A stretch of DNA of 64,000 bases from Asterias rubens (GCF_902459465.1 NW_022985710.1:1-64000), one strand, 5' to 3'; positions 1-64,000 are shown, counted from the stretch's first letter. Program-made: numbers and translations. Notes: generated by a model not told the origin, from the letters alone.

Positions 1-3000
1 CTATCCAATGGTGCTAAACTTGTTTAGATTGAGCAAGTATTTGGGGTCGAACTGACCAGTTGTAACTTGTGATTTTTTCTGTGCACAAAATCCCATAGGG
101 AGGCTTGTTGAGTTAGCTTCGGAGCACAGCCGCCTACTTGTCATTTTCGTTATCAAGAAGTATGGAAGCCGCCCTAAAACTTTGAAATTCGGATGCAGTG
201 ACATGCCAGCATGACTCAGGTACAAACCGCGTCTCTCTAGCATTTTTAGTTCCAGAATGATTCAAGAGCATAGCTGACAGTTTTTATAAGTCCGGGCTTT
301 TTTTTCAATGAATATATTTTTTCCCATTAATCACCACGCGCCGTGTAAATCATGTATCAAATTCCCCGAATTTTGGGGTGTGTGTCGGGTCCACTCCCTG
401 AACTCTAGCCTCGCTTTGAAAATCCCCACAACACTAAGTTTGATACGAGAGGAAAGCCCTTGATCATGTCTATCCAATGGTGCTAAACTTGTTTAGATTG
501 AGCAAGTATTTGGGGTCGAACTGACCAGTTGTAACTTGTGATTTTTTCTGTGCACAAAATCCCATAGGGAGGCTTGTTGAGTTAGCTTCGGAGCACAGCC
601 GCCTACTTGTCATTTTCGTTATCAAGAAGTATGGAAGCCGCCCTAAAACTTTGAAATTCGGATGCAGTGACATGCCAGCATGACTCAGGTACAAACCGCG
701 TCTCTCTAGCATTTTTAGTTCCAGAATGATTTAAGAGCATAGCTGGCAGTTTTTATAAGTCCGGGCTTTTTTTTCAATGAATATATTTTTTCCCATTAAT
801 CACCACGCGCCGTGTAAATCATGTATTAAATTCCCCGAATTTTGGGGTGTGTGTCGGGTCCACTCCCTGACCTCTAGCCTCGCTTTGAAAATCCCCACAA
901 CACTAAGTTTGATACGAGAGGAAAGCCCTTGATCATGTCTATCCAATGGTGCTAAACTTGTTTAGATTGAGCAAGTATTTGGGGTCGAACTGACCAGTTG
1001 TAACTTGTGATTTTTTCTGTGCACAAAATCCCATAGGGAGGCTTGTTGAGTTAGCTTCGGAGCACAGCCGCCTACTTGTCATTTTCGTTATCAAGAAGTA
1101 TGGAAGCCGCCCTAAAACTTTGAAATTCGGATGCAGTGACATGCCAGCATGACTCAGGTACAAACCGCGTCTCTCTAGCATTTTTAGTTCCAGAATGATT
1201 CAAGAGCATAGCTGACAGTTTTTATAAGTCCGGGCTTTTTTTTCAATGAATATATTTTTTCCCATTAATCACCACGCGCCGTGTAAATCATGTATTAAAT
1301 TCCCCGAATTTTGGGGTGTGTGTCGGGTCCACTCCCTGACCTCTAGCCTCGCTTTGAAAATCCCCACAACACTAAGTTTGATACGAGAGGAAAGCCCTTG
1401 ATCATGTCTATCCAATGGTGCTAAACTTGTTTAGATTGAGCAAGTATTTGGGGTCGAACTGACCAGTTGTAACTTGTGATTTTTTCTGTGCACAAAATCA
1501 CATAGGGAGGCTTGTTGAGTTAGCTTCGGAGCACAGCCGCCTACTTGTCATTTTCGTTATCAAGAAGTATGGAAGCCGCCCTAAAACTTTGAAATTCGGA
1601 TGCAGTGACATGCCAGCATGACTCAGGTACAAACCGCGTCTCTCTAGCATTTTTAGTTCCAGAATGATTCAAGAGCATAGCTGGCAGTTTTTATAAGTCC
1701 GGGCTTTTTTTTCAATGAATATATTTTTTCCCATTAATCACCACGCGCCGTGTAAATCATGTATTAAATTCCCCGAATTTTGGGGTGTGTGTCGGGTCCA
1801 CTCCCTGACCTCTAGCCTCGCTTTGAAAATCCCCACAACACTAAGTTTGATACGAGAGGAAAGCCCTTGATCATGTCTATCCAATGGTGCTAAACTTGTT
1901 TAGATTGAGCAAGTATTTGGGGTCGAACTGACCAGTTGTAACTTGTGATTTTTTCTGTGCACAAAATCCCATAGGGAGGCTTGTTGAGTTAGCTTCGGAG
2001 CACAGCCGCCTACTTGTCATTTTCGTTATCAAGAAGTATGGAAGCCGCCCTAAAACTTTGAAATTCGGATGCAGTGACATGCCAGCATGACTCAGGTACA
2101 AACCGCGTCTCTCTAGCATTTTTAGTTCCAGAATGATTCAAGAGCATAGCTGACAGTTTTTATAAGTCCGGGCTTTTTTTTCAATGAATATATTTTTTCC
2201 CATTAATCACCACGCGCCGTGTAAATCATGTATTAAATTCCCCGAATTTTGGGGTGTGTGTCGGGTCCACTCCCTGACCTCTAGCCTCGCTTTGAAAATC
2301 CCCACAACACTAAGTTTGATACGAGAGGAAAGCCCTTGATCATGTCTATCCAATGGTGCTAAACTTGTTTAGATTGAGCAAGTATTTGGGGTCGAACTGA
2401 CCAGTTGTAACTTGTGATTTTTTCTGTGCACAAAATCCCATAGGGAGGCTTGTTGAGTTAGCTTCGGAGCACAGCCGCCTACTTGTCATTTTCGTTATCA
2501 AGAAGTATGGAAGCCGCCCTAAAACTTTGAAATTCGGATGCAGTGACATGCCAGCATGACTCAGGTACAAACCGCGTCTCTCTAGCATTTTTAGTTCCAG
2601 AATGATTGAAGAGCATAGCTGGCAGTTTTTATAAGTCCGGGCTTTTTTTTCAATGAATATATTTTTTCCCATTAATCACCACGCGCCGTGTAAATCATGT
2701 ATTAAATTCCCCGAATTTTGGGGTGTGTGTCGGGTCCACTCCCTGACCTCTAGCCTCGCTTTGAAAATCCCCACAACACTAAGTTTGATACGAGAGGAAA
2801 GCCCTTGATCATGTCTATCCAATGGTGCTAAACTTGTTTCAGATTGAGCAAGTATTTGGGGTCGAACTGACCAGTTGTAACTTGTGATTTTTTCTGTGCA
2901 CAAAATCCCATAGGGAGGCTTGTTGAGTTAGCTTCGGAGCACAGCCGCCTACTTGTCATTTTCGTTATCAAGAAGTATGGAAGCCGCCCTAAAACTTTGA

Positions 3001-6000
3001 AATTCGGATGCAGTGACATGCCAGCATGACTCAGGTACAAACCGCGTCTCTCTAGCATTTTTAGTTCCAGAATGATTCAAGAGCATAGCTGGCAGTTTTT
3101 ATAAGTCCGGGCTTTTTTTTCAATGAATATATTTTTTCCCATTAATCACCACGCGCCGTGTAAATCATGTATTAAATTCCCCGAGTTTTGGGGTGTGTGT
3201 CGGGTCCACTCCCTGACCTCTAGCCTCGCTTTGAAAATCCCACAACACTAAGTTTGATACGAGAGGAAAGCCCTTGATCATGTCTATCCAATGGTGCTAA
3301 ACTTGTTTAGATTGAGCAAGTATTTGGGGTCGAACTGACCAGTTGTAACTTGTGATTTTTTCTGTGCACAAAATCCCATAGGGAGGCTTGTTGAGTTAGC
3401 TTCGGAGCACAGCCGCCTACTTGTCATTTTCGTTATCAAGAAGTATGGAAGCCGCCCTAAACTTTGAAATTCGGATGCAGTGACATGCCAGCATGACTCA
3501 GGTACAAACCGCGTCTCTCTAGCATTTTTAGTTCCAGAATGATTCAAGAGCATAGCTGACAGTTTTTATAAGTCCGGGCTTTTTTTTCAATGAATATATT
3601 TTTTCCCATTAATCACCACGCGCCGTGTAAATCATGTATTAAATTCCCGAATTTTGGGGTGTGTGTCGGGTCCACTCCCTGACCTCTAGCCTCGCTTTGA
3701 AAATCCCCACAACACTAAGTTTGATACGAGAGGAAAGCCCTTGATCATGTCTATCAATGGTGCTAAACTTGTTTAGATTGAGCAAGTATTTGGGGTCGAA
3801 CTGACCAGTTGTAACTTGTGATTTTTTCTGTGCACAAAATCCCATAGGGAGGCTTGATGAGTTAGCTTCGGAGCACAGCCGCCTACTTGTCATTTTCGTT
3901 ATCAAGAAGTATGGAAGCCGCCCTAAAACTTTGAAATTCGGATGCAGTGACATGTCAGCATGACTCAGGTACAAACCGCGTCTCTCTAGCATTTTTAGTT
4001 CCAGAATGATTTAAGAGCATAGCTGGCAGTTTTTATAAGTCCGGGCTTTTTTTTCAATGAATATATTTTTTCCCCTTAATCACCACGCGCCGTGTAAATC
4101 ATGTATTAAATTCCCCAAATTTTGGGGTGTGTGTCGGGTCCACTCCCTGACCTCTAGCCTCGCTCTGAAAATCTCCACAACACTAAGTTTGATACGAGTG
4201 GAAAGCCCTTGATCATGTCTATCCAATGGTGCTAAACTTGTTTAGATTGAGCAAGTATTTGATGTCGAATTGACCAGTTGTAAGTTGTGATTTTTTCTGT
4301 GCACAAAATCCCATAGGGAGGCTTGTTGAGTTAGCGTCGGAGCACAGCCGCCTACTTGTCATTTTCGTTATCAAGAAGTATGGAAGCCGCCCTAAAACTT
4401 TGTAATTCGGATGCAGTGACATGCCAGCATGACTCAGGTACAAACCGCGTCTCTTTAGCATTTTTAGTTCCAGAATGATTCAAGAGCATAGCTGACAGTT
4501 TTTATAAGTCCGGGCTTTTTTTTTCAATGAATATATTTTTTCCCATTAATCCACGCGCCGTGTAAATCATGTATTAAATTCCGCGAATTTGGGGGTGTGT
4601 GTCGGGTCCACTCCCTGAACTCTAGCCTCGTTTTGAAAATCCCCACAACACTAAGTTTGATACGAGAGGAAAGCCCTTGATTATGTCTATCCAATGGTGC
4701 TAAACTTGTTTAGATTGAGCAAGTATTTGAGGTCGAATTGACCAGTTGTAACTTGTGATTTTTTCTGTGCACAAAATCCTATAGGGAGGCTTGTTGAGTT
4801 AGCTTCGGAGCACAGCCGCCTACTTGTCATTTTCGTTATCAAGAAGTATCGAAGCCGCCCTAAAACTTTGAAATTCGGATGCAGTGACATGCCAGCATGA
4901 CTCAGGTACAAACCGCGTCTCTCTAGCATTTTTAGTTCCAGAATGATTCAAGAGCATAGCTGACAGGTTTTAGGGCTTTAGGGCAAGTCCGGGCTTTTTT
5001 TTCAATGAATATAGATTTTTCCCATTAATCACCACGCGCCGTGTAAATCATGTATTAAATTCCCCGAATTTCGGGGTGTGTGTCGGGTCCACTCCCTGAC
5101 CTCTAGCCTCGCTTTGAAAATCCCACAACACTAAGTTTGATACGAGAGGAAAGCCCTTGATCATGTCTATCCAATGGTGCTAAACTTGTTTAGATTGAGC
5201 AAGTATTTGAGGTCGAATTGACCAGTTGTAACTTGTGATTTTTTCTGTGCACAAAATCCCATAGGGAGGCTTGTTGAGTTAGCTTCGGAGCACAGCCGCC
5301 TACTTGTCATTTTCGTTATCAAGAAGTATGGAAGCCGCCCTTTAAACTTTGATATTCGGATGCAGTGGCATGCCAGCATGACTCAGGTACAAACCGCGTC
5401 TCTCTAGCATTTTTAGTTCCAGAATGATTCAAGAGCATAGCTGAAAGTTTTTATAAGTCCGGGCTTTTTTTTCAATGAATATACTTTTTCCCATTAATCA
5501 CCACGCGCCGTGTAAATCATGTATTAAATTCCCCGAATTTTGGGGTGTGTGTCGGGTCCACTCCCTGACCTCTAGCCTCGCTTTGAAAATCCCCACAACA
5601 CTAAGTTTGATACGAGACGAAAGCCCTTGATCATGTTTATCAAATGGTGCTAAACTTGTTTAGATTGAGCAAGTATTTGGGGTCGAACTGACCAGTTGTA
5701 ACTTATAATTTTTTCTGTGCACAAAATCCCATAGGGGGGCTTGATGAGTTAGCTTCGGAGCACAGCCGCCTACTTGTCATTTTCGTTATCAAGAAGTATG
5801 GAAGCCGCCCTAAAACTTTGAAATTCGGATGCAGTGACATGTCAGCATGACTCAGGTACAAACCGCGTCTCTCTAGCATTTTTAGTTCCAGAATGATTTA
5901 AGAGCATAGCTGGCAGTTTTTATAAGTCCGGGCTTTTTTTTCAATGAATATATTTTTTCCCCTTAATCACCACGCGCCGTGTAAATCATGTATTAAATTC

Positions 6001-7788
6001 CCCAAATTTTGGGGTGTGTGTCGGGTCCACTCCCTGACCTCTAGCCTCGCTCTGAAAATCTCCACAACACTAAGTTTGATACGAGTGGAAAGCCCTTGAT
6101 CATGTCTATCCAATGGTGCTAAACTTGTTTAGATTGAGCAAATATTTGATGTCGAATTGACCAGTTGTAAGTTGTGATTTTTTCTGTGCACAAAATCCCA
6201 TAGGGAGGCTTGTTGAGTTAGCGTCGGAGCACAGCCGCCTACTTGTCATTTTCGTTATCAAGAAGTATGGAGCCGCCCTAAAACTTTAAAATTCGGATGC
6301 AGTGACATGTCAGCATGACTCAGGTACAAACCGCGTCTCTCTAGCATTTTAAGTTCCAGAATGATTTAAGAAAGAGCATAGCTGGCAGTTTTTATAAGTC
6401 CGGGCTTTTTTTTCAATGAATATATTTTTTCCCATTAATCACCACGCGCCGTGTAAATCATGTATCAAATTCCCCGAATTTTGGGGTTTGTGTCGGGTCC
6501 ACTCCCTGACCTCTAGCCTCGCTTTGAAAATCCCCACAACACTAAGTTTGATACGAGAGGAAAGCCCTCGATCATGTCTATACAATGGTGCTAAACTTGT
6601 TTAGATTGAGCAAGTATTTGGGGTCGAACTGACCAGTTGTAACTTGTGATTTTTTTCTGTGCACACAATCCCATAGGGAGGCTTGATGAGTTAGCTTCGG
6701 AGCACAGCCGCCTACTTGTCATTTTCGTTATCAAGAAGTATGGAAGCCGCCCTAAAACTTTGAAATTCGGATGCAGTGACATGCCAGCATGACTCAGGTA
6801 CAAACCGCGTTTCTCTAGCATTGTTAGTTCCAGAATGATTTAAGAGCATAGCTGGCAGTTTTTATAAGTCCGGGCTTTTTTTTCAATGAATATATTTTTT
6901 TCCCATTAATCACCGCGCCGTGTAAATCATGTATTAAATTCCCCGAATTTTGGGGTGTGTGTCGGGTCCACTCCCTGACCTCTAGCCTCGCTTTGAAAAT
7001 CCCCACAGCACTAAGTTTGATACGAGAGGAAAGCCCTTGATCATGTCTATCCAATGGTGCTAAACTTGTTTAGATTGAGCAAGTATTTGAGGTCGAATTG
7101 ACCAGTTGTAACTTGTGATTTTTTCTGTGCACAAAATCCCATAGGGAGGCTTGTTAAATTAGCTTCGGACCACAGCCGCCTACTTGTCATTTTCGTTATC
7201 AAGAAGTATCGAAGCCACCCTAAAATTTTGAAATTCGGATGCAGTGACATGCCAGCATGACTCAGGTACAAACCGCGTCTCTCTAGCATTTCTAGTTCCA
7301 GAATGATTCAAGAGCATAGCTGACAGGTTTTAGGGCTTTAGGGCAAGTCCGGGCTTTTTTTTCAATGAATATATATTTTTCCCATTAATCACCACGCGCC
7401 GTGTAAATCATGTATTAAATTCCCCGAATTTTGGGGTGTGTGTCGGGTCCACTCCCTGAACTCTAGCCTCGTCTTGAAAATCCCCACAACACTAAGTGTG
7501 ATACGAGAGGAAAGCCCTTGATCATGTCTATCCAATGGTGCTAAACTTGTTTAGATTGAGCAAGTATTTGGGGTCGAACTGACCAGTTGTAACTTGTGAT
7601 TTTTTCTGTGCACAAAATCCCATAGGGAGGCTTGTTGAGTTAGCTTCGGAGCACAGCCGCCTACTTGTCATTTTCGTTATCAAGAAGTATGGAAGCCGCC
7701 CTAAAACTTTGAAATTCGTTATAGCAAATAACTGACAGTTTTTATAAGTCCGGGCTTTTTTTTCAATGAATATATTTTTTCCCATTAA
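1..7788. repeat. Tandem satellite array, 469-bp unit, ~16.6 copies (continues beyond window start)
   Basis: Unit start ctatccaatgg recurs at 1, 470, 939, 1408, 1877, 2346, 2815, 3284 and onward to 7528. Early units are near-identical; later units carry indels. Confidence 0.98.
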
Positions 7789-8109
7789 AGGCACTGGACA
7801 CTATTTGGTAAATGTCAAAGACCAGTCTTCTACAAACCTGTGAAAATTTGGGTTCAATTGGTCATCAAAGTTGCAAGAGAATAGGGAAAGAAAAACACAC
7901 TTGCTGCAAAAGTTTGTTTGCTTTTCAGATGCAAAGACTTCAGCCTGAAGTCTTTTATTATTTTTGTGAGAAATTACCTTTTTCTTTACTTCAGAGGGAG
8001 CCGTTTCTTACAATGTTTTAAACTATCAAAATCTCTCCAATGCTCGTTACTAAGTAAGTTATTTATGCTAACAATTATTTTGAGTAAATACCAATAGTGT
8101 TCAGTGCCT
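7789..8109. mobile_element. Non-autonomous TIR element (MITE family 1, TTAA-flanked, Kolobok-like), degenerate copy terminating the satellite
   Basis: TTAA+AGGCACTGGACACTATTTGGT at the left end and ACCAATAGTGTTCAGTGCCT at the right end; same family as the other copies. Confidence 0.8.
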
Positions 8110-11100
8110 CTAAAAGAACCTGTGAACCAACAGGTGAAATATCCGTCATACTTTGGCGTCTTTATCTCAACTTTCATTGGATTAAAACAGCCATCGTAAA
8201 ATTATTCGATTTTGACTGTACTCTAATTTCAGAAACGGCAGCGTCATTATGGATGCCAACTGGAATTTACTGAGAGGCTAACAATTATTTTGAGTAATAA
8301 CTAATTGTGTTCAGTGCCTTTAAACGTTCTCGTACAGAATTGTGACAACCTCATCTCGTTCTTGAGCGTTTATGGCCTCAGTAAATTCCAGTTTGGCATC
8401 CACAATAATGCTGCCTTGCAATGATGAAAGCCAAGATAAAGACGCAAAATTATGACAGATATTTCACCTTTTTGGTCACAGTTGGTTTTTAAAGACAACG
8501 GACACTATTGGTTATTGTCAAAGACAAGTCTTCTCCCTTGCTGTATCCCAACATTAGATAAAATAACAAACCTGTAAAAATTTTGGCTCAATCGGTAGTC
8601 GAAGTTGTGCGATAATAATGAAAGAAAAAACGTTATTTCACTCACTTTGTAAGCGTTTCACTTACTTTATGAACTAATTAGGTGTACTGACTATAAATCT
8701 TCACAGGTATCACAGTTGCAAAAGTGAATCTTATTTACAAAAGGAATGCTTTTCAAGCTTTGTTACTTCATGACGTCAGTGACAATATAAAAAACGTGTA
8801 ATAGTTTGAAATAACTTTTGAAATATTTTGTAATAACTTTGTGGAAACAAGGTCAAAGTTGGTTCCTGTTGACAAGAACACCGTGGCGTTGGAGATGCTG
8901 GACGAACCAACTTTCTGCCGTAGGAGGCGTCGCTTGTCAGACCATGGAATCCTTCCTGCTGTCGAAATACATGAGGAATGGTATGCCGCCCAAACCAGGT
9001 ATGTTGGAAGAGTAAACGGGGAAAATTTTAGTTTAGGCAATCTTTAGTGAGCAAAAATGTGCAAAAATGTGCTAAAAACTAAGTGTTCAAGTTTGAAAGT
9101 TCTTCGGCGACCATTCGTAGGTCATATAGGAATGTTAATCTCAGTATAAGAATTTGACATTAAGTAGCAACAAAAATGTTGTGCCATGTTTTTGCTGATC
9201 AACACCCCGAAGGGAACGGGGGTCCAGCCTCCGATTGCCCCGGTAGTAGCACCTTCCGATAAGCCGCAAGAGCCGGGGGTTGACGCTCCGGACAACGGTA
9301 TCTCAAACAAAGCGTTCTTGGAGGATGAAGGGGAGATCGTCGCGACCGCTGATGCCGAGAATGGCGAGCCGGACATAGAAGGGAAATCTGGGGTGGCAAA
9401 GAAGATAATCTAAGTATAAAATATTTTTTGCGATTATTTTTGCCATAATAGCACTTCTTTTTATTTTTCTTCCTTTTAAGATTTGTCTCTCCAGTTACAA
9501 ATTTGTTGGGAGAAGGCGTTACATTTTTACAAAATGTTTGGGTCCATTTTAATAATAACACCTTCCTATGTATGACTTTATTATAGTCTGTCCTTTAGAT
9601 TATAGGTCTAGACCTAAAGCAGAAACATGGTAACTTTGGCTCTGGCTTCGGTTCCAACTTAAATCTTCCCTGGGTCGACCCCGGTGTGTGGTGGGTTTTT
9701 TTGCCAGGACAAACGTGTGCAGATAATTACCCACGTTTTGGTCGACCCAGGAAGCTAAACGAACGCACCCAATTAATGTAGGCAATAGTGTACAGGGTAC
9801 CCGTCCAAGTGATCTCATTTATGGAAAGCATGACATGCCCCATATAGGGGCAGAGGGTACCCCCAACCAATCCCCATTTTACCAGCACACTATTGTCCTC
9901 TTGTACATAAGTACCCACCCCCTCCCTCCCCCAATTCTCTACAGAATTCCTGATATTCCAAGCACACATTGAAAGCACGATAAATGGGCACCAATGCTGA
10001 AAGTCGCCGTTGACTATAATTATGTACAATTTGTATTAATGTAATATGTGTTGTTTTAGTCCTCAACTATTGTAAACGGTTTTTTAGAATTTTAAAGAAG
10101 TAAAGAGACACGAGGCTGGCTGTCAGTTTTTAGAGTTAACAACAGACCGATATGCGTCACATGACCTACGTGTATAGTGGGTATTGGATGTAAACAAACA
10201 CGGCGCACTGCAAATTCAGAACTAATTGGGGAGGGAAGTGTGTGTGTCTAAGTGAAAACCACATCTATAATTGTAGCGCGTCTTGGGGTGTATCGCGTTG
10301 CTGAGTTACTCCCGCTTGAAATTAGCCACTATACCATTTTTTTGAAAAACGATTTAATAAAAATAAATTGATATTTTGAACTACCATTGTGTGCAAAAGG
10401 ATACAAATTAGACATAAGTATGATCACAAAATTGTTGTATACATATATGCTTCATTGCCTAAAAGTAAGTGTCCTAAAGGTTAACCATGCAACTAAAGAT
10501 CTTTAAAAGATTGTTTTATATTTTTTCATTATTTTATATTTTAAACATTTTCCACATTAAACTGTCCATAACTTATTATTGCATTGGGCGACATGTGACT
10601 CATTTTCACAGAGTGGGTCACATTTATTCCCTATCCTAAACCCTCACGTTAAAAATGTGTATAATCAACTTGTTTTCAGACTCGTGCATTGCAGAATTTG
10701 TTCTTGGCGTTGTAACCCATCAGTTGAAGTCACACACTATACTGGGTCTGATAGACAGTTTTATAGCAACATTTATTTGGTTTTCCATATTTCATGATTC
10801 AGTCCAAACAGGCCGCGTGCTTGACCTTTTGACGGAGTCGCGATAATCCATTGTATGAAATGCATCCACCCTGCGTTTTATTGTTGATGTTATTATTTCA
10901 AATCTGAAATATATTTGGTTTAAAGTTGCTTTTTTGTACAATTTAACATGAGGTTTGTTTCTACTCTCTGGAAGATTGGGATTTAGTTTACTCTCGCTTA
11001 AAAATATATCTTCTAGCACAAGCTGAAATATAACATTATGGTTTTTGCATTCTTTCTGTTTCAAGTTGAAATAAAAGAATACAGTGCAGTATCATAGTCC

Positions 11101-11209
11101 AAAGGAAAACAAAGTTGTTTTCTTCTTCAAACTTGCTAGATATAAGGCATACCCCCATTGTGTATTCACTGTCTGATCTGAAACTCATGGGGCATTAAGA
11201 TGGCTTTAA

Positions 11210-11586
11210 AGACACTGGACACTATTGGTAATTGTCAAAGACCAGCCTTCTCGTTTGGTGTATCTCAACATTATTCACCAAATAATAGGCCTGTGAAAAT
11301 TTGAGCTGAATTGGTCGTCGAAGTTGCGAGATATTAATGAAAGGAAAAACACATATGCTTAATTTCGAGACCTCAAAATTTAATTCTGAGGTCTGGAAAT
11401 CAAATTCGTGGAAAATTACGCACACAACTTCGTGTGACAAGGGTTATTTTTTTTTTTCATTATTATCTCGCAACTTCGATGACCGATTGAGCTCAATTTT
11501 TCATATGTTCGTTATTTTATGCACAAGTTGAGATACACCAACTGAGAAGGCTAGTCTTTGACAATTACCAAATGTGTCCACTGCTT
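11210..11586. mobile_element. MITE family 1 (TTAA TSD, Kolobok-like)
   Basis: TTAA-AGACACTGGACACTATTGGTAATTGTC...ATTACCAAATGTGTCCACTGCTT-TTAA, with internal hairpin TTTCGAGACCTCA/TGAGGTC. Confidence 0.85.
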
Positions 11587-12137
11587 TTAAAGCTTTGTTG
11601 CCTTCAAAACTATACACAAGCACATTGGGTTACTCAGATTACTCGGCCTTATTGAATGACGATGAGAACATAACACTTCACGGTTCAGCTTTGGTGTACA
11701 CAAGTATAGACACGAAACAGCGCCCTCGTGTGCACCATATCTTACGTTGTTACAGAGAGTGTTTGGAATGATATTGGACAAATATTTTAGCAGTTAAGTG
11801 ATGATTTACCTATAAGTAAGTTTTGTGTTTTTGTGCAGTTTTTTGACAACAATACGCTGCTTTGTAAACCAAATGTCTAACTGCACAACATGGCGGACCG
11901 TGTGTCCCAAAGACAAAATTAGGTGATTTGATTGACTACTAACTGTAACGACACATAATTAGTTTTGGTGTGCATTAGCAACTCTTGGAAAGGATAAGGA
12001 GCAATTCTTAACAACACTATAATGTTGAGAGATTTGAAGGCAATAACTGTCGGCAATCGTATATTTATTGTACACACTACAACAATCAGACACAAACTTG
12101 ATAAATACTGCATGTTTTATCAAACAACATTTGTTAA

Positions 12138-12427
12138 AGGAACATTACAGAATTGGTTTGCAAGCAAAGTTTGAGATCGATCGGCCATCTGGGTCACGAG
12201 AAAATAGTGAGAATTACGGATTTATTTTAAACACATGTCATGACACGGCAAAACGCGCGGAAACAAGAATGGGTTTTCCCGTTATTTTCTCCCGACTCCG
12301 ATGACCGATTGAACCTAAATTCTCACAGGTTTGTTATTTTATATATTAGTTGTGAAACACGAAGTGTGGGACTTGGACAATACTGTTTACCGATCAACAC
12401 AACGTTCTATAAGCAAAATACATTTCT
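12138..12427. mobile_element. Degenerate TTAA-flanked element (second family, AGGAACATTACAGAATTGG end)
   Basis: TTAA at both ends with AG...CT termini; TIR match is poor. Its right end recurs at 24958-24994, where block B starts. Confidence 0.45.
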
Positions 12428-12862
12428 TTAAACTATTTCATTTTGACTGAGCTGTCTCAAAGCAAGTCGCAGCCGTTTTCCTACTTTATTGTTTGTAAAC
12501 TAAAATCTATTCGTGGAGGTTGCCATAACATTTCCATAACTGACTGCCAGTCGTTTCATGCTTATTCAGTAGTAATTTCTACTATAGAAGAACGGCCTGT
12601 GGTATTTTGCAATGAATTACCGGGCAATTTAGGATCCTACACTGTCATGCCTTTCCTGCAAATTTGAGTAGTATTTTGCTGATATGTATATTTTCAATTA
12701 GCATGTCAGGTAACTCCTTCATGACGTGATAGGCATAGCCAGGTTCTAAGTAAAACTACATCCGTCATTTCCGATGTCTAAGGGAATTTTGTCCACCGGA
12801 GATTCTCTTGTGATGCCCTTGCCCTTGGTATTCCCTTGCCATTGGTATTCACTTCCATCAGT

Positions 12863-13483
12863 TTACTGATGACCGCAGTTGTCCAGCATGAAGGAGTGAC
12901 ACCGAGGGCGTGATCGGTAATCTTTCCCGCTCGTACCCTGTAGCTCATCCATGGCATGACGGAGCAGACACTGAGGTGTGAGACGGCGGCTGTTGTACAC
13001 GGGGAGCTCACAGACAGCGTGACGGTTCGAGTTGATGCAGTGTTGATCGTCCCATGTACCGTTCATATCAACCAGCATCACTGCACAATCAGCGTTGTTA
13101 GCATTATTCGGTTGCCTTCCAGCCCAATTCTCATAAGCGTTAGTCTCACCCTTCAACGGACAGTGCTGCCAGTTTCCCTCCTCCTCGATGTCATTACAAC
13201 CAATCCAGAGACTGGAAGGTGGCTTCTGATCAAACACTTTCAGGTAAAGTTTCCATATAAAATCCTGTTCGAATCTTGAGTTTGGCACAGCGAGGTTTGC
13301 CTCACTCTGGGCACAAGTGTGATTTGCTTCGAACCAATCTACCCTCTGCATTGCAAACAAGTAACATGACTCGCCGTATCGGTGCCAATCAGGAGGGCAG
13401 ATTTCAGCCAATAGACAACCACAATAAACGACCAAAACAATGCTTAAACGTTGAACTGCAACCATTTTGAATACTTGAAACAA
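12863..13483 (-). CDS. Secreted C-type lectin L1a, single exon, 206 aa, with shortened in-frame PAN/apple remnant
   Basis: Signal-peptide-like N-terminus; CPPDW..YGESCY, WIGCND, QPNN..DC, WDD..C and CE motifs; tail PQCLLRH..RSRPRCHSF. Confidence 0.88.
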   Translation of the reverse strand: MFQVFKMVAVQRLSIVLVVYCGCLLAEICPPDWHRYGESCYLFAMQRVDWFEANHTCAQSEANLAVPNSRFEQDFIWKLYLKVFDQKPPSSLWIGCNDIEEEGNWQHCPLKGETNAYENWAGRQPNNANNADCAVMLVDMNGTWDDQHCINSNRHAVCELPVYNSRRLTPQCLLRHAMDELQGTSGKDYRSRPRCHSFMLDNCGHQ

Positions 13484-14427
13484 TAATGGCCTGAATAGAT
13501 TCTGTTTTACGACTGTACGACGCCTTTTGTTGTAACAACTATCTTTCAGGATATAACGTCCATGTTACCATGGTAACCAAATTGCCAACCACCGTGACAA
13601 AATAATCTGATTATTAAGAAGGTCAAATTCAACGCAGTAGAGCCTTATGGAATGAAGCTCTCGCAAAACAGTGGTATCTTTCATTCCACGGTTTTAAGCT
13701 AATGAATTTCAATTCGTTATATATGGTTGTTTTTACAAGTGACTGTTTCCTTTAGTTTCAAAGGGAAACCATCAAGGCGACCGAGAGAGGTTTATCGATC
13801 CAATCCACCCCTAGTGTCTGGCAGCAATTAATATCTATACAAAACTGTACAGCTGCAATTAGCTGGATTCTCCTCTGGTCTGCAAGACCTTCAAAAGATG
13901 CGCTGCAATTAAGACACGTAGGAATATTGCATAGTACTGAGAAGAGCGAGATGGAAGAGGAGTAGAGAGAAGAAGAATACACCAGAGAACAATAGAGTGG
14001 CGAACAATAGAGCGACGAACACTAGACCTTCTTTTGTGACACTGGTTTGGTTTATGTTTGTTGGAATGGAAACCATTACGTGTTAATGAGACATAATGGG
14101 GGAAGGGGTCAAACAGTACGTCAGTCTCTACATCCAAAGAGATTTTGTATTCAGTTTTGCTTATTTTTTAGTTTACGAATTCTTTATAAAGAGCACTTAT
14201 ACCTCATACTTCACATTATAAGGAGAATAGTACACAATATTCGACTACAAGAAACGACTCTTGGCTTCAACTGTAATCTTTTCACAAATTCGATTTTTTT
14301 TTAAGTGTTAAACTTAATTGAGACAAATAAAAAACTAGACTTATACAGGATGTCAGATTTTGACTCTTTTGTAAAACTGGTAAACTAAGATATATCTTCT
14401 CAATTCATCTCAACATTGTGCGTTTGT

Positions 14428-14657
14428 AAACTGCTCACAAAAAGTAAGGAAACTTTTTTCAATCCAGTATATTTGTTATTATTTAATACTCTCTTTGTAT
14501 ATGGTATATATCAATGCAAAGCTGAACTGTTCCTTTTTAAAATGATACCATATTTGCAATGATTACATGTTGCTGAACTTGGCTACACGAATAACAATGA
14601 GGCAAAGTCACAAATCAAATGTGCCAAAATTACCGTTGTCTGTGAATGGTCAATAGG
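14428..14657. mobile_element. Solo left TIR of Tc1-like element (remainder deleted in block A)
   Basis: Matches 26925-27150; the sequence then jumps to the equivalent of block-B position ~29700 via an AGG microhomology. Confidence 0.8.
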
Positions 14658-15108
14658 GATTCATCAAAATCTTGTCACAAACACGGCAAATGTGAATACT
14701 GCTGTATCCTCGTTATTGAAAAGAGTGCCGTAAGTGTTCCTATTGACACATCGGTTTTTATTGATCTCTGTTGGAATGGAACCCTGGCAAAATGGCTGCA
14801 TCGGGGTATTTTTCATAGCAATCTAATTTTTTTTAATTTCTCGGTCGGCAATCACTTATCCTCCCTGAAGAAATAGCGTACGAGAGGCGGGTTTGAAATG
14901 GCTCAGTTATAAGAAGCAAAGATAAATGCTCAAAGGAGGGTGCAATTGGAGAAAAAAAACCCATATGAAAGCAAATTAACATCTTATGATTTGAATATAC
15001 TGGACAAATATTGTTGTTACATCTAGAGTGTAGTTCTGGGTGACGTCACCGCAATAAGTTTTTCAAACATTAACATTTATGCGTTACTTAAATTCATCAT
15101 TTTACATA

Positions 15109-15217
15109 TGTTGCACGCTGTGACGGGGTCCATGGCGTTTTGTACAACCGAGGGGGAAAGTGCCATTTCCCCTCGAGGGTGTACAAAACCCAGGGACCCC
15201 AGTCACAGCGTGCAACA
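15109..15217. repeat. ~110-bp imperfect palindrome (fold-back element core); second copy at 30148-30266
   Basis: tgttgcacgctgtgac.ggggtccatgg.gttttgtaca...tgtacaaaac.cc.gggacccc.gtcacagcgtgcaaca. Confidence 0.85.
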
Positions 15218-16201
15218 ATTGTTTTGTTATACCTTTGTTTAATTGTTATTCCTCTTCTCTAAGTTATGTTGTCATCTTCAAACATTATTACGACAGACTA
15301 TTCATTGTTTAATGAGCAGACGAACAAGAAACAATTCCCTCGAACCCGCGGTTGTTTCGTACACAGCGCTGGAAATCGACCAACGCCGGGAACGATCAAG
15401 GTGATGTACACCGGTGTACATCACTTTTCATGTTACCCGACCCGTCGAGCCATGTAACATGCGTTTTTGTTGCGCATCACATGATTGGTTCTCGACCAAT
15501 CAAACTTTGCACAGAGGTATAACAATGAAAAATGGCTCAGACATTTTGTTATTTCTAAATCTCTGACATGATTATTTAGGTTGACCCTTTCACGTTCTAT
15601 TAGTTTCTGTGGGCAACCAAATAATGCACTGAATACCGAAGAACGTCATCATAGACGGACAAATGCTGCATGTCTATGTACTAAAGCATGATAGCGATAA
15701 TTTTTGGAAATCGGCACCAGCAGACTGACCGGGTTGAAATACCGTTTCATAAGAACCAATCTATGTCATCTGGTAATCAGTCAATCCATAAAAAAATAAA
15801 AATAAAAAAAAAACTTATTACTACTTGTACACTTCATCTTATGTTCCTTGGATTTGAGATAATAAACAAATATGACGCAGATTCAAACATTATTACAGAC
15901 TAATCGCCGTTTTAATCAACTTTAAATTCTAAAGAGTTAAATCACTATCGAATAAATTTGTTTTTAAGAAAGAATGTAGGATTCTTTTAGAACAAAAAGA
16001 ACCGTGATGTTAAAAATACGTCAAACTTAGTTTTGTTAAAAGATCTTTTTCCAAAAAGAGTCGTTAAAATTGATAATTTTGTTTTACAGAGATGGTGAAA
16101 ATATTCGTGCTCGTGTCATCTCTGAGATGTTAACTTATTACTTGCTCCTGTGTGCATTATGGCTTGTCATTTGGTTTTTTATTTGCGCAATATTGTGTTA
16201 A

Positions 16202-16581
16202 ACACACTGGACACTATTGGTAACTGTCAAAGACCAGTCTTTCTCACATGGTGTATCGCAACATTTATGCATAAAATAACAAATCTGTGAAAACTTGTGC
16301 TCAATTGGTCGTCAAAGTTGCGAGATAATTATTAAAGAAAAAGACACCACTGTCACACGAATTTGTGTGCTTTCATGGTGCTTGATTTCGAGACCTCAAA
16401 TTCTAAACTTGAGGTCTCGAAATAAATTTCGTGGACAATTTCTTCTGTCTCGAAAACTACATCACTTCAGAGGGAGCCGTTTCTCATGTTTTATACCATC
16501 AACCTCTCCCCATTACTCATTACCAAGTAGGGTTGTATGCTAATACTTATTTTGAGTAATTACCAATAGTGTCCACTGCCA
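16202..16581. mobile_element. MITE family 1 copy (truncated counterpart at ~31245-31457)
   Basis: TTAA flanks; GGACACTATTGGTAA / TACCAATAGTGTCCACTGCC termini. Confidence 0.85.
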
Positions 16582-16637
16582 TTAAACGACTTCATCATTT
16601 AGTTCAAACATACAATCTTTTAAGTAAATGAGTTTAA

Positions 16638-16994
16638 AGGATTTGGGTACTTTTTCAAAATGTCCATAGATTTACATTAAACTTACAGTGTTTGAAGATA
16701 ATGTTAGTGGAAAGCTACCCTTAAAATATTACTTACTGTGGGGTGCTGTAGTTTTTGAGAAATGAGTAAAACAATGCCATGAAAATACATTTGTAAATGA
16801 TTACAATAATTTTCGTCTCATGAGACGAAAATGATTTTCATGACATTGTTTTACTCATTTCAAAAAAACTACAGCACCGTCCTCAGCACGTAATATTTTC
16901 AGGTAAGCTTTCTTCTATCATTATCTTCAAACTGTGTAAGTTTAGTGTAAATCTGTGAACATTTTTTTTTTCCTACAAAAGTTACATTGACCCT
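16638..16994. mobile_element. TTAA-flanked MITE, third family (AGGATTTGGGTAC end); fragments also near 31458-31680 and 52000-52200
   Basis: TTAA-AGG...CCCT-TTAA with internal inverted symmetry (aaacttacagt..tgaagataat / attatcttcaaactgtgtaagttt). Confidence 0.7.
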
Positions 16995-17534
16995 TTAAAG
17001 CTGTCTTCACACCAACTACAATTCACAATAATATTGATATTATTTGTAATCACACACAGTCACAACAAAGCGGGTTGATTAAAACACGATTGAATTAATA
17101 CGAAAAGTGATCTACAGTGATCTGTGGTACGTGGTTCTTAACATTTACCTTAACGTCAACTTATCTAAACGGATGAGAATACCTCCATTATTGTAACTAA
17201 TGAAGATCCTTTCAAAAGGGTGTAATACATAACAAGTTAATATAAGAACATTTTACTCTTATGCCGCGCTGCCGACATTGTCTCTTGTGTTGCAGGGAGA
17301 CATTGCAAAATGTAAAGGTAGTGATCAAAAAGATTGCAGAGAAAATGATGAGGACAGCAAATATCTAAATTCTAGTTTGATTATTAAAAAACAAAAAAAA
17401 CAATTGGCTTTGAAATAAGAAGAAATCTAAATACAATTAATCAGTGCGTAATGTTCAGAGTCCAAATAATAACGGTACATTGGAGTCTTTTTTCTTCTTC
17501 TGCGTTTAGATATAATGTAACAATATTAGGTTAA

Positions 17535-17916
17535 AGGCAGCGGACACTACTGGTAATTACTCAAAATAATTGTTAGCATAAATACCTCACTTGGTAATGA
17601 GTAATGGGGAGAGGTTGATGGTATAAAACATTGTGAGAAACAGCTCCCCCTGAAGTAATGTAGTTTTCGAGAAAGAAGTAGTTATCCACGAATTTGATTT
17701 CGAGACCTCAGATTTAGAAATTGAGGTCTCGAAATCAAGCATCTGAAAGCACACAACTTCGTGTGACAAGGTTTTTTTTCTTTCATTATTATCTCGCAAC
17801 TTCGGCGACCTATTGAGCTCAAATGTTCACAAGTTTGTTATTTTTCTGCATATGTTGAGATACACCTCAACTGTGGAGACCTAATCTTTGACAATTACCA
17901 TGTGTGTCCACTGTCT
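17535..17916. mobile_element. MITE family 1 copy (duplicate at 32217-32588)
   Basis: TTAA-AGGCAGCGGACACTACTGGTAATT...TGTCCACTGTCT-TTAA. Confidence 0.88.
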
Positions 17917-18547
17917 TTAAGGGAGTTATTGACACGCAACATTCCAAATATCATTAAGATTAGTCTTTTTGACTGTCATTGTCTTCGGGTCCTGTAGGTT
18001 TGTTGTTGAACAAGTACCTTGTGTATATCGTTTGTGTTGTTGCTTTTTACTTGCCATCTTTTGTTTAAACTTTTACTGCCATTTTAGAATGTTTAATGTA
18101 TAGTATATAAATGTGTATTTTTTTATGAGCTAGGTCTGGCCGGGAGGGCACGTCTTTTTTGATGACAGTTTTTAGACTTTTGCCCTTCCCTGAACGGCCT
18201 GTGCTTGTTTTATTGTTTTGCTTGTCCGAAGAATAAAAAAAATAAAAATAAAATAACTGAAGAACAAAATAAGCAGTTTGTTTTTCTTACGACTACATTT
18301 TGACGTTGAATTGATTGTGATTGCGGAACTACATTTCAATAGATCGAAGAAGTATCATCTTTCATTGACTTTCATATCACCATCAGTCACTTCTCTGCGA
18401 GTTGCATTGTTCAGCTGGCAAAACATTTTCCCTTCATCTAGCTCCAACAGATTGAAGGAGTGACATCTGGGGTGTGAACGGCAAACCTCCCCGCACGACA
18501 CGACGCTCTTACCCGGTACCTCCTCCATGACGTGGTGCAGCATGTTT

Positions 18548-19069
18548 TTAGTAAAGGAGGCGGCCATCATTGCCGGTCTGCAGGCAGAGTACCCGGTTGT
18601 CGATGACGTGGAGCTCGCAGATAGCAAAGCCCTTTCTATCGCATTCCACATCGCTCCATTGACCATTATTTTTCATGTATTGGTTGCCACAATCTTCATT
18701 TCCCGCGTTATTTGGTTCTCCATATTTCCAGTTCTTATAAGCGTTAGTCTCACCCTTCAACGGACAGTGCTGCCAGTTTCCCTCCTCCTCGATGTCATTA
18801 CAACCAATCCAGAGAAAGGTGTCTGCTGTCGGATTAAACTCTGCAAGGAATAGTTCCCATATGTAATCCTGTTCGGATTGTAAGTCTGGGACGAACAGGT
18901 TTGCTCTTGACTTGGCACAAGTGCGATTTGCTTGGTACCAATCCATGTTGTCCTTTATCATGAGGTAACATGACTTGCCAAATCTGTGCCAATCAGAAGG
19001 GCAGATCTCGGCCACAAGTCGGCAAGTCCAAACACTGAGAAGGAAAACTATGACATGGAAAAGATTCAT
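18548..19069 (-). CDS. Secreted C-type lectin L2a, 173 aa from MNLFHV, EPN-type; PAN domain downstream in a shifted frame (18355-18543)
   Basis: Signal peptide, CPSDW..SCY, WIGCND, EPNNAGNEDC, WSD.EC and CE motifs. Stop TAA at 18548-50 precedes an out-of-frame PAN segment HHV..SCGEVC..RCHSFN..CQLNN. Confidence 0.88.
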   Translation of the reverse strand: MNLFHVIVFLLSVWTCRLVAEICPSDWHRFGKSCYLMIKDNMDWYQANRTCAKSRANLFVPDLQSEQDYIWELFLAEFNPTADTFLWIGCNDIEEEGNWQHCPLKGETNAYKNWKYGEPNNAGNEDCGNQYMKNNGQWSDVECDRKGFAICELHVIDNRVLCLQTGNDGRLLY

Positions 19070-19647
19070 TCTCTTTGAAGTAAAGTCGAGTTTGTTTCGA
19101 TCAGTCGTCTTCAAGCAAGGTCTGTTTGAATATACTGCAAGCAACACCTTCTCCTCATATTAACCTGACGGCTCGAGTGAAAAACGTACAATACTTATTT
19201 ATGGTTACTATAGCAATTACTAGCAATCGTTGTATATCCACTTAATAACCAAGGCTATATACATGTACTTAACGTTTTAAATATGCATCATAATGCCTAT
19301 TAGCTAAATGGATATGGAGTCTAGCTCGGACATAATGCCAATGAGGTTTATTGCAGCGGAAACGCCTTGTTGTAACCGTCATGCTCTGTCGGGAAAGGTT
19401 CACAGTTGGAAAACGTGTACAAAGCCAATAACCCTTTTGAGATTGGCAATGCTACAACACTACTAAGTGTGGGTACATTGTGTGTTTACACCCAAACAAA
19501 ACAAGTAAACACCCAGAGTAAGCAAGTCCGCCAAAACTCAAACAGGCTCATGTGAACCGTTGCAAAAATATTATAAACAATAGGAGGGTCCACGACGACG
19601 GTAGCAGCGGTTACACACGCGTTCATTGCCAGGTTGAGGCGTATATA

Positions 19648-20759
19648 AACTGCGCCAATAAAGTATCTAAACACTTACAAATGGTCAGATATATCGGAAC
19701 CTGAAACAGTATGCCAAAAAATAATTATTCATTTCGAGTCACCGTTAATTTCTGCACATTTTGACACATCTTGTGTTGCGCTACGATGTTGTTTGGTGGA
19801 TTTACGGGCACTTGAGTGGCTGAAGGTCGAATTTCAAAAGTTGCAAAAGCCCCTATTCAAGCTAAATCGTTGTATTGTGACGAGTATTAGATCGGCGTTT
19901 CTTTTGCTCGCCTTTTATAAATGATGTTTTTTTGGTCGCGTTTTGGTTAAATCGGTTGCGATGAACATACTCACCAATAATTGTCAGTAACCAAGCAAAG
20001 GGGTCAAAGATGGGAGGCATACAACAATGGTAAGACAGGGAAAGGTGTTTCAAATTAACAGGAAAGATGGCTCAAACGACCAAACAGGAAAGAGGACGGA
20101 TCGTTGGTTTGATAGAAGCCGGTACGTCGATGCGAGGTAAAAACGTCACCAGCGACGGTCAGTAAATGGTGGAATCGCTACCAAGCTCAGGGAAATGTGG
20201 ACGACCTGCCAAGGAATGGCCGTCCGAGGGTGACTTCTGCAGCAGAAGAAAGTGAACAAGTCCATAAAGCCTGACACCACTCTCGAGGGGTTCGCGACGC
20301 ATCCTGATCAGGCAGGGGATTGACCAGGGACAGATCAGAGGTCTCATTGAGAGTATGAGAAGACGACTCCTTGCCGTTCAGGACAATGATGGAGGACACA
20401 CCAAGAATGGAGGACAGTATATCAGCAGTTTTAGAGTTAAAGATACGGCAATTAATTTCATGGTCATGTAAACGAAACGAGTTTTTGTCTTTTGTCTTGA
20501 TTTTGTCTAAGTGTGATGCTTATGTGAGTTCCCTTTTGGAATTGGGGTGAATAGGGGCTTTTGCAACTTTTGAAATTCGACCTTAAGCCACTCAAGTGTC
20601 CATAAATCCACCAAACAACATCGTAGCGCAACACAAGATGTGTCAAAACGTGCAGAAATTAACGGTGAATAGAAACGAACAATTAAATTTTTGTATACTA
20701 TTTCAGGTTCCGATAAATCTGACCATTTGTAAGTGTTTAGATACTTTATTGGCGCAGTT
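19648..20759. mobile_element. Non-autonomous Tc1/mariner-like element, 1112 bp, ~210-bp TIRs, TA TSD
   Basis: TA-aactgcgccaataaagtatc...gatactttattggcgcagtt-TA; the empty site gtataTAgttg is present in block B at ~35731. Confidence 0.9.
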
Positions 20760-21320
20760 TAGTTGTTACCGAGTACCCTGACGTTATATTTGAGAAACAT
20801 ACTTATTCGCACGTATAGAGTTAGAATAGTGTGTCAGACATATGCAGATAGAGAGCCCGTTTGATCCCATTTCACCAACAGATGTTTTGTCACGAGTATT
20901 TTTAAATGTTAGTCTGATGTGCTACAGCGTCGTGGTTTTCATGGGTAATTGGCGATTCGTTCACTTATTTTTGATCCGCATATTAAAGTAAAGTATGGAG
21001 AACAGATTGTTCTAAAGGTTGCAGTTGAGTGATTGCAAGTTTATCTAATGTTTTTGTTAATCCACTAAAATTATTACCCATTGCATCCAACATGACGTTG
21101 TGTAGCAGTTACTGAGTGCCTAATAACATAAGTTTTTGTACTTATTCTACAAACTGGGGAAGCGTTTAAATTGTCCTCCAGTTCTCCAGCATCTTAAGAA
21201 TAAATCGCAATGTTTTAATCGGCAAACCGTCAACCTTGTTCAAGCAGATTTTACAGTGTTTTGTCGGGATATTAACAGCCAGCCTTCCTGCACGGCGGAA
21301 CGCCTTTACCCGGTAACTCC

Positions 21321-21869
21321 TTAATGACGCGGTGAAGAATGCTCCGGGGAAACAAGGCGGCCGTCTTTGCCGGTCTGAAGGCAGAATTTCGGGGTGTTGC
21401 TGACAGTTGTCTCACAAACTGCGTAGCGTTCTGCATTGCACGGGTAATCATCCCATTTACCATTCCTAGCAACCCAAAGCGATCAACAATCTGCTTCATA
21501 GTTGTTATTATTAGGTTCCTCTTCAGCCCAATTCTCATAGGCGTTGGTCTCACCCTTCAACGGACAGTGCTGCCAATTTCCCTCCTCCTCGATGTCATTA
21601 CAACCAATCCAGAGACTAGCGTCTGGTGTCTGATCAAACCCTTTCAGGAATAGTTCCCATATGTAATCCTGTTCGGATTTTGAGTTTGGGATGAGCAGGT
21701 TTCCTCGTGACTTGGCACAAGTGCGATTTGCGTGGTACCAATCCATCTTGTCCTTTATAATGAAGTAACATGACTCGCCGTTTCGGTGCCAGTCAAGAGG
21801 GCAGATTTTGGCCAGTAGACGGCCACAGTGAACGACAAGAACGAGACTCAACACTTGACCTATACGCAT
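21321..21869 (-). pseudogene. C-type lectin L3a with in-frame TGA at 21483-85 (DC*SLW, probably from GGA)
   Basis: Reading through the TGA gives SLWVARNGKWDDYPCNAERYAVCE..CLQTGKDGRLVSPEHSSPRH*, collinear with the paralogs. Confidence 0.85.
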
Positions 21870-22055
21870 TTTGTAATTTTCTCAATTTTAGGAAATTATA
21901 GAGTTAGCTTTTTCCTAACCGTATAGTCGATGCCTGACGATGATGGACTAAAATGGCTGCCTGCTTTGGTTCTTCCCAGAGGATTGTAGTATCTTATAAT
22001 GGTAGTGCGTCAGTGTTTCCATGGAAACAGCTTATAGAAAACCACCAAGTCTTAA

Positions 22056-22449
22056 AGACACTGGAAACTATTGGTAATTGTGAAAGACCAGGCTTCCCTA
22101 CCCGTGCATCTCCACAATGCATAAAATAATTGGTAATTTAAAGACTAGTCTTTACAGTTGGTGTATCTCAACATATCCATAAAATAACAAACCTGTGAAA
22201 ATTTGATATCAATTGGTCGTCGAAGTTGCGAGATAATAATGGAAAAAACACCCTTTTGCACAAGTTTTGTGCTTTCAGATGCTCGAATTCGAGACCTCAA
22301 AATCGAATTCTGAGGTCTCGAAATCAAATTCGTGAAAAACTACTTATTTGTCGAAAACTACGTCATTTCAACAGCTTCCCATTACTCGTTACAAAGTAAG
22401 GTTTTATGCTAGGAATTACTTTGAGTAATTACCAATAGTGTCAGTGCCT
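22056..22449. mobile_element. MITE family 1 copy (duplicate at 37188-37582)
   Basis: TTAA flanks, family termini and internal hairpin present. Confidence 0.85.
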
Positions 22450-23338
22450 TTAACAGTCTGACCTACTTTGACAATAGATTAAAGAACAATACCATCTTGC
22501 CCATTGCCTGAGTTAAGTCGATTTCTATTTAAAATGAGGATTGCAGTTTACGTCGTTGAAGGTTGAACCAAGCTAGCCGCCTTTGATTGGTACTTATGAA
22601 GTCCACGACGAAGATTTATATTAACAAATAAAAATGCGGGGTCAATAAAATTGTGTAAGTATTGCCTGAACAACAGCTCGACGTAAACCCTGTTACAAAA
22701 AACAACAACTTGGATTTACTGGAAAAAATAAATCTATCTAACTATAAGTTAACACAACCGTCGAGTAAAATCGAATAAAAACTGTTATTTACTGACGCTA
22801 CAGCCGCCATTATATTCACTAGCAAGTCTACGCATTGAATTACGAATACTAAAAACTACGCTATCAAGAAGGATCCTTACGTTGTTAACCTGAAACATGT
22901 TTTTGTTATTCCGTAGATTTGAATATATGATATATTGCTTCAGTGTGGTAAATATGTCATTTGGTCTGCATGAAACCAAACGATACGTTGGTATAGATCA
23001 TTGCTACAAAAAAGTTATACGCTGACTTTCAATTACGGATTTAATTAATGTTAACTTAGAAAACAAATTTGATAACAAACATCCACAAAGCATACTTATT
23101 ATTGTTTTGTGTTAGTTCTGAAGAGTATTTGATTGTTTGAGTTCCCTTTTCTTTATTTTGAAATCAGAAGAAATCTTAAGTAACAATAAATTAGTGCACT
23201 GTGCTCAAATACGGCCATAAAACTTGAAAACAGGAGTCTGAACAAACAGGTGTTCAAGTTATGCGTGGGATTCTTATGGTATCTGGGTTTAGTCCGGACA
23301 AAGAAAGACAGTCATTCAAGTTATGCATGAAATTCTTA

Positions 23339-24097
23339 CACCGCGTTTACACTAGATCCTCCTACAAGGATCCAAGGAGGACCAGATCTCGAAAGCGAGA
23401 TCAAGTATTTTTGTGCCGCGTTCACACTTGAGTATGGTATTGCATAGTTAGACGGAAGTTCAGTTCAGCTGACGGCAAGGGTTACTGTACGGGGTCATTG
23501 ATTGTGCGCGTGCATGTTCCCTGAAATAACCGGAACTCGACGAAAATTCAGACACAATTTACTGACCAAACTGACAATAACTTCCCTATGTTATAACTGT
23601 ATAAAAATACTCTGAAAAATAATTTGTTTGAATGCTCAAAAAAAGCTTACGTTAGATGATGAACGAAAAAAGGTCGGTACTCAAGATTCTGGAGGACGCA
23701 AAGACTGTGAGTTATTCAATCGCTGTAATGTTGGTTACCAGTGTCATACAAATTATGGGGTCGGGGACCAGTTCACGATAGAGTGCACATGTGCCCTCTA
23801 TAATAATATGCACAATGTATACAATCCCCATGTACATTTACACAACGGATGAAGATTACACAGCGTTGGCAAGATGTAAGCAGCTGAAATTGCAGAACCC
23901 GATCTCGATCTGCTTGTTTTTTGATCGCCTTTGCGGGATCTCATCTCCCTCTGATCTCGCAATAAAAGGAGGTCGAAAAGGAGGATCTGTTCCCGATCCA
24001 GATCGCGTTCACACTAGCCGGTGACCTCCTTTTGATCGCCCTTTCGAGATAAGATCCTCCTTTGATCCTCCTAGCAGGATCAAGTGTGAACACGGTG
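23339..24097. mobile_element. Non-autonomous PIF/Harbinger-like element, ~65-bp imperfect TIRs, TTA TSD (truncated copy ~38474-38982)
   Basis: TTA-caccgcgtttacact.gatcc...ggatcaagtgtgaacacggtg-TTA, with GGATC-rich subterminal repeats. Confidence 0.8.
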
Positions 24098-24499
24098 TTA
24101 TGGTGTCTGGGTTTAATTTCCTTAATCCCCAACACATTCCAATACTCCTTGCATAATTTCACTACTGGGTAGACTTTTTGAAAGTGGACTACTCAACTGG
24201 GGCAAAATATCAAATTAAACGAGCAAATTAACTCTGCATGAAAACAATACAGTCACCTCTTCCCATATTAGTTAACAATCAGCTTTTATCAAATTAACGC
24301 AATATTTCATGCGTGTCGAATAATAAGATAAAGTTTGCACGAAAACATTAACAGTGCCAACATTAAGAGATGATGCGTTTGCGTAACATGGATATGCTGA
24401 CTAGTGTGATTTATATCATTACACATTCTAGGGAAACATACTTACTGAATACATAATAATTTGACATCAAGTTCTTTGTTTATGAATACATTTTCTACA

Positions 24500-24950
24500 A
24501 ACCGGAGAAATACGTGTTTTAATTGTCTCCAAGTTCTCCAGCATCAGCAGCTTCAGAATGAGTCGCGTCGTTCGATTGGACAACCGTCAACCTAGGCATC
24601 AAGTTTTTGTCTTTTACTTAATCTTCTATATACAAACCGGAGAAGTTTTAGTTTCAATTGTCTTCCAGGGCTCCCGCAGCAGCTTCAGAATGAGTCGCGT
24701 TGTTTTTATTGGCAAACCGTCAACTTTGTTCCAGCAGATCAACAGTGTGACGTCGGGGTGTAACCAGCCAGCCTTTCCGCATGACGGAACGCTCTTATAA
24801 CCGGTAGCTCCCTAATGACGTGGTGAAGAATGCTCCGGGGAAACAAGGCGGCCGTCTTTGCCGGTCTGAAGGCAGAACTTTTTTTTTGACAGGTTGTTCG
24901 CAAATTGCGTAGATAAGTAGCCACTACTGCACCAATAATCATCCCTTTAA
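24500..24950 (-). pseudogene. 3' remnant of C-type lectin L4 (end of CTLD plus decayed PAN, partly duplicated)
   Basis: Contains GATGATTATTGG..TGCGAACAACCTG and CLQTGKDGRLVSP coding sequence, plus an NNATHSEAA-like PAN end; the 5' part is missing at the block A/B junction. Confidence 0.75.
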
Positions 24951-25432
24951 GTATGATCAACACAACGTTCTATAAGCAAAATACATTTCTTTAAAATATT
25001 TCATTTTGACTGAGCTGTCTCAAAGCAAGTCGCAGCCGTTTTCCTACTTTATTGTTTGTAAACTAAAATCTATTCGTGGAGGTTGCCATAACATTTCCAT
25101 AACTGACTGCCAGTCGTTTCATGCTTATTCAGTAGTAATTTCTACTATAGAAGAACGGCCTGTGGTAGTTTTGCAATTAAATGCCGGGCAATTTAGGATC
25201 CTAAACTGTCATGCCTTTCCTGCAAATTTGAGTAGTATTTTGCTGATATATTTTTACAGTAAGCATGTCAGGTAACTCCTTCATGAGGCGATATGCATAG
25301 CCAGGCTCTAAGTAAAATTACATCCGTCATAACCGATGTCCAAGGGAATTTTGTCCGCTGAAGATTCTCTTGTATTCAGTAAATGCCCTTGTCATTGGTA
25401 TTCCCTTGCCATTGGTATTCCCTTCCATCAGT

Positions 25433-26053
25433 TTACTGATGACCGCAGTTGTCCAGCATGAAGGAGTGACACCGAGGGCGTGATCGGTAATCCTTCCCGC
25501 TCGTACCCTGTAGCTCATCCATGGCATGACGGAGCAGACACTGAGGTGTGAGACGGCGGCTGTTGTACACGGGGAGCTCACAGACAGCGTGAAGGTTCAA
25601 GTTGATGCAGTGTTGATCGTCCCATGTACCGTTCATATCAACCCGCATCACTGCACAATCAGCGTTGTTAGCATTATTCGGTTGCCTTCCAGCCCAATTC
25701 TCATAAGCGTTAGTCTCACCCTTCAACGGACAGTGCTGCCAGTTTCCCTCCTCCTCGATGTCATTACAACCAATCCAGAGACTGGAAGGTGGCTTCTGAT
25801 CAAACACTTTCAGGTAGAGTTTCCATATAAAATCCTGTTCGAATCTTGAGGTTGGCACAGCGAGGTTTGCCTCACTCTGGGCACAAGTGTGATTTGCTTC
25901 GAACCAATCTACCCTCAGCATTGCAAACAAGTAACATGACTCGCCGTATCGGTGCCAATCAGGAGGGCAGATTTCAGCCAATAGACAACCACAATAAACG
26001 ACCAAAACAATGCTTAAACGTTGAACTGCAACCATTTTGAATACTTGAAACAA
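25433..26053 (-). CDS. Secreted C-type lectin L1b, 206 aa (duplicate of L1a)
   Basis: 7 nt differences from L1a counted by eye (5 replacement, 2 silent); ORF intact. Confidence 0.88.
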   Translation of the reverse strand: MFQVFKMVAVQRLSIVLVVYCGCLLAEICPPDWHRYGESCYLFAMLRVDWFEANHTCAQSEANLAVPTSRFEQDFIWKLYLKVFDQKPPSSLWIGCNDIEEEGNWQHCPLKGETNAYENWAGRQPNNANNADCAVMRVDMNGTWDDQHCINLNLHAVCELPVYNSRRLTPQCLLRHAMDELQGTSGKDYRSRPRCHSFMLDNCGHQ

Positions 26054-26924
26054 TAATGGCCTGAATAGATTCTGTTTTACGACTGTTAGACGCCTTTTGT
26101 AGTATGATTATTAAGAAGGCCAAATTTAACGCAGTAGAGCCTTATGGAATGAAGCTCTCGCAAAACAGTGGTATCTTTCATTCCACGGTTTTAAGCTAAT
26201 GAATTTCAATTCGTTATATATGGTTGTTTTTACAAGTGACTGTTTCCTTTAGTTTCAAAGGGAAACCATTAAGACGACCGAGAGAGGTTTATCGATCCAC
26301 TCCACCCCTAGTGTTTTGCAGCAATTAATATCTATACAAAACTGTACAGCTGCAATTAGCTGGATTCTCCTCTGGTCTGCAGACCTTCAAAAGATGCGCT
26401 GCAATTAAGACACGTAGGAATATTGCATAGTACTGAGAAGAGCGAGATGGAAGAGGAGTAGAGAGAAGAAGAATACACCAGAGAACAATAGAGTGGCGAA
26501 CAACAGAGCGACGAACACTAGACCTTCTTTTGTGACACTGGTTTGGTTTATGTTTGTTGGAATGGAAACCATTACGTGTTAATGAGACATAATGGGGGAA
26601 GGGGTCAAACAGTACGTCAGTCTCTACATCCAGAGAGTTTTTGTATTCAGTTTTGCTTATTTTTTAGTTCACGAATTCTTTATAAAGAGCACTTATACCT
26701 CATACTTCACATTATAAGGAGAATAGTACACAATATTCGACTACAAGAAACGACTCTTGGCTTCAACTGTAATCTTTTCACAAATTCGATTTTTTTGAAG
26801 TGTAAAACTTAATTGAGACAAATAAAAAACTAGACTGACACAGGATGTCAGATTTTGACTCTTTTGTAAAACTGGTAAACTAAAGATATATCTTCTCAAT
26901 TCATCTCAACATTGTGCGTTTGTA

Positions 26925-28011
26925 AACTGCTCACAAAAAGTAAGGAAACTTTTTTCAATCCAGTATATTTGTTATTATTTAATACTCTCTTTGTATATGG
27001 TATATATCAATGCAAAGCTGAACTGTTCCTTTTTAAAATGATACCATATTTGCAATGATTACATGTTGCTGAACTTGGCTACACGAATAACAATGAGGCA
27101 AAGTCACAAATCAAATGTGCCAAAATTACCGTTGTCTGTGAATGGTCAATAGGTAATGCTCAATAATCGAATCGATCAAGCTTTTCAGAACCATTAATGG
27201 TTTACACAATGATTTGCATCAGTGAGCTCATCGGACACAATTAACCCTCATCTAACGAAAAACACCTTGTTTGATGGGTATTTGCAAAACGATATTCTAC
27301 AGCCGAATGCAGTCCCATACTTGCAGACTCTTGGACCAAATGCCATCTTTCAAGATGACAACGCTCGCCCCAATCGAGCCCGACTGGTTACTGACTACCT
27401 GAAAAATGTTGGGGTGAACCGGATGGATTGGCCTGCTAACAGTCCAGACCTGAATCCCATGGAACATCTGTGGGACCAGTTTGGCGTTCCATTCTTTATT
27501 AAGGAACCTGGTTAGGTCAGCCACAGTTGATGTGTTGGTGGTTCTAGCGCGATCCCTCATCATCAGCGCATCACAAGACCTGTGTGCAGCATGAGAAGAA
27601 GGTGCCAGGATGTCATCAACGCCTTCGGATCATCCACTTGTTACTGAACTTGTTGTATCAATAAAGTGTATTAAGATCAGTAAGTTGTCTTGCTCTATAC
27701 CAAACTTCTTGTCCCAATAAAGTGGATTAAGATCAGTATGTTGCCTTGCTTGTTTGAATTACAGTGTCAATTTGATTGTTCACACAGTAACAGTAACACA
27801 AAATTTCTAATTTTGGCACATTTGATTTGTGACTGTGTCTCGTTCTCATTAACGTGGTCAAGTCCAGCAACATGCAATCATTGCAACTGTGGTATCATTT
27901 TAAAGAGGAACAGTTCAGCTTTGCATTGATATATACCATATACAAAGAGAGTAATAAATAATAACAAATATACTGGATTGAAAAAATTTTCCTTACTTTT
28001 TGTGAGCAGTT
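26925..28011 (+). mobile_element. Internally deleted Tc1-like transposon, ~230-bp TIRs, TA TSD, transposase C-terminal fragment
   Basis: TA-aactgctcacaaaaagtaagg...ccttactttttgtgagcagtt-TA. ORF 27222-27515 has FQDDNARP and WPANSPDLNPMEHLW; a downstream frame gives MRRRCQDVINA. Confidence 0.92.
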
Positions 28012-28019
28012 TATATAGG

Positions 28020-28190
28020 ATTTGAGGCATTGCATGGTGAGGTATCAATGTATATTTGGTTTGCGGTAACACCATGTGTGTATCTACTTGCCAGATAGAG
28101 TTGTTCTTAGGGAACTGTCTTGCTTTATTCTACTGCCGTGGAGTAGATAATCGGAGGTTCGGGAGACTTCTCAGTTTGATTTCCCAGGGC
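28020..28190 (-). mobile_element. Possible Penelope-like retroelement terminal fragment
   Basis: Recognised only by resemblance to remembered repeat sequence (ggtttgcggtaacaccatgt); not verified. Confidence 0.3.
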
Positions 28191-28196
28191 ACTTAA

Positions 28197-28578
28197 AGGC
28201 AGTGGACACTATTGGTAATTAGTCAAAATTTGTAATTAACATAAAACCTTACTTGGTAACGATTATTTGGGAGAGGTTGATAGTATAAAACATTGTGAGA
28301 AACGGCTCCCTCTGAAGTGACATAGTTTTCGAAAAAGAAGTAATTTTTCACGAATTTGATTTTGAGACCTCAAGTTTAGAATTTGAGGTCTCGAAATCAA
28401 GCATCTGATGAAAGCACACAACTTCGTGTGACAAGGTTGTTTTTTCTTTCATTATTATCTTGCAACTTTGACGACCGATTGAGCTCAAATTTTTACAAGT
28501 TTGTTATTGTATGCATATGTTGAGATACACAAAGTGAGAAGACTGGTCTTTGACAGTTACCAATTGTGTCCAGTGTCT
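28197..28578. mobile_element. MITE family 1, near-consensus copy
   Basis: TTAA-AGGCAGTGGACACTATTGGTAATT...TTACCAATTGTGTCCAGTGTCT-TTAA. Confidence 0.9.
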
Positions 28579-28944
28579 TTAAGTTTTTTTGTATACACGC
28601 ATTAGAACAACGTTACTTATTTGGTAACTTGTTTATCGTGAAAGAATAAAACAAATGTTTAAATAGTACAGCCTGAAGTTGTTGTCGTTTTAAGTTTGCG
28701 CACTTTTCCAGTCTCCTTCCCGTGCTGCTGTGGTGGTGGCTCGCAGCTCAAATAAGTACGATTAAATAATTAAACCTGTATGTCTAAGTCCTGAATATTG
28801 AAATGTTCTACATGTGTACAGACAGTTTTAACCCTTTGTTCACTATAAGACTAAGCATGGTACCTGGTATATTATTTACAGCAACTATCATTATTCGGTG
28901 ACATTATTCCGTATAATATGGACAATCATGAATGTCTCGATATC

Positions 28945-29220
28945 AAAGCCGAGTGCACTCGAGTGTAGGTTCGAATCCCAGTCGTGACACTTGTGTCCAT
29001 GGGTGAGCAAGCAATTAATTGTAACATAACTTCTCTCAACCAAGGGGTAACTGGGCACCTGTGAGGGCAGAGATGGTTCTTGTGTTTGGTTAAGCTTATA
29101 GTGCGCTATATTATTTGACAGCACCTGGCGCGAGCTGTATACTCTAAATGGAGCTGAGATGGTTTAAGGAATAAAAAGGCCCTTTGATCAGGGGTAGTTA
29201 TGTTAGAAGCGCTTTGAGTA
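28945..29220 (+). mobile_element. tRNA-derived SINE (degenerate)
   Basis: B-box GGTTCGAATCCC at 28968-79, followed by gtgacacttgtgtcc..gagcaagc core-like sequence and an AAGCGCTTTGAG LINE-like tail. Confidence 0.65.
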
Positions 29221-32200
29221 AAAAAAGCAGCACCGTCGGTAACCATTTGAAGTAGAATACCGCTTGGTCTGCACTGGTCTTGGTTTAATCGTAGTGGCAG
29301 CAAGCAAGATACACTTTACGCAGAAGCAGTGAAGTTGTGAGGAGTCTTCAGTTTTCCAAATAGCTGGATTTCGACGGCGATCTTGTCCCGGCTTGAAAAT
29401 TATTTGAGATCGGGGTTATTGACATGATGTTTTTCTTTTTAGATCGTAGTGCTGTGTGAAGACGATGCGATACATTGTAAACACAGTATAATAGGTAAGA
29501 AATATTGTCATACCAAATATTGCGCGTGAATGACTTATAAGTGTCGTGGCGTCAATCCTGAGACTCATTATATATAGCGCCACCAAGGGTTTTCTCAGGA
29601 GAGGTTATCTTTCCCAAAGTTGTAGAAAGTATCTTTACGTTGAGTGCAAAAGAGTAAAAGTACCAACGACAATACGAATTTTAGCTGAGAACCACAGAAG
29701 GGATTCATCAAAGTCTTGTCACAAACACGGCAAATGTGAATACTGCTGTATCCTCGTTATTGAAAAGAGTGCCGTACGTGTTCCTATTGACACATCGGTT
29801 TTTATTGATCTCTGTTGGAATGGAACCCTGGCAAAATGGCTGCATCGGGGTATTTTTCATAGCAATCGAATTTTTTTTTATTTCTCGGTCGGCAATCACT
29901 TATCCTCCCTGAAGAAATAGTGTACGAGAGGCGGGTTTGAAATGGTTCAGTTATAAGAAGCAAAGATAAATGCTCAAAGGAGGGTGCAATTGGAGAAAAA
30001 AAACCCATATGAAAACAAATTAACATCTTATGATTTGAATATACTGGACAAATATTGTTGTTACATCTAGAGTGTAGTTCTGGGTGACGTCACCGCAATA
30101 AGTTTTTCAAACATTAACATTTATGCGTTACTTAAATTCATCATTTTACAATTGTTGCACGCTGTGACGGGGTCCATGGCGTTTTGTACACCCGAGGGGG
30201 AAAGTGCCATTTCCCCTCGAGGGTGTACAAAACCCATGGACCCCAGTCACAGCGTGCAACAATTGTTTTGTTATACCTTTGTTTAATTGTTATTCCTCTT
30301 CTCTAAGTTCTGTTGTCATCTTCAAACATTATTACGACAGACTATTTATTGTTTAATGAGCAGACGAACAAGAAACAATTCCCTCGAACCCGCGGTTGTC
30401 TCGTACACAGCGCTGGAAATCGGCCAACGCCGGGAACGATCAAGGTGATGTACACCGGTGTACATCACTTTTCATGTTACCCGACCCGTCGAGCCATGTA
30501 ACATGCGTTTTTGTTGCGCATGACATGATTGGTTCTCGACCAATCAAACTTTGCACAGAGGTATAACAATGAAAAATGGCTCAGACATTTTGTTATTTCT
30601 AAATCACTGACATGATTATTTAGGTTGACCCTTTCACGTTCTATTAGTTTCTGTGGGCAACCAAACAATGCACTGAATACCGAAGAACGTCATCATAGAC
30701 GGACAAATGCTGCATGTCTATGTACTAAAGCATGATAGCGATAATTTTTGGAAATCGGCACCAGCAGACTGACCGGGTTGAAATACCGTTTCATAAGAAC
30801 CAATCTATGTCATCTGGTAATCAGTCAATCCATAAAAAAATAAAAATAAAAAAAACCTTATTACTACTTGTACACTTCATCTTATGTTCCTTGGATTTGA
30901 GATAATAAACAAATATGACGCAGATTCAAACATTATTACAGACTAATCGCCGTTTTAATCAACTTTAAATTCTAAAGAGTTAAATCACTATCGAATAAAT
31001 TTGTTTTTAAGAAAGAATGTAGGATTCTTTTAGAACAAAAAGAACCGTGATGTTAAAAAGACGTCAAACTTAGTTTTGTTAAAAGATCTTTTTCCAAAAA
31101 GAGTCGTTAAAGTTGATAATTTTGTTTTACAAAGATGGTGAAAATATTCGTGCTCGTGTCATCTCTGAGATGTTTACTTATTACTTGCTCCTGTGTGCAT
31201 TATGGCTTGTCATTTGTTTTTTTATTTGCGCAATATTGTGTTAAACACACTGGACACTATTGGTAACTGTCAAAGACCAGTCTTCTCACATGGTGTATCG
31301 CAACATTTATGCATAAAATAACAAATCTGTGAAAACTTGTGCTCAATTGGTCGTCAAAGTTGCGAGATAATTATTAAAGAAAAAGACACCATTGTCACAC
31401 GAATTTGTGTGCTTTCATGGTGCTTGATTTCGAGACCTCAAATTCTAAACTTGAGGTCATGAAAATACATTTGTAAATGATTACAATAATTTTCGTCTCA
31501 TGAGACGAAAATGATTTTCATGACATTGTTTTACTCATTTCAAAAAAACTACAGCACCGTCCTCAGCACGTAATATTTTCAGGTAAGCTTTCTTCTATCA
31601 TTATCTTCAAACTGTGTAAGTTTAGTGTAAATCTGTGAACATTTTTTTTTTTTCCTACAAAAGTTACATTGACCCTTTAAAGCTGTCTTCACACCAACTA
31701 CATTTCACAATAAATTTGATATTATTTGTAATCACACACAGTCACAACAAAGCGGGTTGATTAAAACACGATTGAATTAATACGAAAAGTGATCTACAGT
31801 GATCTGTGGTACGTGGTTCTTAACATTTACCTTAACGTCAACTTATCTAATCTGATGAGAATACTTCCATTATTGTAACTAATGACGATCCTTTCAAAAG
31901 GGTGTAATACATAACAAGTTAATATAAGAACATTTTACTCTTATGCCGCGCTGCCGACATTGTCTCTTGTGTTGCAGGGAGACACTGCAAAATGTAAAGG
32001 TAGTGATCAAAAAGATTGCAGAGAAAATGATGAGGACAGCAAATATCTAAATTCTAGTTTGATTACTTAAAAAAAAAAAAAACAATTGGCTTTGAAATAA
32101 GAAGAAATCTAAATACAATTAATCAGTGCGTAATGTTCAGAGTCCAGATAATAACGGTACATTGGAGTCTTTTTTCTTCTTCTGCGTTTAGATATAATGT

Positions 32201-33215
32201 AACAATATTAGGTTAAAGGCAGCGGACACTACTGGTAATTACTCAAAATAATTGTTAGCATAAATACCTCACTTGGTAATGAGTAATGGGGAGAGGTTGA
32301 TGGTATAAAACATTGTGAGAAACAGCTCCCCCTGAAGTAATGTAGTTTTCGAGAAAGAAGTAGTTATCCACGAATTTGATTTCGAGACCTCAGATTTAGA
32401 AATTGAGGTCTCGAAATCAAGCATCTGAAAGCACACAACTTCGTGTGACAAGGTTTTTTTTCTTTCATTATTATCTCGCAACTTCGGCGACCTATTGAGC
32501 TCAAATGTTCACAAGTTTGTTATTTTTCTGCATATGTTGAGATACACCTCAACTGTGGAGACCTAATCTTTGACAATTGTCACTGTCTTTAAGGGAGTTA
32601 TTGACACGCAACATTCCAAATATCATTAAGATTAGTCTTTTTGACTGTCATTGTCTTCGGGTCCTGTAGGTTTGTTGTTGAACAAGTACCTTGTGTATAT
32701 CGTTTGTGTTGTTGCTTTTTACTTGCCATCTTTTGTTTAAACTTTTACTGCCATTTTAGAATGTTTAATGTATAGTATATAAATGTGTATTTTTTTATGA
32801 GCTAGGTCTGGCCGGGAGGGCACGTCTTTTTTGATGACAGTTTTTAGACTTTTGCCCTTCCCTGAACGGCCTGTGCTTGTTTTATTGTTTTGCTTGTCCG
32901 AAGAATAAAAAAAATAAAAATAAAATAACTGAAGAACAAAACAGTTTGTTTTTCTTACGACTACATTTTGACGTTGAATTGATTGTGATTGCGGAACTAC
33001 ATTTCAGTAGATCGAAGAAGTATCATCTTTCATTGACTTTCATATCACCATCAGTCACTTCTCTGCGAGTTGCATTGTTCAGCTGGCAAAACATTTTCCC
33101 TTCATCTAGCTCCAACAGATTGAAGGAGTGACATCTGGGGTGTGAACGGCAAACCTCCCCGCACGACACGACGCTCTTACCCGGTACCTCCTCCATGACG
33201 TGGTGCAGCATGTTT

Positions 33216-33640
33216 TTAGTAAAGGAGGCGGCCATCATTGCCGGTCTGCAGGCAGAGTACCCGGTTGTCGATGACGTGGAGCTCGCAGATAGCAAAGCCC
33301 TTTCTGTCGCATTCCACATCGCTCCATTGACCATTATTTTTCATGTATTGGTTGCCACAATCTTCATTTCCCGCGTTATTTGGTTCTCCATATTTCCAGT
33401 TCTTATAAGCGTTAGTCTCACCCTTCAACGGACAGTGCTGCCAGTTTCCCTCCTCCTCGATGTCATTACAACCAATCCAGAGAAAGGTGTCTGCTGTCGG
33501 ATTAAACTCTGCAAGGAATAGTTCCCATATGTAATCCTGTTCGGATTGTAAGTCTGGGACGAACAGGAAGGGCAGATCTCGGCCACAAGTCGGCAAGTCC
33601 AAACACTGAGAAGGAAAACTATGACATGGAAAAGATTCAT
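33216..33640 (-). pseudogene. C-type lectin L2b, inactivated by a 97-bp frameshifting deletion after ICPS
   Basis: Junction gacgaacagg|aagggcagatc at ~33567 lacks the equivalent of L2a 18900-18996. Confidence 0.88.
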
Positions 33641-34597
33641 TCTCTTTGAAGTAAAGTCGAGTTTGTTTCGATCAGTCGTCTTCAAGCAAGGTCTGTTTGA
33701 ATATACTGCAAGCAACACCTTCTCCTCATATTAACCTGACGGCTCGAGTGAAAAACGTACAATACTTATTTATGGTTACTATAGCAATTACTAGCAATCG
33801 TTGTATATCCACTTAATATCCAAGGCTATATACTTTACGTTTTTTAATATGCATCATAATGCCTATTAGCTAAATGGTTTTGCAGTATTGCTTAAGTCAT
33901 AATGCAAATTAGAGAAAATTCAGCTGAAAGCCTTTGCTGTAACCGTGAGTGGCACCTTCCTAATCATGCTCTGTTGGGTAACGTTGAAACCTAGCGAGTA
34001 CTCGGGCCTTCTGTTTGGTCACCATAATTATTTGAATGCATAGAGTTAGAATAACTTCGGTGTCAGACATCTGCACAGTGCCCGTTTGATTCCATTTCGC
34101 CATTAGGTGTTTTGTCCCAGGTTTATTTAATGTCAGTCTAAAGGTGCTACAGAGTCGTGGTTTTCCTGAATGGCGAGTCGTTCACTTAGTTTTGATCCGA
34201 ATTAAGTTAGAGTATAGAGACCAGATAGTGCCAAGGGTTGAGATTTAGTGGTGACAGTTCATAATGATTGGTTAATCCACTACTACTACAAACGCCCATT
34301 GCGTTACTCAGCAAGACTCCAAAAGCACGAAAAAGCCCTTGCTGCAGTTATTTCACTTTGCATTCTCCAAAGCGTGGTGAGCAGTTTTGCGTAATAAAAT
34401 GACATTCAGTTTTTGTCTTATCAATGTTCTACAAACCGGGGACGAGTTTCAATTGTCTTCGAGTTCTCGATCAGCAACTTCAGAATGAGTTGCTTTGTTT
34501 TAACTTGCCAACCTTGTTCCAGCAGATTAACAGTGTGACGTTGGGGTTTAAGCTGCCAGCCTTCCCTCATGACGGAACGCCCTTACCCGGTAGCTCC

Positions 34598-35125
34598 TTA
34601 TTGACGTGGTGAAGAATGCTCCGGGAAACAAGGCGGCCGTCTTTGCCGGTCTGGAGGCAGAATATCCGGGTGTTGCTGATTGTTTTTTTCGCAAATTGCG
34701 TAGCAGCCACTATAACTGCACTGATAATCATCCCATTTACCATGATTAGTATACCACATCACTCCACAGTCTGCCCCATCCATGGCCCCATTGGGTTTTC
34801 CATCCGCCAAGTTCTAATGGGCGTTGGTTTCACCCTTCAACGGACAGTGCTGCCAGTTTTCCTCCTCCTCGATGTCATTAGAACCAAACCTGGTGTCTGA
34901 ACAAACTCTTTCAGGAATTGTTCCCATATGTTATCCTGTTCGGGTTGTGAGTTTGGGATGAGCAGGTTTGCTCGTGACTCGGCACAAGTGCGATTTGCTT
35001 TGTACTTTGTACCAATCCATCTTGTCCTTTATAATGAAGTAACATGAATCGCCGTATCGGTGCCAATCACGAGGGCAGATCTCGGCCACCAGTCGGCAAC
35101 ACCAAACACTAAGAATGAGAACCAT
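34598..35125 (-). pseudogene. C-type lectin L5 (block B only), frameshifted; KPN motif
   Basis: MVLILSVWCCRLVAEICPRDW..SCY; 7-bp tandem duplication gtacaaa; deletion before GxND; GKPNGAMDGADC..WDDYQC. Confidence 0.8.
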
Positions 35126-36473
35126 CAAAGGAAAAGGATTGAAAGAATTTAATTCTCTTTGAAGTAGTGTCGGGTTATTTTGGATCAGTCGTCTTACAGC
35201 AAAGTCGGTTTGAATATTTACTGCAAGCAACACAACCTTAATTCTTTTATAGTTGCCTGACAATCCAATAGAAACGATATAAAATCTTAAGCCACGATTC
35301 CTCCGCATTTGATGACAAATTTGTTTAAAAACCCGCATGAAATATCCAAGGCTATAACACTTAATTTTAAATATCCATCAATACACCTATTAGCTAAATG
35401 GATATGGAGTCTAGCTCGGACATAATGTCAATGAGGTTTATTGCAGCGGAAACGCCTTGTTGTAACCGTCATGCTCTGTCGGGAAAGGTTCACAGTTGGA
35501 AAACGTGTACAAAGCCAATAACCCTTTTGAGATTGGCAATGCTACAACACTACTTAGTGTGGGTACATTGTGTGTTTACACCCAAACAAAACAAGTAAAC
35601 ACCCAGAGTTAGCAAGTCCGCCAAAACTCAAAAAGCCTCATGTGAACCGTTGCAAAAATATTATAAACAATAGGAGGGTCCACGACGACGGTAGCAGCGG
35701 TTACACACGCGTCCATTGCCACGTTGAGACGTATATAGTTGTTACCGAGTACCCTGACGTTATATTTGAGAAACATACTTATTCGGACGTATAGAGTTAG
35801 AATAGTGTGTCAGACATCTGCATAGAGCCCGTTTGATCACATTACACCAACAGATGTTTTGTCACGAGTATTTTTAAATGTTAGTCTGATGTGCTACAGC
35901 GTCGTGGTTTTCATGGGTAATTGGCGATTCGTCTACTTATTTTTGATCCGCATACTAAAGTAAAGTATGGCGAACAGATTGTTCTAAAGGTTGCAGTTGA
36001 GTGATTGCAAGTTTATCTTATGTTTTTGTTAATCCACTAACATTGTTACCCAATGCATCCTACATGACGTTGTGGAGCAGTTACTGAGTGCCTACAACAT
36101 AAGTTTTTGTCCTTATTCTACAAACTGGGGAAGCGTTTAAATTGTCCACCAGTTCTCCAACAGCATCTTCAGAATAAATCGCAATGTTTCAATCGGCAAA
36201 CCGTCAACCTTGTTCAAGCAGATTTACAGTGTTTTGTTGGGATATTTAAAGCAAGCCTTCCTGCACGGCGGAACGCCCTTACCCGGTAACTCCTTAATGA
36301 CGCGGTGAAGAATGCTCCGGGGAAACAAGGCGGTCGTCCGGTCTGAAGGCAGAATTTTGGGGTGTTGCTGACAGTGATCTCACATAAATTGCGTGGTTGT
36401 TTAAAGGTGTGCTGTCGGGTTGTAACCGGCCAGCCTTTCCGCATGACGGAACGCTCTTATAACCGGTAACTTC

Positions 36474-37001
36474 CTAATGACGTGGTGAAGAATGCTCCGG
36501 GGAAACAAGGCGGCCGTCTTTGCCGGTCTGAAGGCAGAACTTCTGGGTGTTTCTGACAGGTTGTTCGCAAATTGCGTAGTAGAGGCCACTGCACAAATAA
36601 TCATCCCATTTACCATGTTTATCTGACCACAACGCTCCACATTCTCCCCCTTCGGGTTGTCCATCAGCCCAGTTCTCATAGGCGTTGGGTTCGCCCTTCA
36701 ACGGACAGTGCTGCCAGTTTCCCTCCTCATTACAACCAATCCAGAGACTGGCGTCTGGTATCTGATCAAACTCTTTCAGCACCAGTTCCCATATGTAATC
36801 CTGTTCGGATTTTGAATTTGGGATGAGCAGGTTTGCTCTTGACTCGACACAAGTGCTCCTTGCTTTGTACCAATCCATCTTGTCCTTTATGATGAAGTAA
36901 CATGACTCGCCGTTTCGGTGCCAGTCAAGAGGGCAGATTTTGGCCAGTAGACGGCCACAGTTAACTACAAGAACGAGACTCAACACTTGACCTATACGCA
37001 T
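36474..37001 (-). CDS. Secreted C-type lectin L3b, 175 aa, QPE motif, open ORF, chimeric 3' half
   Basis: Signal peptide, CPLDW..SCY, WIGCN (DI deleted), GQPEGGEC, WDDYLC and CE motifs. Confidence 0.82.
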   Translation of the reverse strand: MRIGQVLSLVLVVNCGRLLAKICPLDWHRNGESCYFIIKDKMDWYKARSTCVESRANLLIPNSKSEQDYIWELVLKEFDQIPDASLWIGCNEEGNWQHCPLKGEPNAYENWADGQPEGGECGALWSDKHGKWDDYLCSGLYYAICEQPVRNTQKFCLQTGKDGRLVSPEHSSPRH

Positions 37002-38982
37002 TTTGTAATTTTCTCAATTTTAGGAAATTGTAGAGTTAGCTTTTTCCAAACCGTATAGTCGATGCCTGACGATGATGGACTAAAATGGCTGCCTGTTTTG
37101 TTTCTTCCCAGAGGATTGTAGTATCTTATAATGGTAGTGCGTCAGTGTTTCCATGGAAACAGCTTATAGAAAACCACCAAGTCTTAAAGAAACTGGAAAC
37201 TATTGGTAATTGTGAAAGACCAGGCTTCCCTACCCGTGCATCTCCACAATGCATAAAATAATTGGTAATTTAAAGACTAGTCTTTACAGTTGGTGTATCT
37301 CAACATATCCATAAAATAACAAACCTGTGAAAATTTGAAATCAATTGGTCGTCGAAGTTGCGAGATAATAATGGAAAAAACACCCTTTTTGCACAAGTTG
37401 TGTACTTTCAGATGCTCGAATTCGAGACCTCAAAATCGAATTCTGAGGTCTCGAAATCAAATTCGTGAAAAACTACTTATTTGTCGAAAACTACGTCATT
37501 TCAACAGCTTCCCATTACTCGTTACAAAGTAAGGTTTTATGCTAGGAATTACTTTGAGTAATTACCAATAGTGTCAGTGCCTTTAACAGTCTGACCTACT
37601 TTGACAATAGATTAAAGAACAATACCATCTTGCCCATTGCCTGAGTTAAGTCGATTTTTATTTAAAATGAGGATTGCAGTTTACGTCGTTGAAGGTTGAA
37701 CCAAGCTAGCCGCCTTTGATTGTTACTTATTAAGTCCACGACGAAGATTTATATTAACATTTAAAAATGCGGGGTCAATAAAATTGTGTAAGTATTGCCT
37801 GAACAACAGCTCGACGTAAACCCTGTTACAAAAAACAACAACTTGGATTTACTGGAAACAAATAAATCTATCTAACTATAAGTTAACACAACCGTCGAGT
37901 AAAATCGAATAAAAACTGTTATTTACTGACGCTACAGCCGCCATTATATTCACTAGCAAGTCTACGCATTGAATTACGAATACTAAGAACTACGCTATCA
38001 AGAAGGATCCTTACGTTGTTAACCTGAAACATGTTTTTGTTATTCCGTAGATTTGAATATATGATATATTGCTTCAGTGTGGTAAATATGTCATTTGGTC
38101 TGCATGAAACCAAACGATACGTTGGTATAGATCATTGCTACAAAAAAGTTATACGCTGACTTTCAATTACGGATTTAATTAATGTTAACTTAGAAAACAA
38201 ATTTGATAACAAACATCCACAAAGCATACTTATTATTGTTTTGTGTTAGTTATGAAGAGTATTTGATTGTTTGAGTTCCCTTTTCTTTATTTTGAAATTC
38301 AGAAGAAATCTTAAGTAACAATCAATTAGTGCACTGTGCTCAAATACGGCCATAAAACTTGAAAACAGGAGTCTGAACAAACAGGTGTTCAAGTTATGTG
38401 TGGGATTCTTATGGTATCTGGGTTTAGTCCGGACAAAGAAAGACAGTCTTTCAAGTTATGCATGAAACTCTTACACCGCATTTACACTTAGATCCTCCTA
38501 CAAGGATCCAAGGAGGACCAGATCCCGAAAGCGAGATCAAGTATTTTTGTGCCGCGTTCACACCTGAGTATGGTATTGCATAATTAGACGGAAGTTCAGT
38601 TCAGCTGACGGCAAGGGTTACTGTACTGGGTCATTGATTTTGCGCGCGCATGTTCCCTGAAATAACCGGAACTCGACGAAAATTCAGACACAAAACTAAC
38701 CAAACTGACAATAACTTCCCTATGTTATAACTGTATAAAAAATACATTGAAAAATAATTTGTTTGAATGCTCAAAAAAAGCTTACGTTAGATGATGAACG
38801 AAAAAAGGTCGGTACTCAAGATTCTGGAGGACGCAAAGCCTGTGAGTTATTCAATCGCTGTAATGTTGGTTACCAGTGTCATACAAATTATGGGGTCGGG
38901 GACCAGTTCACGATAGAGTGCACATGTGCACTCTATAATAATATGCACAATGTATACAATCCCCATGTACATTTACACCACG

Positions 38983-39051
38983 GGCAGACTTCAGCCAATA
39001 GACGGCCACAGTAAATGCAAAGAACGAGACTTAACACTTGATTCAGCCGCA
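38983..39051 (-). pseudogene. 5' (signal-peptide) fragment of a lectin gene, probably L4
   Basis: Minus strand ATGCGGCTGAATCAAGTGTTAAGTCTCGTTCTTGC...GAAGTCTGCCCG resembles the MRIGQVLSLVL..ICP start of L3, with a frameshift. Confidence 0.7.
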
Positions 39052-41324
39052 TCTTATAAATTCGGGATAATTCTTGCAATTGATTGAAAATGATAAATGA
39101 GTTGAATATTTGAACTATTTCAGACCGTCAACCAGCTGACGTTGGCTGCTCTAAAAATGTCGAACTTTCACCAAAAACTAAAATCCTAAACTGTGTGAAT
39201 TACTTCGCGACTCAAATCTTTTTCTCTCGAGAATTAACAGATTTCTAAAACGAGTGTTTAAACTGCTCACTGCCTCGGCTGATTTCAGTAGTTATTGCTC
39301 TGATGTTGTTCGTTGAACCAAGTGGAAACCAATGTTGATTTCACGGTGAGGCATTCCAATGAATTGCTTATTATTAGAGCTGTACAGCGGTCGGATTTCC
39401 AGGGCAACAAGCAAACAAAAACAACCAAGGCGAAATAATTTAAGGTTAAATTAATTATAGGTCAAATTTAGACAATATCGCATTGCACAACTAGTTATTA
39501 TCAGAACTTCGCGGCGGTGGTATTTCCAACTAAACGTAAACCACCATGGCGAATTAAATTAATTAGAGGTCAAATTTAACGCACAATTAAACAGCACAAA
39601 CAAATTTGTTTCAAGAATGGCACCGTTTACGTGTTTCCAGTTCAACAACTTGGCACAAACAACCAATAATAATTCAACGCAGAACCACACTGCGCAACCT
39701 CCGAGTAAAATCGATATTCGTATAGGTTGAAGAAGCAGTTATTGTTCCTGGTATTTAGGCATTAATTTTATGCACGACTCAAATTTAACTCACAAGAAGG
39801 TATTAGACTAGTTCAGACTATTACAAGTTGATTCCTCTAATTGGCGGACCATGAACACACTAACATTGACGCGGACCATTATATAACAGTGTATAGTCGC
39901 GTGTGACGTCACAGCAAGGTGTCTTCACATTGTCATTGCGTTACTCAAATTCCATAAAGAGGATCAGGACCCAGACCAGTATTTATCTCCAAATCTCTGT
40001 TGCAATACTTTGTGTTGATTCTCAAGTGTCTCTTTGTTTTTGCGTGACACTGTCTAAATTGTGTATAGGAATATCATGTATTAATAAAATTGAGTCTGGC
40101 CTATTCTGTGGGAATGGTTTGAGTCTGTTCGGGGTACCGATTTGCAAATTTTTGACAGATAGGTCACTTCGTCACCAGCGACGAATTATATAGTGTGCCA
40201 CCAAGAGTTTGATATAAAGATGCCTTGTATTCCCTCAGTGTAACATCAAACAATGTAACCGTAACTACAAATTGCTATCCTATCTACCACGCGAGAGGCA
40301 AGAGGGTATGTTCTACTCACGATGACAACTAACGGCATCCCGTACCCATGTTTTGCTCTATTACATCCAAGTGTTTGCACGCGCAAACTTTCATTGTAAA
40401 TCGTCCATTTTGTTTTTATCAGACTCTGGGGTATAATCAATGTTCCAAGTTTGTAATGTGTACGTCGTTTGATAAACATTAACTTAAGGAACAATAATTT
40501 TGTGTGCAATGAGATCGTTTTACTGTTTTTATTTTATTTTTTATTATTGTTTATTATTTAGACAATGAGACGAATTTGAAGTGGATTGGTAGATTGGTAA
40601 ACCATTTTATTGTTTACTGCACAAAGCCATTTTTGTTTATAATACCACACGACGTGGAAACAACAGGTCAGATCTAGTCTTTTCGTATCCTGAACACCGT
40701 AATATCTTTGTAAAAATGTCAAAAATTAAATAATATAAAAAGTTGGTTTCAGCAACTATCAATTGTTTTAAATCAAAAACCAAGTTTAAAGAAAAATCTT
40801 AAGCTAATCTGATTTTCTGACAAACGGCTAGATTCGCAAATCACCATGAATTAACTAACTGATTCCCGGCAGTAGCATACAATCCGCAGAATCGACAAAA
40901 CTAAAGACACAAAACTGCACTCCGAAAATTTCCGGATCAGAACTGACCAGGATTCTAGGTCCATTGAGGCGTAACCTATTTCCGATTCAGGCTGATGACC
41001 AGTAAAGTACTGAAAATGTGGGATTTTAATCCGCATTCTGTAATTTTCTACTAGTTTCTACGTCATTTTGAACCACATTCGAGTTCCTTACTGACCCCAA
41101 ATTGGATCAGGATCAACGGAAGCAAGATTCGAGTGCATGGGAAGTGTCATTCCTGACAGTCCATAAAAGCCACCAAAACGATTAAAATAGCGCACCACAT
41201 GATAACGTCTACTGTTATTAAAATCAAAGCAATTTCTGTCCTTCATGGTTTTACAAAAAGGCTTGCAAACCCAATGCCTCCGTTTAGCAATTCTTGGCCA
41301 TTAAGATTCGGATAGAGGCTTTCA

Positions 41325-41455
41325 GCCGTGTCTGAAACGCTGACTTCGGCTACAGCTACCGCTAGATCAGCGCGTCTGCCAGTGTTGAAGAATAGGCAGA
41401 CGCGCGCGATCTAGCCATAACTTGATGTAACCGAAATCGCCGTTTCGGACACGGC
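41325..41455. repeat. ~130-bp imperfect palindrome (fold-back element) immediately 3' of the UGT stop codon
   Basis: gccgtgtctgaaacgctgacttcggctaca..ctagatcagcgcgtctgcc / ggcagacgcgcgcgatctag..tgtaaccgaaatcgccgtttcggacacggc. Confidence 0.88.
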
Positions 41456-41469
41456 AGTTTCTATGAGCC

Positions 41470-41749
41470 TCACAGCGTCTTCATCTTCACTTGGGCGTAA
41501 TTCGTACATCGGCGACACATTAATCTGCATGCACACCCTAAAGTGATAACCACTGCAACGATGATGGACGCAGCGACGGCTATGACATCCAGTAGGTAAT
41601 ACTGGACGGTAGTTAGTTGACCCGCTTTGGATCGGAGGTAGCCACCCCCGTGAAGCATCACGTGTTCTACCCAGTGGGCGGCAACTTGGAGTTGTGGGGC
41701 CGCGTTGTGTTTCATGATGGCCGACATACGTTTGGCGTTGGCGGCGTAA
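41470..41749 (-). CDS. UGT: UDP-glucuronosyltransferase exon 4 (C-terminal TM helix, KMKTL di-lysine ER signal)
   Basis: tttatttcag acceptor; YAANAKRMSAIMKH..AAHWVEHV..YYLLDVIAVAASIIVAVVITLG; stop TGA. Confidence 0.92.
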
Positions 41750-42299
41750 CTGAAATAAACAAGACGGGGAAAGGGTGGCTTGTGTATTTAACGTCGACAA
41801 ATAACAATATCCGAATCGCCTTGTTGCGATGCTTCTGAGAAAATTTCAAAACAGTTACATCACTCTACACAAATCTTTCGACATCAATAGCCCGTCCCAC
41901 GGTTACCTCTGGGCCTGACTCATGTTTTGATTCAGTTTACGACCCGGAATCTGTGTCGAAATTACCTAGATTCCAAACCAAAATCCTGTTATTTTGTACC
42001 AGATTCTGGATCAGCTTGACCAAGACATGAGTCAGGTCAACTCGGAGCCGTATCTGGGTCAATTCTGACCCAAAACTTTCGAAGTGTGGATTTTCTCTGT
42101 TAAAAAAAAGAAGAAGAAAAACCAAGTTAATAACTATTAATAAAGCATTTCAACCTCTTCTTTTTTGTTAAAAAATACATCGTTGGTCTCTGTCAGACCT
42201 AGTATTTGATTCAACAGAATATATAGAACAGAAGATATCAGCTGATTATTTGAGGGACCTTTAGAAACAAATTTACTTTGATAATGAGCCGAGTTGTAC

Positions 42300-42519
42300 C
42301 TGTCATTGTTCAAGATGCGGACGGCTGTTTCGTAGATCATGTCCTCGGTAAAGTCTGCCATACTGATTATCTCTCCCATTCCTCGTCTTTTAAGGCGCAT
42401 TGCGAGGTCAATTTGGTCACCAAACTGCGGTATGGTCACAACAGGCACTCCGTGGAACATGGTTTCAGTCATCCCATTACTGCCCCCGTGGTAAATCAAC
42501 AGCTTGGTTTTGGGATGGC
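42300..42519 (-). CDS. UGT: UDP-glucuronosyltransferase exon 3 (UGT signature)
   Basis: ctccag acceptor and gtacaa donor; GHPKTKLLIYHGGSNGMTETMFHGVPVVTIPQFGDQ; phases match the neighbouring exons. Confidence 0.93.
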
Positions 42520-42541
42520 CTGGAGGTCAAATGCAAATATA

Positions 42542-42693
42542 NNNNNNNNNNNNNNNNNNNNNNNNNNNNNNNNNNNNNNNNNNNNNNNNNNNNNNNNNNN
42601 NNNNNNNNNNNNNNNNNNNNNNNNNNNNNNNNNNNNNNNNNNNNNNNNNNNNNNNNNNNNNNNNNNNNNNNNNNNNNNNNNNNNNNNNNNNNA
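42542..42693. other. Assembly gap (N run) in UGT intron 2
   Basis: Run of N; no coding sequence is predicted lost because exon 2 and exon 3 phases join. Confidence 0.97.
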
Positions 42694-43182
42694 GACGGAC
42701 CCGCCAGAGTCGCGCCGAAACAAATGGAATAGGAAGTGACTCTAGGTTGAACCAATTAAATGTTGCTTTCAGAAACAAACGCTAACTTGACATAACATTA
42801 CATTGTCTCGGCTCAAGACAATATCGACGTCTGGGACAAAGACGCTCCAGAGAGTCGTTCTGAACGACTGCAACAGTCGATTTGTCGACTTCTAGCTTGT
42901 CCAGTCGCTCCTATGTTTCAGATGTCGAACTGTTAATGTACTTAATTCAGATTTCGGTTCGGTTCTGCTATTTCATTCCACTGTAAAAACCTCAGTTTTT
43001 TTTAAATTATCTTACACGTCTTGTTTCAGCGCTTAGAAACCCGGTAACAAGCTCTATAAAAATGCCTGTTATTAATAGTATTACTCAATGTCAAATAAAT
43101 ATATTCAGCCGACACAAAGGGGCTTTTGTATACCATTAGTTCTATTTGGACATTTTATTTAAGTATATAAAGTTCAACTTAC

Positions 43183-43402
43183 CTAGAACGTCATTTTGTG
43201 GTAACCACGTCACAGCCTTGGTGTTACTACCGATATTCTTGGGCGGCTGACCGTGAATTCTCCAAAGTACTCGCTGGGGAAGTCGCGCCATTGCCCTGGC
43301 GACCATATCTGCCTGACTCTCGCTCATGATCTCAACCACGGAACCCAATGAGAAAACAACGACACCGGCATCTCCAGATCCCTCGAAGAATTCCTCCAAA
43401 TC
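43183..43402 (-). CDS. UGT: UDP-glucuronosyltransferase exon 2
   Basis: tttacag acceptor and gtaagt donor; DLEEFFEGSGDAGVVVFSLGS..LPQRVLWR..WLPQNDVL. Confidence 0.94.
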
Positions 43403-43514
43403 CTGTAAATAAAATAAACACTTTACTCGATATTGTATAACAAACAACCGACTCAACAAAAATTACTTTATTTTCATATTTTCTTTCATAGGTTTGTTTG
43501 TACCGCCTTGTTAA

Positions 43515-43843
43515 AGGCAGTGGACACTATTGGTAAATACTAAAAATAATTATTAGCATAAAACCTTTCTTGGTGACAGACTCCCTCTGAAGTGTCATAG
43601 TTTTGGAGAAAGAAGTAATTTTCCACGAACTTGATTTCGAGACCTCAAGTCTTGAGGTCTCGAAATCAACCATCTAAACGCACACAACTTCGTGTGACGA
43701 GTGTTTTCTTCTTTCATTATTATCTCGCAACTTTGATGACCGATTGAGCTCAAATTTTCACAGGTTTGTTATTTTATGCATACGTTGAGATACACCAACT
43801 GTGAATGCTAGTCTTTGACAATTACCAATAGTGTCCACTGCCT
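43515..43843. mobile_element. MITE family 1 copy in UGT intron 1
   Basis: TTAA-AGGCAGTGGACACTATTGGTAA...TTACCAATAGTGTCCACTGCCT-TTAA. Confidence 0.9.
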
Positions 43844-43933
43844 TTAAGCTGACAATATTCCACCCATTTCAAGCTAACCATATTGTTTTGTCTTCACCGC
43901 TTTACTCTTATCGGTTCCTAGCCACCAATAATA

Positions 43934-44269
43934 TGGGGCGCCGTCTGTCAATCAATTGTTTGGCACTTTTAAGGCATATTTTTACCATGGTTTATAGCAA
44001 TTAGATGTAAACCATAGAAAGTGTTGCCAAATCCTTTTTATGGTTTACATACCAGCAGTATTTGTTGTGTGTAAGTTTATGGTTTACAAACAATGAAAAT
44101 ACAATAAACATTTATAAACCATGGTTCATAAACCATGGAAGTTTACGCATCTCTAAAACATGGTTTATAAACCATAAGTATTGAATCATCAAATTCATGG
44201 TTTACAAATCATGATTTATAAACCATGAAAATTGAAACATGTGAATCCTGGTTTACAGACGGCGCCCCA
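43934..44269. mobile_element. TA-flanked MITE with perfect 15-bp TIR and AAACCATG/CATGGTTT subrepeats
   Basis: TA-tggggcgccgtctgt...acagacggcgcccca-TA. Confidence 0.85.
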
Positions 44270-44642
44270 TAGACGAATTATATACAAATTAGTAGCTTTG
44301 CTTGTTAAAACTCCTTTACCCCCCGTTTTCTGGATACTGTCCACTGTCATTTACTAAATGAATATTGTGTTGTACGTGTTTATGCTAGCCGAAGAAAGTC
44401 CCGTTTAAATCGAAAGCTAAGGCCATCTACCCTACGAATTTTGTACTAATATTTGCCGATGAGTGCTGACGAGTCCGAAACTGTCTAGTGTCAAGAAGAG
44501 AGATTAATTTATATGTCAAAAATTGACGAGCTGATTTTCTGAATTTCTTATAAATGTATGTTTAATTTAAAGGAAACAACTTATTTTGCCACCAACTACT
44601 CATTCGCTACACATTCTGTGTACTCGAACGACCCACCATCTG

Positions 44643-44928
44643 GGCCCAATTTCATATAGCGCTGGTTAGCGGCCGATTATGTGCTAACTGTGAAATTTCT
44701 ATTTCATAGCGCTGCTAACCGTAAGCACACGGAAAGGCATGCTAACCTTCAAGTGCTTACCACACAAAAATAAATGACGTCACAATGCAAATCCACGGTA
44801 AACACGCGACATGCCAGCCCATTTTTTGTCTGCTAACCTGTGAAATACACTTAGGCTTAAGCAATTTTTTCTGCTATACAGTTAGCACGCAAATTTGCTA
44901 ACCTTTAGCAGTGCTATGGAATTGGGCC
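44643..44928. mobile_element. Harbinger-like MITE, CTG TSD
   Basis: CTG-ggcccaatttcata...ctatggaattgggcc-CTG. Confidence 0.8.
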
Positions 44929-45277
44929 CTGTGCAGTAACATAAAGAGGGTAAGCAGCCATAAAAAGTACAAGCAGATGAACCCACCAAACGCTTATATA
45001 ATTTTTACTCATTATTTTGTGGAGTTTTAGCCTTGCAATGCAACTATTGGAGTATCTATATCCTCCCGTGACCGTTTGATTTTTGGGGGGACTAGTCCTT
45101 ACGCACGTGACGTCATTTCAGTAGGGCGCCCTCACCTAGAAGTCAAAAGGAGGCTGTTCGTTCCTGTGCGCCGTGTGTATAAATCTGTGCGTTTCGATTG
45201 TTTCGTCACCGTTTTACCTCTAAGATGGCGGCTGGATGACGCCAACAGGTCTATTGCAATTATTGTGTATTACTTAC

Positions 45278-46207
45278 CTTATCCAGAGGTTTAGGTTCGT
45301 CTGCTGATAATCCTCCTACCATAATTGTATTAGGCATGATCGGTCTCGCGTAATCAATCGCAAAATGCGTATTGAAAAGCCATATCTCCGCAGCACGTGT
45401 GATGTCCGCCATCGTCAAATCCGGCCGGATGTTGTACTTGACCCGGAGCTCATCGTACAGCCGGAATGTGAAGTGATCCGCGATGAGCGAGGTCAAGAAC
45501 AACGCCACGGAGTTTTGGAACCTCTGCAGGAACGTCATGGAATCTCCGGATGTACTCATGAACATTGGGACGTAGGCGGGGTTGGAGGGCACGTCAGACC
45601 AGCGATCTTGGAAGCCGTTCAACATTGGCATCGCCGTTATGATTGCGTACCGCAGGGACAACTTCTTGGCGATGAGGGCCATGCAGGGGTTGATAATGTC
45701 AAAGGTCATGAGGTCAAAGTTGAGACTTCGAAGTCTCTCCATCATCCCTTCGTTGCCGAGGAAGGCGTTGCATTCGTGAGCTAGATACTTGGACATTGGT
45801 TTTGTTGGTTTCAACTGCTCCCGTTTCTCCTCCTCGGTCGGTTCGGATTTGGTGCCCAAAATGAGATTCATTAGGATCTTGACGTGGGACGAAATGCCTT
45901 GATAGGTACCGTTTAGAGACTCTAAACCAAGCTGATGGGCCATTTGGCGTACGTCCCCGTAAGTGTACGGCGAGTCTAAGACTTCGAACTTGAACCACTC
46001 GGTGTCGCTGCTGTTCAAACGGTGGCTATAGGAACTACTGAGAAGGAAAGTGACATCGTTACCCCGTCGTACTAACTCACGACCTATCTTGGAGCTGAAC
46101 AAGTAATGGGTGTTGTCTACACCAGCAGACATGAGAATCTTCCCCGCCTGGACGTACTGTATCAGACAAAGCCACAGGAGGATGGCAGACAATACTGCAC
46201 GGGCCAT
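45278..46207 (-). CDS. UGT: UDP-glucuronosyltransferase exon 1 (signal peptide plus aglycone-binding N-domain); full CDS 1650 nt, 549 aa
   Basis: accATGG Kozak; signal peptide; THY with the catalytic His position; FDLMTFD; PSNPAYVP..MTFLQRFQN; PRPIMPN-like YARPIMPNTIMVGG; AAG|gtaagt donor. Confidence 0.95.
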
Positions 46208-46346
46208 GGTTACTATTCGGAATCCAATTGAGCAATGGCAAGCTACCGTTTATACATGTTCTGATAGTTTATTAGGTATAAATCACATGATAATGTAACC
46301 CTTTCCGTTTAAGTAACTTTTTAAAAACTGTACCAGCATATCTTTG

Positions 46347-46416
46347 TTTATATAACACCCAAGCAGATCCTTGCCATTTGATTGGAGGATTGTCCGTCAC
46401 GTGCACGCTGAGTCAC
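46347..46416 (-). promoter_or_regulatory. Predicted UGT proximal promoter: TATATAAA (46347-54), CCAAT (46381-85), E-box CACGTG (46398-403), GCGTG core (46404-08), ARE-like GTGACTCAGC (46407-16)
   Basis: Motifs read directly on the minus strand, in canonical order and spacing, 140-210 bp upstream of the ATG. Confidence 0.6.
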
Positions 46417-46592
46417 TCACCGTGCTTTTTCGTTCCATCCGAAAAGTACCATAATCCTTATTGCAGATAGCGATTTTGAACAACTGCGCTTGTGCGCGCA
46501 AAGGACTGTGGGAAAAATTTGGCACCTCGCTCAAAAAAGTAAACAACGTTCAATTCAACGTTTGGATCGTACACGATCGATCGGTTTGCAAA

Positions 46593-48994
46593 ATGGATGT
46601 GGCAGGAGTGACCAAGAAAGAGCTGACTGATAGAATAAATAGTTCTGGCATAGACGAACTAAGGTAATCTTTAGCTAAAGTGAATGTGCCAAGACACAGT
46701 AGTTAAAGACAAACTCCAAAGGCGACATTTTTTCGCGATAAAATTACTGTTTTTAGGTTTGCCCGTCTACGTCTGTAGGTAGGGCGTCGGAAGACTGACA
46801 TTGACAAGGTCAATGGCGAGAAGTTGCAACACGGATCAGTGACCCTCCCGCAACCATCAGTCACCCTCGAAGGATCGGAAATAACAACCAAAACTTCCCA
46901 CCAGTGACTCCGATTTGTGCTGATAAATACTTCGACATAAGCATGGACGACCTCCATGACAAAAGTAAGACATTGTTTTCTGTTACAAAACAGGGAAACA
47001 TTGCCAAGGCCCAACGTCATGATGATCGAGGACTGCCATGACTGTTTTACAAAAAATAAAAACATTTCTTATTCCTGGTTTAGATAGAGTCTAGATATAG
47101 CTCTATGGATAAAGCCCATCAATTGTGACATTGTCTTGATTCGATTATATCTGTAATTGTATGCCACTAATCAGCAATGACGTGGACGTAAATAGAATAG
47201 CTTTCAATCATGGTACATGTAGTTGTACATTTTTAAAACTTTATGTGGCAGATGATACTTTTTCCTTATTTCTCACACCATCAACTTTTTAGGTCTACCA
47301 CTGATATGGTTCAAAATTAAAGTGACCAAAAGTGACTAAGTAATTGTGGTTTATGTTTATATTTATTAATATAAATCTATTTCTACCTCCATGGTTTACC
47401 GTAGATCATGACATGACAAGTACGACAAGGTTCTGGTGTAGGTCCTAGCATACTTCTAGTTTCTAGAACTTAGAAGTAGTCCTAGCATAAACATTTTTTT
47501 ATCAAGGGTTCAGTTTATACAAGTTGGATGTACACGTTTTGTACGAACATGATTCTGTGCATAATATAATTACATACTTTGTGCTTTGTTTTGTGCATGT
47601 ATAACAAAAATGATACTTTTAGTACACTGTACCATAAAGCATCAAGTTGTAAGCTTTATTGTTAGACCCTACTGGTACTGTAATAATGGTATGTTTGTTA
47701 TGTCTATAATTTTATCATATGATATGAGACTGAGTTTTTGTAGGTTTGTAATTCGAAAAGCAAGGACTAGGTCACATGAGCGAAACCCTTCTTAAGGTAG
47801 GAATTTGAAAAAAGAATATAATTTCTTTTAAATTTTTGTTTTCAAATAAGTTTGATTTATTCAATAACAAAAATAGATTCTGCATTGGGCATCCTCAAAA
47901 AATAAATCCTTTTGGTTTTACTTGGAAATTGTTACCATTTAACTTTATTATTTTGGGGGCAACTATCCCAATTAATACATTTTTGGTTATGATAGACTAA
48001 TAAAAAGCCATATTGAGAGGACTATTTATACGGTAACTCGCTTTTATATTCTTTATAAATAATAGGCTATATTTGTACATCTGTTAAACCTGATTCTAAA
48101 CTAATTATACCGATAGGTCTCATTTTGTAGTTTAATTGGGTGAAAAGTCATTTCAAACCTTGCCATCAAAGAAGTATTGTGAGCACTTAAATGTGATTCT
48201 CTGCAAACTCTGCATCTTAAAAATTTGGATTTAAATTAACAAGTAAGTTGACTGGCACTGTGGTCAGGTGGTTCAGGGCCCACTAATAATGGGTTCAGTA
48301 CTGCCAGAGGCAATTTGTAATGTATTAAGCTGTATCATGACTTCACAAAGCCAACATTAAAACAATTGATATTTATTAAGCTGCAGCCACCTTTGGCAAA
48401 CACGTCATGCATGTCAGAGTCCTTGTTCACAAAAAGACTCTAGAAGAGGGGTCAGACTATCTGCTACACCCACAGGTTGGAATGGAATCTTAAAGATGAC
48501 TGTGCCATGATAAACATGCAGCTATGTATAAAACCTGTGACAAATTCTTGGTTGTGAATGCTATATCATGCATGTTGTGAATTTAACTCCCGGGGTTGGT
48601 GTGAAAACAATTGTTCACAATCTAACCAGCATCTGTAATTATTTGACCCATTTTATGGTGAGAGTTTAAAGGTTTCATTGATAACTGTGGGTACACATAA
48701 TTTAACTCTTGCTGAAAATAAATCCAAAACTGTCACACTTTTTGTTCAATATATTTGTTTACAAACACTTTTTTATTTACAATTTCCATCCTTTATTTTT
48801 TTTCTTCAAATATTTAAATTGGTAATATTAACTTTATAACACACTTGGTATTTTCATGGCCCCTTAAAAACACTTACATTGCAGTTTACTTCACTCAATT
48901 ATTATCTACCCTTGTTTGCCTCAGGTATTGTTCACGTTGACTGTACTGAGGCGGTTAACTACAACCCTCTAGATCTTTGCAATTGCAACCCTTG
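46593..48994 (+). pseudogene. Divergent decayed multi-exon gene with SAP-like motif (candidate exons 46593-46663, 46757-46964, 48925-48994)
   Basis: Canonical GT/AG sites with matching phases; IDELRFARLRL*VGRRKTDIDKV resembles a SAP domain; contains a stop and a frameshift. Confidence 0.35.
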
Positions 48995-50873
48995 GTATTA
49001 TTTAAATCTTTGCATTATGAAGTATTATTGTATGATTTAAGTAACCAGAATAAATGAAGCTTTAAACTCTTCAAGACAGTGGAAATGGACGTTTGGACAG
49101 TGTTATTGTTTGTATTGTATTGTATTATTCTACTTTCTCTGAGAATTGTAGCCTACAACCGCAGGACGCCACGCACAGGCATATTAAGAAGCACTTGCGA
49201 TACCTTCGCTTGCGTCACAGTTCACTCTGCAATTAACATTTATCTTTTCATCGCCAATTTACGTGTCATCAGTCAAAAATGGCCTCAAGAGCATGAAGAC
49301 ACACATACACACACACAGCCTTTAGTCAATTCAGAAGATGGTCAATGAGCTCTCCTGCAGCAAAAGAAGTAGGATGTGGTTGGTCGAGTCCACAAAACAA
49401 CAGTACAGATCACATCTTTGGAGTGAACACAGAACTGGGAGAATAGCTGCTTCCAATATGAGTCCTGTCACGAAGCATGTTGATGCACAAGTAATTATCT
49501 GAAAGATAAAGCAGACAAAAACTAAGGGAATAAATGAGTGGTTACAAGTTCTTAAAAAGGCGTTTAAAACAGGCAGGGTTGTGGTCGTTCAGCCCTTGTT
49601 TCCTCATTTACGTATCTTATTTGATGACCTGACATGTGTTGCATTTTAATGACTGAGACAGTTTTCGGATGCATTGTGTGGTGTGTGCGTAGTTAGTCTT
49701 GGTGCAAGACGTTTCTTGTTTTGCTTTCACACCCAGCGCGACCAACTCACAAACATCGCCCGTATCGGTGAAACAGCTAGCACCAAGACCAGCACATATT
49801 ATGCATCTAAACATATCCGAAAACAACCGGTTATAAACAGCTCCAGCTGGTCTTTATCACTCGTTAACTTTAAACACCCTGACCCCACGTGAAGCGCTCT
49901 CCACCACAACAGGAATGCAGATAGCGAAACTGATTGAGGTATTTATGAATGATCTTTTGCCTTGGAAATCATTACCAAACACTCTGCCCTGAAAGTCAGT
50001 CATGACTAATATGACTATGAGCTAATTAATGAGCAGTATCATCACAATATTGATATTATATTCTGAATATAATATCAATATCTGTCATCTCTAAAAAATG
50101 TTGAGGAATATATAATTGAATAGGCCTATGTTTCTTTTTTAGTTTCTACCACCAATCACACATACAATAAACATCTAGCCTATACAATACTCAAATTGTA
50201 GCCTACAGCTTGTTGGGTTTGACATGCTTGATGATTTGCTTGATGATATTAACTCTTTGGTGTTCATTCAAAGTCAAAAGAACATGCATGGACCTACCTA
50301 CGTATGTACGTACATGTACAGTCCCTCGTTCTTCCGTGGAGTCGCAAAGCACACACACTGGTCCGATGGCATTATTGTCGTAGTTTTTTTTATATTAATA
50401 ATACACAACTGACATGGCTAAATAAAGCGTGGAGGTACACCCATTCGTGGGTGAAACTGTCTTCCGCCACAGCAGAAGCATGACCGTCCACCACAAACAA
50501 TGTCAATGTTTACAAACTTATTGTTTACAAAAAAACTTTGTAGAACACGTTACGTGCGTTATTTTGACGACCGTATAACTAGAGGTGCAAAATATTTCCC
50601 ACAATCCTTTGCGGGACGTCGAATTTTTGCTATCTGCAATAAGGTCTATTGCACGCTGCCAGCGTGCAATGGTACTTTTCGGATGGAACGAAAAAGCTGA
50701 GTAAAAACATCACTGCGTGCGTGTTGTCTTCGGTAACGCAGCAAGGCATATTAGTAAAATTACTAGCATTCGTCTTCTACAATTAAAAATTGGAGGCCTA
50801 CGCTTTGTTTGTTTTGAAAGTTGTATCTTTCAATCAAAATGACAAAGATCTACTTGGATGTTATATAAAACAA

Positions 50874-51030
50874 ATAATGAATGTTTTTCAATTCGTGCAA
50901 TGGTGCGAATATGTTCATTCGTTGAAAGCTGGAATGTTCCATTCAACTCGGCTCCGCCTCGTTGAATAGAACATTCCATCTTTCAACTCATGAACATATT
51001 TGCACCATTGCACTCATAAACATTCATTAT
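50874..51030. repeat. ~157-bp imperfect palindromic element with central ctcggctccgcctc
   Basis: ataatgaatgttt..gtgcaatggtgcgaatatgttcat..gttgaaag.tggaatgttc / gaacattcca.ctttcaac..atgaacatatttgcaccattgcac..aaacattcattat. Confidence 0.85.
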
Positions 51031-51156
51031 GTGTATAATAAAGATAATTGAGAGCCAATGCGTGTAGGGTACCAACCAGCAACATATTTATGTCAAAAGT
51101 TTTACATTTCGGAGTATGGTGATCCGTTCGTCGAGATTTTCTTCAAGTATTGAGGG

Positions 51157-51344
51157 TATAGACCTTTATCATGCTGCCACCATGGTCATGTTCCCTGTAT
51201 CCAACCACAGTAATGGATGCTAATACTCATTGCACTAAAAGGAATCAGACTAATTCTTCTTCCAGCATCAGTTTGGTTACATTGATTTGAATGTGAGCAT
51301 TGAATGGGAGAAAATCAAGATGGCTGCGCCATGATAAAGGTATA
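51157..51344. mobile_element. Short TA-ended MITE
   Basis: tatagacctttatcatg ... catgataaaggtatata inverted termini. Confidence 0.65.
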
Positions 51345-51544
51345 TAGGGCCTTATACATCAAAGTTGACTTTAGAACACTATTATGTCATCGAACTTCCA
51401 GCTAAATCGTATCATTGTTACGCAGACCCGAATGACCACATTATTCCTTAGATCACTGACCCTTCTCCTTCCCGCCTTCGTGCATCATCAAGCTAATCCG
51501 CCTCCACAATACTTAAGCAGCATGCAGCATCAGAGTCCAGCTTT

Positions 51545-51584
51545 CTCCAGAAGACGATCAGAGCATACTGATCGAAACGTCGAG
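51545..51584 (+). ncRNA. Minimal hammerhead-ribozyme-like motif in probable Penelope-like remnant
   Basis: ctc-CAGAAGA-c-GATCAG(agcata)CTGATC-GAAA-C-GTC-gag; the core has a U4A deviation. Confidence 0.4.
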
Positions 51585-52204
51585 TTCAAACCAACGGTTC
51601 TTTTCAGAACCATCCCAACTCATTAGAGATAGTCATATTATATTCTATTTCCACCATGCAAAGTTCCTAATCATACTTATCACCAACCCTGTTCTGTAGA
51701 CTTTGACTAAAGTCCCCCAATCCCGTGAGAGTTCTTTAAATTTCAGTCCCATCGCCTAACGTCAAAAAAGTCCCCCAACCTAGGACTACAAACGCTACAT
51801 TTTGACGGCGGATGTAGGGACCTCCCCCTTAAGAACGGGACTTGAATCAAGTTCAGGTAAACTGCTGTCATCTCAGCCCAAGTTCGGGCAAAAAAAGCAG
51901 CCGAGCACAAACAAAATGCTTGCTCAAATAGGGCTGGGTACTTTTATTGTGTGGACACAAAACACAATGTACACAAACTAACATCAAACTCACACACTTT
52001 GCAGATAATAGTGGTAAAAAGCTTCCCTTAAAATATTACTTGCTAAGGTGATGTAGATTTTGAGAAATGAGTAAAACAAGAAGCCCAAATAATTGTCGCC
52101 TCCAGGAGACGAATATTATTTAGCATGTAAAACGTTTTTTTTTCTTTTTCGTGACAGTGCTTTACTCTTTTCTCAAAAACTATAGCACCTCAACAAGTAG
52201 TATT

Positions 52205-52520
52205 TTAAAGACACCGGACCAAAGACCAGTCTTCTCACTTTGTCTCAACAAATGCACAAAATAACAAACCTGTGAAATTTTGAGCTCAATTGGTCGTCGA
52301 AGTTGCGAGATAATAATGGAAGAAAAAACACCCTTGTCACACGAAGTTGTGTGCTTTCAAATGCTCAAAACCTCAAAATCTAATTCTGAGGTCTCGAAAT
52401 CAAATTCAAATGTTTTAGTGGAAAATTACTTCCTCTCGAAAACCACGTTACTTCAGAGGGATCCGTTTCTCACAATGTTTATGCTATCATCAGGTCACCA
52501 TCGGTCGCCAACAAGTAACT
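52205..52520. mobile_element. MITE family 1, degenerate copy
   Basis: Family-internal sequence (aacaaacctgtgaaattttgagctcaattggtcgtcgaagttgcgag); right end lost. Confidence 0.75.
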
Positions 52521-53197
52521 TTTTATGCTAACAAAATCTTAAGCAAACATCAATTGCATACAGTGTGTTTAAGGTAAGATTTCTATCATCACCATCTCGA
52601 ACCCAAATCCTTCAAATCAGAATAAGGTTTACGAACCATGTCACATGTTCCATGATCTTCTTATCCTGCTGGTAAGCTGCTCTAAAAAATTGGGTGATAG
52701 TGTACATTTTTTTTCAAAATGTTAATCTTCCTCTATTTTTTAACTCGTCTTACAGGGTCACCATTAAACCTACCCGCAAACAGTTAATCGTAGTTATGTT
52801 ATCAAGTGATTTAAGGAAGCACGTGGATAAATCATTATTGTTTTTTCGTCAAAAGCTCATAGTTTGATTAATTTACACTCACATTATGCAACGGCATGAA
52901 CCATAAATGTATTTTCCAGTACTTGTTTTACTTCATATTTAACATTTTTCAGAAGACGATATTATTCGCGGGCAGCAACCACAACATCTGCATTTTTTTA
53001 AAGTAAAATACCACCCTTTTGCTAAAGCAAATAATCATAATCATGTTAATTGCTAACTCTATATAAGGAACAAACAAACAAAACTTGACTGTTCTGTAAT
53101 TTGGCTGGTTTTCTTTCTTTTTGAAAATCCTCTTCGAAACTGTAATTTCAGACATTGACTGAGTACCCTGGTAGACATGAGAATTGTGGAATGTTAA

Positions 53198-53565
53198 AGA
53201 TGCTATGTCAGATTTTTTGCCGATTTGACCCAAACATTTTGATTTAAAATTCATTTAGGTATTTTGATGGGGGTCGAGAAAGTTACAAGCTTTCATTTGA
53301 GCCATTGCTCGAAAAAGTCCGCCAATTATTAGTAGCAGTGAAATAAAGTGCTCGAAATTAGTTTTTGTCGGGATCCCGACAATATATCATGTGACCAATT
53401 CGTTTGTGTTTTGTGAGAAACGTTTTAAATATTTGTCATGGTTCCTGACCATTAAAAGTAAAAGTTAAACTTTTTTCGTTAGAGCGGGTGATACTCTTTG
53501 AAATACCATTCACTCAAAACAATCTATTTTTTAATGGCTGGGGCAAAAAATCTGACATAGCATCT
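53198..53565. mobile_element. TTAA-flanked MITE, fourth family, perfect 24-bp TIR
   Basis: TTAA-agatgctatgtcagattttttgcc...ggcaaaaaatctgacatagcatct-TTAA. Confidence 0.9.
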
Positions 53566-56500
53566 TTAATAAGCAACATGACTTTAACAAAGTAAGAGTA
53601 CAGAACAACCTATAGAACACTCTGCCTATAGTGGTGTAGCAACTTAATCCCGCGTGTGCGATTTCATTTGCAATTTCTTTTTAACTTGATGTAGGTAGAC
53701 AATTGGTAAATGTTAAATTTAAATGTTAAATAATAAATGTTAAATTTGAATGGGGATAAAGAATACTATTTTTGGTTTTGATCCTATATACACCGATGTG
53801 TGTAAGCATAGTTTATCAGTACGTTCCCGAGCTCTTCAAAAAAAAGTCACAGGCATAATTACCTGGGCGGGATTCGAAACCACGACCCTTATATTTGGTT
53901 GTTATGTAGCAAACCCTTCTTTAAGAATATGACAATACTGACTAAGACCCCTGTTGTTCGCTAGACCAATTCACGCCAACACAAAAGCCATGGCACGAGA
54001 CTCATTCTGAATGAGAAATTTCTCCATTCATTCTCTGACATGCTATAGTCGCCAAGCAAATACAATGCATAGGAGACCCACTTAGTGTTATATGCAAATT
54101 AATATGTAAGAGTCTTAGTTCTTGCATCTTCTTCCCTGTACAGGGGAGGTATGAGTGTTAGTTGTTGTGCTGGACTGCAGAGAGACAAGATGGCTGATAC
54201 CAGAAGGGCCAACGAGGGATTCGAACCTTCGCGCTTTCATTTATTTTTTCTTGAATTTTAGCCACTCACCGTACAATCTGTGTTCACCAAATTCGTTTTG
54301 CCAGCACCTTTCTACCATAGAGAAGCTGTTCGAGCTTCTTTAACATTTGTTGATGAGTGAGTGGCAATCATTTTGAGAGTCGTTCAACTGCATAACTTTA
54401 GCAATGATGACCCAGTAGTTTCACTGTTGAGTCCCGAGGACCTTCGCAAGTTTCACGCGACTAGAACACTTTTTTCTCCACCAGTGACAGTTAGAACAAA
54501 GCCTAAAAAGGCCAAAATCTTCGGCGTGGGGCTTGCGATAGGCTTGGATGTGCTCCGGTGAAACTACACCCGCGAATGCAGTTTAAACAAAACGAACAAA
54601 AAATGTTCACAATTTGTTTTCTTGGCGAACACCAATGTTCGCATAATCTGGCTCGGTGGGGCTAGCCCGGCCCAAGCATCTTCAACCCGCCACACGCCCG
54701 GTCGATAGAGACGGGCAGAGAGAACGCAATGCCGCGTGGTAAGTGTTCCATTACGGCAATACCTAACAACTAAGAAATAAATTGTTTTCCAACTCAAGTG
54801 AGATATTCCTTTTGTAATAAAATAGTGAAAAAAGTGGTGGCAGGACACGGAAACTTGATTAAAAAATCACAAGTACAAAGGGGCACTTCTTGCTAACTAA
54901 GTTTGTAATTTTCGATTAAACGTGTCATAAACCAGCCTCAAATTAGCTCTCTTGTTGTTTCATTTTGTATAAATAAAATTTACATGGAGGTAAAAACAAA
55001 AACACTATGTTTGGCTGAACAATCTTAAAAAAAGCATATCTCTCATAAGAGCTAATAAAATACAACATTTATTGCGGTAAATTTTATACTCAAAAGTAAA
55101 ACTTCAAAATGAAAGGGCACCGGGCCACCCTTGCATCAGGAACCGAAATGGTGACGGGGGGTATCAGCCCAACCCCCATTAGATACTCAATGTGCTGACA
55201 ATATCACCTTCCACCTTCAAGACTATGATAAGGTTCTCGATCAATACATGTTTTTGAAATGTTTTTGTCACTGTGTTTTTTCCTTTTCATCCTTATTCTT
55301 CAGTTGATGATGAAGGAGTTTGCAGTGTGTGGTTTTTGTCTATGGATCTGGAAGTTCTTCAAATGTAAAGACATAGAGGTTACAACAAATGGTAAGAGAA
55401 AACCTATAACATAAGTTTACCCCCAATGTATTTTACAATTAATTACAGGAACTTGTTGATGTTGTTAATGTTGGTCACTGGTGACACACTCCTCTTTGAG
55501 GGACCTTTCTTATACGGTGCATATTGGTCGTGTCCAATGATGCAGTCAAGTTGTTAGTTTTTGGCACACTCTTACAATTCTCTTACTGGTCGAACTTCAA
55601 GTCAACAGTTGTCATGTTTTAATAAAATATATTGTCATTGATTTATTAACAAAAAAAACCAATAATTTATTGCAATGAAACAATATAAACTATATTTTGC
55701 ATATTTAGGAGCAGCATAACATTACAACAAACAGTTTACTGTTGTCATTATAAGACTGGTGTCAGTGTGGAGTTTTTGAAAATAATTAACAATAATTCAG
55801 ATTTGCTGAATTAAGTTTAACATTTCTGATAATCAGCTTTACATACATTATTTTTTCTTGTAAAAACCTTATGGCCTTTATATAAAATAGGTTGTTTCTT
55901 ATGAAATAGGTTGTTTTTTAAGATGCAGTCAAGTTGTTAGCTCTTAAAAATTTCCCACGGGTCGAACTTCAAGTCAACAGTTGTCATGTTTAAGTTAACA
56001 TATCTTAAATTTATTGTTTAAAAACTTATAAACCCATGTGCTTGTTGTCAGAGAACGTTTAAGACAATTTAATTGTCTTAAGATTCTCTGGAATAATTTT
56101 AATAATAAAATACAATTTTAAGCAACACAAAGAAATTCAACAAAAACACATATAGATCTAAGCAAGCTGGAACTAGTCCTGGATACAATTATGAAACTGT
56201 GCATTTATTTTAATTTGCTCTAAATCGAGTCAAGTTAAAGTTTACCCTTTTCAAATAATGAAAAATATAAAATTAAACAATTTAAGTGCCTCGTGCATTT
56301 TCCCACTATAAATAAATTGCTGTTGATTCCGGAAATATTAAGACAAATTTAGAAAAGCTAAATTTGTTTAATATTTCTTGTACCAACACAATCTGATCAA
56401 TGAAAAGTTTAACCACTTTAGCAAGAATGCCACAAGGTTTTAAGAGATGTATGTCCTGTAGTCCAACAAAATCTCAAATAATGCTGATTTCAAGCGCTTC

Positions 56501-57110
56501 TAGACAGTAGCGCAGCACCTGACCAAGTTTTGTTGAAGGCAAACACGCTGCGCGAAAAAAGAAAAAAAAATGAAGAAGAAAGAGAAAGAAGATCTTTATA
56601 CGCCTCTGCCGAATGTCACAAGACGCAGACTAGCAAGAAATGGACAAAGAATGATGCTGAGGTTTGTATTGGTAAGATATTATAGAAAGAGGCCTAGAGT
56701 AGACCCCCTAGAATTAAATGTGATCTTTTTCGCAGGTAGTTTTCATCGTACGGGTTGGTAAAGTATGAGTTACTTAGTCTTGGTTCCGAGACACACATGT
56801 TTCTTTTTGAGAACGAACAAAACAACATGCTTCAAAAATTACTAACATCCCGAACCAAGACTAAGTAACTAACCCAATGCAAGCCCTAGAAGCAAGAGAT
56901 GTTCCTTGAAGGAAGACAATGCAGAGAAGGTTAAGTATGAGGTAAATATAAAAGTCTTGTATCATGGTATGAGTGAGGTTGGGTACTCTAGGTAACCCGG
57001 CCTGACCATCATGTGCAGGGCCACTAACCTCCGTTTTCTCCGCAACCTTTTATTATTTTACCAACAACCTTTCTTCGCAACCTTTAACTATTATATTTCC
57101 TATGCATGCG

Positions 57111-57515
57111 TTAACAACCGTTTTCCTCTGCAGCATTAACAACCGTTTTCCTCTGCAGCATTAACAACCGTTTTCATCTGCAGCATTTACAACCGTTTTT
57201 TTCCTCTGCAGCATCAACAACCGTTTCCCTTTGCAGCATTAACAACCGTTTTCCTCCGCAGTATTAACAACCGTTTTCCTTTGCAGCATTAACAACCGTT
57301 TTCCTCGGCAGGATTAACAACCGTTTTCCTCTGCAGCATTAACAACCGTTTTCCTTCGCAGCATTAACAACCGTTTTCCTCCGCAGCATTAACAACCGTT
57401 TTCCTCTGCAGCATTAACAACCGTTTTCCACCGCAGCATTAACAACCGTTTTCCTCTGCAGCATTAACAACCGTTTGCCTTTGCAGCATTAACAGCCGTT
57501 TTCCTACGTAGCCGC
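57111..57515. repeat. Minisatellite, ~25-bp unit TTAACAACCGTTTTCCTCTGCAGCA, ~16 copies
   Basis: Head-to-tail copies without spacers. Confidence 0.95.
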
Positions 57516-57989
57516 ATCATCATAAACCGTTTCCCTCCAACGCTTTTCCAACATTCATCACAACCTCTTGTGGCGGCTGCCAACTTAACAGAGATTCTGG
57601 AGGTACAACTCGATAAGACAACTCAGTGACTACAAGGCATTCATCCCTCTTTCTTGAGATTGATGTCTGCCTTAATGACTCTCACAAAGTACTCTTAATG
57701 GAAGAGCAACACCAGTTGGTAATGTATCAGTTAAAGTCACCTGGAAATAGCATTTTTTTTCTTTCAAACATAAGAGTATATGCTTACGAACAATAAAACA
57801 ATTTTTTTAGTAATTGTTTGTCACGATTTATATGTTTAAAAAATATATAAAGTTGTTTGGGGCTGACTCCGCCTACCCCTTTTGTGACGTCAATCGAGGC
57901 AGACTTTGCCTGCAATGCGTATAGTAAATACACGTGCAAAGTACAAGTACGTCCAAGTCGTGAGTTGGTACGTTTCAAAAAGTGTTTAT

Positions 57990-60730
57990 AGATAGCTCAT
58001 TATAATTACGTTATTGTAATTTCTTGTTTTTCAGAGCTCAGCATTTGCTGCTGTCACGAAGGCCTTTGACCTAAATTGCTCAATGTTTGGTACAAGTAAC
58101 AGCAAAATATAAAACCCAGAAGACTGTTCAAAATTATGTCTACACCACATCGGCCCTTTTCAGAGCCAACACTCCCTCACAGGAGAATTACAAATTCTTG
58201 TACCCGCAACTTTACAATTTATTTACAGTTTCTTTCAACAAAATAAAACCATTGAACAAAAATATTGATACATCGTCTAGAAGCAATTAACGCTCGAGCC
58301 TTGAAGGACAACAATTTGCAGAATTCTCAGCACAGAAAAATCACCTGGTCACTTGAGAATAAAGAGAGTGGAAAACAAACATGGACGTTCCGTTCACTTA
58401 ATACAACTTTGGTGGAGTACAGAAGTAATTTAAATTCAAATCTACATAGAGAACTTTTTATGATTGACAATAATTTTAATTGTGGTGTTCAATCCCTCCG
58501 GAAAAGAATTCAAGCTCATTCTTACAAATAGTAAATAGCTTATTATAATTATGTTTTCGTGATTTTTTTGTTTTTTTGTTGTTTCAGAGCTCAGCAGTTG
58601 CTGCTGCCACGAAGGTCTTTGACCTATATTGCTCAAGGTTTGGTAAAGTACCACTTAAGTTTTAGCAAGTACCAGCAAAATATAAAACCCAGAAGACTGT
58701 TCAAAATTATATCTAAACCACACCGGCCCTTTTCAGAGTCAACACTCCCTCACCAGAGATTACAAATTCTTGTACCCGCAAGTTTACAATTTATTTACAG
58801 TTTCTTTTAACAAAATAAAACCAATGAACCAAAAATGATACATCGTCGAGATGCAAATAACGCTCGAGCCTTGAAGGACAAAAATTTGCAGAATTCTCAG
58901 CACAGAAAAATCACCTGGTTACTTGAGAATAAAGAGAGTGGAAAACAAACATGGACGTTCCGTTCACTTAATACAACTTTGGTGGAGTACAGAAGTAATT
59001 TAAATTCAAATCTACATAGAGAACCTTTTATGATTGACAATAATTTTAATTGTGGTGCTCAATCCCTCCGGAAAAGAATTCAAGCTCATTCTTTAAACAA
59101 TAAATAGCTTATTATAAATATGTTATCGTGATTTTTTTGTTTTTTGTTTGTTTCAGAACTCAGCAGTTGCTGCTGCCACGAAGGTCTTTGACCTATATTG
59201 CACAAGGTTTGGTAATGTATCACTTAAGTTTTAGCAAGTACCAGCAAAATATAAAACCCAGAAGACTGTTCAAAATGATATCTAAACCACACCGGCCCTT
59301 TTCAGAGTCAACACTCCCTCACCAGAGATTACAAATTCTTGTACCCGCAAGTTTACAATTTATTTACAGTTTCTTTTAACAAAATAAAACCATTGAACCA
59401 AAAATGATACATCGTTTAGAAGCAATTAACGCTCGAGCCTTGAAGGACAACAATTTGCAGAATTCTCAGCACAGAAAAATCACCTGGTTACTTGAGAAGA
59501 AAGAGAGTGGAAAACAAACATGGACGTTCCGTTCACTTAATACAACTTTGGTGGAGTACAGAAGTAATTTAAATTCAAATCTACATAGAGAACTTTTTAT
59601 GATTGACAATAATTTTAATTGTGGTGCTCAATCCCTCCGGAAAAGAATTCAAGCTCATTCTTTAAACAATAAATAGCTTATTATAAATATGTTATCGTGA
59701 TTTTTTTGTTTTTTGTTTGTTTCAGAACTCAGCAGTTGCTGCTGCCACGAAGGCCTTTGACCAATATTGCTCAAGGTTTGGTAATGTATCACTTAAGTTT
59801 TAGCAAGTACCAGCAAAAAATAAAACCCAGAAGAATGTTCAAAATGATATCTAAACCACACCGGCCCTTTTCAGAGTCAACACTCACTCACCAGAGATTC
59901 ACAAATTCTTGTACCCGCAAGTTTACTATCTATTTATAGTTTCTTTCTACAAAATAAAACCCTTTAAAGCAATGAGCCTTCAAGTACAAAGAATCTGCAG
60001 AAATTTACTCCGCACAGAAAAATCTTCTGATTGTTTGAGAGTAAAGAGAGTGGAAAATCTTTTTATGAAAGACAAATAGTGGAGCTCAATCCCTCCTGAA
60101 AAGTTCAATCTCATTCTTCAAATTATAGATAGCTCATTACAATTACGTTATTGTAATTTCTTGTTTTTCAGAGCTCAGCCTTTGCTGCTGTCACGAAGGC
60201 CTTTGACCTAAATTGCTCAATGTTTGGTACAAGTAACAGCAGAATATAAGACCCAGAAGACTGTTCAAAATGATGTCTAAACCACATCGGCCCTTTTCAG
60301 AGCCAACACTCCCTCACAAGAGAATTACAAATTCTTGCACCCGCAACTTTACAATTTATTTACAGTTTCTTTCAACAAAATAAACCCATTGAACAAAAAA
60401 TGATACATCGTTTAGAAGCAATTAACGCTCGAGCCTTGAAGGACAATAATTTGCAGAATTCTCAGCACAGAAAAATCACCTGGTTACTTGAGAAGAAAGA
60501 GAGTGGAAAACAAACATGGACGTTCCGTTCACTTAATACAACTTTGGTGGAGTACAGAAGTAGTTTAAATTCAAATCTACATAGAGAACTTTTTATGATT
60601 GACAATAATTTTAATAGTGGTGCTCAATCCCTCCGGAAAAGAAAATAAATGTTATTGTAATTTCTTGTTTTTCAGAGCTCAGCAGTTTCTGCTGCCGTAA
60701 AAGGCCTTTGACCAAAGTTGCTCTACGTAG
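57990..60730. repeat. Tandem array, ~569-bp unit, ~5 units in two subtypes, each with an AG/55-nt/GT exon-like cassette
   Basis: ttgaaggaca at ~58301, 58871, 59440 and 60438; cassettes at 58035, 58588, 59157, 59726, 60172 and (degenerate) 60676. Confidence 0.92.
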
Positions 60731-61122
60731 ATTATGTGCAGTGTGCATCGGCGAGTGACATTGGCAATAAAAATACACCACCAGGACGCTTGGTAAGTTG
60801 GCAGGATTGATATTTCCGATTTCCACAAAGCCAGCTGCATTTTGAGACTTATTTCTACTTCATGGCAAAATCATGCAGTTCTCAAACCCATAGAGAAAGT
60901 GAAATGCGACAACAACAACAAACAAAGTGTGTACAAGGAAAAGTCTTGCTACACGACGTAAAAGGTATTCCAGTGTGAATGCCTTTTCTTCTAACTTTAA
61001 GATTGCCTTGAACTCTTTGCCCTGTATGACACGGCCCTAATTTAATTAAAAACCAACACATTACACTTGTTTTGGTTTGGTATAGTCAAGCCATGAATAT
61101 CATCATCTTTTTATTTTTACAG

Positions 61123-61221
61123 CTGATGAGTTCCTCTTGCCAATTGCTGAGGAGTTCGTCCAGCCAAGACTGTAGTGTGTATGGTGAATGTTGTGGACGT
61201 GAACATCTACTGGGATACATG
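61123..61221 (+). other. Exon-like island with strong splice sites (probable pseudogene or lncRNA exon)
   Basis: ttttacag|CTGATGAG...GATACATG|gtaagt; ADEFLLPIAEEFVQP followed by a 1-nt shift to TVVCMVNVVDVNIYWDTW. Confidence 0.4.
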
Positions 61222-62154
61222 GTAAGTTCAAGATTGAATGACAACTTGAAAACCTGTCTTCACTGATGGCCTCGAGTCGGAGAAAAGCTTTAAACTACTT
61301 TTACATGAGTCACTTATAATTGCTCTTACGCTCTTAGGCTAACAATTGTGTCCACTTTGTAAGCATAAAACCAGTAAAACTTCTGAAGACAATTGGAGCA
61401 TCTGAACGAAATGTCAATAAACCATCGGATGGTTTCAGAACCACATAATAAACTCAAAGAGAGATGGGTTACAAACCATTTTAGATTGTATCTCCATCAT
61501 GGACTCTTTCAAATAAACTTCAGAACCATGTGAAAAACTGTCACAACAAAAACGGTATTTTTTCGAATTAATTATCAAACTTCTGAATCTCTAATAAGTG
61601 GCACAAACACTGACTAAGTGGTACAAAATAAGTATTACAATACCTATTTAAAGTGGTAAAAAACACAAACTATTGTTACGGGCTGTGTCATCATCATACT
61701 GGCTAAAACTAAACTGAAAAAAAATCATATTAGTTTGTTCTCATGGTATTGATAAAAGATGTGATTTCACCTATAGGCTTTGAAGATGACCTGAAGATAC
61801 CTGAGGCAGCCAACTCTTTGGGGCTGATAATGGTGGTGTTTTCATCGAGCTGACGACGGACTACTACAAGTCTACCGGAAGATCTTCATCTATGTTACTT
61901 GGTTCGATGAGAGGCTGTCATAACTTCAACTACTTGACATTCGGCTATAAGGGTCATCTGCAGACTTACTTTGTGGGCAGTTGTTTTAAATGTCCACTTA
62001 AGTAGGACTTTTCTTAAAACTTAAAGAGGGTCAGTCTTCAAGGTCATTACGGTCTGTGGCTGAGTGACTTTAGCATTGAATTATGAACTCTATAATTTCA
62101 TAATTTCATGCACAGCCACAGTCCTTAATTGAACTTTTGTACAGTCCCCTTTAA

Positions 62155-62392
62155 AGGCAGTGGACACTATTGGTAATAACTAAAAATAACTCAGCATAAA
62201 ACCTCACTTGGTAACAAGTAATGGGGAGCTGTTGATGATATAAAACACTGTGAGAAACGGCTCCCTCTGAAGTGACGTAGTTTTCGAGAAAGAAGTAATT
62301 TTCCACAAATCTGATTTCGAGACCTCAAGTTTAGAATTTTGAGGTCACGAAATCAAGCATCTGAAAGCACAAAACTTCGTGTGACAAGGGTG
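62155..62392. mobile_element. MITE family 1, right half replaced by unrelated repeat-like sequence
   Basis: TTAA-AGGCAGTGGACACTATTGGTAA start; homology stops at gacaagggtgtt. Confidence 0.8.
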
Positions 62393-63163
62393 TTGTTAGC
62401 TGTTCCGACCTACCGTCGGAACAGGTTTTAGTCGGAACAGGTTTTTTTCGTCTAGATTTTTATTGTTTTTATTATTATTCTTTGTTTCCGCCTAAAACTA
62501 ATTATTTGTTGAGAGTTTTCGCTTGAAGACGCACATGGCTACGACCGCGCCACGGTTTCTTAATTAATTTTTTTTTTTTGCTAAAACTTTGGCAAGTTCA
62601 TGATTGTGTTTGACTCAAATATTAGTTTTTCGTACTTAAATTGTGTTTAGTATGCGCCTTGTTTCACCAAGTTATAAATAGTAAATTTAATTGAATCGAA
62701 TTGATTGACTAGAATTCGGTAGTTTAAAATGTTCTTTAATTGGGGCGACATTACTATTAAAATGACAATAAATTATAATCATTATTATTTTTGTCAAATT
62801 GAAATGATTATGTTTTAGCTGTTAATGCCTTTCACACACATTTTACCGACAACCAACTTCCCACTTCATAATGGTGGTACTGCAGTATACATGTTTTTCC
62901 TGCAAGTATCTGACTGTCGCAAAAAAAACTGATTGCTAGAAGTGGTTGCCTGTAATTTTGTCCCGTGAGAAATACTCTTTATGACGTCTACTGAAAGTTA
63001 AAATTAATCGAGTTGTAATTTTATTCTAAAGTGGATAAATAAAAAAAGTGTAACTATTCAGATTTTGGAATGAGCAGTTTACTTATAATTATAATTATTT
63101 CGTTGTATTCGTTCCTGTTGCTAGAATGGAATGCTTCCACAAGTTTTGCTTTCGTCTGTTTAA

Positions 63164-63560
63164 AGACACTGGACACTGTTGGTATTATTGTCAAAGACTA
63201 GTCGTCACAGTTGGTGTATCGCAACAAAACTATGCATAACATAACAAACCTGTGAAAATTTGAGCTAAATCGGTCGTCGAAGTTCCGAGATATTAATGAA
63301 AGAAAAAACACCCATGTCGAACCATAGTCACACGAAGTTGTGTGCTTTCAGATGTTTGATTTCGACCTCAAAAATTAATTCTAAATCGGAGGTCTTAATT
63401 AAATTTGTGGAAAATTACTTCTTTCTCAAAAAATACGTCACTTCAGAGGGAGCTGTTTCTCACAATGTTTTACACTATCAACCTCTCCCCATTACTCGTA
63501 ATAAGAAAGGTTTTTATGCTAATAATTATTTTGAGTATTTACCAATAGTGTCCACTGCCT
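63164..63560. mobile_element. MITE family 1 copy
   Basis: TTAA-AGACACTGGACACTGTTGGT...TACCAATAGTGTCCACTGCCT-TTAA. Confidence 0.88.
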
Positions 63561-64000
63561 TTAACTTTGGTATGAATTATACACAATAAGTGAAAATCGA
63601 ACTTCTTTATAATTTCATTCAAACATGAATTTGGTAACTTCGACACTAATTCAGTAATAAGAATAATAGTTGAAAACCACCCCTTTGAAATAGTTTAAGA
63701 GAGCGAGGTATTTTTTTCACCAACAAATTTGACTCTGAGAAAGGTTTTAGGTCTGAACCGTTTCGATGACTATTCCTGGAAAGCGCCCTCTATAGTTTTT
63801 ATAACGTGCAATCGTGGCATGATGATTGCTGGTCCTGTGTTTTTTCCGCAATAATTGAGTTCAAAAATTATGAAAAATTAATTTTTGTTTTTGCTTTTTC
63901 TAATTAATTTTTCTAAGGATGCAATAAGAATCCTGAGGAGATGTGGATGGTATTTATTTAATTTTGGAAGAAAGAAAAGAAGAAAATTATTTTTTTTTCT

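What the first reader, a model, noticed from the sequence alone, without database searches (positions are those of the whole stretch)
12863..37001. Lectin clade that shed its PAN/apple domain through one shared +1 frameshift
Seen: in L1a/b the CTLD runs in frame into the PAN remnant through a 12-nt linker (CTC ACA CCT CAG TGT CTG). In L2a/b (CTC CTTTACTAAAAAC ATG), and in L3a, L3b, L4 and L5 (CTT GTTTCCCCGGAGC ATT), the linker is 13 nt, with the extra base in a T run and the first PAN Cys replaced. The PAN coding sequence is then out of frame and decays to different degrees. Inference: a single ancestral insertion converted a CTLD-PAN protein into a CTLD-only secreted lectin, which then expanded. 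This would be domain-architecture evolution caught in progress.
Basis: partly seen in the sequence, partly recalled or inferred. Interest (0 to 1): 0.7.

Follow-up and report, generated by a model that had tools for sequence, protein, structure and literature searches.

The report
Sea-star lectins losing their PAN domain
In a starfish tandem array of secreted sugar-binding lectin genes, a real one-base insertion, shared with a sister species, cut off the second (PAN) domain in one expanding lineage; a neighbouring gene seems to have lost it separately and later, which makes this a tidy but ordinary case of gene-family evolution.

Summary
The window is an Asterias (common starfish) tandem array of intronless C-type-lectin (CTLD) genes on the minus strand. 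Its relatives elsewhere in the genome encode CTLD plus a C-terminal PAN domain.

**Observation: confirmed.** L1a/b have a 12-nt linker, L2a/b a 13-nt linker and four L3-type copies a 13-nt linker, so PAN lies in the +1 frame.
- The shift is not an assembly error. Contigs from four other runs cross the linkers without gaps.
- The syntenic A. amurensis array and a third assembly carry 13-nt linkers too, some without a homopolymer run.

**Interpretation: half right.**
- The L3-type copies form one clade (100/100). Their CTLD is under purifying selection (omega 0.62) and their ex-PAN is neutral (omega 1.08). This is a true CTLD-only lineage that predates the rubens/amurensis split and then expanded.
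- L2 does not share that history. Its junction and PAN group with an intact in-frame paralogue (99/99), and its CTLD groups with an in-frame cluster (100/99).
- AU tests reject L2+L3 as one clade (p 0.014-0.033). L2's shift is probably younger and separate.
- Other relatives truncated PAN by stops, so PAN loss is recurrent.
- Five of the nine window copies are broken or fragments.

Expression was not tested.

The parts
12863..13465 (-). L1a: intact 200-aa gene. It has a signal peptide, a CTLD and a short in-frame, truncated PAN remnant. The 12-nt linker lies within 12965-12982.
   Evidence: ORF; Pfam Lectin_C 58 bits with no PAN hit; motif; the frame-0 stop falls at reference codon 217; a 200-aa orthologue sits in the A. 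amurensis array.
18548..19069 (-). L2a: intact 173-aa CTLD-only ORF that ends ...GRLLY-stop. The 13-nt linker lies within 18541-18559.
   Evidence: It is near-identical to database protein P0025.
18340..18552 (-). L2a PAN remnant in the +1 frame. It is open for 65 codons and then hits TGA (18355-18357) at the codon of the last, invariant Cys.
   Evidence: tblastn gives 79% identity to the PAN of P0015; PAN_1 21.0 bits; invariant columns from alignment A1.
21321..21869 (-). L3a: L3-type CTLD-only gene with an in-frame TGA at 21483-21485 in this assembly, so it is a pseudogene allele here. The 13-nt linker is at 21341-21353 and a decayed PAN remnant lies downstream.
   Evidence: An intact 182-aa version, P0013, exists in other samples.
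24650..24950 (-). 5'-truncated L3-type fragment holding the end of a CTLD, the 13-nt linker (24832-24844) and a PAN remnant.
25433..26035 (-). L1b: intact 200-aa duplicate of L1a (97% identical at protein level). The 12-nt linker lies within 25535-25552.
   Evidence: It matches P0001.
33008..33718 (-). L2b: duplicate of L2a with a deletion of about 96 nt inside the CTLD that breaks the frame, so it is a pseudogene. The 13-nt linker lies within 33209-33227 and the PAN remnant is at 33008-33220.
   Evidence: The NCBI model P0044 splices around the damage. Contigs of 4 runs cross the linker without gaps.
34298..35122 (-). L3-type pseudogene with 3 stops in the CTLD whose linker is back to 12 nt (GTTTCCCGGAGC, 34618-34629). 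Its 3' half (34289-34800) is absent in two other runs.
   Evidence: It is nested inside a 13-nt clade at 98/91. The 512-bp skip appears in runs X1 and X20.
36135..36384 (-). L3-type fragment holding a CTLD tail, the 13-nt linker (36314-36326) and a PAN remnant. It is fused behind L3b by a local duplication of about 180 bp.
36474..37001 (-). L3b: intact 175-aa L3-type CTLD-only ORF that ends ...GRLVSPEHSSPRH-stop. The 13-nt linker is at 36494-36506.
   Evidence: A 1240-nt contig of run X1 crosses both linkers without gaps. The nearest relative is A. amurensis L071:15k.

Best explanation
The region is a birth-and-death tandem array of intronless, secreted C-type lectin genes in a sea star (Asterias). 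The ancestral architecture is signal peptide, CTLD and PAN/apple. Within one subfamily the PAN domain has been lost or truncated repeatedly and by different mutations.

**Two of those losses sit at the same short CTLD-PAN linker.**
- An old +1 insertion created the L3-type lineage. Its members are CTLD-only lectins with a short new tail (VSPEHSSPRH). They then multiplied, stayed under purifying selection on the CTLD, and let the PAN remnant decay neutrally.
- A younger +1 change occurred in L2 shortly before the A. rubens / A. amurensis split. L2 is a mosaic gene whose junction and PAN derive from a lineage that is still in frame (C4:13815698). Its PAN reading frame is therefore still almost open.

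The TTTCCC(C) run in the linker looks slip-prone, because one L3-type pseudogene has since lost a base again.

**Status of each step.**
- Shown: the sequence states, the cross-species sharing, the tree topologies and the selection contrast.
- Inferred: secretion, lectin function, independence of the L2 event, and the slippage mechanism.
For: **Family and architecture.**
- CTLD plus PAN_1 score above the Pfam cut-off in intact paralogues.
- 15 of about 43 examined A. rubens copies read through to the native PAN stop, all with a 12-nt linker.
- Other copies are cut by stops at reference codons 215-228 or by other frameshifts.

**The shift is real and old.**
- The syntenic A. amurensis array lies downstream of a UDPGT gene, as in the window.
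- It holds six L3-type copies and an L2 orthologue, all with 13 nt. Non-homopolymer variants such as GTTTCTCCGGAGC occur among them.
- A third assembly has the same tail.
- Contigs from four runs show no indel at the linkers.

**L3 is a single event.**
- L3 is a 100/100 clade.
- The 12-nt copy is nested within it.

**Selection**.
- L3 CTLD omega 0.62 (2dlnL 14.65); L3 ex-PAN omega 1.08 (2dlnL 0.2).
- In-frame clade PAN omega 0.56 (2dlnL 10.6).

**L2 is separate.**
- L2 plus the in-frame C4:13815698 copy group at 99/99.
- The L2 CTLD groups with the in-frame C7 cluster at 100/99.
- AU tests reject L2+L3 at p 0.014, 0.033 and 0.030.
- L2 PAN is 90-97% identical to the in-frame copy.
- Polarised changes in L2 PAN are 2 non-synonymous to 5 synonymous before the species split and 10 to 5 after it.
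Against: - The A. amurensis L2 linker CTTTCCCCAAAAC shares TTTCCCC with L3. L2, L3 and the in-frame C4 copy alone share the TTT, so the three linkers may have one ancestry. A clade of L2+L3+C4 copy is not rejected on PAN (p 0.33).
- The AU p-values are only moderate, and mosaic evolution makes any tree of this family unreliable.
- Pairwise dN/dS values are noisy, and the 2:5 against 10:5 contrast is not significant.
- An omega of 0.62 is weak constraint.
- No RNA or protein evidence was obtained, because all runs laid were contigs.
- In the window only L1a, L1b, L2a and L3b have intact ORFs.
Confidence: 0.6

Rival explanations
1. One +1 insertion in the common ancestor of L2 and L3 made a CTLD-only lectin. 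The conflict with the trees comes from later gene conversion of L2's flanks, or from the in-frame C4:13815698 gene having reverted by a -1 change.
For: - The extra base sits at the same alignment column in L2 and L3, and the A. amurensis L2 linker shares TTTCCCC with L3.
- L2, L3 and the C4 copy share TTT and the loss of the linker Cys codon.
- The clade L2+L3+C4 copy is not rejected on PAN (p 0.33).
- A -1 reversal does occur in this run.
Against: - AU tests reject L2+L3 on both flanks.
- L2 resembles the in-frame C4 copy immediately on both sides of the 13 nt. One conversion tract would therefore have repaired the frame, and two tracts ending at the linker are contrived.
- A reversion needs a currently intact PAN to have survived an out-of-frame period.
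- L2's PAN is far less decayed than L3's.
Confidence: 0.2
2. The frameshifted copies are simply pseudogenes. No functional CTLD-only lectin exists, and the apparent clade is dead DNA copied by segmental duplication.
For: - L3a has a nonsense codon, L2b has a deletion, the 34.5-kb copy has 3 stops, and two copies are fragments.
- Blocks 12392-19379 and 24955-33946 are 96-98.6% identical.
- No expression evidence was obtained.
Against: - The L3 CTLD omega of 0.62 is significantly below 1, while the adjacent ex-PAN is at 1.08.
- Five of six L3-type copies in A. amurensis have intact 175-182-aa ORFs, as do L3b and C4:12956674 in A. rubens.
- An intact L3a allele (P0013) and intact L2 (P0025) occur in other samples.
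Confidence: 0.13
3. PAN is still made from L2 (or L3), through a cryptic intron, transcriptional slippage or programmed +1 ribosomal frameshifting at the linker, so no domain has been shed.
For: - The A. amurensis L2 PAN frame is open over all 71 codons to the native stop.
- The A. rubens linker reads CUU-U, which resembles known +1 shift sites. That resemblance is from my own knowledge and was not tested.
Against: - The linker and the position of the frame-0 stop differ between the two species.
- A. rubens L2 PAN has a TGA at an invariant Cys codon, and both orthologues changed nearly invariant or invariant residues (Lys to Glu, Ala to Val).
- L2 PAN dN since the species split (0.066) equals the synonymous rate of the CTLD (0.061).
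- L3 remnants are full of stops.
- No joint spans any linker in the contigs.
- 13 nt cannot hold an intron.
Confidence: 0.04
4. The 13-nt linkers are homopolymer errors of the assembly.
For: The extra base lies in or beside T, C or A runs, and the scaffold is unplaced.
Against: - The same 13-nt state appears in independent copies, in two other assemblies and in four other runs.
- Several variants have no four-base run.
Confidence: 0.02

Closest known systems
Echinoderm small secreted C-type lectins, annotated by NCBI as echinoidin-like or perlucin-like in Asterias rubens and A. amurensis
   Same: - They share a signal peptide plus a single CTLD (Pfam PF00059).
- They are intronless and sit in large tandem families.
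- The best database hits to the window copies carry these names.
   Different: Most relatives here carry an extra C-terminal PAN domain. The copies in the window are derivatives that truncated it (L1) or threw it out of frame (L2, L3). No paper on this CTLD-PAN architecture was found.
PAN/apple domain proteins (Pfam PF00024 PAN_1)
   Same: The C-terminal module of intact paralogues, about 70 aa, passes the PAN_1 cut-off and has the conserved Cys pattern.
   Different: - The match is weak (25-26 bits).
- A structure prediction of the module alone was of low confidence (pLDDT 54), so the fold was not confirmed.
- The L1 tail gives no hit, and the L2 remnant is just under the threshold.
Birth-and-death evolution of tandem immune-type gene families, with domain loss through frameshift or premature stop (general concept, from my own knowledge)
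   Same: The array shows tandem duplication, mosaic paralogues and frequent pseudogenes. A C-terminal domain was removed by a single small mutation, and its remnant then decayed neutrally.
   Different: Two losses map to the same 13-nt linker and one copy shows a back-slip. The event can be dated against a sister species.
CTLD-PAN lectin array elsewhere in this genome (earlier scan note s1-175465)
   Same: It is the same family and shows mosaic paralogues shared with a related species. It was judged ordinary multigene-family evolution.
   Different: That array keeps PAN. This one documents its loss.

Membership tests
C-type lectin-like domain (Pfam PF00059) | Profile match above the curated cut-off (22.6 bits) | tested here: met
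   L1a scores 58.4 bits, L2a 53.8, L3b 52.8 and the L3a N-terminal part 41.2. P0020 scores 72 and P0025 54.3.
C-type lectin-like domain (Pfam PF00059) | Calcium-dependent sugar binding | not testable with these tools
   Only EPN- or QPN-like and WxD motifs can be read in the translations. There is no assay.
PAN/apple domain (Pfam PF00024) | Profile match above the cut-off (21.4 bits) in intact family members | tested here: met
   P0015 scores 26.2, P0024 24.8 and P0041 24.9. P0019 scores 21.0, just under the cut-off.
PAN/apple domain (Pfam PF00024) | Profile match in the window's own remnants | tested here: inconclusive
   The L2a +1-frame ORF scores 21.0 bits against 21.4. The L1a tail gives no hit. 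The L3 remnants give only short tblastn matches.
PAN/apple domain (Pfam PF00024) | Apple fold with its disulfide pattern | tested here: inconclusive
   The AlphaFold model of the module has mean pLDDT 54.3 and was not good enough to search with. Six Cys columns are invariant or nearly so.
Programmed +1 ribosomal frameshift gene | Shift site and stop context conserved between species, with the downstream frame under purifying selection | tested here: not met
   The linkers differ (CTTTACTAAAAAC against CTTTCCCCAAAAC), and the frame-0 stops are 2 against 16 codons downstream. There is a TGA in the A. rubens PAN. L2 PAN changed 10 non-synonymous to 5 synonymous since the species split.
Functional CTLD-only lectin lineage (L3-type) | Purifying selection on the CTLD but not on the ex-PAN | tested here: met
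   Omega is 0.62 (2dlnL 14.65) for the CTLD against 1.08 (2dlnL 0.2) for the ex-PAN.
Functional CTLD-only lectin lineage (L3-type) | Transcribed and secreted | not tested
   Only contigs were available. No run on record as RNA held the stretch.

The most novel reading that the evidence does not exclude
The CTLD-PAN linker may be a slip-prone switch. Changes of +1 or -1 at its TTTCCC(C) run have moved PAN out of or into frame at least three separate times: +1 in L3, +1 in L2, and -1 in the 34.6-kb copy. A gene such as L2, whose PAN frame is still open, could then regain or co-express the two-domain form by genomic, transcriptional or ribosomal slippage. That would make the domain architecture reversible rather than simply lost.
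Probability: 0.08. Interest if true: 0.6.

Novelty: new member of a known kind. Interest (0 to 1): 0.33.

Why it matters
This is a clean, datable example of how one small mutation removes a whole domain from a secreted immune-type lectin. The shortened gene is then kept and multiplied.
- The dead remnant lies next to the live part as an internal neutral control.
- A sister species fixes the timing.
- PAN was also lost by other routes in the same subfamily, which suggests the domain is dispensable there. That is a useful hint for anyone studying what PAN adds to these lectins.

It does not reveal a new mechanism. Domain loss by frameshift, mosaic paralogues and pseudogene turnover are standard in tandem families.

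Tried and rejected
1. **Structure of the PAN module.** An AlphaFold run on a 12-sequence alignment gave pLDDT 54, so no fold search was run.
2. **Pairwise Nei-Gojobori dN/dS** was too noisy to decide anything. It was replaced by codon-model fits. A first attempt at these timed out.
3. **Expression.** The two run searches found no holder on record as RNA. All four runs laid were Logan contigs, so expression, transcript ends and splicing could not be read. Run X20, guessed to be RNA, also covers intergenic DNA.
4. **The 12-nt linker at 34618-34629.** It could not be positively confirmed. Listed contigs of X2 and X5 end exactly at the G run, and X1 and X20 lack the segment.
5. **Outgroup L2 orthologue.** A protein search with L2 (P0025) for an in-frame L2 orthologue in other species found none above 66% identity outside Asterias.
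6. **A 216-aa gene call in A. amurensis (L070:18392-19085).** No GT..AG removal could reproduce it. It is left unexplained.
7. **Literature.** Searches for CTLD-PAN lectins in echinoderms and for the third assembly's accession gave nothing relevant.
8. **Splice acceptor idea.** I considered that TTCTGCCTTCAG before the linker might be a splice acceptor. It is coding (FCLQ) and conserved in all in-frame single-exon copies, so I dropped the idea.
Full report
**What the region is**

The window is contig C40:1-64000 of a 417.6-Mb genome. The best protein matches are Asterias rubens and A. amurensis 'echinoidin-like' and 'perlucin-like' C-type lectins, and earlier notes of this scan name the genome as A. 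rubens.

Between 12.8 and 37.0 kb, all on the minus strand, lie nine copies or fragments of an intronless gene. It encodes a signal peptide and a C-type lectin-like domain (Pfam Lectin_C, 41-58 bits).

The genome holds at least 150 matches to this family. Many read 245-260 aa without interruption. These intact members carry a C-terminal PAN_1 domain above Pfam's cut-off (24.8-26.2 bits against 21.4). The ancestral architecture is therefore CTLD-PAN.

**The observation**

I aligned about 50 copies from this genome, A. amurensis and a third assembly.
- Every copy that reads in frame has 12 nt between the Leu codon and the (C/A)TG codon.
- L2a/b and the L3-type copies have 13 nt, so PAN falls in the +1 frame.
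- The L2 remnant is still an open frame of 62-65 codons, 79% identical to the PAN of P0015.
- The L3 remnants have stops and further indels.

Four details need correcting.
1. The position of the extra base is ambiguous. A C-run placement gives fewer mismatches than a T-run placement, and the only length variant differs in the C run.
2. The replaced Cys is the second of the module. The first (FCLQTG) is kept in frame 0 by L2 and L3 and is deleted in L1.
3. The in-frame gene at C4:13815698-13816435 also lacks the second Cys.

**Artefact?**

No. The evidence comes from three independent sources.
- *Synteny.* A. amurensis (CP134954.1, 16.50-16.54 Mb) carries the syntenic array downstream of a UDP-glycosyltransferase gene. 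The window has matching UDPGT exons at 42137-42499 and 45260-46207.
- *Sister species and third assembly.* The A. amurensis array holds an L1 orthologue (12 nt), an L2 orthologue (CTTTCCCCAAAAC) and six L3-type copies. All of the latter two kinds have 13 nt. Their variants include GTTTCTCCGGAGC and GTTTCCCTGGAGC, which have no four-base run. A third assembly (GCA_014845345.1) has ATTTTTCCAGAGC and the same kind of new tail.
- *Other runs.* Contigs of four public runs cross the L2b linker without gaps. A 1240-nt contig of run X1 crosses both L3 linkers near 36.3-36.5 kb without gaps. No indel was reported at any linker.

**Is it one event?**

For the L3-type copies, yes.
- They form a 100/100 clade on the PAN segment and on junction plus PAN with the linker columns removed.
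- The 12-nt copy is nested within 13-nt copies (98/91 on the CTLD tree). It is therefore a secondary loss of one base in a dead copy. That copy has three stops, and its 3' half is missing from two other runs.

For L2 plus L3, the data say no.
- On junction plus PAN, L2 of both species is sister to the intact in-frame gene C4:13815698 (99/99).
- On the CTLD, L2 is sister to the in-frame C7:6.59-Mb cluster (100/99).
- AU tests reject a clade of all 13-nt copies: p=0.014 on the CTLD, p=0.033 on PAN and p=0.030 on junction plus PAN. An earlier test without A. amurensis gave 0.017, or 0.087 with the 12-nt copy added.
- The fewest changes of linker state on the tree is three.
- L2 is a mosaic. Its PAN is 90-97% identical to the in-frame C4 copy, while the last third of its CTLD is closest to the C7 type.
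- L2 resembles the C4 copy immediately on both sides of the 13 nt. A single conversion tract would therefore have repaired the frame.
- Polarised substitutions in L2 PAN are 2 non-synonymous to 5 synonymous before the species split and 10 to 5 after it. L2 PAN dN between the two species (0.066) equals the CTLD synonymous rate (0.061). This fits a shift shortly before speciation, but the counts are small.

Against independence:
- The A. amurensis L2 linker shares TTTCCCC with L3.
- L2, L3 and the C4 copy share TTT.
- A clade of the three is not rejected on PAN (p=0.33).

My odds are about 60% for two separate insertions and 20% for one insertion with a reversal or conversion. The remaining 20% is split among the other rivals.

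**Are the CTLD-only genes alive?**

Codon models (GY94, IQ-TREE) give these values.

| Group | Segment | omega | 2dlnL against omega=1 |
|---|---|---|---|
| L3 | CTLD | 0.62 | 14.65 |
| L3, seven intact copies only | CTLD | 0.62 | 9.74 |
| L3 | ex-PAN | 1.08 | 0.20 |
| In-frame clade | PAN | 0.56 | 10.6 |
| In-frame clade | CTLD | 0.47 | 89.5 |

- Five of six L3-type copies in A. amurensis are intact ORFs of 175-182 aa, as are L3b and C4:12956674 in A. rubens.
- Expression was not shown.

**State of the window copies**

| Copy | State |
|---|---|
| L1a, L1b | intact, 200 aa |
| L2a | intact, 173 aa |
| L3b | intact, 175 aa |
| L3a | in-frame TGA at 21483-21485; an intact allele (P0013) occurs in other samples |
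| L2b | lacks about 96 nt of the CTLD |
| 34.5-kb copy | three stops |
| copies with linkers at 24832 and 36314 | fragments |

Much of the copy number comes from a young segmental duplication. Blocks 12392-19379 and 24955-33946 are 96-98.6% identical, and 20760-23848 and 35736-38983 are about 94% identical.

**Wider pattern**

PAN has been shortened many times in the same subfamily.
- The C7 cluster stops at reference codon 222.
- The C5 cluster stops at 225.
- L1 stops at 217.
- Two C4 copies stop at 228.
- Three further copies are frameshifted inside PAN.

The linker frameshifts are thus two of several routes to the same outcome. PAN seems dispensable in this clade.

**Verdict**

This is a well-resolved but mechanistically ordinary example of domain loss in a birth-and-death lectin family. 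No paper describing it was found.

Noticed in passing
window 1-7718: A satellite array of 16.4 tandem copies of a 469-bp unit (96% matches). It runs off the start of the window and directly flanks the lectin array.
   Followed up: partly
window 42137-42499 and 45260-46207 (minus strand): Exons of a UDP-glycosyltransferase gene, with a signature-like ...HGGSNG...FGDQ... motif, lie upstream of the lectin array. An assembly gap (N) at 42542-42692 sits inside the gene. The same UDPGT-then-lectins order is seen in A. amurensis (L071).
   Followed up: partly
window 27153-29699, ORF 27222-27515: An insertion of about 2.5 kb is present in duplicate block B and absent from block A. It carries a Tc1/mariner-like transposase remnant (...DDNARPN...NSPDLNPMEHLWD...). 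A repeat of about 390 bp also recurs in both orientations at 16198-16585, 17531-17920, 28193-28582, 32213-32577 and 63160-63565.
   Followed up: no
window 34289-34800: Contigs of runs X1 and X20 skip these 512 bp, which points to a structural polymorphism that removes the 3' half of the 12-nt-linker pseudogene. Runs X1 and X2 also skip 35165-35371.
   Followed up: partly
window 33008-33718 and 36255-36400: The NCBI gene model P0044 (183 aa) joins a piece of the 36.3-kb fragment to the damaged L2b across an intron of about 2.7 kb. It is probably a chimeric model built around a pseudogene.
   Followed up: no
window 33077, 33091, 33108, 33187: Four single-base differences in the L2 PAN remnant are seen in runs X1 and X20 against both L2a and L2b of the assembly. 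The two assembly copies are therefore closer to each other than to alleles in other individuals.
   Followed up: partly
L014:2435-2609 and L013:2423-2548 (C4:13.79-13.80 Mb): In two truncated paralogues, a further PAN-like piece lies about 450 nt downstream of the CTLD in another frame. This suggests an insertion into, or a split of, the PAN region.
   Followed up: no
L070:18392-19085 (A. amurensis): A gene call of 216 aa lies over an L3-type copy whose frame-0 ORF is 182 aa. No GT..AG removal reproduces it.
   Followed up: partly
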